Source: Patescibacteria group bacterium (GTDB lineage: Bacteria; Patescibacteriota; Patescibacteriia; UBA2591; UBA4787). Taken from it: a stretch of 64,000 nucleotides of DNA. The translations under genes and the position numbers were made by a program. A model generated the notes under the pieces. That model was not told where the DNA came from. It did no database searches and saw nothing but the letters and a program-made list of their open reading frames with translations. The stretch is from positions 283,150 through 347,149 of the forward strand of contig JAQUSN010000001.1 of NCBI GenBank assembly GCA_028715115.1. The letters run 5' to 3'. Shown in pieces: positions 1-64,000 of the stretch. Every line of letters starts with the position of its first letter. Within the stretch, counting starts at the first letter, position 1.

Positions 1-1
1 G

Positions 2-685
2 CGCCTCAAAACAAACAAAAATAACGGCTATGAGCTATTTATAGGAGAAGACAAAAACAAAGATCAGTCATATTTTTTGTATCGCCTGCGCCAAGAGCAA
101 TTAAAATATCTTTTTTTTCCGCTCGGTGATTTAACCAAAAATCAAGTGCGTCAAATAGCCCAAAAAAATAAATTATTTACAGCAAAACGAGAAGAGTCAC
201 AGGAAATTTGTTTTGTTCCCGACGATAATTATCGCCAATTTTTATTAAATAACGGGCTAATTAATAAGCCAGGGAAAATTATTAATAAAAATAAAAAAAT
301 TATCGGTTATCATCATGGGCTATTTAATTATACGATTGGCCAAAGAAAGGGATTGGGTATTAGTAACCCCAGACCCCTCTATGTTGTTAAAATTGATATT
401 AAAAAAAATCAGTTAGTAACGGGTGAGGACAAAGAATTATTAAGTGATAAGTGTTTGGTTAAAAATGTCTCTTGGGTAAACGGTAAACCACCGAAAAAAA
501 ATTCTAAAATTACGGCTAAAATTCGTTATCACAGCTTAGCAACTAGGGTGAATATCAAAAAAGATGGCGTTAATTATATTTGTTATTTTGTAAAAAAACA
601 ACGCGCTATTACGCCTGGCCAGTCGATTGTTTTTTATCAGGGGCAGCGTCTTTTGGGCGGCGGAATTATCAATCGGAGCTATTGA
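2..685 (+). CDS. mnmA: tRNA-specific 2-thiouridylase MnmA, C-terminal part (5' end lies outside the window)
   Basis: The in-frame translation from nt 2 contains the KDQSYFLY motif and a C-terminal beta-barrel region typical of MnmA. No stop occurs before the ORF-track start at 77. Confidence 0.7.
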   Translation, partial: RLKTNKNNGYELFIGEDKNKDQSYFLYRLRQEQLKYLFFPLGDLTKNQVRQIAQKNKLFTAKREESQEICFVPDDNYRQFLLNNGLINKPGKIINKNKKIIGYHHGLFNYTIGQRKGLGISNPRPLYVVKIDIKKNQLVTGEDKELLSDKCLVKNVSWVNGKPPKKNSKITAKIRYHSLATRVNIKKDGVNYICYFVKKQRAITPGQSIVFYQGQRLLGGGIINRSY

Positions 686-732
686 TTAAAGCAAATAAAT
701 TTGATATTATATATCAAGTCTCTGAACAAGGC

Positions 733-805
733 TGCGGGATCGTCTAACGGTAGGACAGCAGCCTTTGGAGCTGCCTATCCTGGTTCGAATCCAGGTCCCG
801 CAGCC
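733..805 (+). tRNA. tRNA-Gln (anticodon UUG)
   Basis: The cloverleaf can be folded by hand: acceptor TGCGGGA/TCCCGCA with U1-A72 and a G73 discriminator (bacterial Gln identity elements), D stem GTCT/GGAC, anticodon stem GCAGC/GCTGC with loop CTTTGGA, and T arm CCTGG-TTCGAAT-CCAGG. CC is encoded at the 3' end. Confidence 0.8.
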
Positions 806-819
806 TTGTTCGGAAGTAA

Positions 820-922
820 GTCTAACGGCCCGCCCCGTAACGCCTGAGCGTAGCGATGGCGGGCGGGTAGGACAGCAGCCTTTGGAGCTGCCTATCCTGG
901 TTCGAATCCAGGTCCCGCAGGC
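820..922 (+). pseudogene. Truncated duplicate of tRNA-Gln (D arm to 3' end) with a 37-nt GC-rich hairpin insert in the D loop; no 5' acceptor strand
   Basis: Positions 866-920 are near-identical to tRNA-Gln 751-804, and 820-828 (gtctaacgg) repeats the D arm. The insert 829-865 (cccgcc...agcgtag...ggcgggcg) forms a hairpin. The upstream sequence cannot pair as an acceptor stem. Confidence 0.6.
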
Positions 923-1039
923 TTGGACGCAAGCGCGTAGAAGGTTAGGCGTTTTATCCTTTAATTCGAGGCTTTTTGAGCCTTGATTTTTTATAAAAAT
1001 TTTGCTATAGTGTAAATACAGCCATAAGGAGGCTTTATA

Positions 1040-1600
1040 ATGAATACAATCGTAACTTCCTCCCGAAAGATGTTATGGCAGATCCTGGCTCGATTGATTC
1101 CCAGGCCTAAACTCAGGGCGCTTGGTTATGAGTATGCCTTTAGGCCCGAAAGCCTCGAGGCATTCCAACTCGTGGCCGACATCGGTCCGGCGCCTAGGTA
1201 TTTTAGGCTTGAGTTTCATCCTTTCATGCATGCTGATGAGTGTCAGGCGGGCGAACCGTGGAGTGTGTCCGGCGACGAAGTGCGTCGTCGGGCCTTAGGA
1301 GAAGAGGGCGAGGCAGCTGGTCAGGCTATTGCTGAAGTGATCATGAGAAATCCCGATGAGCTAAGGGCTCTGATTGGATCTGGTCGAGCTACCGGGCTGA
1401 TCATGAGGGATGTTGATAGAGAGCAGACCATGCCTAGAACTATTCTTTTCCCGGCCACGGTTTGGCAACACAAGGACGGCACTCAGTTCGTTCTCGCCAT
1501 AATCTGTCCGGGAACCAGGCGCCAGAGACTGGTGTTTATTTCCTTGAATCAGCAATTCTGTGGGCCAGGATGTTGCACCGCGCATTTTCGGGCGAGATAG
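1040..1600 (+). CDS. Hypothetical protein (GC-rich ORF)
   Basis: 186-aa ORF at about 58% GC with an AAGGAGG ribosome-binding site 7 nt upstream. An extended -10 promoter (TTGATT-17-TGcTATAGT) lies at 982-1010. A hairpin terminator follows at 1675-1692. Confidence 0.45.
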   Translation: MNTIVTSSRKMLWQILARLIPRPKLRALGYEYAFRPESLEAFQLVADIGPAPRYFRLEFHPFMHADECQAGEPWSVSGDEVRRRALGEEGEAAGQAIAEVIMRNPDELRALIGSGRATGLIMRDVDREQTMPRTILFPATVWQHKDGTQFVLAIICPGTRRQRLVFISLNQQFCGPGCCTAHFRAR

Positions 1601-1674
1601 CTCATCCGTCTAGCTCCTGCCGTTTCATTGCGGCGGGAGTCTTTATATTTTTTTAATTTTAAAGAATAAAGAAA

Positions 1675-1692
1675 GAGGCCCGCAGGGGCCTC
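1675..1692. terminator. Bidirectional GC hairpin GAGGCCC-GCAG-GGGCCTC between convergent genes
   Basis: Perfect 7-bp stem, with an A-run upstream and a T-rich tract downstream. Confidence 0.5.
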
Positions 1693-1713
1693 TTCTGGTT
1701 TATATCTGCTCGA

Positions 1714-2469
1714 TCAACCTCCAATGATCGTGCCGATGAACTCCTGGCCTTCCAGGAGCTTCTTCAGATTGTTCAGGTCACCGGAGACGACCGCGACCTG
1801 GATGTTCCACTGCCGGGCCAGTCTGCTGGCTACTGGGTCGAAGGGGGTCGAAAGTCCGGGCGTCCATTCTTTGGGAATGAAGCTCAGATATTGCTCCCAG
1901 GTGAGATGGTCGAACGGCTTGGCGCTTGGGTGCTTCCGGGGGTCTTTATCGAAAACTCTGAGAACGTTGCTCACGTTGATGACCAGGTCGGCCATTGCCG
2001 TGCGGGCCCTCTCCACTGCGCACCAGTCTGTCGAACGGCCCGGCTTAAAACCGTGGCCGATGATTACTGGCTTGCGAGTCTTTACCGCAGCCGAGGGATC
2101 TCTGATCAGCAGACGATAGGCCTGATTTCCCAGGGCTACCTGCAAGAGTCGCGCGTTGAGCACCGTAGCTTCGATACCCACCTGGTCTCGCAGGGCGAGA
2201 ACTTGCCGGGCCTTAGCCAGGCCGTTGTACCGAGAGCTTCTTTGCGCAAGCATCTCGGCAACCCGGTTATAGGCTCTGGCGGTTGATCCACCACCGACCG
2301 TGACCAAATACTGATGGTCGCAGCTATGGTCGATCAAGAGCTCAGCGAACGTGTGGACGAACCAGGGGTCTAGGCTGATGCCCATACCCCGTTTAACGGT
2401 CACCTTCGGGTTAACCATCGAGCCTCCCAAAGAGACGGAGACCCGTCGGCCTACTTTCAGTATTGGCAC
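1714..2469 (-). CDS. pyrH: UMP kinase, archaeal type (amino acid kinase family)
   Basis: Contains VTVGGGSTARAY and GFKPGRSTD...VINVSNVLRVFDKDP, which match the archaeal PyrH signatures (VTGGGSTAR; GGxQPGQST...ATNVDGVYxKDP). GTG start with an AAGGAGG ribosome-binding site. The coding DNA is GC-rich. Confidence 0.55.
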   Translation of the reverse strand: MPILKVGRRVSVSLGGSMVNPKVTVKRGMGISLDPWFVHTFAELLIDHSCDHQYLVTVGGGSTARAYNRVAEMLAQRSSRYNGLAKARQVLALRDQVGIEATVLNARLLQVALGNQAYRLLIRDPSAAVKTRKPVIIGHGFKPGRSTDWCAVERARTAMADLVINVSNVLRVFDKDPRKHPSAKPFDHLTWEQYLSFIPKEWTPGLSTPFDPVASRLARQWNIQVAVVSGDLNNLKKLLEGQEFIGTIIGG

Positions 2470-2587
2470 TAATCCTCCTTTACGGATTTCTATGTTGATA
2501 TTGAAATAATAGCGTTTTTTGCTTGATTTGTCAAGGGATTTAATTAAAAAATTTTAATATTTTTTAATTAAATTTTTGATAACATAA

Positions 2588-2612
2588 AAACCGTGAGTTA
2601 ATCGCGGTTTTG
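2588..2612 (-). terminator. Intrinsic terminator (AAAACCGCG-loop-CACGGTTTT followed by TTTTT on the minus strand)
   Basis: Hairpin followed by a T-run on the minus strand, downstream of CDS 2664-3038. Confidence 0.4.
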
Positions 2613-2663
2613 TTTATAAGCGAACCCTCGGGCAGGACGCCCGAGGGGTTGAAATGAACTCTG

Positions 2664-3038
2664 CTAGACTGCCAGGATGGTTCCTTCAACCACCCCTTTA
2701 TTGAAGACGAGAGCAACGCGAGCGAGTCGCGCCAGTGTCTTGTTGCCAGGGTCGACGTCACGGACCTTTCGGCCATCATGGCACTCCAGTTGACCGAAGA
2801 GGGTCAGCACTCTCTCGTCACTGGCCGCCAGCGGAGAGAGACTTCGAATGCGGATGCCGATTCTTCCGTATTCGCTCTGGAATGTTACGATTGGCTCCTT
2901 CGCCGGCGAACAGACCAAGAGCGTCATTCTGGTTATGAAGGCCACTGCGTCAGGGGAGTAGGTCACGGCTACGCCGAGAGACAGCGCACCTTGCAGCACG
3001 TCTAACTTTTCCTTCGCTGGGCTATCTGTTGTTGGCAT
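2664..3038 (-). CDS. Hypothetical protein (GC-rich ORF)
   Basis: 124-aa ORF with an AAGGAGG ribosome-binding site 4 nt before the ATG. A divergent promoter TTGACA-16-TATAAT lies in 3060-3100 on the minus strand. Confidence 0.4.
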   Translation of the reverse strand: MPTTDSPAKEKLDVLQGALSLGVAVTYSPDAVAFITRMTLLVCSPAKEPIVTFQSEYGRIGIRIRSLSPLAASDERVLTLFGQLECHDGRKVRDVDPGNKTLARLARVALVFNKGVVEGTILAV

Positions 3039-3141
3039 AGATCCTCCTTTGTATGATTATATTATATCATTTCTTTGGCCTTTGTCAATAGACTGCTTGT
3101 CAGGTATATTTTTATCTGTTATAATCCTATTTATTGTTTTT

Positions 3142-3915
3142 ATGATTGAAGTTAAAAATTTAGTGAAAAAATTCGGTAATTTTGTCGCAGTTAATAATAT
3201 CTCCTTTTCAATAGACAAAGGAGAAATTTTTGCATTTTTGGGGCCAAACGGGGCCGGTAAAACTACAACTATAAAAATGTTGACCACCCTGCTTCATCCG
3301 ACTAGCGGCGAGATACTTTTAAACGGTTATAATCCGCTAACGCACCCCAGTCAAGCTCGCTGCTCTTTTGGTATAGTTTTTCAAGATCCGAGCCTAGACG
3401 ATGAATTAACGGTTTGGGAAAACCTAGACTTGCATGGCGTTTTATACAGCGTGGAGAAGAAAATTCGCCGTGAAAGAATGGAAAATTTACTAAAATTAGT
3501 AGAGCTTTGGGACAGAAAAGATAGTTTGGTTAAAACATTTTCTGGCGGTATGAAGCGGCGTCTAGAAATCGCCCGCGGGTTAATTCATCATCCGACGATT
3601 TTATTTTTAGACGAGCCAACGCTTGGCCTTGATCCGCAGACCCGCAATCATATTTGGAATTATATAAAAGATTTAAACGCTAAAGAGAAAATTACAGTTT
3701 TTTTAACCACGCATTATATGGACGAGGCGGATAAAATGGCTAATAAAATTGCCATTATTGATCAGGGTAAAATCAGTGCCCAGGGAAGTTCGGCGGACTT
3801 AAAAAAACAAACAGGCAAGGATTCTTTAGAAGAAGCATTTTTAACTTTAACCGGCCATAATATTCGCGAGGGGGGCGCGGATAAACTAGCCATGATGAGA
3901 ATGTTTCATAGATAG
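3142..3915 (+). CDS. ABC transporter ATP-binding protein
   Basis: Walker A GPNGAGKTT, ABC signature FSGGMKRRLEIA, Walker B ILFLDEPTLGLD. The ORF-track start at 3049 adds a hydrophobic 31-aa extension that overlaps a divergent promoter region, so the internal ATG at 3142 (MIEVKNL) is preferred. Confidence 0.8.
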   Translation: MIEVKNLVKKFGNFVAVNNISFSIDKGEIFAFLGPNGAGKTTTIKMLTTLLHPTSGEILLNGYNPLTHPSQARCSFGIVFQDPSLDDELTVWENLDLHGVLYSVEKKIRRERMENLLKLVELWDRKDSLVKTFSGGMKRRLEIARGLIHHPTILFLDEPTLGLDPQTRNHIWNYIKDLNAKEKITVFLTTHYMDEADKMANKIAIIDQGKISAQGSSADLKKQTGKDSLEEAFLTLTGHNIREGGADKLAMMRMFHR

Positions 3916-4002
3916 GAGTTTGGGTTACTCCGCCTTGGCGGAGTGCTCAAAATTATACCTGCCTGCCGGCAGGCAGGGAAAAAATTTATTCACTTCATTC
4001 TA

Positions 4003-4025
4003 AATTTTTTAATAATTTTGGCATG
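4003..4025 (+). promoter_or_regulatory. Repeated module tttttaataattttggcATG (a -10-like TAATAAT 7 nt before the start codon). A second copy lies at 61163-61185
   Basis: A 22-nt identical sequence precedes the ABC permease and tsaD. The larger roughly 90-nt context (hairpin, tgctcaaaattat, ggaaaaaattta) is also shared between 3930-4025 and 61090-61185. Confidence 0.4.
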
Positions 4026-4772
4026 CAAGTTATTTATATTCTTTGGTTAAGACAAATTAAAAGATATTTACGGTCAAAATCGAGAATTGTCGGCTCGCTT
4101 GGTCAGCCTTTATTATTTTTAATTGCTTTAGGTTTTGGGTTCGGACCGATTTATCAGCAAGCTGGCGGTGGTAATTATTTGCAATTTTTAACGCCGGGCA
4201 TTATTGCCATGAGTATTTTATTTACCGCGCTATTTTCCGGTATTGAAATAATTTGGGATCGGCAGTTCGGATTCTTAAAAGAAACCATGGTTGCTCCGGT
4301 TTCTCGCCTTAAAATTATGCTTGGCCGGACCTTGGGCGGCGCTACCGTGGCCACTTTACAGGGCTTGATAGTTTTTATTATTTCTATGCTAATAGGCTTT
4401 CACTCAGAGAGGCCAGCTTTGATTCTTTTAACTGTTTTTATAATGTTTTTTATCGCGCTTTTATTTGCTTCGTTGGGTACCGTCATTGCCGCTTTGCTGA
4501 AAGATATGCAAGGATTTCAATTGATTATGAATTTTTTGGTTATGCCAATCTTCTTCTTGTCCGGCGCGCTTTTCCCACTCAAAGGCTTGCCGCCCGCGAT
4601 TGGCACCATTACGAGGTTTGATCCGCTTTCTTATGGAGTAGACGCCCTAAGAGGGTCCTTGATTGTTGGTGGCAGTCATTTCGGTCTGTTAACCGATTCG
4701 ATAGTGCTGGTTTTAATCGTAGCTGCTTTGCTTTATTTGGGCAGTTATTTATTTTCCAAAATGCAGGCTTAA
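4023..4772 (+). CDS. ABC-2 type transporter permease
   Basis: Six predicted transmembrane segments with ABC-2 family topology, immediately downstream of the ATP-binding subunit. Confidence 0.6.
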   Translation: MQVIYILWLRQIKRYLRSKSRIVGSLGQPLLFLIALGFGFGPIYQQAGGGNYLQFLTPGIIAMSILFTALFSGIEIIWDRQFGFLKETMVAPVSRLKIMLGRTLGGATVATLQGLIVFIISMLIGFHSERPALILLTVFIMFFIALLFASLGTVIAALLKDMQGFQLIMNFLVMPIFFLSGALFPLKGLPPAIGTITRFDPLSYGVDALRGSLIVGGSHFGLLTDSIVLVLIVAALLYLGSYLFSKMQA

Positions 4773-4830
4773 AAATTTAGTAAAACTAAAATCGGTTTTT
4801 GTTAAACCGATTTTTAATATATATAATTTA

Positions 4831-7368
4831 TTAGAAAGCAACAGGAACAGGATTAACCAAATTAATATTAACCATTGCTTCGTTATTATTATCAATGTCG
4901 TCGTAGGCTACAATTTTTATTTGATGAGGGCCGGAAGAATATCCGCTTACATTTATAGGGCATGACCAAGGAGCACTATAAGAAATAGCAGCTTGATTAT
5001 TATCAAGGAAGCATTCGACGCGGTTAATTCCGCGCGGCGCGAAAGCGGCGATGTTTACATTAATTAATTGATCGCTAACATAGGCTGCTTCGCTTGGGGA
5101 GGTGATAGTGACTGATGGTTTATTGGCCAAGGTGTGTACGTCATCATATTCGGTTGGCGGCAAATCAGCTTTAATATTATTTTTTGTCATCCAATTACGC
5201 ACGGCTTCTTCCCAGCGGCTATATTGGGGGTCGCTAGACGGATTTATTGGGACTGGGCCGTTAGGATTGTTCTTGTCGACGTATTGCAAAATACTATGAT
5301 AATCATGATAAGATTTTTCTATAATATAACTAGCGGGCGTTAACTCGGTCGCCAGTTTGCCCGACGCTTTATCAATTTTGACCATAGTTTTTCCAGGAAC
5401 ATCGCCAATTAACACTGGATTGCCAGGGTTAACCGGATCTGGCGAGGTAAAATATTCAATAGGTGAATTTGCCAAAGCGCGAACCATGAAATTATGCCAA
5501 ATCGGCGCAGCTACTACAACGCCATCAGCCTGTTTTTTCATTTGAGCGTTGTCATTATTGCCAACCCAAACTCCGCAGGCTAAACTCGGCGTAAAACCCA
5601 TAGTCCAACCATCAACCCAATCATTGGTCGTGCCTGTTTTGGCCGCGACTGGTCGGTCGCCCAAATAAAGAGGCGAGTTGGCGCCGAATATAAATGTTCG
5701 GGCCTGGTTATCAGTTAAAATACTATTAGTTAATCGGGCCACTTGCGTCGGCAAAACTTCCTCAGGTTGATAGTCACTATTCTTCCACTCTTCCAAGACG
5801 TTTCCTTGGCTATCTTCAACTTTCAAAATTGCGCTGGTGGTAATTTTTTTGCCCTCACGCGCCAAGGTGGCAAAGGCTTGAGTATGCTCTAATAATTTTA
5901 CTTCTGCTCCGCCCAGAGCTAGCGATAAACCATAACGACTCGGATCGTTCAGGGTCGTGTAGTCCATTTTTTGCGCTAAGTTTAAAACATTATTTACGCC
6001 AGTTAGGTATAGAGTTTCTACGGCAGGAATATTAAGCGATCCGGCCAGGGCTTGGCGCATAGTGACGGGCCCGCGTTCTTTGCCGTCATAATCATGCGGG
6101 ATATAATTTTTTCCATTTGGCCCGGCTGGACCAAAATTAGTTTCAACGTCAAAGAGCGGCGTATCTGGTGTATAGCCCTTTTCAAAAGCGGCACTATAAA
6201 TGATTGGTTTGATTGATGAGCCGGGTTGTCGCGGGCTTAGGGTCACATTAACTTGTCCATCAATAGAGTCATCAAAGAAATCTTTAGAGCCGACCATAAC
6301 CAGAATTTGTCCAGTTTTAACATCAAGCGCCACCATGGCCGCGTTATTGGCGCCAAAGTTTTTTGCGTTTTTTTCTGCCTGTTTAGTCACTTCTTCTTCA
6401 GCAATTTTTTGTTTTTCAACGTCGAGCGTAGTTGTGATTTTCAGTCCGCCCTGTTCTACCAAGCGTGTGCCGTATTTTTCTGATAATAATTCTTTGATAT
6501 ACATGACAAAATGAGGCGCTAAGATGCTTTCATGTCTGGGCGCTATTTTTTTAAGCGTATCAATATTCTTTGCGGCTTCGGCGCGTTCGTTATTAATATA
6601 ACCATCTTTAACCATTAAATCTAAAATAAAATTTTTGCGGCCGACTAGCTCGTCGCGATGTTCTCCGTTAGGCGAATAATAGGTCGGTGCTTTGGGTATG
6701 GCCGCCAAAAGAGCCGATTCATCCAGGGTCAGGTCGCGGGCTGATTTAGCAAAATACATTTGGCTGGCCTCTTCAATGCCATAGGCATTGGAACCATAGG
6801 GAATCTCATTAAAATACATTTGTAAAATTTGATCTTTAGAGAATTTTTTTTCAATTTGATAGGCTAACAACAATTCTCTAATCTTTCTCGTATAACTTTT
6901 AGTATTGGTTAATAGGGCATTTTTAATGAATTGTTGGGTAATCGTTGAACCGCCTTGCGCTTTTCTTAAATTGATAATATCGGTAATAACGGCCCGAACG
7001 ATACCCCTTAAATCAAAGCCGGGGTGTTTATAAAAATCTTTGTCTTCAACTACGATAGTGGCGTAAACCACGTCGCGAGGAATATCTTGGAGGGGAATAA
7101 GTGTGCGGCGTTGATCGGTAAAAATTTCATAAAGTAATGTTTTGCCGGTGCGGTCATAGATTTTAGTGCTTTGAGCGATCGACCGATCCAATAATTTATT
7201 CGGATTAGGCAAGGTGATGCCTAGCCAGACAAAATTTAAAATTAAAAAAACTACGCCCAAAATAGCCAAAAGTAAAATAAAAAGAAATAATCTTTTCATT
7301 ATTCCGCCTTTGACCTTATGAACGCCTTTAATGGCTTGGCTTCTCCAGTTTGACAGTTTTTTCTTCAT
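4831..7368 (-). CDS. Class A penicillin-binding protein (PBP1A; transglycosylase plus transpeptidase) with a C-terminal extension
   Basis: Transglycosylase motifs (EDKDFYKHPG, GGSTITQQ) and transpeptidase motifs (SxxK-like SIKP, KTG). N-terminal transmembrane anchor. An alternative start at 7299 (MKRLFLF) sits behind a plausible ribosome-binding site. Confidence 0.75.
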   Translation of the reverse strand: MKKKLSNWRSQAIKGVHKVKGGIMKRLFLFILLLAILGVVFLILNFVWLGITLPNPNKLLDRSIAQSTKIYDRTGKTLLYEIFTDQRRTLIPLQDIPRDVVYATIVVEDKDFYKHPGFDLRGIVRAVITDIINLRKAQGGSTITQQFIKNALLTNTKSYTRKIRELLLAYQIEKKFSKDQILQMYFNEIPYGSNAYGIEEASQMYFAKSARDLTLDESALLAAIPKAPTYYSPNGEHRDELVGRKNFILDLMVKDGYINNERAEAAKNIDTLKKIAPRHESILAPHFVMYIKELLSEKYGTRLVEQGGLKITTTLDVEKQKIAEEEVTKQAEKNAKNFGANNAAMVALDVKTGQILVMVGSKDFFDDSIDGQVNVTLSPRQPGSSIKPIIYSAAFEKGYTPDTPLFDVETNFGPAGPNGKNYIPHDYDGKERGPVTMRQALAGSLNIPAVETLYLTGVNNVLNLAQKMDYTTLNDPSRYGLSLALGGAEVKLLEHTQAFATLAREGKKITTSAILKVEDSQGNVLEEWKNSDYQPEEVLPTQVARLTNSILTDNQARTFIFGANSPLYLGDRPVAAKTGTTNDWVDGWTMGFTPSLACGVWVGNNDNAQMKKQADGVVVAAPIWHNFMVRALANSPIEYFTSPDPVNPGNPVLIGDVPGKTMVKIDKASGKLATELTPASYIIEKSYHDYHSILQYVDKNNPNGPVPINPSSDPQYSRWEEAVRNWMTKNNIKADLPPTEYDDVHTLANKPSVTITSPSEAAYVSDQLINVNIAAFAPRGINRVECFLDNNQAAISYSAPWSCPINVSGYSSGPHQIKIVAYDDIDNNNEAMVNINLVNPVPVAF

Positions 7369-7467
7369 AATAAAGATTTAACGCGTTTAGTATAACAGAA
7401 CAAAAATTTAAGGCAAGCGAGCTTGCCAGTTGACCTTATTTCTTAAATCCGTTATATTTTAAATAAT

Positions 7468-8712
7468 ATGATAAATACAGATCAAGTTAAAATTGAGCAA
7501 TTACTTAGCCGTGGCGTTGAAAATGTTTATCCTAATCGCGAATTTTTGGCTAAACTTTTATCATTGGGCAAACGATTGACCTTATATACTGGTTATGACC
7601 CGACTGCGCCGACCCTGCACATTGGCCACGCTATTACTATGTTAAAATTGCGCGAATTTCAGGATTTGGGACATAAGGTTATTATGTTGATTGGAGATTT
7701 TACCGGTATGATTGGCGATCCGACCGACAAGAGCGCGACGAGAAAACAATTGACGCGGCAACAGGTTTTAAATAATTGCCAAGAATATAAAAAACAAGCT
7801 TCGACTATTTTAAATTTTAAAGGCAAAAATCCGGTTGAAGTAAAATATAATAGCAAGTGGCTGGCAAAATTAAACTTTGCTGATGTTTTGGAGTTAACTT
7901 CCCATTTTACGGTTCAGCAAATGTTAGTTAGAGACATGTTTCAAGAAAGAATGAAACAGTCGCGGTCAATTCATGTTCACGAATTTTTATATCCGGTGAT
8001 GCAGGCTTATGACTGCGTGGCTATGGATGTTGACGGAGAAGTGGGCGGCAATGATCAAACTTTTAATATGCTGGCTGGCCGCGATTTGATGAAACAATTG
8101 AAAAATAAAGAAAAATTTGTGCTTACTACCAAACTTTTAACCGATAGTAGTGGATTAAAAATGGGCAAGACAGAAGGCAATATGATTTCTTTGTCTGATT
8201 CGGCTAAAGATATGTACGGCAAAACAATGGCCTTGAGTGATGATTTAATTGTCAGAAGCTTTGAAATCGCCACGCGCATACCCGTGGAGCGAGTCAAAGA
8301 AATAGAACGGCTTTTAAAAAGCGGTGCTAATCCGCGCGATCTTAAGGCAGAGTTGGCCTATGAAATAGTTAAGATCTATTACGGCGAAACCGAGGCTAAG
8401 GTTGCGCGAGAAGAATTCGATAAAATCTATACTAAAAAAGATTACCCAATGACGCCCGTTGTCATAAAGGCACGCGTTAAACCAGATAATCTTTTGGGTA
8501 TATTATGGGAATTAAATTTATCTTTAGAATTAGGTCGTTTCCCAAGTAAAACCGAGGCTAAGCGTTTGATTGAGCAAGGGTCAATTAAGGTTAATGATCA
8601 AGTCGTGAAGGATTGGGCCAAGAAAATAGACGTGGAGAATGGTCAAAAAATAGATATTAAAATCGGAGGCAAGCATCCAGGAGAATATTCGATAACCTGG
8701 CTTGACAAATAA
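7468..8712 (+). CDS. tyrS: Tyrosine--tRNA ligase
   Basis: HIGH motif (TLHIGHAI), KMSKS-type motif (KMGKT), and a C-terminal S4-like domain. Confidence 0.75.
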   Translation: MINTDQVKIEQLLSRGVENVYPNREFLAKLLSLGKRLTLYTGYDPTAPTLHIGHAITMLKLREFQDLGHKVIMLIGDFTGMIGDPTDKSATRKQLTRQQVLNNCQEYKKQASTILNFKGKNPVEVKYNSKWLAKLNFADVLELTSHFTVQQMLVRDMFQERMKQSRSIHVHEFLYPVMQAYDCVAMDVDGEVGGNDQTFNMLAGRDLMKQLKNKEKFVLTTKLLTDSSGLKMGKTEGNMISLSDSAKDMYGKTMALSDDLIVRSFEIATRIPVERVKEIERLLKSGANPRDLKAELAYEIVKIYYGETEAKVAREEFDKIYTKKDYPMTPVVIKARVKPDNLLGILWELNLSLELGRFPSKTEAKRLIEQGSIKVNDQVVKDWAKKIDVENGQKIDIKIGGKHPGEYSITWLDK

Positions 8713-8800
8713 AACAAAGGTGATAGTATATTGAATATTAATGATATCTTCATGTAGGTATCTTTAATATTAATTAGTAAAAGCAGAGATTTTAAAAACT

Positions 8801-9133
8801 ATGTTAGCAATTAAATTAGCTAGACGCGGCAAAAAAAATCAGCCTCTGTTTCGGTTGCTGGTTCAAGAAAAGGCCAAAGATCCATTTGGAGATTTTTTGG
8901 AAGAGTTGGGACATTGGAATCCAAAAACTAAACAAGGAGATTTTAATAAAGAGAGAATTGTTCATTGGATCTCTCAAGGCGCTCAGCCCACGCCTTCGGT
9001 TAATAATCTTTTAATTAATCAGGGAATCATTGAAGGTAAAAAAATGAAGGCCAGCAAAAAACCTCAGACCAAAGAGCAGCCCAAAGTAGAAGAAGCGAAA
9101 AAAGAAGAAGCACCTGCCGCTGAAGCCAAATAA
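8801..9133 (+). CDS. rpsP: 30S ribosomal protein S16 with a Lys/Glu-rich C-terminal tail
   Basis: MLAIKLARRGKKNQPLFRLLV...GHWNP is the S16 signature. Confidence 0.8.
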   Translation: MLAIKLARRGKKNQPLFRLLVQEKAKDPFGDFLEELGHWNPKTKQGDFNKERIVHWISQGAQPTPSVNNLLINQGIIEGKKMKASKKPQTKEQPKVEEAKKEEAPAAEAK

Positions 9134-9299
9134 ATTTTATTTTATAAAAAATATTTTCCTAAGAGTACCAGTCTCGAATGCTTGAGTTCAACTTTTAAGC
9201 AATTCAAGTATTTTAGAAAAAGGTCGCCAGACTGGAGGCATGTTAACAGGTAGTTTTGCCATCTGCCTTAGGGCAGATTGAGCAATATGATAGAGCACT

Positions 9300-9626
9300 A
9301 TGGCTGAGAAACATCTCGATCAAGAATTTCTTGAGAATATTGTCAAAGTGCTGGTCAATAATCCGAGCGACGTGAAAATCACCCGAACGGTTGATGAAAT
9401 GGGAGTCCTTCTTTCTTTGAAGGTTAACCCGGCTGACATGGGTCAGATCATCGGCCGCGGTGGTGAGACTGCCCGCTGCATTCGATCTTTGGTCAGATTA
9501 GTCGGCTTGAAAAATAAAGCCAGAATCAACTTAAAGATCGAGGAACCGGAAGGCGGTCGAGCTCCAAGAGCTCCACGAGCCGCTCAACCGACCAGTGCTG
9601 TGACTGACGAAGAATTCAAGCTCTAA
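9300..9626 (+). CDS. KH-domain RNA-binding protein (KhpA/YlqC-like)
   Basis: KH fold GxxG (IGRGGETA). The location rpsP-KH-trmD is syntenic with the rpsP operon. Confidence 0.65.
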   Translation: MAEKHLDQEFLENIVKVLVNNPSDVKITRTVDEMGVLLSLKVNPADMGQIIGRGGETARCIRSLVRLVGLKNKARINLKIEEPEGGRAPRAPRAAQPTSAVTDEEFKL

Positions 9627-9646
9627 AGCGCGGTTCTTCAGAAGTG

Positions 9647-9681
9647 AGAATCACCCCAAAATTTGGGGTGATTCTTATTTA
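9647..9681 (+). terminator. Intrinsic terminator (AGAATCACCCCAAA-AT-TTTGGGGTGATTCT followed by TATTT)
   Basis: 14-bp perfect stem followed by a T-rich tract. Confidence 0.6.
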
Positions 9682-9983
9682 GCCGATTTTGTTTCCGCCT
9701 TAGCGGATTACAAAATCGAGCATCCCGTCACCGGCAGAGGCGGAGAGGGATTACCTTATAGTATATCGCTATGATGTATCGCTATTTGCAAAATAGCGGA
9801 GTTGCCAAATATATGATATAATTACATAATCTAAATAAAATTTATTTCACTATAACCCAATTCGACATAATCACTATATTTTGCCAATTTTCTTTCGCCA
9901 AAGGCGAATATAGAAAATTGAACATCCCGCCGAATCCGCCGGCTGGCGGAGAAGGCGGGACAGCCTAATTTAAAACATATTTT

Positions 9984-10637
9984 ATGATTCAGTTCGACGT
10001 AATCACCATTTTTCCTGACATCTTTGACAACTATTTTAACACCTCAATTATTAAGCGTGCCAAGGCCAAAGGTTTGATTAAAATAAAAATTCATAATTTG
10101 CGCGATTTTGCCCTTGGCCGGCACAAATCAGTCGATGATCGGCCATACGGAGGCGGACCGGGCATGATTTTGCGCGCTGATGTGCTTTTAAGGGCGTTGA
10201 AAAAAACTTCCAAGAATAAGCCGTCGGAGAAGATAATTTTGACCAGCGCGGCCGGTAAACAATTTGACCAAAAAACAGCTTATCGTTATGCGAAATTAAA
10301 ACGGATAATTTTTATTTGCGGCCGTTATGAAGGAGTTGATGCGCGAATAGAAAAATTTATTGACGAAAAAGTTTCCGTTGGGCCTTATGTTCTAACCGGC
10401 GGCGAATTGCCGGTTATGACTATGATTGATGCTGTTACTCGTCTTATTCCGGGCGTCATCAAAGAGGAGTCGTTGAAAGAAGAAACATTTACTTCTTCGG
10501 CGGCAGAATATGCCCAGTATACGCGGCCGGAAATTTTGACCTTTCGCCAAAAAAACGGTAAAATAAAAACATTAAAAGTGCCAAAAATATTATTAAGTGG
10601 TCATCATAAAAATATTAAGGACTGGCGAAATAAATAA
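9984..10637 (+). CDS. trmD: tRNA (guanine37-N1)-methyltransferase
   Basis: FDVITIFP, RPYGGGPGM and GRYEGVD are classic TrmD motifs. Confidence 0.85.
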   Translation: MIQFDVITIFPDIFDNYFNTSIIKRAKAKGLIKIKIHNLRDFALGRHKSVDDRPYGGGPGMILRADVLLRALKKTSKNKPSEKIILTSAAGKQFDQKTAYRYAKLKRIIFICGRYEGVDARIEKFIDEKVSVGPYVLTGGELPVMTMIDAVTRLIPGVIKEESLKEETFTSSAAEYAQYTRPEILTFRQKNGKIKTLKVPKILLSGHHKNIKDWRNK

Positions 10638-10653
10638 TCATTAAAAAATATTT

Positions 10654-10884
10654 ATGCCTGAAGTTTTAAATGCTGCAGAAAATATAACCGATAAAATAGA
10701 AGCTCTTCATACAAGACTAAGACAACTAGAAGATGAAAGATTAAAATTAGAAGAGGCAATGAGGGCCTCTAATGACGATAGTTTTGTCGGTGAACTTAAG
10801 GAAAGGACAAGTGAGGTCATAAAAGAAGCAGAAGGGGTAAGACTAGAATTAAAAAAACTCAATGATCCGGTCTATTCTGGTTAA
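10654..10884 (+). CDS. Hypothetical small coiled-coil protein
   Basis: 76-aa charged, heptad-like sequence. Confidence 0.3.
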   Translation: MPEVLNAAENITDKIEALHTRLRQLEDERLKLEEAMRASNDDSFVGELKERTSEVIKEAEGVRLELKKLNDPVYSG

Positions 10885-10917
10885 AAGCGTTTTTAAGACC
10901 TTTTCCACAGGGCTTGC

Positions 10918-10946
10918 TTGACAGAAGATCGAAATTGTCCTATAAT
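10918..10946 (+). promoter_or_regulatory. Sigma70-type rRNA promoter TTGACA-17-TATAAT
   Basis: Consensus -35 and -10 with a 17-nt spacer, about 290 nt upstream of the 16S 5' end. The leader contains a duplicated GAATATTCCAC and the palindrome CGCTTAAATttATTTAAGCG. Confidence 0.6.
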
Positions 10947-11238
10947 ATAAACATAAAATTTAACTATTACATTGTCACATATGTAACAGATCGGAATCAA
11001 CAAGACTAGCTAAAAACTTAATAGCGGATGTTGTTGACCTCCGCTGTTTATTTTGTCCAATTTACAAAATTTAGTAATTTAGACAATCAGTTGTTCATTA
11101 ACAATTTGAGTAATCGAATATTCCACCAAAGAATATTCCACTCATTTTACGACCACAACATTCATTCGTTTTTATGTTAATTTTTCCGGAGCGCTTAAAT
11201 TTATTTAAGCGAGTCGGAAAATCAAATCAAATTTTTTT

Positions 11239-12752
<1,514 letters not shown>

Positions 12753-13025
12753 TAGAGGAAAATTTCCCTCACTTTCTAGTTTTTTTGACATCAACAGGTT
12801 AGTCAAAGATGAATATATATGATGATTTATCTGACAACACAGAAGTGCTTTAAGAAAACTAGAAAGTGAGGGAAAGTCGATTGTTTTTATCTTGCTTCGG
12901 CAGGGTAGAAACAATTTGCCCTAGTTCCAATTTTATTGGAATTATGGTAAACAAGAATGTTGTGGTCGTAAAAGTAGTGGAAATAAAAAGCAAGCTTTTG
13001 ACAAGCTTGTTTTTTATTTAAAAAA

Positions 13026-13102
13026 TGGTGGGCGCACGAGGATTCGAACCTCGGACCTTTACAATGTCAATGTAACGCTCTAACCAACTGAGCTATGCGC
13101 CC
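13026..13102 (-). tRNA. tRNA-Val (anticodon GAC)
   Basis: Reverse complement GGGCGCATAGCTCAGTTGGTTAGAGCG-TTACA-TTGACAT-TGTAA...TTCGAATCC...TGCGCCCACCA. CCA is encoded. Confidence 0.85.
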
Positions 13103-13105
13103 CTC

Positions 13106-13182
13106 TGGTGGGTGTGGGAGGACTCGAACCTCCGACCTCTTCATTATCAGTGAAGTGCTCTAACCAGCTGAGCTACACACCC
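13106..13182 (-). tRNA. tRNA-Ile (anticodon GAU)
   Basis: Reverse complement GGGTGTGTAGCTCAGCTGGTTAGAGCA-CTTCA-CTGATAA-TGAAG...TTCGAGTCC...CACACCCACCA. The promoter TTGACA-16-TATAAT lies at 13196-13223 on the minus strand. Confidence 0.85.
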
Positions 13183-13304
13183 ATATAATTAAATCATTAT
13201 AAATTATTCAGCAGATTTGTCAATTTAATTTTGTTGATAATAATTATAGGAATTATGGCTAGTTTGTCAATTGTGGGGTTTTAAATTTTTGCTATAATTA
13301 ATAT

Positions 13305-14009
13305 ATGTTAAACAAAATCAAAAAAGATTTTTTAAAAGCGCAAGACAAGAAAAAGGCCAAGCTATTGGCTGGATTTTTTAAAACCGGTAAAGGGCAATAT
13401 GGCGAGGGTGACGTTTTCTTGGGCATTATCGTGCCAAAGCAGCGCGCCATTGCCAAAAAATATTCTGATTTATCGCTTATTAATTGCCAAAAATTACTAA
13501 AGAGTAAAATTCACGAATATCGCTTGACAGCGCTTTTAATTTTAGTCGGACAATATAAAAAATCCGATTGGCCGAAGCGAAAAAAGATTTTTGATTTTTA
13601 TTGTCGTAACTTTAAATACATTAATAATTGGGACCTGGTTGATCTCTCGGCGCCAAACATTACCGGCCATTATTTATATAACCAGAGCGGTGGACCCCTA
13701 ATAAAACGCTGGATTAAATCAGATCATCTTTGGACTAAAAGAATTGGACTTTTAAGCACAGCTTATTTTATAAAGAATAAACAATTTAACGAAATTTTAA
13801 GCGCAGCCAGGTTATTATTAAAAGATCGGCATGATTTAATTCATAAAGCCAGCGGTTGGATGTTAAGAGAAGCGGGCAAAAAAGATGGTCAAGTTTTGAC
13901 TAAATTTTTAGACCAAAATTTTAGACAAATGCCGCGAACTATGCTAAGATATGCCATTGAGAAGTTCCCAGAAAAAAAGAGACAACACTATTTAAAGACG
14001 TCAAAATGA
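13305..14009 (+). CDS. DNA alkylation repair protein (AlkD/AlkC-like HEAT-repeat family)
   Basis: N-terminal pattern (KKAKLLAGFFKTGKGQYGEGDVFLGIIVPKQRAIAKKY) typical of the DNA_alkylation family. Confidence 0.55.
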   Translation: MLNKIKKDFLKAQDKKKAKLLAGFFKTGKGQYGEGDVFLGIIVPKQRAIAKKYSDLSLINCQKLLKSKIHEYRLTALLILVGQYKKSDWPKRKKIFDFYCRNFKYINNWDLVDLSAPNITGHYLYNQSGGPLIKRWIKSDHLWTKRIGLLSTAYFIKNKQFNEILSAARLLLKDRHDLIHKASGWMLREAGKKDGQVLTKFLDQNFRQMPRTMLRYAIEKFPEKKRQHYLKTSK

Positions 14010-14392
14010 AAATTAAACATATAAATTTAAATTTTTCTAAAGCTAATACTGATAAAGCAGCTAAAATTAAACACATTTCTTTGGTTAAGAACAAAGAAAT
14101 TGGCTATTATGTTGCCCAGGTTGATAATTTTGTTCAGGCTCATTATCATAAAAAGGGCGATGAAATATATCATATTTTGAAAGGGCGAGGATTGATTTAT
14201 CTTGGCCGATTAACTAAAAATTTAGTTCGCTGGGAAAGACCAAAAAAAATTTATAAAGATGATGTTATTTTTGTGCCGGCCGGTTACGCTCATTGTTTAA
14301 TGAATTCCAGGAAAGAGCCATTAGTTCTTGCTTTTATTTGTCCGCCCTTACATTTATCGAAAGATAGAAAAGTTTTAAATAATCCCAAGTAA
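14006..14392 (+). CDS. Cupin-like small protein
   Basis: Beta-strand-rich 128-aa sequence with a His-containing motif (VPAGYAHCLMN). The start overlaps the upstream stop. Confidence 0.3.
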   Translation: MKIKHINLNFSKANTDKAAKIKHISLVKNKEIGYYVAQVDNFVQAHYHKKGDEIYHILKGRGLIYLGRLTKNLVRWERPKKIYKDDVIFVPAGYAHCLMNSRKEPLVLAFICPPLHLSKDRKVLNNPK

Positions 14393-14422
14393 TTTTTAAA
14401 AGTTAATCATTAAAATATTTTT

Positions 14423-14737
14423 ATGATGTTTGACGATAAAAATTTTTTACAAGAAGTTCTAAAAGATAAGGATTTGGTCTTGGTTGATTTTTTTGCTTCT
14501 TGGTGCGGACCATGCCAGGCTTTGATTCCTATTATTGAGGAATTGACTAAAGATTATGAAGGTAAAGTAAAAATTGGTAAATTAAACGTTGAAGAATCTC
14601 TGGAAACTGCGCAAAATTATGACGTGATGAATCTTCCGACTTTGATATTTTTTAGAGACGGCAAAGAGATCGAGCGCGTATTAGGCTTTCATTCAAAAGA
14701 AGAATTAAAAGCCAAAATCGACAATCTACTAAAATAA
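14423..14737 (+). CDS. trxA: Thioredoxin
   Basis: WCGPC active site. Confidence 0.85.
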   Translation: MMFDDKNFLQEVLKDKDLVLVDFFASWCGPCQALIPIIEELTKDYEGKVKIGKLNVEESLETAQNYDVMNLPTLIFFRDGKEIERVLGFHSKEELKAKIDNLLK

Positions 14738-14751
14738 TTTTATATAATTTT

Positions 14752-15675
14752 ATGCCGGAAAATAATTATGATTTGATTATTATTGGCACCGGTGCGGCTG
14801 GGTTAGCTGCCTCGATTTACGCTTCACGTTATAAGATTAACCATTTAGTCATCGGTCAGAAAACCGGTGGCCTGGCGGCTTGGTCGCATATGATTGAAAA
14901 TTATCCCGGGACCCTGACTATTACCGGACAAGATTTAATGAATAAGTTTATGGAACACGCCAAACATTACGGCGCGCCAGTGATTGAATCGCAAGTTTTG
15001 GAAGTTAAAAAAGAAAATGATTTATTTAAAGTTACTTTGCCGGACAATAAAATTTTTTGGGCTAAAGCTTTGGTTTTAGCCTTGGGAACTGAACGCAAAA
15101 AACTCGGCGTGCCAGGCGAGCAAGAGTTTTGGGGCAGGGGGGTGACTTATTGCGCGACTTGCGATGCGCCGCTTTATAAAAATCGCACCGTGGCTGTAGT
15201 GGGCGGTGGTGATTCAGCCTTGACCGCAGCCTTGCTTTTGGCTAGCTATGCGCAAAAAGTATATTTAATTCATCGTCGCGATCAATTTGCCGGTCAAGAA
15301 ATGTGGCAACATAAAGTGGCAGAAAATTCTAAAATTGTTAGCATTTTTTCGACCAATATCTTGGAAATAAAGGGTGATAAAGTAGTCAAAGAGTTAATTC
15401 TCGACCGTCCTTATGAAAACAGCACATCGCTGCCAGTTAACGGAGTTTTTATAGAGATTGGTTCTACGCCCAGTATTTATTTAACTAAACAGCTTAACAT
15501 CGACCTAGATGATCATCAATATATAAAAGTAGATAATAATAACCAAACCAATCTGGAAGGAGTTTTCGCCGCTGGCGACGTAACTAACCAAAACCATTTG
15601 AAGCAGATTTTAACGGCAGCCAGTCAGGGGGCAGTGGCCGCTTATAGCGCTTATAAATTTTTGTTTAAAAAATAA
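14752..15675 (+). CDS. trxB: Thioredoxin-disulfide reductase
   Basis: FAD motif GTGAAGLAAS, redox-active CATCD, and NAD(P)-binding GGGDSA. Confidence 0.8.
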   Translation: MPENNYDLIIIGTGAAGLAASIYASRYKINHLVIGQKTGGLAAWSHMIENYPGTLTITGQDLMNKFMEHAKHYGAPVIESQVLEVKKENDLFKVTLPDNKIFWAKALVLALGTERKKLGVPGEQEFWGRGVTYCATCDAPLYKNRTVAVVGGGDSALTAALLLASYAQKVYLIHRRDQFAGQEMWQHKVAENSKIVSIFSTNILEIKGDKVVKELILDRPYENSTSLPVNGVFIEIGSTPSIYLTKQLNIDLDDHQYIKVDNNNQTNLEGVFAAGDVTNQNHLKQILTAASQGAVAAYSAYKFLFKK

Positions 15676-15676
15676 T

Positions 15677-16237
15677 ATGTTGGTTTTGCCAGTCTCGCCG
15701 AAAAATATCAAGTTAGCCAGGCAAATTATCAAGAAGGGCGGGATTATCATCTATCCGACCGACACGATTTACGGCTTAGGCGCTGACATTTTTAATCAGC
15801 AAGCCGTTAAAAAAATCATAGACATTAAAGGCAGAAAGAAGACAAATCCGATTTCAGTGATGATTTCGGATTTTTTGCAAATAAAAAAAATAGCCTCAGT
15901 AAACGCGCGACAAGCTAAAATAATTAAAACATTATTGCCCGGGCCGTTTACAGTCATTCTAACCAAGAATAAATCAATTTCTGATCTATTAACCGCTAAG
16001 CGCAAAACAATTGGTGTTCGCTGGCCAAAATTAAAAATTTGTCAGGCTTTGGCAAAAAATTTGCCGATTACTACCACTAGCGCCAATTTATCAGGTCAGC
16101 CGAATACTTTAAGCGTAAATAAATTAAATAAAATTTTTAAAAACAAGGTAGATTTAATGCTAGTTGGCGGAAAAATGTCTGGTCGCGCTTCGACTATTAT
16201 AGATTTGACGGTTGGGCCATTTAAAATTTTGAGATAA
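15677..16237 (+). CDS. tsaC: L-threonylcarbamoyladenylate synthase (YrdC/Sua5 domain)
   Basis: IIYPTDTIYGLGAD motif of YrdC. Confidence 0.75.
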   Translation: MLVLPVSPKNIKLARQIIKKGGIIIYPTDTIYGLGADIFNQQAVKKIIDIKGRKKTNPISVMISDFLQIKKIASVNARQAKIIKTLLPGPFTVILTKNKSISDLLTAKRKTIGVRWPKLKICQALAKNLPITTTSANLSGQPNTLSVNKLNKIFKNKVDLMLVGGKMSGRASTIIDLTVGPFKILR

Positions 16238-16253
16238 ATTTTTTTAAAAGGCA

Positions 16254-16280
16254 AAAAGAGCCCTTGGGGGCTCTTTTTTG
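16254..16280 (+). terminator. Intrinsic terminator AAGAGCCC-TTGG-GGGCTCTT followed by TTTTG
   Basis: 8-bp stem plus a T-run. The same stem family recurs at 32268, 33461 and 34755. Confidence 0.6.
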
Positions 16281-16349
16281 TTTTCTTGACAAAAAATAAA
16301 ATTTTGCTAAGATTTAAACTTCTTTACAAGGACCTAACAAGGAGCTATC

Positions 16350-16769
16350 GTGGCGAAGCGACGTTACTTGTCTGACCATTTCAATCAGGATCTGAAAGGA
16401 TTCAGGATTCTGGAGGTTTGCTATCTAAGAGAGCCGCCTACATATAACTCTCCTCGGGTAGAGATGCTTTGTCGGAAAACGCGCAGGGGCGCCGGACCGG
16501 TGATCTTCTTTCCAGAGGGGTTGTTGCACGGCGGGCTTTCCGTTGGACGAGCATTCCGCGGCTGGCACTTGCACAAGGGCTATGCCCTGGTGCACCTAAA
16601 GACAGGCAGAGCCTTCTGGCTTAACGGGTTTCAGAGCACAGAGCGGTATCCGTCCAGACCGGCCGGGCTGTGGGTTACTAAGCGGCGCTTAGCCGCTTGG
16701 CGTCGGCAAGGGCGCCTGCCTCTTACTGCCGGCCTGAGGTCTGTCAGCGATATGAGTGGAGTCGATTAG
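16350..16769 (+). CDS. Hypothetical protein (GC-rich cassette ORF)
   Basis: 139-aa ORF at about 57% GC. The promoter is TTGACA-16-TGcTAAGAT at 16288-16318. A terminator lies at 16790-16823. Confidence 0.45.
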   Translation: MAKRRYLSDHFNQDLKGFRILEVCYLREPPTYNSPRVEMLCRKTRRGAGPVIFFPEGLLHGGLSVGRAFRGWHLHKGYALVHLKTGRAFWLNGFQSTERYPSRPAGLWVTKRRLAAWRRQGRLPLTAGLRSVSDMSGVD

Positions 16770-16789
16770 GGAGGTGGTATCATATTCAC

Positions 16790-16823
16790 GGGCGCTGGTT
16801 TGCACCAGCGCCCTTGGTTTTTT
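16790..16823 (+). terminator. Terminator GGGCGCTGG-TTTGCA-CCAGCGCCC followed by TTGGTTTTTT
   Basis: 9-bp GC stem plus a T-run. Near-identical to the terminator at 17717. Confidence 0.65.
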
Positions 16824-16969
16824 AAAAAAACAATTCTTGACAAAGCCATAAAATTTTGCTAAAATATCAATATTACTGGGTGAGCCCGGTATACCTAAGT
16901 CATGAGGGTAAAATCATGACAAGGTCCAAACTGCTTTCAGAGGTGCGCCTTTGAAGCAAAGGAGGATAC

Positions 16970-17701
16970 ATGTCTGATGGTGCCAATGTCGTTGAGTGCC
17001 TTGCTCGCACTACGCCGCTTTCCAGCGCAGAATGGGCTGCGTTGGTAGAGGCTCGCCGTCGTCTCTTTTCTCGGGTGGTTGCGAAATGGCGAACTCTGCC
17101 AAGTATCGGGGATCAGAAAGGTCTCTATGTCGAAGGCCATCCAAGTCCAATCAATGGCGGTTTGCTAAGGAGCAGGATCGTCTATGTATTTGGGGAATTA
17201 GGCAGCACGACCGTTTCGGAGACCGGGGAAGCGCAGGGCGTATTCGAGCATATCGGCCATGAGTTGCCAAAGCGCCGGGTCAATGAAGATCTTCCGTTGC
17301 CCTCGGATCTAGATCCCGATATAATAGGGACTCTTCGCTACTGGGCCTTAATGAGGAATGGTGCCTGGGCTCTAATAACCGTTTTTTACGTAACAGGTTA
17401 CGGTTATAAGAATCGGGGCAAGGACATCGCATTTAGGGTCGTAATTCAGCATTGCGCTTTCGACGAGCTACTCAAAGAGGCGAAGATTCATCCACGACAG
17501 ATCTGGTGGCGGTTAAGAATAGCTTTTGCCGAGGCCATCAACGCCACTCGACGCCGTGCTCAAGTCGCAGAAGAGCTGGCTCGTCGCATAATGGCTGAAG
17601 ACGAGCTGCTCAGGGTTTCGCCAGGAGAAAACGAAGCAGCTCCTACAGACGCCCTGCGGCACTTTGTCCGTGAGCTCGATAATCCCAGCAACGACGACTG
17701 A
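16970..17701 (+). CDS. Hypothetical protein (GC-rich cassette ORF)
   Basis: 243-aa ORF at about 57% GC. The promoter is TTGACA-17-TGcTAAAAT at 16839-16869, followed by a roughly 100-nt structured leader and an AAGGAGG ribosome-binding site. Confidence 0.45.
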   Translation: MSDGANVVECLARTTPLSSAEWAALVEARRRLFSRVVAKWRTLPSIGDQKGLYVEGHPSPINGGLLRSRIVYVFGELGSTTVSETGEAQGVFEHIGHELPKRRVNEDLPLPSDLDPDIIGTLRYWALMRNGAWALITVFYVTGYGYKNRGKDIAFRVVIQHCAFDELLKEAKIHPRQIWWRLRIAFAEAINATRRRAQVAEELARRIMAEDELLRVSPGENEAAPTDALRHFVRELDNPSNDD

Positions 17702-17716
17702 GGGAGTCGTAGAATC

Positions 17717-17749
17717 GGGCGCTGGTTTCGGCCAGCGCCCTCGGTTTTT
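17717..17749 (+). terminator. Terminator GGGCGCTGG-TTTCGG-CCAGCGCCC followed by TCGGTTTTT
   Basis: Same stem as the terminator at 16790. Confidence 0.65.
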
Positions 17750-17797
17750 AAAAAAACAAGGCTGTTAGGCCTTATTTTTTAAAAACAGATCTTATAT

Positions 17798-20050
17798 TTA
17801 GAGCTTCATAGACAAGAGCTTGGAAATTCCGTCTTTCATCATGGTCACGCCATACAAAGTATCGGCTGATTCCATGGTTTGGCGATTATGAGTAATGACG
17901 ATAAATTGAGTTTTGTGAGCCAATTCACGTAAAATATTAGAAAAGCGAGAAGAGTTTTGTTCGTCGAGCGCAGCGTCAACTTCGTCTAAGATAACGAACG
18001 GTGGTTTATTGATGGCAATGATGGCGCAAATTAAGGCGAGCGAGGTTAGCGCTTTTTCGCCGCCGGACAAAGCTTCGATATTTTTTAACTTTTTCCCTGG
18101 CGGATTAGCCATGATTTCGATATTAGTCACTTCTTCTTTTTCCTTAGACTCGGTTTCTTTTTCTTTTGCTTCTTCTGTTGGTTCGTCTTCTTTTTTTTCG
18201 GCTGGGTCACTTTCAACTTCTTCTATTACCGATTTTTGCAAAACTATCTTGGCCTTGCCGCCATTAAAGAACACGCCAAAATAATAATCAAACTTATCAT
18301 TAATTTGATGAAAAGTTTTATTAAACTGTTCGTCCATTTTTTCGTTCAATTGTTTAATGACTTTATTGAGGGATTGTAGTGCGCCGCGCAAATCTTGGAT
18401 TTGGTTGGTCAAAAATTCATAACGCTCTTTGGCTTCCGGATATTCTTTGGTGATTTCAGGATCAATGCCGCCAATAAGTTCAAGCTGCCTTTTTAATTCC
18501 TGAACTTGGCCGTAACAATTTTCATCATCACCGGTGTTTTCGGTTTGGCTGGATAAAATTTGTTCAGGATTTTCGACGTTCATCTCCCGTTTAATTTCTG
18601 CTATTAGATCTTCTTTGCGCGTATCGATTTTAGCTTGATCGACTTCGAAAACATTAAGTTCATGGTTAATGGCATTTAATTCATTTTGTTTATGTTGGGC
18701 TTTTTGCTGCAGCTCAAAGAAGGCCCGGCGTTTTTCCTGTTCGCTCTGGGCGAAGTTTTTGAGTTGCTGGTTAATGCCGTCGATTTGTTCGTTTAATTTT
18801 TTAATTTCTTGGTCTAGGCCTTGAATTTCCTGCTCGATTTTTTCTATTATACTGGATTTGTTTTGCTCTGGTGTCTGCTCCGGTTCACCCGATAAATAAG
18901 CCAGTAAGTTATTGATTTTTTGCTCTAAGCGGTTAACTTGGTCTTTTAGTTCTGACAAATTATCAAGGGAATTTAGTGTTGCCAAGGCGGTATTTAATTG
19001 GTTGTTTAATTGTTTAATACTTTCCAGGTCGGTGATGATTTTATTGGTATCCAGTTCTTCTTCTTGGCCTGATTCTGGTTGCTTGGCCCTTTGCTGTTCA
19101 ATAATTAATTTTCCTCGCCAGACGGTAATTTGTTCTAAATATTTATTTTTTAATTCAACTAATTTTTGTTGATCTTGCTGCAAGCGGCGATAATTATCAT
19201 CTATATTTTCTTTGGCGATTGATTCAAGTTGTTTTTGCAGGACTTCGAGTTCGGTCTCGAGTTTTTTTTGTTGGTTAGCGTTATCGACCGATTGTTGAGA
19301 AATATTTTTTGATTGTGCTTCGAGATTTTGCCAAAGGCCGCTATAATATTTTTTTTGTAGAGCCAAAAGCTCTTCTTCGAATTGTTGCCGGCGTTCGAGT
19401 TTTTTTATTTGACGAGTCAAAGATCTCATGCGCGGTTCAAGCTCTTGAAGCGCTACTTCGGCTTGCTGGAGATTATTCTCGGCTTTTTCTATTTTTCGCA
19501 GTGCTTCATCTTTTTTAATTTGATATTGGCGAATGCCGGTCGCTTCATCAAAAAAGTTTTTTCTTTCGGCCGGAGAGCTGTGTAAAATAGAGTCGATCAT
19601 GCCCTGGCTGACGATACTATAACTTTTTTGTCCAAAGTTGGCTTGGGCTAAAAGCATTAAAATATCTTGTAAGCGGACTCGAGCATTATTTAAAAGATAT
19701 TCTCCTTCGCTCTGGCGATTGACACGGCGGAGAATGGTAAACTGGCGATATTCAATGGCCGCCTCGTCTTGTTCGTTATTAAAATGCAAGGATACTTCAG
19801 CGGAATTGAGTCGGCCCTTTTTATCTGAACCGGAAAAAATAATATCTTCGGCGCGTTTGGTGCGCAAGCTTTTCATGCTTTGTTCGCCCAAGCCCCAACG
19901 GATAGCTTCAAGAACATTGCTTTTTCCCGAACCATTGGGACCCAAAATTGCGTTAATGCCATAAGAGCCGTCCTTGGGTCTAGGGAACTCCAAAACTGTT
20001 TTGTTGGCGAAAGATTTAAAGCCGTTAATTTCTAAACGCTCGAGATACAT
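17798..20050 (-). CDS. smc: SMC-family chromosome segregation ATPase (short, 750 aa)
   Basis: N-terminal MYLERLEINGFKSF...GPNGSGKSN...IRWGLGEQS, a long coiled coil, and a C-terminal LSGGEKALTSLAL...ILDEVDAALD. Confidence 0.65.
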   Translation of the reverse strand: MYLERLEINGFKSFANKTVLEFPRPKDGSYGINAILGPNGSGKSNVLEAIRWGLGEQSMKSLRTKRAEDIIFSGSDKKGRLNSAEVSLHFNNEQDEAAIEYRQFTILRRVNRQSEGEYLLNNARVRLQDILMLLAQANFGQKSYSIVSQGMIDSILHSSPAERKNFFDEATGIRQYQIKKDEALRKIEKAENNLQQAEVALQELEPRMRSLTRQIKKLERRQQFEEELLALQKKYYSGLWQNLEAQSKNISQQSVDNANQQKKLETELEVLQKQLESIAKENIDDNYRRLQQDQQKLVELKNKYLEQITVWRGKLIIEQQRAKQPESGQEEELDTNKIITDLESIKQLNNQLNTALATLNSLDNLSELKDQVNRLEQKINNLLAYLSGEPEQTPEQNKSSIIEKIEQEIQGLDQEIKKLNEQIDGINQQLKNFAQSEQEKRRAFFELQQKAQHKQNELNAINHELNVFEVDQAKIDTRKEDLIAEIKREMNVENPEQILSSQTENTGDDENCYGQVQELKRQLELIGGIDPEITKEYPEAKERYEFLTNQIQDLRGALQSLNKVIKQLNEKMDEQFNKTFHQINDKFDYYFGVFFNGGKAKIVLQKSVIEEVESDPAEKKEDEPTEEAKEKETESKEKEEVTNIEIMANPPGKKLKNIEALSGGEKALTSLALICAIIAINKPPFVILDEVDAALDEQNSSRFSNILRELAHKTQFIVITHNRQTMESADTLYGVTMMKDGISKLLSMKL

Positions 20051-20191
20051 GAAGGGGAAATATTAATTAAACTCACGAATAGAACATTTTAACATAAATA
20101 AAATTTTTGACAATCAAAAATTGGACAATATTGACAAAACGAGCATAAAAGATACAATAAAAACGTCACTATAGAGTGGCAAGGAGACAAA

Positions 20192-20599
20192 ATGAAGATA
20201 GTTACAATCCACCGAGCAGCGAAGCTTAGAGCTTTTCTGGCTCATCATGCCGGGAAAGATGATCTCGGCAACAGGACGTATCGACTCGCTACCAGGAGAG
20301 ACATTCGAGCACACGCTCCTTTGTTCTGGGTTCCGATATATCGGGGTCTTCGCTTCAGCGGGGAAGCCCGTTTCGATGATCTCTACGGCGGTATGTATGA
20401 GATTATACTAGGTGACGATGCTTTCGTCGGCGAATATGTTCAGTTTTCGGTCGTCGATAGCGTCATTGACGGCGATCCGGCCTTGAGGCGGTCAGGTCTG
20501 ATAGAGGTAGACTTTGACTATATGACCGAAGAGGCCCACCCAGCGTCTGCAAATTCGCCGCACCTGACTGACCTGTTCCTGGTCGAGGACAAGTCGTAG
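20192..20599 (+). CDS. Hypothetical protein (GC-rich cassette ORF)
   Basis: 135-aa ORF. The promoter is TTGACA-16-TACAAT at 20132-20158, with an AAGGAG ribosome-binding site. Two further small GC-rich ORFs follow at 20609-20746 (45 aa, Lys/Arg-rich) and 20753-20809 (18 aa), each with its own ribosome-binding site. Confidence 0.4.
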   Translation: MKIVTIHRAAKLRAFLAHHAGKDDLGNRTYRLATRRDIRAHAPLFWVPIYRGLRFSGEARFDDLYGGMYEIILGDDAFVGEYVQFSVVDSVIDGDPALRRSGLIEVDFDYMTEEAHPASANSPHLTDLFLVEDKS

Positions 20600-20853
20600 G
20601 AGACAAAGTGCCCAAGACAAAGAAAGCGAAGAGATACAAACCTCGTCGATCAAGACCTCGAGGTATGAGCGTTATGGAGCGAAACGAGGTCAGGTGGCGG
20701 GAGGAGCACGTTTATCCCTATACCTTCCCAGTTCGCTAGAACAAGGAGGCAAAATGCGCATACGCGCTGGTCCCGTCGACTTTGGTCGGCGGGACTTGCT
20801 TTTAAAATAAAAAACGAGCGTAAAGCTCATTTTTGTTTTAACTTGATTTTTAA

Positions 20854-21534
20854 TTAAATTTTGCTCAAGCCGTTTTTAGCAGCATCAACTTCGGCTTCGA
20901 ACTTACTGGTACCCTGGCCCTTGGAAATCAATTTATCGCCGAGGAATAAGCCAACTGTGAATTTTTTTTCATGGGCTAAGCCGGTTTCTTTCAGAACTTT
21001 GTAAGAAGGAGTGATTTTTTGTTTAGCTTGAGAGATCTCCTGAAATTCGCTTTTCGGATCTTTGTATAATTTATTTTTAATGATTTTCGGCAATTTGATC
21101 AAAAGATTTTTACTGATGAATTCTTTGGCCCTTTTCGCTCCTTGGTCCAAATAAATTGCGCCGATTAAGGCTTCAAAAGCATCCGCCAAAATTACGTTAC
21201 GCGCTTTGCCGGTTGACTTGGCTTCGCCGCGGCTTAAAAATAAAAATTCATTTAAACCGAGCTCTTTAGCTAGAGCCGATAAACTATCTGTATTAACCAA
21301 ACTGGCGCGCCAGGAGGTTAATTCGCCTTCGGGGTTATCGAATTTATGGTAAAGATATTCAGTGACGATTAATTCTAAAACCGCGTCGCCTAAAAATTCC
21401 AATCGTTCATTGTGTTCTATCTTTTCTCGAGAGTGTTCGTTAACATAAGAGCGGTGGGTCAGGGCCTGTTTTAAAAATTTAATGTTTTTAAACTTTAATT
21501 TCAGCTGATTTTCCAGTGTATTCAAATTTGTCAT
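20854..21534 (-). CDS. rnc: Ribonuclease III
   Basis: ERLEFLGDAVLELIVTEYLY signature and a C-terminal dsRBD. Confidence 0.85.
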   Translation of the reverse strand: MTNLNTLENQLKLKFKNIKFLKQALTHRSYVNEHSREKIEHNERLEFLGDAVLELIVTEYLYHKFDNPEGELTSWRASLVNTDSLSALAKELGLNEFLFLSRGEAKSTGKARNVILADAFEALIGAIYLDQGAKRAKEFISKNLLIKLPKIIKNKLYKDPKSEFQEISQAKQKITPSYKVLKETGLAHEKKFTVGLFLGDKLISKGQGTSKFEAEVDAAKNGLSKI

Positions 21535-21538
21535 AAAA

Positions 21539-21991
21539 CTAAGCTTCTTTTTTAATTAGGCCATCCTTTAACATATCTTCGTAGAGAGCGCCTAAGACGC
21601 CATTAACGAATTTGCCACTCGAATTTCCACCGAAAACTTTAGCTACTTCAATGGCTTCGTTAATCGCCACTTTAGGCGGAGTTTCTTTCAAGAATAACAT
21701 TTCATATAAACCGATGCGTAAGACATTGCGGTCGATTAAAGTAATTTGATCAAGCGGCCATTGCGAGGCGTATTTTTTTAAGTAGCCATCAATAGTCGAT
21801 AAATTTTTTATAATTTCATCCACCAATAAATAAGCGAAATCATTTTTTTCGTTGGCATTTAAACCGGCCCCCTGGATATTTTGTTCGATAATTTCTTTTT
21901 TTTCCTGCTCTTTTATTTTCTCAAATCCAAGGAAGTCCAGCTCATAAAGCGTTTGCAGAGCAATGGTGCGACAAAGATGCCGATTGCCCAT
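21539..21991 (-). CDS. nusB: Transcription antitermination factor NusB
   Basis: N-terminal R-rich [10 protein letters not shown] motif and NusB size. Confidence 0.6.
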
Positions 21992-22155
21992 AGGAATAGA
22001 AGTTATCCCGACGCTGCAGTCAAAAATTAAGAGAAGGTCGGGATCCCGACTTTACGTCGGGAGAAAATATCAGCCCAAGGCCTGCCTACTGGATAGGTGG
22101 GCCGACCTCAGCCCAAGACTGATGAGCCTCGGGCTCACGCTCTCGGGCGGGGAAA

Positions 22156-22422
22156 TTATTTATGTTTGTGTTCGTGTTTTTCTTTTTCTTCTTTTTTATG
22201 CTTATCATTGTGCTCGTGTTCGTGTTGGTGAGCTTTATGTTTTTTATCGCGCAAGGTAATGACCTGGCGATTGGCATAATAACCGCAGAATGAACAGGCG
22301 TGGTGCGATTGAACTGCCTTTCCGCACTTCGGGCATTTATTCAATCTCATTTTTTTTATGCGCAAGCGATATTGTTTTACTCTTTTGCGACTTTTAGCTC
22401 GTTTTTGATTTGGCAAAGCCAT
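22156..22422 (-). CDS. rpmF: 50S ribosomal protein L32 with a His/Lys-rich C-terminal tail
   Basis: MALPNQKRAKSRKR...CPKCG...C.FCGYY zinc-ribbon L32 core (about 57 aa), plus a 30-aa tail HKAHQHEHEHNDKHKKEEKEKHEHKHK. Confidence 0.75.
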   Translation of the reverse strand: MALPNQKRAKSRKRVKQYRLRIKKMRLNKCPKCGKAVQSHHACSFCGYYANRQVITLRDKKHKAHQHEHEHNDKHKKEEKEKHEHKHK

Positions 22423-22553
22423 AGGTGATTCGTTAACATTTTAAAATTAATGGTTTTAGTATAGCCCTTTTTTTAAAAAAGGCAAGTACGCCATCTAATA
22501 AAATAGGGCTTATTTATTTGACTTTTTAATTGCAATGCATTATAATATAGTAT

Positions 22554-24554
22554 ATGAATTTAAGCGAATTGGCTAGAAAACTGAAAATTACCACCAAGGA
22601 GCTCAAGGAAAAATTACCGGAGCTCGGTTTTCACATTGGGCTGCGAGCCATTCAAATTCCGGATGGCCAAGCGGAAAAGGTTATTGCCAAATGGTACGAG
22701 TTAAAAGCTCAAGAAGAAATAGCTCAAAAGGGCGAACTTTTAAAACAGCGCGGCGAGGCACAGGAAGAAGAAAAAAAACCGGAACGTTCGGTTAGTTTAC
22801 AGAATGTTGTCACTGTTAATCGTTTAGCAGAAAAGCTAGGATTGCCGGTGGTAAAAATTATCAGCGAACTTTTAAAACAAGGAGTCGTGGCAACGATTAA
22901 TGATAATTTAGATTATGAAATCGCGGCGATTATTGCCGAAAGTTTGGGCTGGCGCGCGGAAAAAAGTGAAGAGCAAGAAACACAAAAAATTCGTTTAAAA
23001 GAAAAGCTAAAAAATCTATTAGCCGAAGAAGATAAAAATAATTTAACTATTCGACCGCCGGTTGTAGTGGTGATGGGACATATTGATCATGGTAAAACTA
23101 GTTTATTAGATTATATTCGTCAGACCAATGTAGTGGCCAAAGAAACCGGCGCTATTACTCAACATATCGGCGCCTATCAAGCCGAGATTAATGATAAAGA
23201 ATTCGGTAAACGCTTAATCACTTTCATTGATACGCCTGGCCATGAGGCTTTTAATGAGATGCGTTCTCATGGCGGCCAAACAGCCGACATCGCCATATTG
23301 GTTGTAGCAGCTGATGACAAAGTTCAACCGCAAACCATCGAATCGTTAAAAGTCATTCAAGAATCAAATTTACCATTTGTGGTAGCTATTAATAAAATTG
23401 ATAAATCCGAAGCCGACCTTGATCGCATTAAAAAAGGTTTGTCAGAAATAAATTTAGCCTCAGAAGATTGGGGCGGTAAAACTATTTGTGTACCGATTTC
23501 AGCTAAAACCGGCGAAGGTATTGATAATTTATTGAAAATGGTTTTGTTATTAGCTGATATGGAAAAAGAAAAATTAATGGTTAATGCCGACCGCGACGCT
23601 TTGGGGGTAGTCATTGAGAGTCATCTTGATCGCGGTCAAGGCCCTGTGTCTACAGTCTTAATTTATGCCGGCACTTTACATACCCGTGACATGATTATTA
23701 TCGGTCAAACTTCAGGGCGCATTCGTTGTTTAAGAAATTTTCGTCAACAATTAGTTGACCAAGCTGTGCCAGGCATGCCAGTTCAGGTTTTGGGTTTAAA
23801 GGAACTGCCCAGAGTGGGTGATATTTTAGAAGTTGTCAGCGACCAAAAAGAATTTAAGCGTCGCAGTAAAAGTCTGGACTCGTCTTTCAGGGGCAACCAA
23901 AGCTTAACGACTATTAAAGAAAAAAATAAAGAGGCTGTTGATTTAAATGTTGTCTTAAAAGCCGACGTGCTTGGTTCTTTAGAGGCCATTGTGACTGCTT
24001 TGGATAAATTAAATAAAAATCCGGAAGTTAAAATAAAAATAATAAAAAAAGGGTTAGGAAATATTACTGACACTGATTTTACTATGGCTCGTTCGTCTTC
24101 GGCTTGGCTGATCGGTTTTAATGTCGACATTAATTCCGCGGCTAAAAGTTTAGCCGAAGAGACTTGTTATCCTTACGACACTTATAAAATAATTTATGAA
24201 TTAATCGAAGAAGCGCAACGCCGCATGAATGCGTTGTTTAAGCCAGAAATTGTCGAGCACGCGTTAGGCAAGGCTAAAGTTTTAGCTTTATTTAGAAAAA
24301 GCGGCAATCAAAATGTAGTTGGTGTCCGAGTCAATGAAGGCAAGGCGGTTAAGGGATCTAAGGTTAGGGTTTGGCGCCAGGATAAATTAGTGGGTGAGGG
24401 CATTTTAGCCCAATTACAGATCAATAAAGAAGAAGCCCAAGAAGCCAAGACCGGAGCAGAGTGCGGCCTAAGAGTTGATGGACACGTTAGCATAGAGATT
24501 GATGATATATTAGAATTTTATTCAGAAGAAAAGAAAGAGCGCAAAATCTTTTAA
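22554..24554 (+). CDS. infB: Translation initiation factor IF-2
   Basis: G domain VVVMGHIDHGKTSLLD, DTPGHEAF and NKID. Confidence 0.85.
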   Translation: MNLSELARKLKITTKELKEKLPELGFHIGLRAIQIPDGQAEKVIAKWYELKAQEEIAQKGELLKQRGEAQEEEKKPERSVSLQNVVTVNRLAEKLGLPVVKIISELLKQGVVATINDNLDYEIAAIIAESLGWRAEKSEEQETQKIRLKEKLKNLLAEEDKNNLTIRPPVVVVMGHIDHGKTSLLDYIRQTNVVAKETGAITQHIGAYQAEINDKEFGKRLITFIDTPGHEAFNEMRSHGGQTADIAILVVAADDKVQPQTIESLKVIQESNLPFVVAINKIDKSEADLDRIKKGLSEINLASEDWGGKTICVPISAKTGEGIDNLLKMVLLLADMEKEKLMVNADRDALGVVIESHLDRGQGPVSTVLIYAGTLHTRDMIIIGQTSGRIRCLRNFRQQLVDQAVPGMPVQVLGLKELPRVGDILEVVSDQKEFKRRSKSLDSSFRGNQSLTTIKEKNKEAVDLNVVLKADVLGSLEAIVTALDKLNKNPEVKIKIIKKGLGNITDTDFTMARSSSAWLIGFNVDINSAAKSLAEETCYPYDTYKIIYELIEEAQRRMNALFKPEIVEHALGKAKVLALFRKSGNQNVVGVRVNEGKAVKGSKVRVWRQDKLVGEGILAQLQINKEEAQEAKTGAECGLRVDGHVSIEIDDILEFYSEEKKERKIF

Positions 24555-24562
24555 GTTAATTT

Positions 24563-25432
24563 ATGAAAAATAAAAATAAAATATTGATTCCCGTGGGAAT
24601 CATTATCTTTGCCATTTGTTTAATTTCTGCTGCAGAAAATTTTTTTATTTTTCCAAAAAAAGAGCTAAACGATAACACGCCGAGTATTTTTAAGACTCTT
24701 CCGTCTAGCTTGCCGGTAGGCGAGCCAACCAAACAAGAAAATAACGAGTTCGTAAACTTACCAACTAATAACGTTGTCACTTCGCCCTCGGCCAATGTAA
24801 TGCCCAGTAAATCCAAAGACGTGATTACTAGTTATATAATAGAAGTGCCTTTTACTTCGCAAGCTCCCTTTAAGGTCTGGGATGCTGTTCATAATGACGC
24901 TTGCGAAGAAGCGTCTCTAGTAATGGCTAGGCATTGGAGCGATGGGCATTTATTAAACGCTGCAATTGCCGATAAAGAAATTCTAGATTCGATAAATTGG
25001 GAAGATCAAAATTGGGGTCAGCAGTATGAGTTAAACGCAGAAAAAATTGTCGAGCTTGGCCAGAGATTTTTTAATTTAAACAATTTGACTATTTCCCCAA
25101 ATCCCACCGTTGATGACATAAAAAATAAATTAAAAGAGGGTAATTTAATTTTGGTGCCGATAGCCGGAAGAGAATTAAACAATCCTTATTATCGTAGCCC
25201 AGGGCCTATTTATCATGTTTTGGTTATTAAAGGATATGATAGCGCAGGATTTATTACCAATGATCCGGGCACGCGTAATGGCGAAAGCTATCATTACAGT
25301 TATCAAACATTATTGAATGCCATTCATGATTGGCCGTATCCTAGTCCTGATTTCGGCATAAATGTGGATAAAAATGAGCAAGCAAGGGCAATATTATCTG
25401 GTTCGAAAGTAATAATCGTGGTTGGCAGGTAA
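24563..25432 (+). CDS. Secreted peptidase C39-like domain protein
   Basis: N-terminal signal/anchor. NDACEEASLVMARHW (Cys) and HYVLVIKGYD (His) resemble a C39-like papain-fold dyad. Confidence 0.35.
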   Translation: MKNKNKILIPVGIIIFAICLISAAENFFIFPKKELNDNTPSIFKTLPSSLPVGEPTKQENNEFVNLPTNNVVTSPSANVMPSKSKDVITSYIIEVPFTSQAPFKVWDAVHNDACEEASLVMARHWSDGHLLNAAIADKEILDSINWEDQNWGQQYELNAEKIVELGQRFFNLNNLTISPNPTVDDIKNKLKEGNLILVPIAGRELNNPYYRSPGPIYHVLVIKGYDSAGFITNDPGTRNGESYHYSYQTLLNAIHDWPYPSPDFGINVDKNEQARAILSGSKVIIVVGR

Positions 25433-25615
25433 AATGTATTGTTTTTTGTTTTTATTTTAGTATAATATATAGATAATAACTCATAAATTTTAACCATAGC
25501 CAAGGTTACTTCTTTCCGCTCCGCTGGCTGGCGGATAGTGGATTCGGAGGACTAAAATTTGTAACGAAATTTACTTCGTTACAAAATATAACTCGTAAAT
25601 TTCGACAAATTTGGT

Positions 25616-26230
25616 ATGTATATATATTGGTACGGACAGTCGTCTTTCAAAATCCAAGATAAAGAAGTAACGGTTTTGCTGGATCCGTATAGCTCTCGGC
25701 AGGCTGGCCTTCGTGGTCCTAATTTTAAGGCCGACATTACCATTTTGGACAGCGAAGAATTATCAAAACAAGCGCAAAAAGATATTAAAGAAGGTTTTTT
25801 AATTGATTCGCCCGGCGAATATGAAGTTAAGGGCGTTTTTGTTTTAGGAGTAAAAACAGGCAGCAATAAAATAATTTATCAAATAGAAGTTGATGGAGTC
25901 AAAATCGGTTATTTGGGGGAAATAAACAAAACCTTAAACGACACTGAACTCGACAAAGTCGACAATATCGATGTCTTAATTATTCCGGTTGGCGATAAAA
26001 AAAATACACTGGGTTCAAAAGAAGCGGCAGAAATTATCCGTGAAATAGAGCCGAAAATAGTTATTCCTTCCTGTTATCAAATCTCCGGACTAAAAAATGA
26101 ACTCGAATCGCTCGACAAATTTTTGAAAGAAATTGGCGTGAAGAAATATGATATTGACGACAAGGTCCGTATTGTCAAAAAAGAATTGCCAGAAAACGGT
26201 ATGCAGGTTATGGTTTTAAAAAATTCGTAA
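25616..26230 (+). CDS. Hypothetical protein with a metallo-beta-lactamase-like fold (no His motif)
   Basis: Resembles the N-terminus of UPF0173 (WYGQSSFKIQ...VLLDPY) but lacks HxHxDH. Confidence 0.25.
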   Translation: MYIYWYGQSSFKIQDKEVTVLLDPYSSRQAGLRGPNFKADITILDSEELSKQAQKDIKEGFLIDSPGEYEVKGVFVLGVKTGSNKIIYQIEVDGVKIGYLGEINKTLNDTELDKVDNIDVLIIPVGDKKNTLGSKEAAEIIREIEPKIVIPSCYQISGLKNELESLDKFLKEIGVKKYDIDDKVRIVKKELPENGMQVMVLKNS

Positions 26231-26233
26231 ATT

Positions 26234-26530
26234 ATGTCCAAGGGATTTTTAATTGTTTTAATAATCATCCTTTGTCTAGTGGTAATGTTTTTCTGGTTTA
26301 ATAGTTTTAATACTAATTTTAAGGCTGACAGCTTGAGTAAAATTATGCGCAAGGGCTGGCAAGACGCTTCGCAAATTTATCAAGGTTTTAAAATCCAAAC
26401 CAGTCCTGTCGGCAGGTTTATTAATTCTTCGGCGGCTAACGAAAGTACAACAGACCAGACGCTAACGCCGATTAATCAATCAATAGAAACAAATCAAACC
26501 AATGACACCCAAGAAAAAACCAATAATTAA
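26234..26530 (+). CDS. Small membrane-anchored hypothetical protein
   Basis: N-terminal transmembrane helix followed by a polar Thr/Asn/Gln-rich tail. Confidence 0.3.
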   Translation: MSKGFLIVLIIILCLVVMFFWFNSFNTNFKADSLSKIMRKGWQDASQIYQGFKIQTSPVGRFINSSAANESTTDQTLTPINQSIETNQTNDTQEKTNN

Positions 26531-29000
26531 AATTAACGAAGAACCGACAGTCGGTCGGGTCATTTCGCGTCCAATTGACGAAGAAGTTAAGAGTTCTTAT
26601 CTGGATTATGCTATGTCGGTTATTGTTTCGCGCGCTTTGCCTGACGTTCGCGACGGCCTGAAGCCAGTTCATCGCCGAATTTTATATACGATGTGGAAAA
26701 TGGGACTTAAATCAAACGTCAAATACAGAAAATCCGCGACGGTTATTGGTGAGGTTTTGGGTAAATATCATCCCCACGGCGACGTGGCGGTTTATGATGC
26801 CTTGGTGCGTATGGCCCAAGATTTTTCCTTACGCTATCCATTGGTAGATGGTCAAGGCAATTTCGGCAGTATTGATGGCGACGCGGCCGCGGCTTATCGT
26901 TATACTGAAGCCAAGCTAGCGGCTATTGCTGAAGAAATGCTGATTGATATTGAAAAAGAAGTGGTGCAATTCGTGCCTAATTATGATGGTACCTTGAGCG
27001 AGCCCTTAGTTTTACCTTCAAAGCTACCCAATCTTTTATTAAACGGCGCCCTGGGCATTGCCGTGGGTATGGCCACTAATATTCCGCCACATAATTTAAA
27101 AGATTTATCACAAGCGATTGTCCATTTAATTGATCATCCTGATTCAGACGTAGATGATCTAACCGAAATTTTAAAGGGACCGGATTTTCCAACTGGCGCC
27201 CTTATTTTTAATCCCAATCAAATTAAAGAAGCTTATACTTTGGGCAAGGGCCCAATAGTGATGCGAGCCAAAGCTGAAATCGTGGAAGCTTCGGCTGGTA
27301 ATTTCCAAATCGTCGTGACAGAAATTCCTTTCCAGGTGAACAAGTCAACTTTAATCGAGCGCATTGCCGATTTAGTTAAAGATAAAAAAATAGAAGATAT
27401 CCGCGACCTTAGAGATGAATCGGACAGAGAAGGCATCCGCATAGTTATCGAATTAAAAAGACATACTTATCCGCAAAAAGTTTTAAATCAGTTATTTAAA
27501 TTGACCGATTTGCAAACCACTTTTCATGTTAATATGGTGGCCCTGCTTGATGGTATTCAGCCGCGGCTATTGGATTTAAAATCAATTTTAGAAGAGTTTG
27601 TTAAGCATCGCCAAGTTGTTATCAAAAGACGCACTGAATATGATTTGGCCCGCACCAGAGAAAGAATTCACATTTTAAAAGGGCTAAAAATTGCCGTTGA
27701 CCACATTGAAGAAATAATTCGTTTAATTAAAAAAGCTAAAGATCGCGACGACGCCAATGCTAGTCTGAGAAAAAAATATAATTTATCCGAGATACAAGCT
27801 AACGCGATTTTGGACATGCGTTTGCATCAATTGGCCAATTTGGAGCGGATGAAAATAGAAAACGAATTAAAAGAAAAATTAAAAATAGAAAAAGAATTAA
27901 TGAGCATCTTAGAGCAACCAAAGAAAATTTTACAAATGATTAAAGCAGATTTGCAATCTTTGATTGATACTTACGGTGAACCCAGGCGAACGCAAATCGT
28001 TACTCAATCAATCGATGATTTCAAGCAGGAAGACTTAATTCCCAATGATCCGACTTTAATTTTAACCACCCAAGACGGCTATATTAAAAGATTGGCGCCT
28101 TCATCGTTTAAAACTCAAATTCGAGGCGGTAAAGGCGTGGTAGGCGTAGAAGCCAAAGAAGAGGATGCGGTCGAGCACTTGATCTCTGCCACGACCCATA
28201 CTGATTTATTATTTTTTACCACGACTGGTCGAGTATTTCAAATTAAAGCCTATGATGTGCCTGAATCAGCTAGAGCGGCCAAGGGTCGCGCACTGGTCAA
28301 TTTTTTAGAGCTGAGCGACCAAGAAAATGTTTCAGCTATTTTGCCGCTTGGTAAAGAGAGTGGCGCTAAGTTTTTAACCATGGTTACAGCCAATGGTATA
28401 ATCAAAAAGACTGAAATATCAGAATTTGAAAATGTTCGCCGTTCCGGATTAATCGCCATTAAATTAAAAGATAACGATGCTCTAAAATGGGTTAAATTAA
28501 CCTCTGGTCAAGATGAAATAATTTTGGTTACAGCTCACGGCCAAGCTATTAGATTTTCGGAAAAGAATCTGCGGTCCATGGGCAGGTCAGCGGCTGGTGT
28601 GCGCGGCCTAAGACTGTCGAAGGGTGACTTTGTGGTAGGCATGGATGTCTTAGAAGCGTCGAAGATAAAAACCGGCCAAGTAAAATTATTAGTTGTAATG
28701 GAAAACGGTTTTGGCAAAATGAGCGAAGTTAAAGATTATCGTTTACAACAGCGTGGTGGTGGCGGCATTAAGACTGCGAAAATAACCGACCGTACTGGCG
28801 GGTTGGTGGCCGCTTTAGTGATCGACGAAAAGGGTTTACCTGAACATGCCACCGGCGATTTATTGGTAGTTTCCAAGACAGGGCAAATTATTCGTTTGCC
28901 GTTAAAAACTATCAAAACTGCCAGCCGAGCCACGCAAGGAGTTAAATTAATGCGCTTTAAAGATGAAAAAGATAAAGTTGCTTCCGTTACTTTAATTTAA
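26502..29000 (+). CDS. gyrA: DNA gyrase subunit A
   Basis: DGLKPVHRRILY, the catalytic Tyr region AAAYRYTE, and a C-terminal beta-pinwheel. Confidence 0.9.
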   Translation: MTPKKKPIIKINEEPTVGRVISRPIDEEVKSSYLDYAMSVIVSRALPDVRDGLKPVHRRILYTMWKMGLKSNVKYRKSATVIGEVLGKYHPHGDVAVYDALVRMAQDFSLRYPLVDGQGNFGSIDGDAAAAYRYTEAKLAAIAEEMLIDIEKEVVQFVPNYDGTLSEPLVLPSKLPNLLLNGALGIAVGMATNIPPHNLKDLSQAIVHLIDHPDSDVDDLTEILKGPDFPTGALIFNPNQIKEAYTLGKGPIVMRAKAEIVEASAGNFQIVVTEIPFQVNKSTLIERIADLVKDKKIEDIRDLRDESDREGIRIVIELKRHTYPQKVLNQLFKLTDLQTTFHVNMVALLDGIQPRLLDLKSILEEFVKHRQVVIKRRTEYDLARTRERIHILKGLKIAVDHIEEIIRLIKKAKDRDDANASLRKKYNLSEIQANAILDMRLHQLANLERMKIENELKEKLKIEKELMSILEQPKKILQMIKADLQSLIDTYGEPRRTQIVTQSIDDFKQEDLIPNDPTLILTTQDGYIKRLAPSSFKTQIRGGKGVVGVEAKEEDAVEHLISATTHTDLLFFTTTGRVFQIKAYDVPESARAAKGRALVNFLELSDQENVSAILPLGKESGAKFLTMVTANGIIKKTEISEFENVRRSGLIAIKLKDNDALKWVKLTSGQDEIILVTAHGQAIRFSEKNLRSMGRSAAGVRGLRLSKGDFVVGMDVLEASKIKTGQVKLLVVMENGFGKMSEVKDYRLQQRGGGGIKTAKITDRTGGLVAALVIDEKGLPEHATGDLLVVSKTGQIIRLPLKTIKTASRATQGVKLMRFKDEKDKVASVTLI

Positions 29001-29088
29001 TTGCCACTACGAAATTATAAATTTTAATTAACTTTAGCCTAACAAGCTTAATTAGCTTAAAGGGCTTAATGAGCTTATTTTCTAATTT

Positions 29089-30456
29089 ATGATGAAACGC
29101 AATTTTTCTAAAATTATCATTTTGGTCTTGTTTTTGTCTTTCATCACTTTAACCGGTTTGCGTTGTACGATTTTTTCGCAAAAAGCTGCAGAACGCATTA
29201 AGCCAATTGTTTTAAATTGGTGGCGCGTGGCTGATTCAGCTGATACGACTACCGAATTAATCAGTGCCTTTAATGCGCAATATTCTCACGTTAAAATTAA
29301 TTATCAGCAATTCCGCCCTGAAGAATATGAGCAAGCATTGCTTGAGGCTTGGGCAGAGGATAGGGGACCGGATATTTTTTCCATTCCCAACACCTTACTC
29401 GGCAAATACGAAACAAAAATTTTACCCATGCCGCCTAAAATTACTATCGGTAAGCAGGTTTTAACCGGCACTATTAAGAAAGACTATAAGATAGTTGTAG
29501 AGACTAAACAAGCGCCGACCTTAAGAGATTTAAAAAATAATTTTGTCGGGACTGTAGTTGAGGACACTTACAAAGATGATAAAATTTGGGGTTTGCCCAT
29601 GGCACTTGATACTTTAGCCTTATATTATAATCGCGATTTATTAAACCAGGCGAGATTAGTTGAAGCGCCCAAGACCTGGGAAGATTTAGTTTCGGACATG
29701 AAGCTTCTGACTATTCTTGATTCAAAAGGGAAGATCGTGCAGTCAGGCGCCGCTTTGGGCACGGCCAATAATGTTGATCATGCGGTTGGGATTTTATCGG
29801 CCTTGATGTTACAGAACGGAACGATGATGACTCGAGATAATAAGGTTAGTTTTAATTTACCTTCTAACGATGATCCGACTTATTTTCCGGGCGAAGAGGC
29901 GATCAGGTTTTATACAGACTTTTCTAACCCCGGTAAAGAAGTTTATGCTTGGAACAAAGATATGCCGTCGTCTCTTGATGCCTTTTTGCAGGGCAAGGCA
30001 GCGTTTTATTTCGGCTACGCCTCTGATTTATTAAAAATTAGAAGCATGGCGCCGACGCTTAATTTTGACGTTAGTAAAATGCCGCAAATTGGTGGTTCGT
30101 TAAAAGAAGCGAATTACGCCAATTATTATATTGAAACGGTTTCCAAAAAAACTAAATATATGAATGAAGCTTGGGCGTTTGTGATGTTTGCCACTGACGC
30201 AAAAAATGTAAAAAGTTATTTAGACCGCGCCAAACGCTTAACCGCCCAACGGTCGCTTATCAAAGGACAGTTAGCAGATTTTGATCTCGGCGCTTTTGCT
30301 AATACAGTATTAACCGCGGAGTCGTGGTATCATGGAGAAAATTGGCCGGCTGCAGAAAAGGCGATAAAAGACATGATTAACGATGTAGCCAACAACAACC
30401 GTACTATCAAAGAAGCGATTGCTTATTATATGCAAATCATCAATCAAACCTACTAA
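29089..30456 (+). CDS. Extracellular solute-binding protein (ABC transporter family 1)
   Basis: Signal/anchor peptide. Size and composition match sugar-type solute-binding proteins. Confidence 0.45.
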   Translation: MMKRNFSKIIILVLFLSFITLTGLRCTIFSQKAAERIKPIVLNWWRVADSADTTTELISAFNAQYSHVKINYQQFRPEEYEQALLEAWAEDRGPDIFSIPNTLLGKYETKILPMPPKITIGKQVLTGTIKKDYKIVVETKQAPTLRDLKNNFVGTVVEDTYKDDKIWGLPMALDTLALYYNRDLLNQARLVEAPKTWEDLVSDMKLLTILDSKGKIVQSGAALGTANNVDHAVGILSALMLQNGTMMTRDNKVSFNLPSNDDPTYFPGEEAIRFYTDFSNPGKEVYAWNKDMPSSLDAFLQGKAAFYFGYASDLLKIRSMAPTLNFDVSKMPQIGGSLKEANYANYYIETVSKKTKYMNEAWAFVMFATDAKNVKSYLDRAKRLTAQRSLIKGQLADFDLGAFANTVLTAESWYHGENWPAAEKAIKDMINDVANNNRTIKEAIAYYMQIINQTY

Positions 30457-30541
30457 AAAGACATTGTTACGAAAATACAATTTTTTACCCTAGCCCGTCC
30501 CATTTACGAGATAAACGGGTCTAGGACGAATATACAAATTT

Positions 30542-31207
30542 ATGATTGCGAAATTATTGTCTGCGGTAAATGTCGGGCTTGAAGCGCGCTTAGTTGAAAT
30601 AGAAGTTGACGTCAGCCGCGCTTTCCCGTGTTTTAATATCGTTGGCTTACCGGATAAGGCCGTGGAAGAGGCGAAAGAGCGGGTGCGCGCGGCCATAGAA
30701 AATTCCGGCCTAAAGTTTCCTGGCCAGCGTCGCATTGTTGTTAACTTGGCTCCGGCTGACATAAAAAAAGAAGGCCCAGTTTACGATTTGGCCATCGCCT
30801 TAGGAGTTTTAATCGCTTCTGAACAATTACCGCAAGAAATCCTTAAGCAAGGGATTTTTTTCTTGGGAGAATTAGCGCTTAACGGAGAATTACGGCACAC
30901 GCGCGGCATTTTACCGATGATGATTTTTGCCCGAGAGAAAGCCATCAGTGAAATATATTTGCCCAAAGATAATTTAGCAGAAGCGCAGCTTATTCCCGGA
31001 CTCACTATTTATCCTTTAAATTCTTTAAGCGAATTAATCGGCCATTTAACCAAAGCCAAAACTATTGAGCCAATTATTAGTAGAGGAGTAAAAATAGAGG
31101 CGAGCGATGAATTTGAGGTTGACATGGCTTATATCAAGGGCCAAGAATTTATTAAACGCGCCCTAGAAATCACTGCGGCCGGTGGGCATAATATTTTGGT
31201 GGTATGA
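30542..31207 (+). pseudogene. comM: comM (Mg-chelatase-like YifB), N-terminal fragment truncated by an insertion
   Basis: Lon-like N domain that ends ...AAGGHNILVV-stop, exactly where the ComM Walker A (GPPGTGKT) should follow. The remainder of the gene resumes at 48758. Confidence 0.75.
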
Positions 31208-31392
31208 ACAACATCCCACCAATGGCCTTAGATTTGAGATAGAAGCAACGTTCTAACAATATTGACGAGGTGGTCGTGAATTATAATAAATTAAAAGTTG
31301 GTATCTCAAAATTGTTCTATCCCCCTGAAATCATTGTTTTATTCAAATTTAGTGATAATATAAATTTATAGTAAAATAACTTTATAAATCAT

Positions 31393-32250
31393 ATGAAACG
31401 AAGCTATAAAGATCGGTATAATGATGGTAATGATTTTGCAAACCTTGTTACGGGGATCATAGTTTTTTATCTTCTTTATTTAGTTCTTTTGTGGTTTACC
31501 AATAAAGCTAATTTCTGGCGGTGGTTGTTATACGGTTTTGGTGTTGTTGCTTTATCGTTTATCGGTGTTTTAGTTTGGCGTAGAATGAAAGAGAAAAGAC
31601 GTTTAGCAAAAAGAGATTGGACTGTTAACACTATCAGTCAAGCTGGACTTGAAGAATCTATTAATAATTTTATAGTCCGATTCGGTCTTGGCGAAAGAAG
31701 CAAAAACGCCTGGAGACGAAGAAACTATAACATAGATTGGTATCGTATTCATGATCTTCAGGAGGATCTGGCCAAACAAAATATCAAATTTACACTTACT
31801 GATATGAGCATTCTTTTGTCTCACTATATTAATAAAAGAGAGCATGATGTGACCACAAAAAGCATCAACGCATCTACCATCAACAGCTTTACAAAATTAA
31901 GCAGTTCTGACTTTGAACGACTTTTGGACAGACTCTACCGAGTTATGGGTTACTCTGTGCAATTAAACGGGAGAACCGGAGATCAGGGCGGAGATTTAAT
32001 TGCCACAAAAGGTCAGGAAAGGATACTTATTCAGGCTAAGTGTTATATCAATTCAACCGTAGGCAATAGTGCAGTGCAGCAAGTCGTCGCCGCAAGAAAT
32101 CATTATGATTGCAACAGAGCAGCGGTGGTCACTAGTGGTTATTTTACAAAAGAGGCGGTAGAGTTGGCTAAAACCAATAATGTAGAATTAATACCACGAG
32201 AAATACTTCAAAAAATGCTTTTAGATTATTTACACGAAAGCTGGAATTGA
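31393..32250 (+). CDS. Membrane-anchored Mrr-type restriction endonuclease domain protein
   Basis: Two N-terminal transmembrane helices. The C-terminus matches Mrr_cat (RVMGYSVQLNGRTGDQGGDLIA...ILIQAKCY...VQQV...AAVVTSGYFTKEAVELAKTNNVELI). Confidence 0.6.
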   Translation: MKRSYKDRYNDGNDFANLVTGIIVFYLLYLVLLWFTNKANFWRWLLYGFGVVALSFIGVLVWRRMKEKRRLAKRDWTVNTISQAGLEESINNFIVRFGLGERSKNAWRRRNYNIDWYRIHDLQEDLAKQNIKFTLTDMSILLSHYINKREHDVTTKSINASTINSFTKLSSSDFERLLDRLYRVMGYSVQLNGRTGDQGGDLIATKGQERILIQAKCYINSTVGNSAVQQVVAARNHYDCNRAAVVTSGYFTKEAVELAKTNNVELIPREILQKMLLDYLHESWN

Positions 32251-32318
32251 TTGTAAAGGGACTTCAGTAACAAAGAAGAGCCTTGACGGGGGCTCTTCTT
32301 ATGATATAATATAAATAT

Positions 32319-33128
32319 ATGAGAAAAACATTAATTCTATCGTTTGGATTTTTAGTGATTTTACTTTTTTTATCTGGTTGCACCATTTCCGAGAATAATC
32401 ATAATAGTCAATTAACAAACATTAGCAACGGAGAAGCTCAAGAAACAACAACGAAAACAGAAGAAACAAACAATCCCAGTGTCCAGACAAACAATTCGGT
32501 CCCAGAAATTCAGTTAACCAACAAACTATTTAAAGTAATTAAAGTTGTCGATGGAGACACAATTGATGTTGATTTAGACGGGAAGACAGAAAGACTAAGG
32601 CTTATTGGGATTGATACCCCCGAGACAGTTGATCCGAGGAAAGTCGTTCAGTGCTTTGGAAAAGAGGCATCAGATAAAGCAAAAGAGATTTTAAATGGGA
32701 AAATGGTATCTCTTGAATCCGACAAAACACAGGGAGAAAGAGATAAATATGACAGACTGTTAAGATATGTTTATTTAGAAGACGGAACTATGTTTAATAG
32801 GTATATGATTGCCGAAGGATATGCTCATGAATATACATATCAAAGCAATCCCTATAAATATCAAGCAGAATTTAAAGAGACAGAAAAGCAGGCCAGAGAA
32901 CAGAATAAGGGGCTTTGGGATATTAATACTTGTAATGGAGATACGGCTCAAGCTGCCGATAAAGATCTAAGCAAGATTAATGATGTAGACCAACCGCAAG
33001 TTAAAAAAAGCACCACTGGGATATGTCATGAGAAGGGATCGACATATTATTTAAGAACAACGCATTTTACGCCTTATAACTCTATTGAAGAATGTCTAAA
33101 TAGCGGAGGGAGATTACCCTTAAGATAA
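32319..33128 (+). CDS. Secreted lipoprotein thermonuclease (SNase-like)
   Basis: Lipobox LSGC. SNase motifs KVVDGDTIDV and RLIGIDTPE. The C-terminal 40-aa Cys/His module is shared with the next ORF. Confidence 0.65.
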   Translation: MRKTLILSFGFLVILLFLSGCTISENNHNSQLTNISNGEAQETTTKTEETNNPSVQTNNSVPEIQLTNKLFKVIKVVDGDTIDVDLDGKTERLRLIGIDTPETVDPRKVVQCFGKEASDKAKEILNGKMVSLESDKTQGERDKYDRLLRYVYLEDGTMFNRYMIAEGYAHEYTYQSNPYKYQAEFKETEKQAREQNKGLWDINTCNGDTAQAADKDLSKINDVDQPQVKKSTTGICHEKGSTYYLRTTHFTPYNSIEECLNSGGRLPLR

Positions 33129-33161
33129 TATTTATATAAATAACAGTTAACCATCAAAATT

Positions 33162-33422
33162 ATGAAAAAATGTTTATTAGTCGCCTCGCTATTAATTATT
33201 TTAGTATCCTTAATAGGATGTAGTGCTTCAAATAATAATTATAACCCTACCCCCAATCTTCCTGCCCTTCCTCAATATAATGGAGAACCACAGGTTAAGA
33301 AGAGCACAAGCAACATTTGTCACGAGAGAGGGTCAACCTATTATGATAGAACGAAAAATTTTATTCCTTATAATTCCATTCAAGAATGTTTAAATAGTGG
33401 AGGGAGACTGCCTTTAAAATAA
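33162..33422 (+). CDS. Small secreted lipoprotein carrying the same C-terminal CHExGSTYY...PYNSIxECLNSGGRLP module
   Basis: Lipobox LIGC. Its last 40 aa are about 75% identical to the C-terminus of the 32319-33128 protein. Confidence 0.45.
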   Translation: MKKCLLVASLLIILVSLIGCSASNNNYNPTPNLPALPQYNGEPQVKKSTSNICHERGSTYYDRTKNFIPYNSIQECLNSGGRLPLK

Positions 33423-33555
33423 ACAGGGTCGAATATCGTCCAGTCTCCCACCCCAGAATTTAAAAAAGAGCCTTGATAAAGGGCTCTTCTGGGCATCTTG
33501 ACTTTTAATGGGGAACATGATAGTATTATAAGATAATATATCAATTCAAAAAACT

Positions 33556-34707
33556 ATGAAAAAAATATTCATTGTCGCAATGGTTTTATTCTTTAGTCTT
33601 ATATTGCAAACTTCAAATGTCTATGCTGTACATGTAAATGGATACTATCGAGCTAATGGGACATACGTTAATTCTTATGAACGTACTGCACCAGATAGTA
33701 GCCCGTACAATAACTATGGTTATCCAGGGAACTATAACCCCAATACAGGGAAAATTACTGGGGGCAATGCAGGTACTTATTTAAATAATTATTATAAGAC
33801 TTCATCTGGAAATAGTTACGGTTATCCATCAACATCCTATACTGCTCCGTCTACACCATCTTGTCCATCGAATTCATACTATGATGGCATTGGTTCTTGT
33901 AAGTGTAGCTACGGGTACCTTGTTAGTGGCGGGAGTTGTGTGTCGGCAAATAGCGTGTGTTATGCCCAAACTGGTTATGGTTCAAGCTATGACTCTTTAA
34001 GTAAAAGCTGTAAATGCAACTCAGGGTATATCATAGGGCCTTCTGGTCAATGCATAAGTGCTAGTTTGTATTGTTCCACTCAGTTGGGGTTGATGTCTCA
34101 ATATAACAGCATATCAAAAAAATGTGAGTGCATGGCAGGCTACAAATTTAATGGTTCAAGTTGCGTATATCAATCGCCAAGTTATTCGGTAAAATCATAC
34201 GATTGTCCGCTCAATTCACACATCTCAACCGTTGATCCAACAAAATGTCAGTGCGATTCAGGATATCAGGTTAATTCAATAAAAACTGCGTGTGTGATTA
34301 TTGCAACTCAAAATTTGACCACTCCTATTTCTGGAACTGGTGACTCAGGCATTGGCACTAATTCTGCTTCCCAAGCTTGCTCTTGGGGTTATAAGAAAAA
34401 CCGTGTTAATGGTCAATGTGATAAAGTTGTGGTTCCTTCTAACGCTCATTTCGTTTATTCGGGGGATGACTGGGTTTGTGATAATGGTTATAAACAAATA
34501 GGGAACTATTGTCAATTAATTCAAGTTGGTCAAACTACACCAACATCTGATAATCAGGAGTGCAATTGGGGATATAAGAGGAGTGGTGTTGCTCCTTGTG
34601 AAGTAATAATTTTACCATCACATGCTCATTATACTTATGATGGTCACGACTGGGTTTGTGATAATGGTTATAAGCAAATTAAAGATGCGTGCTATTCTAC
34701 AAAATAA
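33556..34707 (+). CDS. Secreted cysteine-rich repeat protein
   Basis: Signal peptide. Repeated CxCxxGY...G.C modules and a duplicated HAH.Y.GDDWVCDNGYKQI unit. Confidence 0.45.
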   Translation: MKKIFIVAMVLFFSLILQTSNVYAVHVNGYYRANGTYVNSYERTAPDSSPYNNYGYPGNYNPNTGKITGGNAGTYLNNYYKTSSGNSYGYPSTSYTAPSTPSCPSNSYYDGIGSCKCSYGYLVSGGSCVSANSVCYAQTGYGSSYDSLSKSCKCNSGYIIGPSGQCISASLYCSTQLGLMSQYNSISKKCECMAGYKFNGSSCVYQSPSYSVKSYDCPLNSHISTVDPTKCQCDSGYQVNSIKTACVIIATQNLTTPISGTGDSGIGTNSASQACSWGYKKNRVNGQCDKVVVPSNAHFVYSGDDWVCDNGYKQIGNYCQLIQVGQTTPTSDNQECNWGYKRSGVAPCEVIILPSHAHYTYDGHDWVCDNGYKQIKDACYSTK

Positions 34708-34982
34708 AATTATATTTAATAACATAGAGATTATTATTGCTACTATTTGAGAAAAAGAGCCCTGATAAGGGGCTCTTTTTAGGTACGAAGGGTTAATAAT
34801 GGTTAATATTGATCTGACTCAATTTGGACAAAGAGGGCAAAACACTATTTTAAAAGAGAATATGGTGTTTTATTTTAGCTTGGACCACTCAACCAATGCC
34901 GAGAGTCACTCCAAAACCTGGTTGTGCTAACGCCACGACATACTTAGAGAATTCAGTTCGCTTTTTCACCCCTCAAGATCCA

Positions 34983-35618
34983 TTATGTAATCAGGTTAGA
35001 AGTTGTTTTGTTTAAAAGCAAAGAGCTTGATCTTTTAAATAGGACAATAATTATGATTAAAGGTATAACAAATAAAAATACAATAATGCCTATAGTAAAG
35101 ACGCTTTGTCCAAAATGGCTGAGGCCATTAACCCAGTTGGGAGAGAATAGGTTGGGAATAAAATTATATGCTCCGTGAAATAATATTGAAAACAAAAAGC
35201 CCAAGAAGGGCTTATTAAGCAGGATAAAGTATATTAGAATTATAGAGGCTGCAGGATGCACTAAACTTAAGAATCTTAATGGGGTAAATTGAGCACCACC
35301 AGCTAAACAATACATTAAGTGCTCTAAAATAGTAAAAACTATAGAAACTATTAAAATCTGTCCAACCCATTTAACTTTATTTGATTTGCCTGAAAAAAAT
35401 TTGAACCCAAAATATTTTAATAACTCTTCTGTTATAGGAGAATAAAGGAAGAGATAAATAAAAAGACTGAGAGGGGCGCCCCCGGCTATAAAATCAATAA
35501 AGGGTTTATAGATGATTCTAACAGTAAAATATAAGAATCCTGTTAGTAAGAAAGCTAAAATACCTCCCAAAACACCAAGAAATACATCTCGTTTATTTAG
35601 AATACGTAATAGATTCAT
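34983..35618 (-). CDS. CPBP-family intramembrane metalloprotease (CAAX protease/Abi family)
   Basis: EELLKY (motif 1), FxxxEHxxY and HGAYN (motif 3). Multi-transmembrane. Confidence 0.55.
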   Translation of the reverse strand: MNLLRILNKRDVFLGVLGGILAFLLTGFLYFTVRIIYKPFIDFIAGGAPLSLFIYLFLYSPITEELLKYFGFKFFSGKSNKVKWVGQILIVSIVFTILEHLMYCLAGGAQFTPLRFLSLVHPAASIILIYFILLNKPFLGFLFSILFHGAYNFIPNLFSPNWVNGLSHFGQSVFTIGIIVFLFVIPLIIIIVLFKRSSSLLLNKTTSNLIT

Positions 35619-36304
35619 ATAGTAAAGAATAGATCATTGTTTGCAATTCAACAAGCTTTTTGTTAATTTTTATCACTATTATTTAGAGGCAAAGACTCCC
35701 AAAAAACGGGAGTCTTTTTGTCGGAGTAGCAAGCTACTGAAAGAGAAACAAAATTTCGTCGTTTGTTCTACTCTTTGTTCGCTCCCGCAAACGCGGCTCT
35801 TGGTGTGCCCGTAAGCCACCGTTGCTTTTAACCGCACCTTTCACCCATCTCTGGGCAAATCCACCGCACAAAGGCGGATGGCGGACTTATTACAACACTG
35901 TTATCAGCGAAAAGCCGATAAACACCAACTCTCGCTACTCCAATTAGATTATAGCGCTCTTTTGTTTAATGTCATAAAATAAGGCTTGTGCGACCACCAT
36001 TCTCTATTCTACAACTAGCGTTTTGTGGATTTTTATAAATTCTTTCATAAATATTTATATAAAAAGTGGTTCATGGATAAAACTGGTCAAAACGACTACG
36101 AGAAACACTGAATAATGCTTGCTTCACAATGTTTTTCTGAACTTTTATGCAAAAAATGGTTATTAGAAAAACTATGTCAAAATAACCACGTCACTACACA
36201 GGGGCGGATTTACTTTATTTATTACCTACCCCGCCATGCTGCACGCCCTATATTTTTTAAAAAAATAGGGTCGTTCCTCATTGAGTAACGAAAAAAAGTG
36301 AGAA

Positions 36305-36643
36305 TCAATCCTTGACTAAAACCTCCCTGGGGACAGAGCCGTTGGCTGGACCGACGATACCCTCTGCCTCCAAGAGATCCAAAAGATGGGCTGCCCTAGC
36401 ATATCCAACGCGTAGTCGACGCTGGATAAGTGATGCCGAAGCCCTACCAGCTTTAATCACAGCCTCGCGTGCATCTGGCAACAATTCATCGTCAGTTAAA
36501 TCACTAAAATCTCCAGTTTTATCAAAAGAAAATATTTTTTTATTTAATAGCTCAATCCCCTTTCTTAATTTAGCAATCTCTAAAATAAGCCAAACGAAAA
36601 GCCCGAGGGATATTAAAGATACAAGAACAAGCAAGGTAATCAT
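36305..36643 (-). CDS. Small membrane protein: N-terminal transmembrane helix fused to an FtsK gamma (winged-helix) domain
   Basis: ELLPDAREAVIKAGRASASLIQRRLRVGYARAAHLLDLLEAEGIVGPANGSVPREVLV matches the FtsK gamma consensus. It is a shorter paralog of the 37577-38050 protein. Confidence 0.6.
   Translation of the reverse strand: MITLLVLVSLISLGLFVWLILEIAKLRKGIELLNKKIFSFDKTGDFSDLTDDELLPDAREAVIKAGRASASLIQRRLRVGYARAAHLLDLLEAEGIVGPANGSVPREVLVKD
36370..36480. repeat. Direct repeat of about 110 nt (about 88% identity) with 37650-37760, the gamma-domain coding segments
   Basis: ...ccaacgcgtagtcgRcgctggataagYga.gccgaagccctaccagctttaatcacagcctcgcgtgc is present in both. Confidence 0.6.
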
Positions 36644-36681
36644 AAAATATATTATTTAATTTTATTAAAAATATCTCAAAA

Positions 36682-37572
36682 TTATTGGGTCTGATGAGCA
36701 ATCTTATATATATCTTCATCGCTAACAAGGGCCACCCGAAACTTAATAGGTCCTTTTTCGCCAATATAAGGGTTGGTCAACAGGGCTTCGTATCCTAACT
36801 CCAGTTTTTCTGCTCCTCCATAATCAAAGATAAACTCTGTGTCTTCTTTACTAATAGTAGCAAAGCAAATTTTAGTTGTAAAATTTACCCGAAGAAGAAT
36901 AGGTAAAACCTCTTCTTTAAAATACCAGGCATTGATAATTAACCGAATATTAACGCACCTGCCCAGCTGAAGTATTCTAATTAAGTTTTTCTCTATTGCT
37001 TTTGCCGTTTTCGCATCCTCTAACATAAATTTTGCCATCTCATCTATAATTAAGAATAAGTGGGGCATTTCAAAAGATTTTTCATTATTATATTTATCAG
37101 CAGTACGCATTCTCGCTTCTCGCAAAATATCATATCTTCTATCTAATTCTTTTACTGTTTCATCGGTGGCCTTAAGTAATTCTTCGGCATTTCTCAAAAA
37201 CGGCCCCTTTAAGTATGAAGACTCTGAGAAAAAAGCATAATCAATATAAGACGAATCGGCAATCACAAACTGAAGTTCTTTGGGGGTGAATTTCTTTATC
37301 AAACTAACCATAATAGCGTTAGTATATTCGTTGGTGGGAGAATTAACGTTTCCGCCTATTATTAAATGTGGAAGGTCTTTGAGGTCTAAAAATAGATATT
37401 TCTTATTGGTTACCATCCACAATAGATTAGAAAGCGAGAATCTCTTGCCGACCCTTACTCCCAGCGGAACCACTAAGTTTTTCTTGTCTGCTCCAAATTC
37501 CTTATGTTTCCATAAGTCCTTTGCTAAGGCTGGCTTCCCCTTAAACCTTAATTCTTTGCGAGGATAAATCAT
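36682..37572 (-). CDS. FtsK/SpoIIIE motor-domain homolog with a degenerate P-loop (probable pseudo-ATPase)
   Basis: Aligns with the FtsK beta domain. Where FtsK has PHLLIAGTTGSGKS, this protein has PHLIIGGNVNSPTN, so the Walker A Lys/Ser is lost. Walker B is kept (LFLIIDEMAKFM), as is ELDRRYDIL. There is no transmembrane region and no gamma domain. Confidence 0.6.
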   Translation of the reverse strand: MIYPRKELRFKGKPALAKDLWKHKEFGADKKNLVVPLGVRVGKRFSLSNLLWMVTNKKYLFLDLKDLPHLIIGGNVNSPTNEYTNAIMVSLIKKFTPKELQFVIADSSYIDYAFFSESSYLKGPFLRNAEELLKATDETVKELDRRYDILREARMRTADKYNNEKSFEMPHLFLIIDEMAKFMLEDAKTAKAIEKNLIRILQLGRCVNIRLIINAWYFKEEVLPILLRVNFTTKICFATISKEDTEFIFDYGGAEKLELGYEALLTNPYIGEKGPIKFRVALVSDEDIYKIAHQTQ

Positions 37573-37576
37573 GGGG

Positions 37577-38050
37577 TTATAAAATTTTAATTACTTCTTT
37601 AGTTATAATCTCTCTTGGTTCGGCGCCATCGCCTGGGCCAATCGTACCCTCTGCCTCTAAAAAATCCAAAAGCGCGGCTGCTCTGGCATAACCAACGCGT
37701 AGTCGGCGCTGGATAAGCGAAGCCGAAGCCCTACCAGCTTTAATCACAGCCTCGCGTGCTTTTGGTAATAATTCTTTATCAGTCAAATCAACAAATCCTT
37801 CACCATCAGCTATTCTTCTTAATTGCCCAACTTCATTTCTTATTTGAAAAATTGAGGCCGAGACGTTGTTGCTGCTTATAAGATATTCTCTGACATCTTC
37901 ATAAATTTTATTAAGAATATCGGGGTTTTCTTGGGGAAATAATTTTTTATTTAACGAATCAAGTCCTTTTCTTAATTTAACAACCTCTAAGATAAACCAA
38001 ATGAAAAGACCGATGGACACTATGGATAATAAGACTAAAAATGTGATCAT
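37577..38050 (-). CDS. Membrane protein: N-terminal transmembrane helix, linker, then an FtsK gamma domain
   Basis: ELLPKAREAVIKAGRASASLIQRRLRVGYARAAALLDFLEAEGTIGPGDGAEPREII. The gamma-domain DNA is about 88% identical to 36370-36480. Confidence 0.6.
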   Translation of the reverse strand: MITFLVLLSIVSIGLFIWFILEVVKLRKGLDSLNKKLFPQENPDILNKIYEDVREYLISSNNVSASIFQIRNEVGQLRRIADGEGFVDLTDKELLPKAREAVIKAGRASASLIQRRLRVGYARAAALLDFLEAEGTIGPGDGAEPREIITKEVIKIL

Positions 38051-38103
38051 AAAAATTTATTCAATTTCTACTATTAGTTTATTTCCTACCATATTTTTAT
38101 ATT

Positions 38104-38619
38104 TTATTTTGAGATTTCACATTTTCCAAATGATACTAAAGTCATTGTACCTAGTGTTGCGACGTCAACAAATTCTCCCTTATTACCTAGAATGTCTCCA
38201 GTGGCAACCTTAAACAACATCGCTTGACCTTGCGATGGAACAAATTGTGTAAATTCTCCTGACAGATTTACCTTGACTGGATAAGGGTCACATCCTTTGG
38301 CATCACATCTAAAATATGTTCCGCTTTCGGTACCATAATCTACAAAATAATATGTTGCTGGAGCGTCGGGTTTACATCCATCCATATCACAGTTATATCT
38401 AATAGTTGGAAAACATGAGAGTTCAGCTATGTCTGCCATTGCAGAATGTTGCGCAGATTCATCAAAAGATGTTTTTAATTCTTGACTCGGTGAAATTATA
38501 TCGGAACTGGGGGAATTTGTTATTTCCTTTCCCGTCTTAACAAGCTCTTTATTGAAAAACAAAAAATAAAAAGAGACACCCAATGCAATAACGAGCATAA
38601 AAATAATAAAATTTTTCAT
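38104..38619 (-). CDS. Secreted/membrane-anchored hypothetical protein
   Basis: N-terminal transmembrane/signal segment and Cys pairs. First gene of a minus-strand operon of exported proteins. Confidence 0.35.
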   Translation of the reverse strand: MKNFIIFMLVIALGVSFYFLFFNKELVKTGKEITNSPSSDIISPSQELKTSFDESAQHSAMADIAELSCFPTIRYNCDMDGCKPDAPATYYFVDYGTESGTYFRCDAKGCDPYPVKVNLSGEFTQFVPSQGQAMLFKVATGDILGNKGEFVDVATLGTMTLVSFGKCEISK

Positions 38620-38623
38620 AAAA

Positions 38624-38917
38624 TTATCTTTCGTAAATTACCCTTCTTGCACGAAAACAATAATCAATGCATTCTTCTTTATTGGGAAAATATTTAATTC
38701 CCATCATAACGCCAGCATCAGTATATCCTAAAAAATAACCCCAGGATTTGTCTGTTGGTTCATATTCACAATAAAGATCAGTGCATAAGCGTTTACGAAA
38801 ATTATTAGCTTGAATTTTAGGCTCTATTTTTAATTCAAAAAAGACATAACTTCCAATTATTAGAGCAATAACAAAAATAATCCAACCAACAAAATTTTTA
38901 TTATTTTTGTTTTCCAT
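38624..38917 (-). CDS. Small membrane-anchored hypothetical protein
   Basis: N-terminal transmembrane helix; Cys-containing. Confidence 0.3.
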   Translation of the reverse strand: MENKNNKNFVGWIIFVIALIIGSYVFFELKIEPKIQANNFRKRLCTDLYCEYEPTDKSWGYFLGYTDAGVMMGIKYFPNKEECIDYCFRARRVIYER

Positions 38918-38926
38918 AAATTATCT

Positions 38927-39358
38927 CTATCTAATGACTATGTCAAAGTTATATTCTTCTGCCCATCCAAAATCAGAAAAATTTAATAAGGTTGAATGTA
39001 ACCCCTCTTCTACTATTTCTTTTATATCGTTAAGCCTTGATTGTGATAAATTGCTTTTTGGATAAACGTAGATTACAATGCTTTTTGCAATGACTGACCC
39101 ATAAGCATCAAAATCATCAAAAAAGAGTGAATCTTTTATTTTTCTTCTATAAAAATAGTCATCTATAAACCCCTCGAGTTGTAGCTCGTCTTTTCTGGTA
39201 ATTTCGTTTTCTTGTGGAATTTCTGATTGTTTTTGTTGTTCTTTTTCTGCTCTAGTTTGTTCCCTTTGTGGCAAAAAAATAACAAAATAATAAAAAATAG
39301 AGAGACTAATTAGCAAAATGCCAATCACCAACATAATTTTCCAGTAATTTTTTTTCAT
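38927..39358 (-). CDS. Membrane-anchored hypothetical protein
   Basis: N-terminal transmembrane helix followed by a charged linker. Confidence 0.3.
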   Translation of the reverse strand: MKKNYWKIMLVIGILLISLSIFYYFVIFLPQREQTRAEKEQQKQSEIPQENEITRKDELQLEGFIDDYFYRRKIKDSLFFDDFDAYGSVIAKSIVIYVYPKSNLSQSRLNDIKEIVEEGLHSTLLNFSDFGWAEEYNFDIVIR

Positions 39359-39363
39359 ATATT

Positions 39364-39585
39364 TTATTCTTTTAAACCAAACCTATGAAGGCAAGTTTTA
39401 TAATAAGCATCTATAAACCGTAGCGCTTCCATGTCATCAATTTTAAGAATTGCCGTTTGGTTAAATTCTGCTTCAGCTAAACATACTGACCTTATCTGTC
39501 TTGGTTTATATTCATACCAATAAAAAGCAAAACCTAAAATTAAAATTAAAGTTACAAAAATGAGAAAGTATTTTTTCATAAACAA
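39364..39585 (-). CDS. Small membrane-anchored hypothetical protein
   Basis: N-terminal transmembrane helix. Confidence 0.3.
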   Translation of the reverse strand: MFMKKYFLIFVTLILILGFAFYWYEYKPRQIRSVCLAEAEFNQTAILKIDDMEALRFIDAYYKTCLHRFGLKE

Positions 39586-39674
39586 TTATTTAAGAGGTAA
39601 TCTTCCACCACTATTTAAACCATCCTCAATAGGTTTTTGAGCAATGTTTTTAAACAAGTCCGTTAAACAAGCAT

Positions 39675-41744
39675 CTATTTAACTATTTTAGCATACTGAC
39701 TCATCACCCACCCTGCTTTATTGGCGACATAATATATCTTATACCAACCATTTTGCTGATCAATCACTGAATAGATTTTTTTATTTAAAATTGATGTGAT
39801 AATTTTACCGCTTAAACTCGGAAGACTTCTAACCCTCAAACCGGGAACAGTTGCTTTTATATTAAATGTCTGACTGTCTGGGGTTGTGTTTATTTGTTCT
39901 GATATTGTTAGATCTGGACCCGTAGGATAAGCACTTAATGTAGCCACATCAACGTCTACAACGTCTTTCCACTTATATCCTCTACCTAAGAACACCGTAG
40001 CGCTTTTAATGGGGCGTTTTTGATTGTTATAAATTAAATAAACACCGGCAGTGCCCTTTACTCTGGCCAGAGTTCCGTTAATTAAATCGCCGACATTTGA
40101 AGATGTTTTACTGCTATCTGCTATAAATAAACTTAAAGAGCCGAGCGTAGTTAAGTCAATATTGTCTAAAATTGAGGACACTCTCGAATAATTATTAGAA
40201 CCTCCGTTATCGTAAGCCATTGGAGAATTGTTAAGCCAACTATTAATTTTATTGATTGATAAAATTCCTCCCATATTGGTAAAATTTCCCAGAAAAACCT
40301 TTGAGGGTATGCCGACGAAAGTACCATTTTTAAGATAAGCGCCGCCCCCCGAATTACCAGAATCAAGAATGGCTTGTGTTTTTAAATAATTACCATCAAC
40401 ACCGCTGAAAGCACCGCTTGTATAGTTTATCTTTGTTCCGAACTTTGCGGGATAACCATAGGTTGTCAAGGTATCGCCTAAACGAAGACTATCACTGTTA
40501 CCCTGTATAATGCTTACAAATGTTAAACTCTTGTTGCCTTGATTTCTTAATTTTAAAAGTGCAACATCGATATCGCTTGAAACTTTATAAATATCAGCGA
40601 TCTGTCTGTCGCCACAATATGGCTCATTGTTGTAGTTATCTACAAAACAAACCAAGCAACCCAGCGTTCCGTCAATTACATGCTTATTGGTTAGTATCGT
40701 CCCCTTTGAATCAATTATCGTTCCCGAACCCTGGCTCGCCATTGTTTTATCAACGGGACAAATGAGTTTAACCGTGGATTTTATTATTAAATTTTGATTA
40801 ACTATTCCTAAGTTTTCTGTTGGTGACTGTAGTGCAGGCTGATTTGGCGCTACACAATATTGCGAGGTTGCAGGAGATGCCGTTTCAGCGGAAGAACAAT
40901 CAAATACTTTATTGCAACTTCTTGTTTGAATTCCTTGGGGTGAACAAGCGCCCCAATTACCGCAAGACCAAGTATCAGCATTGCATGTGGATTCTTGCCG
41001 TGGTGGCGTACAGCTTTGTGAGGTTGATGGTGAGGACGTATAGGCTGTCGGACAATCAAAAGTTTTACTGCAGGTTCTGGACTGCGAACCATAAGAGGCA
41101 CAGGTGCTCCAGTCGCCACAAGACCACGTGTCGGATGTGCACGGCGGAACATAATTACAAGATTGAGTGGTTTCGACTGCTGGGCCAGTGTTAACTGTCG
41201 GACAATCAAATGTTTGTGTGCAGGTTCTATTTTTTGTACCATTTTGTTCGCAGGGTCCAAAATCACTGCAAGTCCAAAGATCATAATAACATACTGGCAA
41301 AAGCCTAATGGATACATCTTTGTTTAAATAAACCCATCTATTTTCCTCGCCGTAATAATAAATAAGTTTAATGTTCTTGATTTCATAGCTCCCTGACGTC
41401 ATAAAAGAATTCGCCCCAAGTGCCCGATAGAGCAACTCATTGGGAACTTTTATCTGTGAATTAGACCACTCCTCAATATTGCCAGTGCCCTGGCCATCAA
41501 GTTCTAGGGCATGACTGCCGCAAGGGGGAAGAAGATTATTTCCATTGATTATTAAGTCTGGTGCCCCCGCCTTGTACCTATCTGGCACGCTATATCCAAG
41601 TCTTATTTCAGTAGGAGTTACGTCTGTGATTTGAGGTGGTAAGTTTTCGTTATAAGCACAATCTGCATAAACAAAACCATGTGGAATTGCAAATAAACTT
41701 AAAATGAATAGGGAAGTTAAAATGATTGTAAATTGTTTTTTCAT
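39675..41744 (-). CDS. Secreted trypsin-like (S1) serine protease with N-terminal Cys-rich repeats and a C-terminal SH3b-like domain
   Basis: Signal peptide. Four repeats of WSCG.W..C...G...R.C...FDCP. Catalytic triad contexts TNKHVIDG (His), DVALLKL (Asp) and DSGNSGGGAY (Ser). C-terminal GWYKIYY...GWV. Confidence 0.6.
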   Translation of the reverse strand: MKKQFTIILTSLFILSLFAIPHGFVYADCAYNENLPPQITDVTPTEIRLGYSVPDRYKAGAPDLIINGNNLLPPCGSHALELDGQGTGNIEEWSNSQIKVPNELLYRALGANSFMTSGSYEIKNIKLIYYYGEENRWVYLNKDVSIRLLPVCYYDLWTCSDFGPCEQNGTKNRTCTQTFDCPTVNTGPAVETTQSCNYVPPCTSDTWSCGDWSTCASYGSQSRTCSKTFDCPTAYTSSPSTSQSCTPPRQESTCNADTWSCGNWGACSPQGIQTRSCNKVFDCSSAETASPATSQYCVAPNQPALQSPTENLGIVNQNLIIKSTVKLICPVDKTMASQGSGTIIDSKGTILTNKHVIDGTLGCLVCFVDNYNNEPYCGDRQIADIYKVSSDIDVALLKLRNQGNKSLTFVSIIQGNSDSLRLGDTLTTYGYPAKFGTKINYTSGAFSGVDGNYLKTQAILDSGNSGGGAYLKNGTFVGIPSKVFLGNFTNMGGILSINKINSWLNNSPMAYDNGGSNNYSRVSSILDNIDLTTLGSLSLFIADSSKTSSNVGDLINGTLARVKGTAGVYLIYNNQKRPIKSATVFLGRGYKWKDVVDVDVATLSAYPTGPDLTISEQINTTPDSQTFNIKATVPGLRVRSLPSLSGKIITSILNKKIYSVIDQQNGWYKIYYVANKAGWVMSQYAKIVK

Positions 41745-42062
41745 AGATTTTGTTGCTTAATTTTTTTGTTAAATTTGCTGGCGAAAATACAAAACCCGCC
41801 GCCAAGCGAGACTTGCGCCTCCTATACCCTTTCGGATATAGACCACGTGTATGGAGCCTGAACGACGGGTTCAGTCAGTATACACGTGGCTTTATTGCCA
41901 TGCCCACAGAGATTCCATGGGTTTAGGCAACTTAATTGTTGATTTTATAATAACATAAAGAAATAAAAAGGGTAGCCCAGTGAATAAATTGTGTAAATTT
42001 TCGGCTTCGTTTAGCTTGACAAATGTAAAAAATGCTATAAAATATAATAAACAAGGTCCAAA

Positions 42063-43031
42063 TTGGACCCTAAAATTAAAATAACAATGAATATGGATGT
42101 CCACGATAGAAAATTTATAGAAAGTCACAATAGCTTATGCACTGATCCAACACGCAAAATTAATGAGAAAATTTTGCGTTGTTTTAAAAAAAATTTATCG
42201 ATTAAAAAACCGACGATTAAAAAGCATCGTGATAAATTAGTTAACTGGATAACCTCTACTACATACCAAAAAGACTTAAACCTAAAAATATTGAGGAATA
42301 ACTTTGAATATTTTAACTACAAAACAAACATCATCTTTTCAGACAAAAAAATAAATAAACCGGGAGTATTTTATTTAGGAAGAAGCTCAACTCAAAGAAT
42401 CTATTGGCAAGCAATTTATAGCAAGCATTATTTTACAAAAAGAATGTTATTAGATGATTTTTTAAAACTTGATTTAGAATATAACAAAAACGATCAAAAA
42501 GAAGGAAGGAATTTAAATAAAATTAAAAATTTTATAGAACAATATAGTGTTTGCTTTATTAACTACCAAAACTTATTTAACTATCAAGATGGACTAGAGA
42601 CTTATTTCGATGTTTTAATTAAAAATTATTTATTTTTTAAAAATTTTTACAAATTATTATTAGAAGATAAAAAATTTCCTTACAAAATAAAAGAGCCAGC
42701 CTTAAAAAGTAAGCATTATTGGCATTGGTATAATAAATATGCAAGATTATTATTCGCCCTTAATGAAGAAAAAATTTTTATCAAGAATGATTGTTTCCTT
42801 CCCCTTAAATGTATAATTAAAGAACCCAAAACCAACATTCCCTTGATAACCGATGAATTCCCATATCTTATAAACCTACTTTATGGTTTCATAATACAAG
42901 AACGAGCTGGACTGGAGAGATGTGGGTATTGTAAGGTATTGTTTGTGAAACGAAGAAAAGACCAAAAAGGATGTTGCCCAAATCATTCAAAATCATTAAG
43001 AGATGAGAAATATAGAGAGAAAATGGCTTAA
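42063..43031 (+). CDS. Hypothetical Lys/Asn-rich protein with a C-terminal Cys cluster (CGYCK...CCPNH)
   Basis: Very AT-rich gene. The likely start is the ATG at 42087/42093. The promoter is TTGACA-16-TAAAAT at 42016-42043. The palindrome GGTCCAAATTGGACC overlaps the start region. Confidence 0.35.
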   Translation: MDPKIKITMNMDVHDRKFIESHNSLCTDPTRKINEKILRCFKKNLSIKKPTIKKHRDKLVNWITSTTYQKDLNLKILRNNFEYFNYKTNIIFSDKKINKPGVFYLGRSSTQRIYWQAIYSKHYFTKRMLLDDFLKLDLEYNKNDQKEGRNLNKIKNFIEQYSVCFINYQNLFNYQDGLETYFDVLIKNYLFFKNFYKLLLEDKKFPYKIKEPALKSKHYWHWYNKYARLLFALNEEKIFIKNDCFLPLKCIIKEPKTNIPLITDEFPYLINLLYGFIIQERAGLERCGYCKVLFVKRRKDQKGCCPNHSKSLRDEKYREKMA

Positions 43032-43155
43032 ATAAAGCAAAAGATTCGATATTAAAACGTCGCTTTGAGCGGCGTTTTTATGTTAATTATTAATTACTTT
43101 ATAATTATAATAATGTTGTATTTTGAAAAATTAAAAGTTATAAAAATTAGAATTT

Positions 43156-43422
43156 ATGAAGCGAGAAATATCAAAACAAAATGATTTTTTTGAAAGTTCA
43201 GATTTAACAATTTGCACCACTCTCTGTTATTTTGGTTATCAAATAGAAACCATTAGCAGACAAATATCGTCTAAGGTTATCTTTTCGATTAAAAAAGATG
43301 AAAAATTAGACGAATTGATTCAAAAATATTGGGCCCATCAACTCTTAGTAGAGCCGATGGCCTTTTTTAATTGTTTAAAAGAAATTAAATCGAGAATTTA
43401 TAGTAGTTTACCGAATAATTAA
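43156..43422 (+). CDS. Hypothetical small protein
   Basis: 88-aa ORF with no recognisable motif. Confidence 0.25.
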   Translation: MKREISKQNDFFESSDLTICTTLCYFGYQIETISRQISSKVIFSIKKDEKLDELIQKYWAHQLLVEPMAFFNCLKEIKSRIYSSLPNN

Positions 43423-43602
43423 TTTTTCACCCCGATGAATCTAAAACAGTCAAACAACAAAAAGAACGACATCGAAATTGAGATAATTTATAATTCTCCG
43501 AAAGAGGGAGCGGATTGTTTATTATCTAAGGCCATAGAGATGATCTTGCCAGAAGAGACTATAAAACAATATTTAAATAATAAAGAATAACATATAAAAA
43601 TT

Positions 43603-44235
43603 ATGAATATGAAATATGCGGAAACCTTGAACAATTTATATCTTTCTAATTTAGAGAAAGAATGGCAGAAATCGTCAATAAGGTATTCAGAAAGACAATG
43701 GGTGGGGGTGTTTCCAGAAGCAAAAGAAATTATTAGAGAAATCATCAAAGGCTTTGAAAAAGAAGAGCAGGAGATTTTAAGCACGATCCAAGAAAACTTA
43801 ACTTTAATTAGAAGTCAAATATCTGGTATATCTCTGTATTTTTGGAGAGAGTGGGTTAAATGTAGCCAGGTTTCGCGGTTAATAGAGATTGAAAAAAAAA
43901 TAGCTGGGCTAAGGGCGGCCATTTCGGAGGGCAAAGCTTTTAAGGGCGAGAAGAACCATAGAATCAATGACGAAGATATTTATCAGGCCCTGCAAACATC
44001 AATAATTGACGTAGCTATTCCTTCTTTAAATCAAGCCAGACAACTCGGAGAAAACTATCTTTCTCTTTGCCCGTTTCACAAGGAAAATCACCCCTCCTTT
44101 TATTTATATGCTTTAACTAATTCTTTTTATTGTTTCGGCTGCGGAGTCGGTGGAAATGTTATTAATTTGGTAATGAAATTGCACAATCTCCCATTTAAGG
44201 AGGCGGTGCGGTTTCTATTAAGAGGACAATTATGA
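43603..44235 (+). CDS. Protein with a C-terminal CHC2 (DnaG-type) primase zinc finger
   Basis: LCPFHKENHPSFYLY...FYCFGCGVGGNVINLVM matches zf-CHC2. No TOPRIM domain is present. Confidence 0.5.
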   Translation: MNMKYAETLNNLYLSNLEKEWQKSSIRYSERQWVGVFPEAKEIIREIIKGFEKEEQEILSTIQENLTLIRSQISGISLYFWREWVKCSQVSRLIEIEKKIAGLRAAISEGKAFKGEKNHRINDEDIYQALQTSIIDVAIPSLNQARQLGENYLSLCPFHKENHPSFYLYALTNSFYCFGCGVGGNVINLVMKLHNLPFKEAVRFLLRGQL

Positions 44236-45599
44236 ATATTAAAATGCCAAGCGAACAAGCGCTTGAACAAAAAATTCAGGAAGTTGAGAAAACGGTTCAG
44301 GAGGTTGAGAGGGATGTCGTTGAGAGGGTTTTGCCAATAGAATTTAAAGGTCAATCGGTAGGAATTGACGAATGGCGAAAAACTATACAAGCCAACTTTC
44401 CTGAGTTGTTTTTCCCCGCAGAAGTGGGTCTAAGCGTTATTGCTCAATTATTAATCAAAGACATAAGCAATCCCTTCGGGATGGTTTATGTCGATGTACC
44501 AAGCTCGGGGAAAACCATAACTTTAAACTTTTTTACTGAGGTTGAAGAATTGGTTTATGCAACAGATAATTTTACTCCCGCTTCTTTTGTCTCCCATGCT
44601 AGCAATGTTAAAAGGGAAGACTTAAAGAAAATTGATCTTCTGCCCAAAATACGTTATAAACTTCTAATTGTTCGTGATTTGGCTCCAATTTTTGGTGCAG
44701 GAGAAGAAGACTTACAAAAGAATTTAAGTACCCTAACCAGAGTATTTGACGGCGAGGGGTTGCAAACTGACAGCGGTATCCACGGTCAGAGAGGATATTG
44801 CGGAGATTATGTGTTTATGTTTTTAGCCGCCTCTACTCCAATTTCTCCTAAAGTGTGGAAGGCAATGAGCAGCTTCGGTTCTCGGCTTTTCTTTTTAAAT
44901 ATGGAAACGAAAGAAAAGGACGACGATACTCTGGCCCAGCAGCTAACTCACAACTCTTGTAAAGAAAAAGAAACAGTCTGCCGAGAAAAAACGGGACATT
45001 TTATTAGAACTCTTTGGCATAAATATTCTGACGGGGTTGATTGGAATAAGGGCAATGACTCTCAAGAATTAAAAAAGATGATTGGCAAAATAGCAAAATT
45101 ATTAGCTAAATTAAGAGGGACGATTAAAGTTTGGGAGAAAAGCAATTTAAGAGATGATGAAAATTTTGACCATCAAATTCCAATAATTGAAAAACCAGAC
45201 CGGATTAACCAGTGTCTTTATAACTTGGCTCGCGGACACGCCTTGGTTTGCGGTAGAGAACAAATTGACGAAAGAGATGTTGCGGTAGCCCTGGAAGTGG
45301 CACTTGATTCTGCCATATCATCAAGGGTCCAGTTGTTTAATGCCCTGTTGGACAATAACGGACAACTAACGACCGATGAAGCTATGGATAGAATTAACTG
45401 CTCTAGGGTTACGGCCCTTAAAGAAATGGAGGCGTTTAAAATACTGGGGTTGGTTGATTTGAAGAATGAAGTTATGGGTATTGGCCGCCCGGAATATGTC
45501 ATAACACTAAAAGAGAAATTTAAGTGGTTTTTAAGTGGAGAATGTAAGAACATAAGAGAGCCAAAGGTCGCAGACACAGGGGTAGATTTACTAAATTAA
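44232..45599 (+). CDS. P-loop NTPase, possible primase-associated or replicative helicase-like protein
   Basis: Walker A-like VDVPSSGKT and Walker B-like KLLIVRD. Translationally coupled to the zf-CHC2 protein (4-nt overlap). Confidence 0.35.
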   Translation: MNIKMPSEQALEQKIQEVEKTVQEVERDVVERVLPIEFKGQSVGIDEWRKTIQANFPELFFPAEVGLSVIAQLLIKDISNPFGMVYVDVPSSGKTITLNFFTEVEELVYATDNFTPASFVSHASNVKREDLKKIDLLPKIRYKLLIVRDLAPIFGAGEEDLQKNLSTLTRVFDGEGLQTDSGIHGQRGYCGDYVFMFLAASTPISPKVWKAMSSFGSRLFFLNMETKEKDDDTLAQQLTHNSCKEKETVCREKTGHFIRTLWHKYSDGVDWNKGNDSQELKKMIGKIAKLLAKLRGTIKVWEKSNLRDDENFDHQIPIIEKPDRINQCLYNLARGHALVCGREQIDERDVAVALEVALDSAISSRVQLFNALLDNNGQLTTDEAMDRINCSRVTALKEMEAFKILGLVDLKNEVMGIGRPEYVITLKEKFKWFLSGECKNIREPKVADTGVDLLN

Positions 45600-45625
45600 T
45601 TAATAAATAAAGTAAATTTACCCCT

Positions 45626-45937
45626 ATGTATACAGAACAACAAATCATTGAAAATCTTAAAAAGTGTCCTTATTTCAATAGATGCTCTCAGAATCTATGT
45701 CCCTTGGACCTGGAACTTCACCTGAGAACAGGCAATAAACAGGATAAATGTCGCTGGATGAGAGAACCCAAGCAAGCAAGGGTCGAAGGTAAAGAGTTCA
45801 TCTCTGGAGGAGGGGTTATGCCGAATGTCCTTTTGAATTTCGTGCCTGAAGCGAATTTAGAGTGGCTCAACCAATCGTCTCAAGAAGCTTGTCGACGGCT
45901 TATTGACCCTGATTCTCACCTGGTATCAGGTAAATAA
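45626..45937 (+). CDS. Hypothetical small Cys-containing protein
   Basis: 103 aa, with CPYFNRCSQNLCP. Confidence 0.25.
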   Translation: MYTEQQIIENLKKCPYFNRCSQNLCPLDLELHLRTGNKQDKCRWMREPKQARVEGKEFISGGGVMPNVLLNFVPEANLEWLNQSSQEACRRLIDPDSHLVSGK

Positions 45938-45957
45938 CAGGTAATAATAATTAAAAT

Positions 45958-46626
45958 ATGACGAATCAACAAGATAACGAATTAAGTAAAATCGAAGAAG
46001 GCACCAAGCCTGTAGTTAAAAAAGAGCTTACGCCAACAGAAATTGATAATTTGAAAAAGTTTTTTTCAGACCCACATACCAGTGAGGAACAACGACTGAA
46101 GGAATACGATGGATTACGAAAAACGAGGCAAAGATCAAAGGAACAAGAAGATAGGAAAGAAAAATTGAGCATGGAGCTTGCAATAATTCACGGATTTGAT
46201 AACGGAATTCTACTTCAGAGTATTGTCGGTGATAAAAGGTGTGGACCAGGACTTATAAAAATGAGACGGGGTTTAATAGAAGAACATCGATGCAAGGCCG
46301 CCTCGGAGTTTATGTTGGTAGATAAAATCGTTACAGCCTACTGGAAAAGTATGCGATACGAGACATTCCTTAATAGGATTATTGAACCAGAGCTAGACAA
46401 ATTTATATTCAAAGAATCCCAAATAAAAATAATTAAAGAAATCCAGAAAGGTATAGAACTAGCTAATCGACAATTTGAAACAAGTCTAACCCTACTTAAA
46501 AGTCTGAAGCAGCCCAAACTAAACGTGAAGGTAAGCGCCGATAATGCCTACATCGCCCAGAACCAGCAAGTTATTAATACAGACGAGATTAATCCTTCTC
46601 CCAAAGAAATCATTAAGGCCAATTGA
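45958..46626 (+). CDS. Hypothetical charged protein
   Basis: 222-aa Lys/Glu-rich sequence. Confidence 0.25.
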   Translation: MTNQQDNELSKIEEGTKPVVKKELTPTEIDNLKKFFSDPHTSEEQRLKEYDGLRKTRQRSKEQEDRKEKLSMELAIIHGFDNGILLQSIVGDKRCGPGLIKMRRGLIEEHRCKAASEFMLVDKIVTAYWKSMRYETFLNRIIEPELDKFIFKESQIKIIKEIQKGIELANRQFETSLTLLKSLKQPKLNVKVSADNAYIAQNQQVINTDEINPSPKEIIKAN

Positions 46627-46641
46627 TTTGGGAACATTTTT

Positions 46642-46932
46642 ATGAAAACTTTAATTGAGCATTGTCAAAAATTAAACATTAACGAACTGGTAAGAAGCAT
46701 TAAGTCAGAGTTAAAAAAGGTTAAACTGCAAGCAAAAATTGATGCCCTGGGGCAGAGAATTGATATAACGACTACGCCCTGCCATTTTGGAAATGAAAGG
46801 ATTTGGTTTGTATGCCCATCCTGTAAAAAGCGAGTGGCCACGCTATATAAACCACCAATGAAAAACGCCCTATTATGCCGAAAATGCCATGATTTGACCT
46901 ATCTAAAGGCACGCTATCACCGAATGGTATAA
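46642..46932 (+). CDS. Hypothetical zinc-ribbon protein
   Basis: CPSCKK...CRKCH, a four-Cys ribbon. Confidence 0.3.
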   Translation: MKTLIEHCQKLNINELVRSIKSELKKVKLQAKIDALGQRIDITTTPCHFGNERIWFVCPSCKKRVATLYKPPMKNALLCRKCHDLTYLKARYHRMV

Positions 46933-47111
46933 ACTTGACTGGATATACCAGGGTGTTATAATAATAACGTTGACCCATGTCCCAAAACATCCCTAAGATT
47001 TTTATTGCCCTGTTGCCCTCAAGGGGGCGGCTATGCCAATGAGGCAATCCTTAGGGAAAGCGGATTTGGGTCAACCATGGCCGCCCCTTTAATTTGTTTA
47101 TAAAAAATTAT

Positions 47112-48758
47112 ATGAAAGTAGCTATTTATGCTCGGGTTTCTACAGAGCACCAACAAGAGCAAAAAACAATTGAATCCCAGGTAGACGAGTTAAGAAGAAT
47201 TTGTAATAAACAAGGAGTCTATATTGTTAGAGAGTATGTAGACAACGGTTGGAGTGGCGAGACCCTGGATCGACCAGAATTGGATAGGCTAAGAACCGAG
47301 GCCTCCCAAGGAATTTTTGAACGAGTTTATTTTTATTGCAACGATAGATTATCCAGGAATCTCTCTAATCAAGGGATTATAGTTCAAGAGTTGGAAAGAA
47401 AGGGTATTGAGGTCTATTTCTATGACAAACCAATAGCCGACACTCCCGAAGGCAGATTTTTATTTCAAATATTGGGAGCTGCGTCAGAGTTTGAGAAGGC
47501 GAAGATTTTAGAACGGACAAGAAGGGGGAAGCTTTATAAAGCAAGAAGAGGGGTGGTGGTTGGGAGCTTGTCGCCATTGGGATTTGAATATATCAAAAAA
47601 ACGAAGGAGAAAGACGGATATTATATAATAAATAAGTCAGAGGCTGAGATTATTAATCTAGTTTTTGATTTATATCTACAATTTGGCAGCGTCAGAGAAG
47701 TGGCCAAAGCATTAACAAATAGAAATGTTAAGCCCAAGAAAGGGAGACATTGGCGTACTAGCACTTTACATAGAATTTTAAGAAACGAGACTTATATTGG
47801 CACCACTTATTTTAATAAATCTTATGCCATTGAAACAAGCACGGTAAAACAAAAATATAGAAAGATAGTTAAAACTGGTAGAAAAATGAGAGATAAAAAA
47901 GACTGGATTCCGATTGCCGTTTCTCCGATAATTGAAAAATCAAAATTTAATGCAGTACAGGTGTTATTGGCAAAAAATCATAGGGCCTTTGTATCTGGAG
48001 GCAATCATTATTTATTGGGTGGATTATTGAAATGCGCTATCTGTGATTCGCCCGTGGGAGGAGAATTAAGCCATGGCCATAGATTTTATCGGTGTAATAA
48101 TAGGCACCGGACATTTCCATTACCAAAGAAATGTAATGCTAAAATGATTGGTGTCGATAAATTAGACCCCGCCGTTTGGGAGTCTGTTACTAGGGCGATA
48201 ATGGATCCTCGCATATTGGTTAAATATATATTAGATAAGACAGAAAAGATTAAAAAGAACGCGGGGTCTTTAAATACAGAGATAGAATCATTACGTCAAG
48301 AAAAGAACAAGGTCAAGGCCAAAAAAGATAATCTATTTGACTTATATGCCGACAGTGGCATTAACAAAGAATCAATTTTAGAGAAAATAAGAAATTATGA
48401 GAAGCAAGAAGAGAACCTAGATAAAAGAATAGCAGATCTAAGTCTTCAGCTAACTCAGAGGGTTGATAGGCCATTACTTATTCAAGATGTTGAATATTTC
48501 TGCGAAGTGGCCCAAGGGAAAATAAAAGACTTCTCTCTTGAAGAGAGGCGCAGGTTCTTAACGTATCTTATAAACAAAATAACCGTTGACTCTATTAAAA
48601 AGAAGGTTATAATAACAGGATATATTCCTTTAACTCAGGCTCAAGAGGGGCCAACGAATTTGACAGAAGTTCTTTCAAATCAATATAATAGGTTGGGCGG
48701 TTATGTTTGTGGTTCTCCGTCTCAACCTTATGGTGGTGTGTTGTCCCCACAGTGTTGA
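47112..48758 (+). CDS. Large serine recombinase (serine integrase)
   Basis: N-terminal resolvase domain MKVAIYARVSTEHQ (catalytic Ser), then a recombinase domain and a zinc-ribbon/coiled-coil region, about 550 aa. It sits at the junction of the element with comM. The ORF-track start at 47094 is also possible. Confidence 0.8.
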   Translation: MKVAIYARVSTEHQQEQKTIESQVDELRRICNKQGVYIVREYVDNGWSGETLDRPELDRLRTEASQGIFERVYFYCNDRLSRNLSNQGIIVQELERKGIEVYFYDKPIADTPEGRFLFQILGAASEFEKAKILERTRRGKLYKARRGVVVGSLSPLGFEYIKKTKEKDGYYIINKSEAEIINLVFDLYLQFGSVREVAKALTNRNVKPKKGRHWRTSTLHRILRNETYIGTTYFNKSYAIETSTVKQKYRKIVKTGRKMRDKKDWIPIAVSPIIEKSKFNAVQVLLAKNHRAFVSGGNHYLLGGLLKCAICDSPVGGELSHGHRFYRCNNRHRTFPLPKKCNAKMIGVDKLDPAVWESVTRAIMDPRILVKYILDKTEKIKKNAGSLNTEIESLRQEKNKVKAKKDNLFDLYADSGINKESILEKIRNYEKQEENLDKRIADLSLQLTQRVDRPLLIQDVEYFCEVAQGKIKDFSLEERRRFLTYLINKITVDSIKKKVIITGYIPLTQAQEGPTNLTEVLSNQYNRLGGYVCGSPSQPYGGVLSPQC

Positions 48759-49458
48759 TGAGCGGGCCGCCTGGTTCGGGAAAAACTTTTTTAGCTCGCG
48801 CCTTACCGTCAATTTTGCCGATTATGACGGAGCAAGAAGTCTTGGAAGTGACGAAAATTTATAGCATCGGTGGATTATTAAAAGAAAATCAACCCTATAT
48901 TAGCGAACGACCTTTTCGCGCGCCAAAGGCCACATTACTTATCCGGCTAAATTTACCCTGGTTGCCTCGCAGAATCCTTGCCCGTGCGGTTATTTTGGCG
49001 ATCCCGAAAAAGACTGCACATGTAGTCCAATTCAAATAATGCGCTATCGCAAGAAAATTTCCGGCCCGCTTTTAGATAGAATCGATTTGCACGTTGAAGT
49101 GCCAAGAATAAAATTCGAAAAATTATCGAGTGAAGAAGCGGCTGAGCCGTCTAAAAATATCAGGACTCGAGTGCAGGTGGCGAGGGAAAGGCAGTTAAAA
49201 AGATTTGAAGGACTTAAGATTTTAACTAACGCCGAAATGTCAGCCCAGCAATTAAAAACATTTTGTCCAGTTGATGCGACTGGCCAGGATTTATTACGTC
49301 GGGCCGTTGACGAATATCACTTGTCTGCCCGTACTTATCATCGTATTTTAAAAGTGGCGCGCACCATTGCAGATTTGGCCGGCGAAGAAAAAATTTTACC
49401 ACAATACTTAGCCGAAGCCATTCAATATCGGATCAAGGAAGAAGAAAAAATATTCTAA
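48758..49458 (+). pseudogene. comM: comM, middle and C-terminal fragments, with an internal deletion of about 70 codons and a frameshift
   Basis: Frame A (48758-48930) reads MSGPPGSGKTFLARALP...RPFRAP. Frame B (48904-49458) reads HITYPAKFTLVASQNPCPCGYFGDP...ISGPLLDRIDLHVEV...YHRILKVARTIADL. The segment between RPFR.P and ITYPA (Walker B and sensor) is missing. Confidence 0.7.
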
Positions 49459-49487
49459 AAAAAGACCGCCGCGGGGCGGTCTACGAT

Positions 49488-49679
49488 CTACCGGCGGCGG
49501 ACATGACCAGCCAAACCCGTACACTGTTCGAGGCCCTTTTTAAGGGCATCGGGATGGGGTTGGATCGCCACTCGCGCTCCATTGGGGCGGTCATCGAAAT
49601 AGTCTCCGTTTACGTGTGCACCACAAGTAGCGCACACCACTTCGACATCGCCCGTTTTTGGGGACTCGGATTGAGTCAA
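49488..49679 (-). CDS. Small GC-rich hypothetical protein with a CxxC motif
   Basis: 63 aa. TTG start 5 nt after AGGAGG. A minus-strand promoter TTGACA...TATAAT lies at 49700-49735. The terminator GACCGCC-CCGC-GGCGGTC plus a T-run (minus strand) lies at 49455-49481. Confidence 0.35.
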   Translation of the reverse strand: MTQSESPKTGDVEVVCATCGAHVNGDYFDDRPNGARVAIQPHPDALKKGLEQCTGLAGHVRRR

Positions 49680-49741
49680 GTAATCCTCCTCTAGTTGAAT
49701 ATTAATTATAGTACTATTTTTTACGAATTTGTCAAGATTTA

Positions 49742-51313
49742 ATGCTCAAAAAAATTAAGATTTTATTATTTAGTTCCGTAGCTGGTGGCGCGATAATCAT
49801 CGCGACCTTTTCTGTTTTAAGCCGTTTAATCGGACTACTTCGTGATCGCTTATTGACCGGAACCTTTGGCGCCGGCCAAATTCTCGACGCTTATTACGCC
49901 GCTTTTCGTTTGCCAGATTTAGTCTTTAATACGTTGGTTTTGGGCGCCTTGTCTTCAGCCTTTATCCCAGTTTTTCTTTCGATTTGGCATAAAGACAAAG
50001 AAGAGGCCTGGAAAGTAGCCAATTCAATTTTAAATATATTATTAGTTTTAATTTTCGTTTTCGTCATTATACTCTTTGTTGCCGCGCCGACTTTGGTTAA
50101 TCTTTTCGTCCATGGATTTTCGCCGGAAACCAGGGCGCTAACGACTAACCTGACGCGCATTATGCTGTTTAGTATTTTATTTTTTACTATTAGCAACGTC
50201 GCCGGCAGCATCTTGAACTCATTTCGTCGATTTCTGGCCTTTAGTTTATCGGCGATTATGTATAACCTAGGAATTATTTTTGGCATTGTTATTTTTACTC
50301 CGCGCTTAGGTCCGATTGGTTTAGCCTGGGGCGTGCTTTTGGGCGCGGTGTTACATTTTTTAATTCAAGTACCGGCCTTATTAAAAGTTGGCTATCGTTG
50401 GCGACCAGGCTTCAATTATCGAGAACCAAATGTCAAAAAAATAGGCTTATTAATGCTGCCGCGGAGTTTTGGTTTAGCTATCAGCCAATTAAACGAAACT
50501 GTCACAACCTTTATCGCTTCGGGATTGGTGGTTGGCACGGTTTCAATTTATAATTTAGCTTTTAATTTAATAAGTTTTCCGATTAATATTTTCGGTACTT
50601 CACTGGCCACTTCGGTTTTTCCTGTTTTCTCCCAGGCCATCATTAACAACGATCACGAATTATTTGTTTATCATTTTTCAAAAACCGTCCGTCGGGTATT
50701 ATATTTTATAATTCCGACCACTATTATTTTTATTTTGCTCCGAGTGCAAATTGTGCGTTTAATCTTTGGCACTGGCCGGTTTAATTGGGAAAATACGATT
50801 TTAACCGCGCAAACGCTCGGATTCTTTTCTTTGTCTTTGTTCGCTCAGAGCTTGATTCCGGTTTTTGCCCGTTCATTTTACGCCAGGCACGATACGCGGA
50901 CACCGGTAAAAACGGCGGTTATCGGATTTATTTTAAATATAATTTTGTGTTTTATCTTAGGCCCAATAATGGGTCCGGCCGGTTTAGCTCTGGCATTGTC
51001 GATTTCTTCGACAATTAATTTGATTATGCTTTTTATAATTTTAAAAGAAAGAATGGGCGGACTCGATCAAAAGAATATTTTCAGATCATTTCTTAAAATC
51101 ATCATTATGTCGCTGGCCATGGCCGTTTTCATCCAATTATTTAAAAACATCATGGGCGGACTGGTAAATATGCAAACCTTTTTGGGCGTCTTTTTACAAT
51201 CTTTAATTGCGGGCCTGGTAGGAGTTGCTATTTATTTTATTTTAAGCTTATTATTCAAATGTCAGGAAGTCGAAACAGTTAAAAGGATTTTTGCTAGAGT
51301 TTTTAATAAATAA
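49742..51313 (+). CDS. murJ: Lipid II flippase MurJ (MviN family)
   Basis: 14-transmembrane protein. N-terminal ...SRLIGLLRDRLLTGTFGAG...LDAYYAAFRLPD is MurJ-typical. Confidence 0.75.
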   Translation: MLKKIKILLFSSVAGGAIIIATFSVLSRLIGLLRDRLLTGTFGAGQILDAYYAAFRLPDLVFNTLVLGALSSAFIPVFLSIWHKDKEEAWKVANSILNILLVLIFVFVIILFVAAPTLVNLFVHGFSPETRALTTNLTRIMLFSILFFTISNVAGSILNSFRRFLAFSLSAIMYNLGIIFGIVIFTPRLGPIGLAWGVLLGAVLHFLIQVPALLKVGYRWRPGFNYREPNVKKIGLLMLPRSFGLAISQLNETVTTFIASGLVVGTVSIYNLAFNLISFPINIFGTSLATSVFPVFSQAIINNDHELFVYHFSKTVRRVLYFIIPTTIIFILLRVQIVRLIFGTGRFNWENTILTAQTLGFFSLSLFAQSLIPVFARSFYARHDTRTPVKTAVIGFILNIILCFILGPIMGPAGLALALSISSTINLIMLFIILKERMGGLDQKNIFRSFLKIIIMSLAMAVFIQLFKNIMGGLVNMQTFLGVFLQSLIAGLVGVAIYFILSLLFKCQEVETVKRIFARVFNK

Positions 51314-51335
51314 GTTTATTAAAGAGATAAATATA

Positions 51336-51362
51336 AAAAGCGGGCTCGGGGCTCGCTTTTTA
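51336..51362 (+). terminator. Intrinsic terminator AAAGCGGGCTC-GG-GGCTCGCTTTTT
   Basis: Hairpin plus a T-run after murJ. Confidence 0.5.
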
Positions 51363-51375
51363 TATTCTATTTTCA

Positions 51376-51466
51376 TACCCCCAAGAGGAATTGAACCTCT
51401 ATATCCAGTTCCCGCCTGCAATGTCAAGCGTAGTTTTGGCGGGCAGGTAGAAGGCTGGTGTTCTAT
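51376..51466 (-). pseudogene. Truncated duplicate of tRNA-Arg (3' half plus anticodon-arm region) with a 38-nt GC hairpin insert at the anticodon loop
   Basis: 51376-51408 and 51449-51466 match tRNA-Arg 51541-51573 and 51578-51595. The insert is tcccgcctgcaatgtcaagcgtagttttggcgggcagg. The 5' portion has diverged and no acceptor stem is possible. Confidence 0.55.
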
Positions 51467-51540
51467 TTATTGTCCGCTTTTGGCGGATCAGCCTTGGGCT
51501 GAAACTATAAGGTAAGTTGATTGGCTTATCTGCTCGCCAA

Positions 51541-51612
51541 TACCCCCAAGAGGAATCGAACCTCTATATCCAGCTTAGAAGGCTGGTGTTCTATCCATTG
51601 AACTATGGGGGC
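51541..51612 (-). tRNA. tRNA-Arg (anticodon UCU)
   Basis: Reverse complement GCCCCCATAGTTCAATGGATAGAACA-CCAGC-CTTCTAA-GCTGG-ATAT-AGAGGTTCGATTCCTCT-TGGGGGT-A. The CCA end is not encoded. Confidence 0.8.
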
Positions 51613-51699
51613 AGTGGCGAGTAGATAACAAATTATTATAAAATTTTAGCAAAAATTCAGAAAAAGTCAATTATTATTTAATGGCTGAATAAAATATTT

Positions 51700-53466
51700 T
51701 TAGAAATTCCAACCGCTATTACTTCCGCCATTCGCGTTGCCATCAGAGATAAGCGCATTCCAGGTGGCTCCGCCAGCCGCAGCGCTTCGGGTGATAGAGG
51801 TGTAATAAAGAGTATTAGTGCCAGCACTATCAGATAGATTAAACGTACTCGCCCCAGTGTCAGTGTCCATGGTAATTAAATGGCCACTGGAGCCAGTCAA
51901 AGACAAAGAGGTAACCGTAGTAGTAGATTCTGCTTTAAACTTAATGGTCTTGTCGGGAGTGGTTGAGGTAAGATTGTTAAAAGTAGTATTTGATGTATCG
52001 CCAATAGTTGAGATTTTGGTGGCGTCGTTAAAATTAACCGTGGAGGTGCCGGCAGTAAAAGTATCGTCGTTAGTGAAATTTCCACCGATATTAATAGTGT
52101 ATGAACCGGCGTCAAAAGAACGTATTTTACCCGCCACATACTGAATAGCAAAATCATTGAGTATGGTTAAATTAGATTGTAAAACAATCGAAATATTATA
52201 ATCTGACCCACTACCAGTCCCAACTGTATAATTATACAATGATTGTGTCGAAGAAAGTGAACGAGTTGTTGTACTATATTTTTGGTATATTGTTGACAAC
52301 CCAGCATCAAAATTTGAACTGGTAATATCTAAATTTCCCCACAAAATAATATTAGCCGTATTGGTAGCGGTGAAGGTTCCTGTGCCCGAAACAGTAAGGT
52401 TTATAATGTCTATCATTCCAGTAGAAATGGTTATAGTCGCTCCTGTTGGAACAGTAAGACTAGCGGCATTAGCACAAATAAATCGTCCAGCTCCTACATT
52501 AAGCGTAAAACCACTACCTAAAGTAATAGGATTACCATAGCTTCCATTAATATATGATTTCCCATTAAAAATAAGTGTTCCTGAGGTAAAGGCGATGACC
52601 CTATTTTGCAGAAAATGATCCTGCAACGTCCATTCTCCGCCGTTGCCATTCCAGGTAACACTAGAAAATGTTTTTCCCCCGGTAGTAATAGTTTTTCCTG
52701 TGGTAGTGGCAGCAAAAGTAACGGTTTGGGTGTTGGGGGTAAAGGTCATACCGGCTACAAATTTAAGATTACCATAAACAGTAAGACCAGCATCTAAGGC
52801 TAAGGTGTGCGTGTAGCCAGTGGCATCAATGTCAGTAGTAACAGAGGCTGTGTCTACGGTAATGTTGCCAGAATTAACGTCCAGAATTGCCGTATCTCCT
52901 TGAACGGGATGCGTGGTTATGGTAGATCCTCCTGATTCAGTGACCCAAGCTCCGTCATCGCTCGACCAATTACCTCCAACAGCAGAAGCATATTTATTTC
53001 GTGATAAAGAAATAAGGCCCGGGCTGCTTGAAGATTCAAAATATTGAGCATAATTACCGCCGTCATTTTGGGCTAGAGCTTGATTAGAAGAGGACTCTAG
53101 AGTAGTAGCTATTCTGAAATTAGTGCCATCTGAATTATATAGATAGCATTGTTGGGTGGGCAAAGGGTCATTAGGAATATTGGACATTTGAGTTAAAAGA
53201 GTGGAACACCAACTGGGAGGAGAAACGTCCATACACACCGAAAGACAGACCGTACCCAAAGAATTGGGGTAGGAATCATTAAAAGAAAAAGATAGCTCTA
53301 GGGCTTTGGTGATTTGACTGATGTCAGCTATGCGTCTGACGTCTCTGGCTTTAACCCTGGCGTTATTGAAGGCTGCCACAGCGATACCCGCCAAAAGACC
53401 GATAATGGCAACCACAACAATAAGTTCAACAAGAGTGAAAGAGGCTTTTTTATTTTTGAATATCAT
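51700..53466 (-). CDS. Large type IV pilin-like protein (prepilin N-terminal methylation domain plus a long Thr/Ser/Gly/Asn-rich C-terminal region)
   Basis: N-terminal MIFKNKKASFTLVELIVVVAIIGLLAGIAVA is a class III signal/pilin N-domain. The start is chosen at Met-11 of the track ORF because the track start overlaps the xer gene. Confidence 0.6.
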   Translation of the reverse strand: MIFKNKKASFTLVELIVVVAIIGLLAGIAVAAFNNARVKARDVRRIADISQITKALELSFSFNDSYPNSLGTVCLSVCMDVSPPSWCSTLLTQMSNIPNDPLPTQQCYLYNSDGTNFRIATTLESSSNQALAQNDGGNYAQYFESSSSPGLISLSRNKYASAVGGNWSSDDGAWVTESGGSTITTHPVQGDTAILDVNSGNITVDTASVTTDIDATGYTHTLALDAGLTVYGNLKFVAGMTFTPNTQTVTFAATTTGKTITTGGKTFSSVTWNGNGGEWTLQDHFLQNRVIAFTSGTLIFNGKSYINGSYGNPITLGSGFTLNVGAGRFICANAASLTVPTGATITISTGMIDIINLTVSGTGTFTATNTANIILWGNLDITSSNFDAGLSTIYQKYSTTTRSLSSTQSLYNYTVGTGSGSDYNISIVLQSNLTILNDFAIQYVAGKIRSFDAGSYTINIGGNFTNDDTFTAGTSTVNFNDATKISTIGDTSNTTFNNLTSTTPDKTIKFKAESTTTVTSLSLTGSSGHLITMDTDTGASTFNLSDSAGTNTLYYTSITRSAAAGGATWNALISDGNANGGSNSGWNF

Positions 53467-53470
53467 AATT

Positions 53471-54409
53471 TTATTTCTCGTTTCTTTTTTTATCATGAAA
53501 GGCCTGGTAAACTTCTTTTAATCTTTTGTTGGTGACATGGGTGTAAACTTGGGTGGTGGTAATATTTTTGTGTCCCAATAATTCTTGCACGGCGCGTAAA
53601 TCAGCCCCGCCGGTTAAGAGATCGGTAGCAAAGCTATGGCGCAAGGTATGAGTGGTTATTTTTTTGGTAATGCCGACTATTTTGGCATATTTTTTTACCA
53701 AACGCTGAACGCTACGCGGAGTTAATCGATTTTCTGGTTGGGATTTTTCCGCCTCATGCTGGCCGCGGTCGTGGCGGACAAAAAGGGAGGGATCTAGATC
53801 GGTTCTGGCCTCCAAATATTTTTTTAGCCAATATTTAGCTTGGTTAGAGAGAAAAACCACTCGCCATTTATTTCCTTTACCGCGGATAGAAAATTCTTCT
53901 TTTCTTAAATTAATATCGTCTTTTTTAAGCGAGGTTAATTCCGAGACCCGCAAACCGGCTGAAAATAATAGCTCTAAAATGGCCTTATCGCGCAGTTTAA
54001 TAACGTCGTCTTGTTTAATTTCAAAGGGAGCTTTAATTAATTTTTCCAAATCTTCACCTTCTAAAAAGGCGATTTGTCGTTCGGGAATTTTAGCCAATTC
54101 TATTTTCTCCGGTGCCATGGTGGTAATGTCGCGCTTGGCTAAATATTTTAGGAAAGTTCGGATAGCTATTAAATAATAATTTTGCGTAGAAGAAACAAGT
54201 GTGCCGCCGCGCGGATTTTGCTTACGAGCCAAAAATAGGCGATACTGTCTGATCAGGGCCGGCGTAATTTGAGCGGGTTGGCTAATTTTTGTCCACGCCA
54301 AAAAATCTTTTAAATAAAAGCCATAGTTGCGAATCGTTAATTGACTGCGCCCTTTTTCAATTTCTAGATGTTCTAAAAATTCATTAATAAGTTGTTGTAA
54401 AGTATTCAT
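53471..54409 (-). CDS. Tyrosine recombinase, XerC/XerD-like
   Basis: N-terminal SAM-like domain and C-terminal catalytic motifs R...HTLRHSFAT...LLGH...T.VYTHV (catalytic Tyr). Confidence 0.75.
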   Translation of the reverse strand: MNTLQQLINEFLEHLEIEKGRSQLTIRNYGFYLKDFLAWTKISQPAQITPALIRQYRLFLARKQNPRGGTLVSSTQNYYLIAIRTFLKYLAKRDITTMAPEKIELAKIPERQIAFLEGEDLEKLIKAPFEIKQDDVIKLRDKAILELLFSAGLRVSELTSLKKDDINLRKEEFSIRGKGNKWRVVFLSNQAKYWLKKYLEARTDLDPSLFVRHDRGQHEAEKSQPENRLTPRSVQRLVKKYAKIVGITKKITTHTLRHSFATDLLTGGADLRAVQELLGHKNITTTQVYTHVTNKRLKEVYQAFHDKKRNEK

Positions 54410-54537
54410 ATTTATATTGTAAATTATAGAAACTACCTGTCAAGATTTTGCGACACTAAAATTTACTTTAAAATTTGACATTTTGGAGAAAATATTATAA
54501 ATTAATAATAACGAAAACCTATTAAGGAGGATTGTTA

Positions 54538-54777
54538 ATGGCGCAAAAGCACGTTAAGGCCGCGAATGGCCAAGGCATAGTCAACGGAACGCGAGTCAAG
54601 AAGGTCGTCGACAGCAGTCGGCGCCACAGTAGACATCCCGTCGGTTCGACAGGAAGGGCCATACATATCAACGAAAAAATTGGCACCTTCGACGTTGCCT
54701 ATGACCGTGGCGGCCGAGCGAACGATTGTCGACCTGATCACTTCGAGGTCGTTTCCGGAGGCGCTCCGACTAGTTAG
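54538..54777 (+). CDS. Small GC-rich hypothetical protein (cassette ORF)
   Basis: 79 aa. AAGGAGG ribosome-binding site. Promoter TTGACA-17-TATAAAT at 54476-54505. Strong terminator at 54870-54909. Confidence 0.4.
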   Translation: MAQKHVKAANGQGIVNGTRVKKVVDSSRRHSRHPVGSTGRAIHINEKIGTFDVAYDRGGRANDCRPDHFEVVSGGAPTS

Positions 54778-54869
54778 GCTTGATGGGCGAAGAAAGCGAG
54801 ATCAAACTGCCCGTGAAGGCGCCAACTCCCCGTGATCGCCTCGTGGCTGCACAGCCTAGTCGATTTCAA

Positions 54870-54909
54870 GCGGGGCCAGGTATATCCTGGCCCCGCTTCT
54901 CCATTTTTT
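54870..54909 (+). terminator. Terminator GCGGGGCCAGG-TATAT-CCTGGCCCCGC followed by a T-run
   Basis: 11-bp perfect GC stem, then TTCTCCATTTTTT. Confidence 0.65.
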
Positions 54910-55010
54910 AGGGCCTTTCACATGATTTTCACCTTGGCACTTGACGTTTTATTTTTACCTGCTACAATGAGATATACTTAATAAGTCGTTATCTACACAA
55001 TTTTTAAACT

Positions 55011-55277
55011 ATGAATAAGAAAAAAGAAATTAAAAAGGCCGTGATTAAAAATTTTCAGAAGAAAGACCAGGATACTGGTTCGGTAGAGGTTCAGATAGGT
55101 CTTTTGACAAAAGAAATTAGTCAATTAACCGATCATCTCAAAAAAAATAAACAAGATTTTTCTTCTCGCCGAGGTTTATTGCGCAAGGTTGCTCACCGAC
55201 GTAAGCTTTTAAAATATCTACAGCACAACGACCCGAAGAGTTACGAAAAAATTGTCAAAAAGATTAAAACGGCTTAA
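55011..55277 (+). CDS. rpsO: 30S ribosomal protein S15
   Basis: GSVEVQIGLLTKEI..LT.HLK.NK.D..SRRGLL..V..RRKLL.YL is the S15 signature. Confidence 0.85.
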   Translation: MNKKKEIKKAVIKNFQKKDQDTGSVEVQIGLLTKEISQLTDHLKKNKQDFSSRRGLLRKVAHRRKLLKYLQHNDPKSYEKIVKKIKTA

Positions 55278-55301
55278 GCACTTCCGCAATTTTAAAATTA
55301 T

Positions 55302-55808
55302 ATGAAATATCCTCATCAACGTGTTGGCGTTTTTATTGACGTGGCTAACATGTATCATTCGGCTAAAAATTTATTTCGGGCGAATGTTAACTTTGCTAAA
55401 ATCTTAGAAACAGCCCTAGCCGAAAGGCAATTAATCCGCGCTATCGCTTACGTTATCCGCTCTAAAAGCCAAGAAGAACAGACCTTTTTCGGAGCCCTGG
55501 ATCGCCAGGGATTTGAAGTAAAAATGAAGGATTTGCAAATCTTTGCTGGAGGTATGAAGAAAGCCGATTGGGACGTGGGTATTGCCATTGACGCAATAAA
55601 GTTAGCCGATAAATTAGACGTGATAGTTTTGGTTAGCGGCGACGGTGATTATGTGCCGCTTTTAAATTACTTGCAAGAAAACAAGGGCTGTCGAGTGGAA
55701 GTCATCGCTTTTAGCGAGACGACTTCATCCAGACTAATTGAGGCAGCTGATGAATTCTTGGATTTGAGTAAAAATAAAAGAAAATTTTTATTCAAATCAA
55801 CCAGATAA
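55302..55808 (+). CDS. NYN/LabA-like (PIN-related) domain protein
   Basis: RVGVFIDVANMYH...VLVSGDGDYVPLL, the NYN pattern. Confidence 0.55.
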   Translation: MKYPHQRVGVFIDVANMYHSAKNLFRANVNFAKILETALAERQLIRAIAYVIRSKSQEEQTFFGALDRQGFEVKMKDLQIFAGGMKKADWDVGIAIDAIKLADKLDVIVLVSGDGDYVPLLNYLQENKGCRVEVIAFSETTSSRLIEAADEFLDLSKNKRKFLFKSTR

Positions 55809-55846
55809 AAAACAAGAGAAATAAATTAATTATTAATTGTAAACTT

Positions 55847-58063
55847 ATGAAGTTTGAAACAGAGTTTGCCGGACGAAAATTAATTGTCACTACCGGCGAA
55901 TTAGCTGGACAAGCCAATGGTGCTTGCACGGTCCAGTATGGTGAAACAGTGGTCCTCGCGACTGCAACAATGGGAACAGAAGACAGAGATACCGATTTCT
56001 TCCCCTTAACCGTGGAGTATGAAGAAAAATTTTATGCCGCAGGTAAAATAAAAGGTTCTCGTTTTATTAAACGCGAAACTAAACCGACCGATGAAGCTAT
56101 TTTAACCGGTCGCTTAATTGACCGCAGCTTGCGGCCTCTTTTTAATCAAGAAATGCGCCGCGATGTGCAGTTAATCAATACAGTTTTGGCTTTTGACCAA
56201 GAAAATAGCCCGGACATGGTCGCTTTGTGCGCTTCGATTTTGGCCTTGTCGATTTCCGACATTCCTTGGCAAGGTCCGATTGCTGGCATGAGAATAGGAT
56301 TGGGCCAACCAGAATGTGGTGAGCAGTTTGCCATTAATCCAATCAATGCGAATATAAAAAATAATAATTTGGACTTGATCGTTTCCGGTTCGCCGGACAA
56401 AATCGTGATGATTGAAGCTGGTGCGCAGGAAGTTGACGAAGAAACAATGTTTAAAGCGATGAAATTTGCCAACGATCATTTTCAGGTATTGCTTAACTTT
56501 TTTAATGAGATTATTAAGAAAGTTGGCAAACAGAAAAACGTTGCCTTACTCGAAGCACTTAACAAAGTCAAAGATGAATATAAAACTTTGGCCGATGATT
56601 TCATTCGCGATAATGCGCAAAAATATTTATTTAAGCAAACTTTAAAAACCAAAGCTGATCGTAGCGCCGCCAAAGATGAGTTAGAAAAATCTTTGGATGA
56701 ATTTTTAGCGCAAAGAGGCATCGACGAAGAGACTCGTTCCAAGGCCGCTAGTTATATCCACGGCCTGGTTTATCGCGAAGTCAGTCGAGCCATTTTAGAG
56801 CAAGAAAAGAGAATTGATGGTCGTAAAATAGATGAAATTAGGCCATTGTCGGCCACAGCCGGATTTTTACCGCGCGTGCACGGTTCAGCCTTGTTTCAGC
56901 GCGGCGAGACCCAAGTTCTATCAATTGTAACTTTGGGATCGCCAGGCATGGAACAAACCCTAGATACCATGGAAGAAAGCGGTACTAAGCGTTTTATGCA
57001 TCATTATAATTTTCCTCCATTTTCGGTTGGTGAAACTGGTTCAATGCGCGCAACCGGTCGGCGAGAGACTGGACATGGTGCTTTAGCCGAACGCGGGCTT
57101 TACCCCATGATTCCCAAAGAAGACACTTTTGCTTATACGATTCGCGTGGTTTCGGAAGTAATGTCTTCCAATGGTTCTTCGTCTATGGCTTCAAGTTGCG
57201 CTTCGTGTTTAGCTTTAATGGATGCGGGCGTGCCAATGAAAAAGCCAGTGGTTGGCGTGGCAATTGGTTTAGCTTGCGAAGTTAAAAATAATGAAATCGT
57301 TAAATATAAAACTTTTACCGATTTACAAGACCTCGAAGATGGTCCGGGCGGTATGGACTTCAAAGTGATTGGTACTCGTGACGGAATTACTGCTGTTCAG
57401 ATGGACACCAAAACCCCGGGACTTAATTTCGATATTATTAAAGAATCCCTTGATCGCGCTAAAAAGGGCAGAAATCAAATTTTAGATTTAATAGTTTCTA
57501 TTTTACCCGCGCCGCGAGCAGAGGTTTCTCTTTACGCGCCTAAGATTATTTCTTTCAAGATTAATCCTGATAAAATTCGTGAAGTGGTTGGTCCGGGCGG
57601 CCGAGTTATTAATGACATTATCGCTAAGACGGGCGCGACTATTGATATTGAACAAGACGGTTTGGTGGCCATTACTTCAGAGAATAACGAAGGATTAAAA
57701 AAGGCGGAAGAAATGGTCAAAAACATTGTGCGTGAAATTCAGGTTGGAGAGACGTTTGAGGGTAAGGTGACGAGAATTATGGATTTCGGCGCTTTTGTTG
57801 AACTCGTGCCTGGCCATGAAGGCATGGTCCATGTTTCAGAAATGGCGCCGCACCACGTTGAGCACCCTTCCGACTTTTTGAAAGAAGGAGACGTTGTGCC
57901 AGTTAAAGTTATTGAAGTTGATTCAATGGGCAGAGTTAATCTATCAATTCGTGCTGCTAAAGAACCTGATTATGTTCCTCGGCCAAAGCCAGCCAGAAAG
58001 CCAATGGGCCGCGGCGGAAGAGGCGGACATAGTCATTCAGATCGACCTCGCCGAAGATTCTAA
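55847..58063 (+). CDS. pnp: Polyribonucleotide nucleotidyltransferase (PNPase)
   Basis: Two RNase PH domains, then a KH domain (VGPGGRVIN) and an S1 domain, with a Gly/Arg-rich tail. Confidence 0.9.
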   Translation: MKFETEFAGRKLIVTTGELAGQANGACTVQYGETVVLATATMGTEDRDTDFFPLTVEYEEKFYAAGKIKGSRFIKRETKPTDEAILTGRLIDRSLRPLFNQEMRRDVQLINTVLAFDQENSPDMVALCASILALSISDIPWQGPIAGMRIGLGQPECGEQFAINPINANIKNNNLDLIVSGSPDKIVMIEAGAQEVDEETMFKAMKFANDHFQVLLNFFNEIIKKVGKQKNVALLEALNKVKDEYKTLADDFIRDNAQKYLFKQTLKTKADRSAAKDELEKSLDEFLAQRGIDEETRSKAASYIHGLVYREVSRAILEQEKRIDGRKIDEIRPLSATAGFLPRVHGSALFQRGETQVLSIVTLGSPGMEQTLDTMEESGTKRFMHHYNFPPFSVGETGSMRATGRRETGHGALAERGLYPMIPKEDTFAYTIRVVSEVMSSNGSSSMASSCASCLALMDAGVPMKKPVVGVAIGLACEVKNNEIVKYKTFTDLQDLEDGPGGMDFKVIGTRDGITAVQMDTKTPGLNFDIIKESLDRAKKGRNQILDLIVSILPAPRAEVSLYAPKIISFKINPDKIREVVGPGGRVINDIIAKTGATIDIEQDGLVAITSENNEGLKKAEEMVKNIVREIQVGETFEGKVTRIMDFGAFVELVPGHEGMVHVSEMAPHHVEHPSDFLKEGDVVPVKVIEVDSMGRVNLSIRAAKEPDYVPRPKPARKPMGRGGRGGHSHSDRPRRRF

Positions 58064-58110
58064 AATTAATTCATTAGTACTTAGAGTTAATTAGTAATTT
58101 GCAGGCTTAA

Positions 58111-59121
58111 ATGCTTTTCGTCAAAAAAATCGGCATTGACCTAGGGACGGCGACGACCTTGGTATTTTTACCGGGCCGGGGGATTGTGTTAAATGAACCG
58201 TCAGTTGTGGCGATTTCGGCTCTTGATAAAACGGTCTTAGCAGTGGGCAATGAAGCTAAAGAAATGATTGGCCGCACGCCAGATACGATTATTGCTAGAA
58301 AACCGATGCGTGATGGCGTGATTGCCGATTACCGTACCACAGAATCAATGTTGCGTTATTATATTAATAAAGCTATTGGTAATTTTCATTTTTTCAGGCC
58401 CGAAGTTATGGTGGCTGTGCCGGGCGGCATTAGTTCAACCGAAAAAAGAGCGGTCATTGATGCAACCCTAGCTGCCGGCGCTAAAGCTGCTTATATTATT
58501 AAAGAACCGATTGCTGCGGCTATTGGCGCCAATATTCCGATTGGTTCGGCTTCTGGGCACATGATTATTGATATGGGCGGTGGCACCTCAGAGATCGCGG
58601 TTATTTCTTTGGGCGGAGTCGTGGCCTGCACTTCAGTACGCGTGGCTGGTAATAAATTTGACGCAGCCATCACCGAATATATTAGAAAAAAATACAACTT
58701 AGCCGTGGGAGAGCGAACAGCCGAGGAAATAAAAACCAAGGTTGGCGCGGCCATGTATCCGGATAAAAAATTAACCATTGATATTCGCGGTCGTGACATG
58801 ATTAGCGGTTTACCGCGCATCGTTACGGTTTCTTCCAACGACGTAGTTGAGGCCATTCAAGATGAATTGAATATGATAATTTCTGCGGTTAAGTCAGTTT
58901 TATTTGAAACGCCTCCGGAATTGGCCGCTGACGTCATGGATAAGGGTATGGTTTTGGCTGGCGGCAGTTCGCTGTTGCGTTGCATTGATAAATTATTAAC
59001 CCAGGCAACAGGCGTGCCGGCTTATGTTGCTGACGAGCCGAATTTATGCGTAGCCAAAGGCACCGGTATCGCCTTGGAAAATTTGGAATCATATAAAAAA
59101 TCCATTTTGGCCGTGCGATAA
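58111..59121 (+). CDS. mreB: Rod shape-determining protein MreB
   Basis: IGIDLGTATT...NEPSVVA actin-fold phosphate-1 motif, and DIGGGTSE-like DMGGGTSEIAVIS. Confidence 0.85.
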   Translation: MLFVKKIGIDLGTATTLVFLPGRGIVLNEPSVVAISALDKTVLAVGNEAKEMIGRTPDTIIARKPMRDGVIADYRTTESMLRYYINKAIGNFHFFRPEVMVAVPGGISSTEKRAVIDATLAAGAKAAYIIKEPIAAAIGANIPIGSASGHMIIDMGGGTSEIAVISLGGVVACTSVRVAGNKFDAAITEYIRKKYNLAVGERTAEEIKTKVGAAMYPDKKLTIDIRGRDMISGLPRIVTVSSNDVVEAIQDELNMIISAVKSVLFETPPELAADVMDKGMVLAGGSSLLRCIDKLLTQATGVPAYVADEPNLCVAKGTGIALENLESYKKSILAVR

Positions 59122-59193
59122 TTACTACAAAACAATTTATTTTTCAAAAAAAACACCCTTGCCTCAAGGCGTTTTTTTTGTTAGTATAAGTTA

Positions 59194-60372
59194 ATGATTG
59201 AAAACAATAAAATGAAATCCAAGAAAACGCGTTTCATCTTAAAGCGATATTTTATTATTATTTTTATTTTATTGCCGATTCTTTTGTGCGGTCTATGGAT
59301 TTTTACCGTTTTTGTTCAGCACAAATATTTACTTACAAACAATGAAACGCCGAAAAAATTCTATCGCGAACAACCATTTTATGTGCGCGGTATTTATTTG
59401 TCGTCTTGGACTGCCGCCACGCCCAAATTATTAGATAAAACCCTAGAGCTAGCTAGAAATAATCAAATAAATTCTCTAGTTATTGATCTAAAAGATTCTT
59501 CAGGGAATGTGGCCTATGACAGTCGTGTACCGCTGGTTAACCACCTTAATACCAAGCAAGTGCGCATTAGTGTTCTTAGAGAATTAACCGATAAATTACA
59601 CGGACAAGGATTTTATTTAATCGCTCGTTTGTCGATGTTTCAGGATACGGTTCTAGCGGAAAGCAAACCAGAGTGGGCGTTAAAAAACGTTAACACTGGG
59701 AAGATTTGGCGCGATCGGAGAAATTTAGCTTGGGTTGATCCGGCCTCGCCTGACGTTTGGCAATATAATTTAGATATTGCCAGAGAAGCTTATGATAACG
59801 GATTTGATGAAATAAACTTTGATTATATTCGTTTTCCCTCGGACGGCGATATTAGTTTAATTAAGTATCCGGTTTGGGATAAACAGAACACTAAAGCTGA
59901 AGTTATTAAACAATTTTTTGCCAAACAATACGACGAATTAAAAAAATATGGTCCGCGTTCGATTGATCTATTCGGATTAACCCTGTGGCACTTAGAAGAT
60001 GGAAGTGATATGAATATTGGCCAATCGTTAGCCAATGCTATGCCTTATTTTGATTATATTTGTCCAATGGTTTATCCATCGCATTATCCCAGCGGTTTTG
60101 AAAATTTTTCTAATCCGGCCGATCATCCTTATGACGTGGTTTATCGCAGTTTAAATAAATCTAGAATTACTTTTGAAACAATGCGCGCTGACCCCAAGGC
60201 CAATCATCCATATGTGCGCCCTTGGTTACAGGCCTTTGACTTGGGGGCGACTTATAATTTGGCTATGATTAAGGAGCAGATTAGGGCGACTGATGAAGGC
60301 GGTGGCCTAGGGTGGATCCTATGGAATGCGCGTAATGATTATTCTTCTTTTAATGGTTATAGTTTAAAATAA
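59194..60372 (+). CDS. Membrane-anchored putative glycoside-hydrolase-like TIM-barrel protein (DUF4015/GHL-like)
   Basis: N-terminal transmembrane helix. The motif VRGIYLSSW...INSLVIDLKD...NFDYIRFP resembles uncharacterised GH-like families. Confidence 0.3.
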   Translation: MIENNKMKSKKTRFILKRYFIIIFILLPILLCGLWIFTVFVQHKYLLTNNETPKKFYREQPFYVRGIYLSSWTAATPKLLDKTLELARNNQINSLVIDLKDSSGNVAYDSRVPLVNHLNTKQVRISVLRELTDKLHGQGFYLIARLSMFQDTVLAESKPEWALKNVNTGKIWRDRRNLAWVDPASPDVWQYNLDIAREAYDNGFDEINFDYIRFPSDGDISLIKYPVWDKQNTKAEVIKQFFAKQYDELKKYGPRSIDLFGLTLWHLEDGSDMNIGQSLANAMPYFDYICPMVYPSHYPSGFENFSNPADHPYDVVYRSLNKSRITFETMRADPKANHPYVRPWLQAFDLGATYNLAMIKEQIRATDEGGGLGWILWNARNDYSSFNGYSLK

Positions 60373-60374
60373 AT

Positions 60375-60671
60375 ATGCCCAATAACAAAACTTCACCAGT
60401 GTTCTTCTATACTTACGTGCTCTATAGTCCCAAAGACGACCATAACTATATAGGTTATACCAACAATTTAAAAAAACGACTTCAAGAACACTGGAAAGGA
60501 GAAAGTTTTGCTACCAAGGGCAGATTGCCATTAAAATTAATCTACTTTGAGGCATCACTTCACCAAGAAGATGCCAAACAAAGAGAAAAATATCTAAAAA
60601 CCACGGATGGTCGAAGGTTTTTAGCTAAACGATTAAAACACTATCGTACCAATAATGTTTGGCATCTTTAG
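60375..60671 (+). CDS. GIY-YIG nuclease family small protein (UPF0213-like)
   Basis: FFYTYVLYS...YIGYTNNLKKRLQEH, the GIY-YIG motif. Confidence 0.55.
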   Translation: MPNNKTSPVFFYTYVLYSPKDDHNYIGYTNNLKKRLQEHWKGESFATKGRLPLKLIYFEASLHQEDAKQREKYLKTTDGRRFLAKRLKHYRTNNVWHL

Positions 60672-60691
60672 TGAAGTTGTTGTTACTGGGT

Positions 60692-61039
60692 ATGTCTAAA
60701 TTTCGCACAGAAAGAGTCGGTTCTTTAATTCAACAAGAGTTGGGTCAGTCTTTTTGCAAAGAATTAGAATTTCCAGTTGGGTCGCTGGTTACGATTAGCG
60801 CCGTGGAAATTAATAATAAAATAGATGAAGCTAATGTTTGGATTAGCGTTTTTCCTTTTAAAAAATCTGGTCAAGTTTTAAGTTTATTAAAAAAGCGTGC
60901 GCCATATTTTCAAAAAATGTTAAACAAAAAATTAACAATGCATTTTGTTCCGCAGATTAAATTTTGTTTAGACACAACCGAAGATAGGGCGGCGGATGTT
61001 GAAGAATTAATTAATAAAATATCGAGACATACCAAGTAA
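60692..61039 (+). CDS. rbfA: Ribosome-binding factor A
   Basis: MSKFRTERVGSLIQQEL...VTISAVEI, the RbfA signature. Starts at the internal Met, avoiding overlap with the GIY-YIG gene. Confidence 0.7.
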   Translation: MSKFRTERVGSLIQQELGQSFCKELEFPVGSLVTISAVEINNKIDEANVWISVFPFKKSGQVLSLLKKRAPYFQKMLNKKLTMHFVPQIKFCLDTTEDRAADVEELINKISRHTK

Positions 61040-61182
61040 TTGCGTTTATTGGAATAAGTCATGAATCTAGATACCATAATTAAGGCTATCCCGTAAAAGC
61101 CGACCGAGGTCGGCTCACGGGATGCTCAAAATTATGGAAAAAATTTACGAACTTTCGTTCTTAATTTTTTAATAATTTTGGC

Positions 61183-62268
61183 ATGAAGATTCTAGCCGTT
61201 GAAACGTCATGTGACGAAACCGCCGCATCTATCGTTGAGCTGCGCGGGCAAAAAGAAAAAACGAGATTAAAAATTTTGATTAATCTCGTTTCTTCGCAAA
61301 TAAAAATTCATCAACAATTTGGCGGAGTGGTACCGGAGGTGGCAGCGCGCGCCCACATTGAACAGATGCCGCTTGTTTTGTCTCAGGCCATATCTCGGGC
61401 CAAATTAAGATTTTCTAATATTGATTTAATCAGCGTGACCAATGGTCCAGGACTGGTTACTTCTCTTTTGGTTGGAGTAGAAACGGCCAAAAGCCTGTCT
61501 TACTTATTGGCTAAACCGTTGATCGGTGTCAATCATTTGCGAGGCCATATTTATGCGGCTTTGGTCAATTATTTTCTTGGGAAAGAAAAATTAGTTAATA
61601 AAAAAATATTTCCAGCCGTAGCGCTTATCGTTTCCGGCGGTCATACAGAACTATTTTTAATGAAAGATTGGTATAGCTTTAAAAAATTAGGACAAACCCT
61701 TGATGATGCCGCTGGTGAATATTTTGACAAAACAGCGAAACTTTTAAATCTCGGTTATCCGGGCGGTCCGGTTATTTCTCGGCGAGCTGTGCGGGCTGAT
61801 AAAAATAACGTTCTAACCGGGTTATTACCTCGCCCAATGTTACAGAGTCAAAATTTTGATTTTAGTTTTTCTGGGCTAAAAACGGCCGTCTTATATTTTT
61901 TAAATAATAAAAAAAATAAGCCGTTTATTAAAAATAAGTCTTTTGTCAATAATTTTTGCCAAGAAATTCAGCAAGCGGCGATTGACGTTTTGGTGGCAAA
62001 AGCCATTCGCGCAACGCAAGTTTTCGGCGCTCATTCAGTTATTTTAGCCGGTGGCGTGGCGGCCAATAAAGAATTAAGACAACAACTAGCCGCAGGTATC
62101 AACGATTTGGCAGCTAGGATTAATTTTTTTGTGCCGCCAATTGAATTTTGTACCGATAATGCCCTAATGATTGCCTTGGCGGGGTATTTTAAGTGGCAAA
62201 AGATTCCACAAAAACAAAAGTTGCCCGATTGGCAACGTTTAGAAATTGACCCTAATCAAGAAGCTTAA
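61183..62268 (+). CDS. tsaD: tRNA N6-adenosine threonylcarbamoyltransferase TsaD
   Basis: MKILAVETSCDETAASIV, the Kae1/TsaD N-terminus, and the HLRGHIYA metal-binding region. Confidence 0.8.
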   Translation: MKILAVETSCDETAASIVELRGQKEKTRLKILINLVSSQIKIHQQFGGVVPEVAARAHIEQMPLVLSQAISRAKLRFSNIDLISVTNGPGLVTSLLVGVETAKSLSYLLAKPLIGVNHLRGHIYAALVNYFLGKEKLVNKKIFPAVALIVSGGHTELFLMKDWYSFKKLGQTLDDAAGEYFDKTAKLLNLGYPGGPVISRRAVRADKNNVLTGLLPRPMLQSQNFDFSFSGLKTAVLYFLNNKKNKPFIKNKSFVNNFCQEIQQAAIDVLVAKAIRATQVFGAHSVILAGGVAANKELRQQLAAGINDLAARINFFVPPIEFCTDNALMIALAGYFKWQKIPQKQKLPDWQRLEIDPNQEA

Positions 62269-62287
62269 ATTTTTTTGAAAGAAGAAG

Positions 62288-63892
62288 TTAGTAGATTTCT
62301 TCTTTTTTATGTTTTATAAATCCGCGCAGGTTTTCCAAAAAGGTTATAAACATCTGAAAGGGAGTTTCAATAGCTAGATCCAAGACTAAAACCAATACAT
62401 TGATTTTTGTTAAACCGTAGGCCGCCCATCGACCAACGGTGACTAACGGCATAGAAAAAATATCAATAAGGAATGAAGAAAAGCTAGCCCCTTCTTGTTC
62501 TAAGCTTAATTCACGAGCGCGATTGTGGATTTTTACGCCCGTTACAGCGACCAATGAAGTAAAGAATAAAAAGATAACAGAGCTGGCCACGCTAAATTTT
62601 AAAGACAAAAGAGCCAAGGTTAATAGCCCAAAAGAAATAAAGAAACTAATAAGATAAAAAATTTGGACCGACGTTTCGCCGAACCATGATTTGGGCGGTG
62701 GAACCCTTAAAAGATATTTTTTTGCCTTATTCTGATAAACGACTGACTGCGATTCTTCAATGACTAGCTTAAGATTTTTTTCTGAAGGCATTCGTGCCGC
62801 GGCCACTATTAACATCATTAAAAACGGCGGGAAAAGGATGCTGACAATGGTATTAGGCACGGAAAAAGTATGGATTAAATATTTATCTAGCGGAACTTCG
62901 ATTAGGAGGGCGATGATTATTTTTGATAAGAAAAAAGAGACGATACTTAAAAAAGCTAATCGCCCCAATTTACTTCTAGCTTTTTCAAATCTTTTGCGAT
63001 ATGCGCCCTTGATGGCCTTGTCGAGCAGCTCGGGATTATCGAAAATAGCGCCTGGGTCGGTAATATTTTTATCTTTAGTAAAAACAATATCGCCGATTAA
63101 ATAAAAAATAGTGTTGTATTGGTTGCAAATAACAGAAAAATATTTTCCTAACGGATTTTTAAGATATTTTTTAATCTTTTGGTGTAAGGTTGGGATAATG
63201 TCGGCCGCCATGAGCATATTTTCACTACTTAAGTCGCTCCAGCTCGGGTATAAGAATTTTAAAAGGCGATAATTAAGCTGGGTTTCATCGGCTCGTAGGA
63301 GAGACTTTTGTATATTAATGAAGATTTCGATATTTTTATCTTCTTCAGAAAGTTGCGCGCCCTGAATAACTAGGCGACTTTTTATGATTTGATACATTAA
63401 ATTAGCGGAAAGGTTGTCTTTTAGCGGCGGATCTATTTTTTCTTCGATTTCGCAAGAGCAATTCTTAAGCAGCCATTGTTTAAGGTTTTGGCGATTAGCT
63501 ACGTGGTTAAGCGTTAGTCGTTGCATTAAAAAAACATATTTGTCGATGATTTTTTGTAAATCTTTAATACGCGCTTCGGGAATAGCGTTGTTGGGCAAAT
63601 GGCCGGAGCGGATGATCTCTTTTAAAAATGGTTCGGCAATGTTTTGCCCTCTTTGAACTAGCGTTAAATAGCGCTTTAAAGTGCGCTCAATAATGCCCTT
63701 GCGCAACAGGTGCTCTTCGCGATATTCGATAATATTTCTGACATTATTATAAAAGCCAGCAATTCGGCTGGCTATTTCGTCAACATGAATCTTGGCTATA
63801 AGCTCGGAAGATGGCTTAGGGCTGGTTATTTCAGCGTAGTGTTCCAGGTATTCTTTTATAATGGGCGATAAATTGGGGTTAGTAAATGACAT
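62288..63892 (-). CDS. Hypothetical membrane protein (soluble N-terminal domain plus C-terminal multi-transmembrane region)
   Basis: 534 aa. Four to five C-terminal transmembrane helices. No confident motif. Confidence 0.3.
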   Translation of the reverse strand: MSFTNPNLSPIIKEYLEHYAEITSPKPSSELIAKIHVDEIASRIAGFYNNVRNIIEYREEHLLRKGIIERTLKRYLTLVQRGQNIAEPFLKEIIRSGHLPNNAIPEARIKDLQKIIDKYVFLMQRLTLNHVANRQNLKQWLLKNCSCEIEEKIDPPLKDNLSANLMYQIIKSRLVIQGAQLSEEDKNIEIFINIQKSLLRADETQLNYRLLKFLYPSWSDLSSENMLMAADIIPTLHQKIKKYLKNPLGKYFSVICNQYNTIFYLIGDIVFTKDKNITDPGAIFDNPELLDKAIKGAYRKRFEKARSKLGRLAFLSIVSFFLSKIIIALLIEVPLDKYLIHTFSVPNTIVSILFPPFLMMLIVAAARMPSEKNLKLVIEESQSVVYQNKAKKYLLRVPPPKSWFGETSVQIFYLISFFISFGLLTLALLSLKFSVASSVIFLFFTSLVAVTGVKIHNRARELSLEQEGASFSSFLIDIFSMPLVTVGRWAAYGLTKINVLVLVLDLAIETPFQMFITFLENLRGFIKHKKEEIY

Positions 63893-64000
63893 ATAGATTA
63901 TATATTAGCAGAAAATAAGAAAAAGTCAACCCCGCCTTTCTAGAAAAGTGAGGGTCAGTGGCCTTGAAAAACGATTAAAATTAGGCTATAATACTTTAAT

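Follow-up and report, generated by a model that had tools for sequence, protein, structure and literature searches.

Insertion of mobile DNA into comM has been described from several directions. The comM/Mg-chelatase-like gene family is the commonest reported target of large serine recombinases (LSRs), accounting for 12.4% of predicted site-specific LSRs (PMC10083194, Durrant et al. 2022), which bears out the sequence-only reading of comM as a serine-recombinase hotspot. Like the island described here, the elements in that survey (PMC10083194) carry the LSR at one end, insert within the coding sequence of this gene family, use quasi-palindromic attP and attB sites with a 2-bp core, and leave gene fragments on both sides. 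In Wolbachia, the sr1WO prophages likewise use an LSR to enter a comM-type gene, that for magnesium chelatase, and gene pieces lie on either side of them (PMC9203015). comM is also interrupted by AbaR/Tn6019-type and other elements in Acinetobacter, Vibrio, Aggregatibacter and others, for which the proposed benefit is less transformation-mediated curing (PMC11441513, PMC12378983, PMC4774983); besides breaking up the gene, some mobile elements bring DNases of their own, which destroy incoming DNA and so prevent transformation (PMC12378983, PMC4774983). ComM itself works in transformation as a hexameric helicase (bioRxiv 10.1101/147660; PMC6158740).

We analysed a 64-kb stretch of DNA (hereafter the window) from an uncultivated Patescibacteria (CPR) bacterium, in which comM is interrupted at the codons directly 5' of its Walker A motif. 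The 5' fragment (30542–31207, + strand) encodes 221 aa ending ...AAGGHNILVV-TGA, contains ChlI and Mg_chelatase profile positions 1–27, and aligns with residues 1–219 of the intact ComM P0121, its last two codons and stop being element-derived. The 3' remnant (48758–49458, + strand) restarts at the ATG at 48758 with MSGPPGSGKT, matches Mg_chelatase from profile position 27 on, and lies in two frames (48758–49039 and 49039–49458). Against intact 512-aa ComM proteins, the fragments join without a gap between AAGGHNIL and MSGPPGSGKT, so that the break at Walker A, with both its ends, and the origin of the pieces from one gene stand as first read. The interval between them measures 17,559 bp and ends in an intact LSR, in keeping with the earlier estimate of a roughly 17.5-kb element. 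The proposed search for intact comM in relatives recovered orthologues, which served as the attB reference; the closest, P0121, is 89% identical and comes from a different organism, with no intact allele above 89% identity among the 5.8 billion proteins searched.

What the earlier reading overlooked is a 178-nt frameshifting deletion within the C-fragment, with its joint at about 48914–48924. Compared with intact ComM, the remnant lacks 60 residues, including the Walker B motif VLFLDE. In the orthologue L009, 11-nt direct repeats border the segment that is missing here, and we conclude that a later microhomology event took out Walker B. Excision would therefore be unable to restore gene function, and the loss of ComM is now permanent in this genome.

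Comparison of attL, attR and the orthologue attB places the common core on the Leu219 codon TTG, at 31196–31198 (+) in attL and 48755–48757 (+) in attR. The predicted crossover dinucleotide TT would occupy 48755–48756 in attR and 31196–31197 in attL. An attP-derived half-site lies 10 nt from the core at either end: TTGGTGGGATGTTGT on the minus strand at the left (31208–31222) and ATGGTGGTGTGTTGT on the plus strand at the right (48730–48744). A search with ATGGTGGTGTGTTGT over the whole 64-kb window, allowing up to three mismatches, returned just these two matches, where 0.78 chance matches are expected anywhere in the window; the claimed terminal inverted repeats are thus substantiated as a 15-mer pair equidistant from the core. 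The additional repeat reported near the left end, TTGAGATA (31234–31241) with TATCTCAA (31302–31309), is present, but chance occurrence could account for it. The rebuilt attP (predicted sequence CCTTATGGTGGTGTGTTGTCCCCACAGTGTTGGTGGTATGAACAACATCCCACCAATGG) spans about 52 bp and has its dyad centre on the TT, with the 15-nt half-sites, an imperfect inverted pair, lying 10 nt to either side; the predicted attB is GGTGGGCATAATATTTTGATGAGCGGGCCGCCTGG. The best attP dyad centre falls at the identical comM position in four independent elements, namely that of the window and three others with both ends captured (L015, L018 and L027).

The LSR (47112–48758, + strand) is 548 aa long if started at the ATG employed by its homologues and 554 aa if started at a TTG further 5'. 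Its Resolvase, Recombinase and Zn_ribbon_recom domains are those anticipated for it, its catalytic S10 and R8 never vary in the alignment, and relatives match the unbroken reading frame over 98% of its length. Its TGA (48756–48758) shares its A with the ATG of the comM remnant, an overlap already seen in the first reading. Because the gene reads across the attP-derived arm of attR, integration shortens the LSR by 19 codons and sets its stop on that ATG. We infer that the island's own LSR carried it into comM by conservative site-specific recombination. The attB would be comM ...CAT AAT ATT TTG ATG AGC GGG CCG CC..., with the crossover on the leading two bases of codon Leu219, immediately 5' of the codons for Walker A, and no duplication of the target. 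AbaR islands, in contrast, enter by a Tn7-like transposition that duplicates the target, not by serine recombination.

The LSR is preceded by a sigma70-type promoter (TTGACT-16-TATAAT; 46935–46962, + strand) with 11/12 matches and a TG extension, followed by a structured leader RNA (46966–47101, + strand). The sequence-only reading had described a long hairpin here; its pairings, GGGGCGGC/GCCGCCCC and GTTGACCC/GGGTCAAC, are found at 46969–47088, but they belong to a conserved multi-helix leader comprising helices P1, P1b, P2 and P3 and the long-range helix GGGGCGGC/GCCGCCCC, then a U-run. Homologues of the leader lie 5' of the LSR genes in loci L014 and L045 (nhmmer and CM), both of which keep the promoter TATAAT, and no match was found in Rfam. 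Across these three sequences, counted in an alignment fitted to the model, 100% of cells are paired and 10 of 23 pairs have changed on both sides. The leader probably gates LSR expression: its long-range GC helix and U-run are terminator-like and would compete, or form a pseudoknot, with the P1–P3 fold.

Relatives whose LSRs are 37–60% identical split comM at the same point (aa 216–223) and come from MAGs labelled CPR, Omnitrophota and Gammaproteobacteria, whereas comM adjacency was seen neither among the fetched loci with LSRs of at most 36% identity nor among IMG/VR relatives. The seamless join of the ComM halves, the intact LSR, the dyad-symmetric attP and the same-clade relatives that split comM at the same codons all support LSR-mediated insertion, and the integrative-element reading is upheld: as a whole, the island is very probably a non-phage integrative element put into comM by its own LSR. 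The novelty claimed for a CPR-type genome was overstated, since related comM elements already lie unremarked in many public MAGs. LSR insertion in comM being well known in other bacteria, the island adds one more case to a known kind, with some unusual details. Its host is an uncultivated patescibacterium, and its cargo and MCM-like backbone are not described in PMC10083194.

Whether the island can still move is a separate matter. Neither an excised circle nor an attP junction or empty attB of this species was seen. The decayed state of the comM remnant speaks for a long stay and perhaps for immobilisation, and it is possible, if on balance somewhat unlikely, that the island is an old LSR insertion now fixed, immobile, and kept for its cargo or by drift. 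The 178-nt deletion would be expected once selection for an excision-restored comM had lapsed, and both the lack of a closer intact allele and the presence of the insertion in every recovered assembly of this organism point the same way. So does the failure to recognise a recombination directionality factor (RDF) or Xis-like gene in the window element, although L258 has one: an HTH_17 gene directly before its LSR, of which the window has no equivalent. Against this stand the full-length LSR with its catalytic residues, the intact and symmetric half-sites and core, and the intact, conserved promoter and leader; the deletion, some 160 nt beyond attR, leaves excision unaffected.

The island insertion has two parts. 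A conserved backbone takes up the right 6.7 kb and consists of DUF5659, CHC2 zinc-finger, MCM-like helicase, three small proteins, leader and LSR; it is syntenic with L258 and L015. It starts with a 322-aa protein and a DUF5659 protein (42063–43422, + strand; E 2.5e-7), the latter present also in L258, L092, L069 and L059. Next are a CHC2 (DnaG-type) zinc-finger protein without a Toprim domain (43603–44235, + strand; Zn_ribbon_DnaG E 5.7e-21), of which PHROG primase families match the zinc finger alone, and a 455-aa AAA+ protein with a C-terminal winged helix (44232–45599, + strand). The latter has an MCM-like fold, with SCCmec Cch and SaPI Rep among its structural matches, and in its homologues a fused Toprim or PrimPol domain is frequent; no sequence match was found in the PDB, nor sequence-level homology to the SCCmec counterpart. 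The first reading had named a primase-Zn-finger/P-loop pair, of which the CHC2 finger stands, while the P-loop protein is better read as an MCM-like helicase and the pair as a replication module. Three proteins of 103, 222 and 96 aa follow (45626–46932, + strand), the last a Zn-ribbon protein; the 222-aa and 96-aa proteins have homologues in L015, L017 and L069, and L258 has genes of 96, 223 and 109 aa at corresponding positions, matched by place and size.

An MCM-like helicase in a replication module places the element in the SCC/SaPI-like architectural class. In SCC elements, LSRs are paired with an MCM-like helicase, and replication is thought to follow excision (PMC7581432; Mir-Sanchis 2016, cited there). 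An excised circle of the island would probably be replicated with help of its MCM-like helicase, as proposed for SCCmec/SaPI. No catalytic primase domain (Toprim or AEP) or iteron-type origin was found in the element, which leaves autonomous replication no more than a possibility. SCCmec differs in targeting rlmH (orfX), in using one or two Ccr of a different clade from the island's LSR, and in pairing its helicase with a polymerase-type primase or SSB instead of a CHC2 finger protein.

The left 10.7 kb is variable cargo, mainly secreted or membrane proteins and nucleases. It opens with a membrane-anchored Mrr-type nuclease (31393–32250, + strand; Mrr_cat E 6.6e-28), for which PADLOC returns nuclease-domain matches only, and a lipoprotein-type secreted SNase (thermonuclease; 32319–33128, + strand; SNase E 3.3e-27). 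Translations at 33162–34707 (+ strand) give an 86-aa lipoprotein, whose C-terminal module is common to the SNase, and a 383-aa Cys-rich secreted protein, with EGF/TIL-like Pfam matches that are all sub-threshold. On the minus strand are a polytopic membrane protein (34983–35618), a triad of FtsK_gamma (112 aa), FtsK motor (296 aa) and FtsK_gamma (157 aa) proteins (36305–38050), and four small secreted or membrane proteins with a 689-aa S1 (Trypsin_2) protease bearing SH3_3 (38104–41744). A LOOT RNA (41808–41929, minus strand; RF03000, 81 bits with a gathering threshold of 46.4) lies 5' of the protease gene cluster. Aligned to Pseudomonas aeruginosa FtsK (2iuu), the motor has a dead Walker A, GNVNSPTN against GTTGSGKS. 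Pfam thus confirms most of the cargo as first named (Mrr_cat, SNase, FtsK_SpoIIIE between two FtsK_gamma, Trypsin_2 with SH3_3); the supposed CPBP protease is a membrane protein with a weak, PrsW-like family match below the cut-off (PrsW-protease E 0.003).

This division raises the doubtful alternative that mobile DNA makes up just a portion of the interval, the LSR backbone of about 6.7 kb having acquired, or adjoining, a separate 10.7-kb host-type block. The right-hand module alone is common to relatives, complete relatives are just 6.4–11 kb, and the left block contains host-like genes, among them the FtsK-like triad and the protease cluster with its LOOT RNA. However, the comM fragments bound the whole 17.56 kb, within which no att-like site or comM piece was found, so the interval would excise as one unit. 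The SNase at the far left is, moreover, a family-typical cargo gene, with homologues in all three other complete comM elements (L015, L018 and L027). SNase is enriched among comM-inserted relatives (3/9 loci against 0/232; Fisher p about 4e-5, with unequal flank coverage and non-independent loci).

That the island is a PICI-like phage satellite, or a prophage reduced so far that a helper phage must package it, is improbable. Such a reading would account for the integrase beside a primase-finger/helicase replication module with SaPI Rep among the structural matches, and the size of the relatives (6–18 kb) falls in the satellite range. But the earlier view that the cargo is not phage-like holds: no capsid, portal, large or small terminase, head-morphogenesis, tail, relaxase or T4SS family was found by Pfam in 19 predicted cargo proteins or by PHROGs in ten (seven of the right-hand module and three others), and the cargo is mainly secreted or membrane proteins. 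PICIs have tyrosine integrases, a master repressor and genes that redirect packaging (terS, cpm, ppi); the island shows no recognisable counterpart of these. A point for the satellite reading is that the best GenBank-phage match to the LSR is that of Wolbachia phage WO, whose sr1WO variants use the same gene family (PMC9203015); identity is low (30% over 90%), and WO, as a complete tailed prophage, has the structural modules that the island lacks. The close LSR clade is essentially missing from 2.9 million IMG/VR contigs (best match 37% identical). With neither capsid nor conjugation genes, transfer must use other means, for example a helper phage, transformation or vesicles.

That unrelated contigs were joined within comM by assembly or binning can be all but dismissed: in GCA_028686935.1 the contig is broken within the LSR gene (window 48310/48345), but Logan contig L005 runs at 100% identity through both this point and the right junction, the left junction is crossed by L090 and L091, which come from two further sequencing runs, the LSR frame is unbroken, and the LSR–comM junction is likewise present in relatives.

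For its host, the insertion of this integrative element means the loss of ComM, the branch-migration helicase of transformation, which may affect transformation in CPR. The recurrent secreted SNase may provide a second block to incoming DNA, or may serve nucleotide scavenging.

The comM gene (YifB) of this genome, whose NCBI label is 'Patescibacteria group bacterium', is split in the window, and the two pieces belong to a single gene. ORF listing and translation gave a 5′ ORF of 221 residues (30542–31207) ending ...AAGGHNILVV*, which carries a ChlI domain and positions 1–27 of the Pfam Mg_chelatase profile, and an ORF from 48758 (MSGPPGSGKT...) that fits the same profile from position 27 onwards. 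A sequence-only reading had described the split gene and its adjoining recombinase in these terms and had interpreted the intervening DNA as a mobile element; the description is confirmed, and the interpretation is supported with the corrections given below. The join (AAGGHNIL/MSGPPGSGKT) is gapless and identical to intact proteins. Querying 5.8 billion proteins with the joined sequence returned intact 512-residue ComM/YifB proteins of Patescibacteria, with the top match (P0121) at 89% identity. The DNA of an intact orthologue (L009) aligns with both pieces, with positions 106–784 matching window 30522–31197, 783–952 matching 48755–48924, and 1120–1668 matching 48914–49459, and this orthologue supplied the attB that the sequence-only reading had proposed to define from intact relatives.

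The junctions could be placed at base-pair resolution. The left junction, attL, reads CAT AAT ATT TTG/GTG GTA TGA ACAAC..., the right junction, attR, reads ...CCCCACAG TG TTG/ATG AGC GGG, and the orthologous attB reads CAT AAT ATT TTA ATG AGC GGA. All that attL and attR have in common is TTG, the Leu219 codon (31196–31198 and 48755–48757), and the element is 17,559 bp long. The predicted attB for the window element contains CATAATATTTTGATGAGCGGG, and its predicted attP contains CCCCACAGTGTTGGTGGTATGAAC. When attP was rebuilt from the element-side arms, the best dyad centre fell on the TT of the Leu219 codon. The 15-mer ATGGTGGTGTGTTGT has only two sites window-wide (allowing up to three mismatches), at 48730–48744 (+) and 31208–31222 (−), both exactly 10 nt off the core; the inverted repeats noticed earlier at the element termini are thus two 15-nt half-sites equidistant from the core. 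The resulting order of half-site, 10 nt, 2-bp core, 10 nt and half-site, spanning ∼52 bp, is the usual layout of a serine integrase attP, and the element has the ∼50-bp attP with imperfect dyad, the 2-bp crossover and the absence of target-site duplication that characterise insertion by a large serine recombinase (LSR). The LSR ORF crosses the attP-derived arm of attR and, as read from the sequence, would be extended by 19 codons (...SPQC-WWYEQHPTNGLRFEIEATF*) in the circular form.

The element contains no internal att-like site or further comM piece, which rules out two insertions in tandem or one nested in the other; nor is there a second attB. An assembly chimera at comM is very unlikely, because contigs from the Logan collection read through both junctions. 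One (L005, from SRR22315506) covers window 41816–51595 at 100% identity, crossing an assembly gap, the right junction and a deletion in comM, and two others (L090 and L091, from SRR22315507 and SRR22315508) cross the left junction, with gyrA, an SBP gene, the comM 5′ fragment, and the Mrr and SNase genes. In a second assembly, GCA_028686935.1, one contig stops at window 48310 and the next begins at 48345, both inside the LSR gene; this break may stem from strain variation, coverage or a repeat.

The 3′ remnant of comM has a second lesion, missed by the sequence-only reading. It lacks 60 residues (HHT...VLFLDE...SRAR, including Walker B) and is shifted in frame, and it therefore consists of two ORFs, 48758–49039 and 49039–49458. 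The 178 nt missing from the window are edged in the intact orthologue by an 11-nt direct repeat, TTTC(G/A)CGCGCC, and the loss bears the signature of a microhomology-mediated deletion. Given this deletion, excision cannot restore comM in this genome. In the 3′-terminal part of the LSR gene, a site matching the sigma70 consensus at 12/12 positions (TTGACA-18-TATAAT, 48660–48689, + strand) points outward into the comM remnant, 69 nt ahead of its ATG; it might drive a truncated ComM. We treat it as a side note only, because it showed no conservation in the six relatives checked and the remnant is frameshifted.

The LSR gene (47112–48758, + strand) lies immediately upstream of the comM remnant, and its stop codon (TGA, 48756–48758) shares its last base with the remnant's ATG, as reported previously. 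It encodes 548 residues from the ATG at 47112, the start used by homologues (consensus MKKVAIYARVS), with Pfam Resolvase, Recombinase and Zn_ribbon_recom domains. The catalytic domain matches PF00239 (E 6e-35, residues 9–154), with S10 and R8 invariant in a 28-sequence alignment, and the C-terminal region matches PF07508 (E 2.3e-21) and PF13408 (E 5.6e-9). Residues 10–449 align with structures of SPbeta SprA/YokA, and among 50,697 GenBank phage records the top match was the recombinase of Wolbachia phage WO, at 30% identity. Serine integrases catalyse recombination of attP with attB, with excision requiring a recombination directionality factor (RDF), and none was recognised in the window element. 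In a related locus with a 53%-identical LSR and the same backbone (L258), a 62-residue HTH_17 (excisionase-like) gene at 9810–9998 directly precedes the LSR gene; this is a candidate RDF with no counterpart in the window element, where a structured leader occupies that place.

Homologues of the LSR number in the hundreds. Using the 28-sequence alignment, 240 loci were fetched from GTDB genomes, JGI metagenomes and IMG/VR, with further loci added through exact-protein look-ups, and the loci were scanned with intact ComM. (Scanning metagenomes with the LSR protein alone as query found no relatives, and the alignment was used for the repeat scan.) Relatives at 37–60% identity adjoin a comM fragment broken at residues 216–223: L002–4 (60%), L252 and L254 (59%), L258 (53%), and L015, L017, L018, L020, L024, L026, L027 and L042. 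Related LSRs thus occupy the same site elsewhere. Where the source names an organism, the metagenome-assembled genomes (MAGs) with split comM are labelled Patescibacteria, Roizmanbacteria, Omnitrophota or Gammaproteobacteria. None of the fetched loci with an LSR at or below 36% identity was adjacent to comM, and IMG/VR held no close LSR relative (best 37%) and none that adjoins comM. Both ends were captured in three relatives, L015 (∼11.1 kb), L018 (6.4 kb) and L027 (10.5 kb), and in each the rebuilt attP has its best dyad centre at the position found in the window, with TT or CT opening the Leu codon. In L252/L254, L017, L024 and L026 (LSR 38–59% identical; for example, L252 10001–12257), it is the 5′ fragment of comM that adjoins the LSR 3′ end, with the two genes on opposite strands, so that close relatives differ in the polarity of insertion with respect to the integrase gene. 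In a Nealsonbacteria MAG (L011, 9995–13074), the ORF of a 49%-identical LSR enters comM near codon 30, leaving Walker A intact; comM thus holds a second, distinct target site for the same LSR clade.

The element divides into a left 10.7 kb of cargo and a right 6.7 kb of backbone common to relatives. In L258, the backbone order is DUF5659, CHC2 zinc finger, ∼470-residue protein, 96, 223 and 109 residues, the HTH_17 gene, LSR and the comM remnant, and in L015 it is CHC2, helicase, 225 and 127 residues ... SNase ... LSR. The family searches covered 19 predicted cargo proteins with Pfam and ten of these, mainly from the right-hand module, with PHROGs; three small ORFs (97, 143 and 73 residues; 38624–39585) and a 51-residue gene called by others at ∼43435–43590 lie outside both sets. 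A tailed prophage would bring structural genes, and within this coverage no capsid, portal, terminase or tail family was found, in agreement with the earlier view that the cargo is not phage-like. For an integrative conjugative or mobilisable element (ICE/IME), there was no relaxase or type IV secretion family within the same coverage, and where an actinomycete-type ICE would have an active FtsK-like translocase, the protein found here is missing its Walker A lysine. For a PICI or other satellite, no packaging-hijack genes (terS, capsid-size or interference genes) were recognised by Pfam or PHROGs, with several backbone proteins having no annotation.

In architecture the element matches SCC elements, which carry a serine recombinase and an MCM-like initiator helicase and for which replication after excision has been proposed (PMC7581432). 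A fold search with the backbone helicase returned MCM helicases (16.5), the SCCmec helicase Cch (5dgk, 14.0), SaPI Rep (8tch, 12.7) and the SaPI5 primase-helicase (7ola, 9.6), and its C-terminus resembles winged-helix folds; searching PDB sequences with the helicase profile produced marginal winged-helix matches only. An MCM-like helicase with a C-terminal DNA-binding domain is thus encoded near the recombinase, as in SCC. SCC elements differ, however, in having a Ccr-clade recombinase and inserting at the rlmH 3′ end, whereas the window element sits in comM, and no Ccr structure or sequence was among the best matches to its LSR. The window element is SCC-like in architecture, yet it is no member of SCC. 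The CHC2 zinc finger is its sole primase-type part, with no Toprim or AEP domain found by Pfam or PHROGs, and no convincing origin made of iterons or tandem repeats turned up; with neither a catalytic primase domain nor iterons found, replication of the element is putative.

The LSR gene is preceded by a conserved, structured leader. The sequence-only reading had placed a long hairpin before the recombinase; a structure is present, as a conserved multi-helix leader rather than a simple hairpin. A sigma70-type promoter (TTGACT-16-TATAAT, 46935–46962) precedes the 136-nt leader region (46966–47101), which folds better than 200 of 200 shuffles (z −2.6). Two Saccharibacteria MAGs have copies: in L014 (LSR 44% identical) the leader is directly upstream of the LSR (6612–6740, nhmmer E 6e-14), and in L045 (LSR 34% identical), a locus not adjacent to comM, a weaker copy (4325–4453) lies ∼330 nt upstream. 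The association of this leader with LSR genes thus extends past those that target comM. Compensatory changes preserve P1, P1b, P2 and P3, a nested set of four helices, in the three sequences, with 100% of cells paired and both sides changed in 10 of 23 pairs, against 0–1 double-changed pairs in slid controls; these counts lean towards structure because the alignment was fitted to the model. As read from the sequences, the apical loop of P3 pairs with the 3′ tail in a fifth, long-range helix that is followed by a U-run and also covaries, with 5′ and 3′ arms of GGGGCGGC and GCCGCCCC in the window, GGGGCGTC and GACGCCCC in L014, and GGGCGGTTC and GAACCGTCC in L045.

Such pairing could also arise as a cruciform in DNA; we favour an RNA, because the pairs include G-U on the + strand. 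No Rfam family matched the leader at the gathering threshold, nor up to E = 10 on 46850–47200, and an exact-pattern scan of IMG/VR returned nothing. The covariance model (R1) found no more than these three copies in ∼1.4 Mb of fetched loci, so that either the motif is rare or the sample is too small. In our reading of this putative RNA, an attenuator-type leader would gate LSR expression.

The cargo encodes an Mrr nuclease anchored in the membrane, an SNase lipoprotein, Cys-rich secreted and small secreted proteins, and a membrane protein that is weakly PrsW-like. It also encodes an FtsK-like motor whose Walker A is dead (GNVNSPTN vs GTTGSGKS), set between two FtsK-gamma proteins, a triad that the earlier reading had recognised. 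The FtsK-gamma paralogues (36305–36643 and 37577–38050, − strand) are membrane-anchored winged-helix proteins whose 3′ halves share ∼81–85% DNA identity. FtsK-like matches in three Saccharibacteria loci (L063, L066 and L072) were not counted as shared cargo, as they look like ordinary host ftsK with adjacent motor and gamma. The cargo also includes an S1 protease gene with a LOOT RNA ahead of it (RF03000, 81 bits where the gathering threshold is 46.4, full-length 1–121, 41808–41929, − strand), which places an orphan Rfam motif on mobile DNA beside a specific gene cluster; the RNA is just upstream of the S1-protease/SH3 gene (39675–41744, − strand). Classification as a defence island was dropped, as PADLOC gave domain-level matches only (Mrr nuclease, SNase, FtsK-like and zinc finger) and no complete system. 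Between the PrsW-like gene and an FtsK-gamma gene, ∼690 nt (35620–36300) hold no ORF longer than 57 residues and include a promoter-like site (35975–35948, − strand); either the remains of a gene or a non-coding RNA could account for it. Outside the element, a 2-kb patch at 1001–3000 has a GC content of 0.53 (genome average ∼0.39) and three ORFs (186, 251 and 124 residues), adjoins tRNA genes (733–919), and may be another acquired segment.

SNase homologues are present in all three other complete elements (L015, L018 and L027) and in none of ∼232 LSR loci unassociated with comM (Fisher p ∼4e-5, with independence of the loci doubtful and flank coverage unequal). The last ∼45 residues of the window SNase (…QVKKSTTGICHEKGSTYYLRTTHFTPYNSIEECLNSGGRLPLR; 32980–33128) recur as the C-terminus of the 86-residue lipoprotein encoded by the next gene (33285–33422), and this shared ending forms a small Cys/His module. 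Published work documents the splitting of comM by mobile elements and, separately, transformation-blocking DNases encoded on mobile elements (PMC12378983, PMC4774983, PMC11441513). With both in the literature, a 'double lock' on transformation, through comM splitting and the SNase, is a reasonable hypothesis. CPR bacteria may scavenge nucleotides from DNA, and a nutritional role for the SNase is therefore equally possible.

LSR insertion into comM is an established phenomenon, and nothing here overturns current understanding. No earlier description appears to exist of the backbone, the leader or the CPR setting, since a full-text literature search combining comM, Patescibacteria and recombinase found no paper; to our knowledge, very little is known of the mobile elements of CPR bacteria. 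The locus draws its interest from att sites resolved to the base pair in a CPR bacterium, a helicase module like that of SCC, a leader RNA candidate and the association with SNase. The broadest reading, which we consider unlikely as a whole, is of an undescribed SCC-like excise-and-replicate family (LSR plus MCM-like helicase), widespread in CPR bacteria and Omnitrophota, with at least some integrases under a new class of leader (attenuator- or riboswitch-like) based on a pseudoknotted, long-range terminator helix, and transformation suppressed twice, by the comM split and an exported SNase.

Because attL, attR and attB are resolved to the base pair, attP is predicted at 52 bp and relatives occur in several phyla, the locus offers an integrase with its att pair as a candidate genetic tool for CPR-like organisms, and an SCC-type pairing of serine recombinase and MCM-like helicase outside staphylococci. 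It also offers a candidate new cis-regulatory RNA ahead of integrase genes, and a test case for the idea that mobile elements shut down transformation, by the loss of comM and possibly by exporting a nuclease. CPR bacteria are thought to depend heavily on DNA uptake, and a double block on transformation, if true, would matter especially in them.

Follow-up and report, generated by a model that had tools for sequence, protein, structure and literature searches.

In a Patescibacteria chromosome, comM is interrupted by a ~17.5-kb element (about 31.2-48.7 kb in the window, the 64,000-nt stretch analysed as a whole) that carries three FtsK-derived genes. This three-gene set, hereafter the triad, is best explained as a module for DNA handling that derives from FtsK and belongs to an integrative mobile element; it does not serve as a division gene of the host. 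Other mobile elements are known to carry FtsK-type modules for handling DNA, of which the triad is an unusual variant. Judged by sequence comparison, its motor protein is a maintained pseudo-ATPase under strong purifying selection.

The triad comprises three co-directional minus-strand ORFs:

37577..38050, minus strand: 157-aa protein with a single transmembrane (TM) helix (residues 2-20) and a juxtamembrane helix, a two-helix insertion (residues ~43-81) and an FtsK gamma winged helix (residues 91-150)
36682..37572, minus strand: 296-aa FtsK beta-domain pseudo-ATPase, with no TM segment, no full alpha domain and no gamma domain
36305..36643, minus strand: 112-aa protein with an N-terminal single TM helix and an FtsK gamma winged helix

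Spacing within the triad is tight and operon-like, with a gap of only 4 nt between the 157-aa gene and the motor gene. The first-pass annotation had read these genes as an FtsK-derived set, a P-loop-dead motor with two duplicated TM-gamma proteins, and ORF coordinates, Pfam, PDB and AF2/Foldseek agree. It had also placed the set on a mobile element, as the following features of the window bear out:

31208..48706, no strand: integrated element; borders approximate, defined by the two comM halves
30542..31207, plus strand: 5' half of comM/yifB (ChlI domain and first 27 Mg_chelatase profile positions), ending in ...GGHNILVV and a stop
48707..49458, plus strand: 3' part of comM, resuming at Walker A (VLMSGPPGSGKT)
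47094..48758, plus strand: CcrB/XisF-like large serine recombinase (Resolvase, Recombinase and Zn ribbon), located at the element's right edge
43156..46932, plus strand: putative replication/core module with a DUF5659-like protein of 88 aa, a CHC2 zinc-ribbon primase-like protein of 210 aa, and ORFs of 455, 103, 222 and 96 aa
38104..39585, minus strand: four small genes whose products, of 171, 97, 143 and 73 aa, each have a single TM segment at the N-terminus

The break in comM falls at its Walker A motif (profile position 25-27), and with this insertion Patescibacteria join the lineages whose mobile elements target this transformation gene. The 3' part of comM has suffered an additional internal deletion or frameshift near 49039; because the remnant has decayed further, the copy seen here may have lost its mobility. 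Several ORFs of the replication/core module are common to the related elements L001 and L013, and the module gave no match to a Rep or Prim-Pol family. Among the element's ORFs, Pfam, NCBIfam and PHROGs revealed no conjugation, relaxase or T4SS genes. We also considered a phage and rejected it, as PHROGs gave no structural or packaging matches. The four small TM genes are co-directional with the triad, lie 53 nt upstream of it, are separated from one another by 4-9 nt and have no family matches.

That the triad is merely one disrupted ftsK in fragments, or a single TM-gamma-motor gene recently split by a frameshift, is contradicted by the evidence and in our judgement highly improbable. The first-pass annotation had itself raised disruption as a concern, and two observations are in its favour: single-chain TM-gamma-motor relatives exist (P0050 and P0068), and only 4 nt separate the 157-aa gene from the motor. 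Yet the triad lies within the comM insertion, and cellular CPR FtsK differs in architecture, being a protein of ~730 aa with a 4TM-alpha-beta-gamma layout. Cellular motors are 62-66% identical to one another and only 29% identical to the window motor. The two small genes start independently, and each encodes a TM segment of its own. The reading frame of the motor is closed 21 nt before its ATG, with no slippery site there, and the MIYPR... start is shared with the stand-alone orthologue P0002, from which the motor diverges at a dN/dS of 0.11. The sequence downstream of the 112-aa gene contains no relic of a motor. Moreover, an independent Logan assembly contig covering both gene junctions matches window positions 36443-37751 at 100% identity.

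The 296-aa protein is recognizable as an FtsK motor by sequence and by predicted fold. It matches Pfam FtsK_SpoIIIE (PF01580) at 1.4e-13 and the P. aeruginosa (Pa) FtsK motor in the PDB at E = 1e-22, and NCBIfam matches support the same identity. Its AF2 model (pLDDT 87) is closest in Foldseek to FtsK motor structures (2IUS/6T8x; TM 0.84), with TcpA behind at 0.75 and EssC/EccC at 0.70-0.73; NCBIfam EssC/EccC matches fall far below their cut-offs. The model covers only the tail of the alpha domain (TMt 0.64), and the chain has no match to PF13491 (4TM) or PF17854 (alpha).

Residue roles mapped for the FtsK motor (bioRxiv 10.1101/2022.01.03.474797) give these differences their meaning. In place of the GxxGxGK[ST] of Walker A the motor reads GNVNSPTN (K473->T80, S474->N81, G472->P79), just as had been noticed from the letters. 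The further claim that the arginine-finger region has diverged holds in part: the gamma-phosphate sensor T630-Q631 has become A215-W216 and the DNA-gripping loop II Arg632 of the TQRP motif has become Y217, but the trans arginine finger itself (Pa R620) is kept as R205. Also kept are Walker B (D177/E178) and the loop I Lys (K242).

The motor's only close relative, P0002 (62% identity), is encoded at six loci, among which a comparison of synonymous variation found only one difference. P0002 likewise has no P-loop, and the equivalents of both D595 and R620 are lost in it (the R205 position is G189). Between the motor and P0002, dN/dS is 0.11 over 277 codons, with 62-66% identity and both ORFs intact. 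The shared lack of a P-loop and this low ratio together point to a pseudo-ATPase that has been maintained as such. Among the best 150 cluster representatives of 16,524 matches, Walker A is absent only in the window motor, P0002 and one other.

A functionless remnant, in which an old immobile element holds an inactivated transfer gene near loss and two incidental gamma duplicates, is very unlikely in light of these figures. Such a history would suit the loss of the motor's catalytic motifs, the comM 3' deletion or frameshift, which implies that the insertion is not recent, and the rarity of the dead-motor clade, which forms two clusters among 1.8 billion representatives and has no close relatives in GTDB representative genomes or IMG/VR. 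It is hard to square with purifying selection between P-loop-less orthologues, with gamma paralogues that are both intact at a dN/dS of 0.31, or with tight, operon-like gene spacing.

The two small proteins match Pfam FtsK_gamma (PF09397) at 5e-24 and 2e-25 (84-88 bits) and align without gaps to solved gamma structures. In both, an N-terminal hydrophobic segment (mean KD 2.7) is followed by KLRK, an arrangement that predicts a cytoplasmic gamma domain. Identity to the gammas of 114 cellular CPR FtsKs has a median of 65% and a maximum of 76-79%, against 29% for the motor. The gamma domains are thus near-cellular, and gamma and motor have different histories. Stand-alone gammas are not found in representative genomes, where 79 of 79 gamma matches are ordinary FtsK C-termini, and exact-sequence look-ups of the 112-aa and 157-aa proteins returned no records.

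We judged the KOPS-reading recognition helix on E. coli (Ec) R1300, E1303 and E1306. The helix reads GYARAA[A]LLD in the 157-aa protein and GYARAA[H]LLD in the 112-aa protein. The R1300-equivalent is Arg in all 114 cellular CPR FtsKs; it is His or Ala here, Met in both gammas of L009 and Gln in P0050. An E. coli R1300A mutant is KOPS-defective, yet proficient in Xer activation (PMC2680272).

These gammas might therefore act on the host. Tethered and KOPS-blind while retaining contact with XerD or DNA, they could mimic FtsK-gamma, with the effect that Xer recombination or FtsK loading is activated, mislocalised or titrated, and the dead motor would co-assemble with host FtsK and modulate it. 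We consider this unlikely, although several observations suit it. The gammas are almost cellular and carry the very replacement that in E. coli separates KOPS recognition from XerCD activation. The motor, with R205 and Walker B kept, might in principle complete the active site of an adjacent subunit. The Xer-type tyrosine recombinase that the first-pass annotation had seen nearby is indeed there, at 53471-54409, though 5 kb beyond the element and so outside it. Mobile elements with their own Xer activator are known as well: the account of XafT from the TLC-phi satellite phage describes a mobile-element-encoded protein that replaces FtsK-gamma (PMC6744903). The likeness is that the element encodes its own stand-in for FtsK-gamma function; the difference is that XafT is no gamma homologue and TLC-phi integrates at dif, whereas the window gammas are true gammas, membrane-tethered, on an element integrated by a serine recombinase.

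That mode of integration, into comM and not at dif, counts against a role in Xer recombination and also separates the element from IMEX and other Xer-exploiting elements. The window holds no dif-like site with up to 2 arm mismatches and good palindromy, the CPR dif consensus being unknown. At 29% identity to cellular motors, co-assembly is doubtful; P0002 lacks the R205 finger; and the P0002 elements have no gamma genes in their recovered sequence.

On sequence grounds, the motor belongs to the core genes of a family of integrative elements in Patescibacteria that is modular in make-up. The window element shares with L001 the motor (62%), the DUF5659 protein (42%) and the 103-aa protein (58%); with L013 the SNase (70%), motor (34%), primase (30%) and 96-aa protein (40%); and with L009 the serine recombinase (34%) and two TM-gamma genes. 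P0050 and P0068 are TM-gamma-motor single chains with GSGKT, and P0068 is similar to the window TM-gamma/motor pair at its N-terminus and at the start of its motor. L009 encodes two TM-gamma paralogues and a motor with GATGTGKS. The contexts of P0050, P0068, P0056 and L009 are mobile elements, with an S24 repressor, PDDEXK, DUF3987 and a serine recombinase. Their domain set and order are those of the window (anchor, gamma, short motor), and TM-gamma is likewise duplicated in L009; the difference is that their motors keep GxxGxGK[ST], while in the window a TM-gamma gene lies on each side of a motor that has lost its P-loop.

Two ideas do not survive this comparison. The arrangement was said to match nothing described, but the same parts occur in P0050 and P0068 as fusions and in L009 as two TM-gamma genes with a motor, and the layout parallels AICE/TraB. 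Nor is the triad a conserved unit: P0002, closest to the dead motor, has no gamma gene nearby in the recovered sequence, which at the longest locus, L001, covers as much as 8 kb on the upstream side and about 4.6 kb on the downstream side. TM-gamma therefore cannot be essential to the conserved role of the motor.

Among described systems, TraB/AICE is the closest analogue. AICEs combine a serine or tyrosine integrase, a replication module that is often primase-type, and one FtsK-domain protein (PMC3429521, PMC4447253). Their TraB is a membrane-anchored translocase with winged-helix DNA recognition, and nearby spd genes encode small, poorly conserved membrane proteins with translational coupling (PMC3429521, PMC4447253). 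The window element has counterparts of these gene classes, its replication module being a putative one, and its serine recombinase sits at the edge of the insertion. The operon-like layout of the four small TM genes is reminiscent of spd genes.

The differences are equally concrete. [quoted passage not shown] In the window, a pair of duplicated proteins separate from the motor carries anchor and wHTH, the latter a genuine FtsK gamma, and the motor has no P-loop, although more distant relatives on similar elements keep theirs. No clt-like repeats were found in the element: no clt/KOPS-like 8-mer is enriched in it more than multiple testing would predict, and repeats do not cluster, the gamma recognition sequence itself being not known. 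The host is also one of the Patescibacteria, not a mycelial actinomycete, and TraB-type dsDNA conjugation has so far been described only in Actinomycetales (PMC3429521).

Of the roles suggested in the first-pass annotation, namely DNA capture or partition, interference with FtsK/Xer, and defence, each may still apply. Combining these comparisons, we tentatively propose, with confidence a little short of even, that the triad is a non-catalytic, membrane-tethered DNA-docking derivative of a TraB/AICE-type pump, and we infer its mechanism as follows. The ancestral module would have been a membrane-anchored, gamma-guided dsDNA pump of TraB/AICE type that moved or segregated element DNA. The window motor, no longer powered by its own ATP hydrolysis, would act as a non-catalytic ring or adaptor, and with the two cytoplasm-facing TM-gamma anchors would dock dsDNA at the membrane. 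If the complex translocates DNA at all, the ATPase would have to come in trans, from host FtsK or a helper element; failing that, the complex would be a simple tether or gate. The TM-gamma-motor fusions P0050 and P0068 lend this docking module Rosetta-stone support; the physical link among the three window proteins is itself a proposal. Nucleotide normally sits at the subunit interfaces when FtsK hexamers assemble, which makes the nucleotide-free ring an assumption.

In a bolder and more doubtful version, Patescibacteria would carry AICE-like integrative elements whose FtsK-derived transfer module became, in one lineage, a nucleotide-independent machine. Its pseudo-translocase ring and two membrane-tethered, KOPS-blind gamma anchors would either hijack host FtsK/Xer or serve to dock or gate dsDNA at the membrane, and such a machine would form an undescribed functional class of FtsK derivative.

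If the docking proposal is true, FtsK-type (TraB-like) DNA-handling modules occur on integrative elements outside actinomycetes, in ultra-small, episymbiotic Patescibacteria whose gene-exchange routes are poorly known. The motor would be a clear case in nature of a protein of the FtsK family that has become a conserved pseudo-ATPase. Stand-alone membrane-anchored gammas with the KOPS-reading Arg replaced would be a natural separation-of-function variant, useful for studying gamma roles beyond KOPS.

Cellular FtsK/SpoIIIE shares with the window set the beta-domain fold, the gamma winged helix and Walker B. In contrast, the window set is mobile-element-encoded, lacks 4TM and a complete alpha domain, carries gamma on separate single-pass membrane proteins, has lost Walker A, the sensor and the loop II Arg, and has the R1300-equivalent replaced. 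Domains D2 and D3 of EssC/EccC, from type VII secretion, offer a precedent for FtsK-family domains with lost or reduced catalysis in regulatory or substrate-docking roles. They belong, however, to one multi-ATPase chain of three FtsK-like domains with an active D1 that serves protein secretion; the window motor is single-domain, and no T7SS genes lie near the triad. As for VirD4/TcpA, the element has no relaxase or VirB4-type T4SS genes, and the motor model fits TcpA less well than it fits FtsK.

Defence or entry exclusion is quite unlikely as the triad's role, even though candidate defence genes are close at hand. A dead FtsK-like subunit with DNA-binding anchors could block or poison the steps by which related elements or phages bring in or translocate their DNA, or it could belong to a nuclease-based defence island. 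At the element's left end, an Mrr-type nuclease and an SNase both match candidate defence models in PADLOC; the motor matches the FtsK-like regions of SspH (5.6e-24) and of MADS mad8; and the gamma or motor loci L007, L011 and L013 adjoin R-M, UvrD, PDDEXK and CBASS-like genes. The motor's PADLOC matches nevertheless amount to generic FtsK-domain similarity, with no system-level match, and the TM-gamma proteins have none. The motor also travels as a core gene with integrase and replication genes, not as variable cargo.

The two TM-gamma genes share a direct DNA repeat, whose most conserved cores encode the gamma helices:

36363..36472, no strand: direct repeat copy 1
37650..37759, no strand: direct repeat copy 2, partner of copy 1

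The repeat of about 110 nt noted in the first-pass annotation is 89% identical over 110 nt, and the paralogy extends along the whole genes, TM segment included, with 199 nt at 79% and 118 nt at 76%. The 157-aa copy differs by a ~40-residue insertion (37 extra aligned residues and a short gap) that AF2 models as two helices. We considered whether this insertion is a partial second gamma domain and rejected the idea, since BLASTP found nothing and AF2 gives only the two extra helices. A tandem-duplication origin, in which the 690-bp gap that follows the 112-aa gene would hold the decayed remains of a second motor, was rejected as well: the tblastn match is weak (E = 0.018) and the best profile score, -1.5 bits, lies within those of shuffles. 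The repeat is indeed GC-richer than its surroundings, at 0.54-0.56 against 0.36 for the element. The excess falls at codon positions 1 and 2, not mainly 3, and is therefore compositional, driven by the Ala/Arg/Gly-rich gamma sequence and giving no evidence of foreign DNA.

The domains of the triad are firmly identified. Gene calling recovers three open reading frames on the minus strand, at the coordinates of the first-pass annotation:

37577-38050, minus: 157-aa protein, FtsK_gamma
36682-37572, minus: 296-aa motor, FtsK_SpoIIIE
36305-36643, minus: 112-aa protein, FtsK_gamma

Both small proteins match Pfam FtsK_gamma well over threshold (84 and 88 bits). The motor matches FtsK_SpoIIIE (51 bits) and, in a sequence search of the PDB, the FtsK motor structures of P. 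aeruginosa and E. coli (E = 1e-22). Its AlphaFold2 model is confident (pLDDT 87, pTM 0.87; alignment of 32 sequences) and best matches solved FtsK motor domains (TM 0.84–0.85); the conjugative coupling protein TcpA (0.75) and EccC/EssC (~0.7) score lower. Each small protein opens with a strongly hydrophobic stretch of 19 residues (mean Kyte-Doolittle 2.7), after which comes KLRK; this predicts a single-pass anchor with a cytoplasmic gamma domain. From N to C terminus, the modeled 157-aa protein comprises the anchor, a juxtamembrane helix, two extra helices (43–59 and 63–81) and a standard winged helix.

Could the triad instead be one fragmented gene? The 157-aa gene and the motor are separate: the sequence between them is TAA-CCCC-ATG, the reading frame of the motor closes 21 nt before its ATG, and the junction has no slippery site. 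A contig from an independent Logan assembly matches 36443-37751 at 100% identity, covers both gene junctions and ends within the two gamma repeats.

The motor had been described as P-loop-dead with a diverged arginine-finger region. The first point is borne out, as the Walker A residues are replaced; on the second, the finger itself is kept, and it is the neighboring T-Q-R sensor/DNA-grip motif that is lost. We mapped these residues through an alignment anchored on the PDB sequence, taking roles from P. aeruginosa FtsK (bioRxiv 10.1101/2022.01.03.474797), and included two relatives: P0002 (277 aa), the sole close one (62% identical by BLASTP, 66% over aligned codons), and P0045, the next (34%).

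Catalytic and DNA-contacting residues of P. aeruginosa FtsK (Pa) and their equivalents
Walker A, Pa G472/K473/S474: window P79/T80/N81, lost; P0002 V65/S66/N67, lost; P0045 kept
Walker B, Pa D595/E596: window D177/E178, kept; P0002 A161/E162, Asp lost; P0045 kept
Trans Arg finger, Pa R620: window R205, kept; P0002 G189, lost; P0045 N187, lost
Sensor, Pa T630-Q631: window A215-W216, lost; P0002 V199-Y200, lost; P0045 S197-L198, Gln lost
Loop II DNA grip, Pa R632: window Y217, lost; P0002 K201; P0045 K199
Loop I DNA grip, Pa K657: window K242, kept; P0002 K226, kept; P0045 A224, lost

Catalytic residue loss in this clade is thus stepwise, since P0002 lacks the P-loop, the Walker B Asp and the finger, while P0045 keeps Walker A and B and lacks the finger and the sensor Gln. 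Decay of the triad is an alternative reading, against which stand the intact ORFs of the window motor and P0002 and the purifying selection between them (dN/dS 0.11 over 277 codons, with dS saturated at ~1.9). We searched 1.84 billion cluster representatives exhaustively with HMMER and obtained 16,524 matches; among the best 150, Walker A is absent only from P0002, one GSGQS variant and the window protein itself. The P-loop-less form is therefore rare, old and maintained, and the window gene is no pseudogene.

Gamma and motor differ in their distance from cellular FtsKs. Against 114 canonical Patescibacteria FtsKs (~730 aa, 4TM-alpha-beta-gamma), median identity is 65% for the window gammas (maximum 76–79%) and 29% for the motor's beta domain (maximum 34%), compared with 70–77% and 62–66% among the cellular proteins themselves. 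The gammas seem to derive from fairly recent capture of a cellular-type gamma, and the motor belongs to an old, fast-diverging mobile-element lineage.

The recognition-helix position of E. coli R1300 aligns to the window gammas ungapped, and there the two copies carry His and Ala. It is Arg in 114/114 cellular Patescibacteria FtsKs and in most other retrieved stand-alone or fused gammas (exceptions: P0038, His; P0039, Gln); other elements have Met/Met (locus L009), Gln (P0050) and Lys (P0056). E. coli R1300A impairs KOPS recognition and fully supports XerCD-dif recombination (PMC2680272). Given these replacements and that phenotype, we infer that such element-borne gammas no longer read the host polarity motif normally. 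No DNA target can be named, because the window search found no dif-like sequence and the element no enriched or clustered 8-mers.

The small genes are paralogous over their whole length, anchor included (199 nt at 79% and 118 nt at 76%; dN/dS 0.31). The best 110-nt stretch of the direct repeat (36363-36472 versus 37650-37759) is 89% identical. Its GC content is 0.54–0.56 versus 0.36 for the element; we rejected foreign DNA as the source, since the excess lies at codon positions 1 and 2 and reflects the Ala/Arg/Gly-rich gamma sequence.

The triad sits in a mobile element within comM, a transformation-associated helicase gene, on a Patescibacteria chromosome whose 16S rRNA gene is in the window:

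30542-31207, plus: comM 5' part (ComM/YifB Mg-chelatase-like N-terminal part), ending ...GGHNILVV* at profile position 27
within 31393-33128, plus: Mrr-type restriction endonuclease domain protein and SNase-like protein, element left end
47094-48758: large serine recombinase (554 aa), right junction of the element
from 48707 (48707-49458): comM 3' part, resuming ...VLMSGPPGSGKT at profile position 25

The break in comM falls exactly at the Walker A. The separated halves and the recombinase at the right junction mark the ~17.5 kb as an integrated element, and a further deletion/frameshift near 49039 in the 3' remnant means that the insertion is not recent. comM is a known hotspot for the insertion of mobile elements in Acinetobacter and Pasteurellaceae (PMC11472951), and here a serine recombinase has targeted it in Patescibacteria. 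The element's SNase shares 70% identity with a gene of the related locus L013; its PADLOC match is candidate C3a212 (3e-48). Other genes encode a PrsW-like membrane protein, a DUF5659-like protein and a CHC2 zinc-ribbon primase-like protein, the last followed by ORFs without family assignment; no family of phage structural proteins, relaxases or T4SS components turned up among the element's genes. Four small single-TM genes lie just upstream of the triad (mutual gaps 4–9 nt, 53 nt to the triad).

Relatives occupy comparable settings. A large serine recombinase lies ~2 kb from P0002, whose small neighboring ORFs include homologs of the window DUF5659-like and 103-aa genes. The flanks recovered around P0002 contain no gamma gene; the dead motor can exist without one. 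The P0045 locus shares SNase (70%), primase, 222-aa and 96-aa genes with the window element. At L009, two TM-gamma paralogs (dN/dS 0.11) are accompanied by a 366-aa FtsK-like gene with GATGTGKS; the locus also encodes an S24 repressor, a PDDEXK nuclease, a DUF3987 protein and a serine recombinase that shares 34% identity with that of the window. Two relatives with intact Walker A are single chains in the order TM-gamma-motor: P0050 (376 aa) and P0068 (496 aa; L012 366-1856), in which a response-regulator receiver domain follows the motor, suggesting phosphorylation control of some family members. The P0068 anchor (MNTFILITFIALFLWLL..KLKK..D.L.NK) resembles the window 157-aa protein, and its motor start (LKDLWKEKEF) the window motor. 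The association of membrane-anchored gamma with short motor is therefore recurrent and sealed by gene fusion.

We propose that the module descends from a dsDNA pump that was anchored in the membrane and guided by gamma; of the systems described, its closest analog is TraB, from Streptomyces plasmids and AICEs. The defining parts of an AICE are Int, Rep and an FtsK-domain Tra protein, and operons of small, diverse membrane spd genes with translational coupling are often present as well (PMC3429521, PMC4447253). The window motor, by its residues, is probably unable to hydrolyze ATP; our proposal is therefore that it would serve as a non-catalytic ring or adaptor and, together with the two anchors, dock dsDNA at the membrane, any pumping requiring an ATPase supplied in trans. 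Rival roles for the triad are manipulation of host FtsK/Xer, and defense or exclusion.

Degenerate FtsK-like domains are known from EssC/EccC and FtsK-based DNA transfer from actinomycetes, and annotations of actinophages and Bacillus phages already include small ORFs with gamma only as well as short FtsK-like genes. Our literature search found no description of a conserved P-loop-less FtsK beta-domain protein as an integrative-element core gene, none of such a motor paired with duplicated single-pass TM-gammas lacking the KOPS-reading Arg, and nothing specific on elements of this type in Patescibacteria. The anatomy is unusual and well supported, its function a proposal, and the exact triad so far a single case, known only from the window locus.

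Other arrangements of these domains also surfaced. L011 (6901-9131) carries two FtsK-like genes 8 nt apart, a 363-aa protein with alpha and beta but neither TM nor gamma and then P0050, beside methyltransferase, ResIII helicase and PDDEXK nuclease genes; the pair may form a heteromeric motor. A second stand-alone gamma class (P0004, L007/L008 6001-6552; P0009, L010 3699-4013) has a coiled-coil N-terminus, no TM, one or two gamma domains and the R1300-equivalent Arg, in islands with type I R-M, UvrD, DUF2779, PDDEXK and ParB-methyltransferase genes. Non-FtsK proteins on IMG/VR viral contigs (L017 3844-8484; L018 5593-6195) contain gamma at residues 727–780 of 1546 aa and at the C-terminus of 200 aa.

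Elsewhere in the window, no 23S gene follows the 16S region (11234-13182) or occurs at all, and the adjoining tRNA-Ile and tRNA-Val are encoded on the other strand; the rRNA genes thus appear unlinked. Inside the element, a GC-rich (~55%) stretch (35690-35945, minus) fills part of the 690-bp gap between the 112-aa and PrsW-like genes; a promoter-like site close to consensus, ATGACA-16-TATAAT (35975-35948), lies upstream of it. The stretch folds into a closed multi-stem structure with a terminal hairpin (MFE -104 kcal/mol; z = -6.0, 200 shuffles). Rfam has nothing matching it at E <= 1, the fetched loci contain no DNA like it, and it carries no protein relic; it is a candidate novel structured RNA of the element. 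Two predicted secreted proteins with many repeated cysteine-rich modules may be surface or host-interaction cargo of the element: a 383-aa protein (33556-34707, plus) with weak EGF/TIL-like matches, and a 689-aa protein (39675-41744, minus) with repeated C-x-C modules, a trypsin-like protease and a C-terminal SH3. A LOOT RNA (41808-41929, minus; Rfam RF03000, 81 bits versus a 46.4-bit threshold) is also inside the element; the 689-aa gene starts 64 nt downstream of it, and a terminator-like hairpin (41810-41795) follows the RNA.
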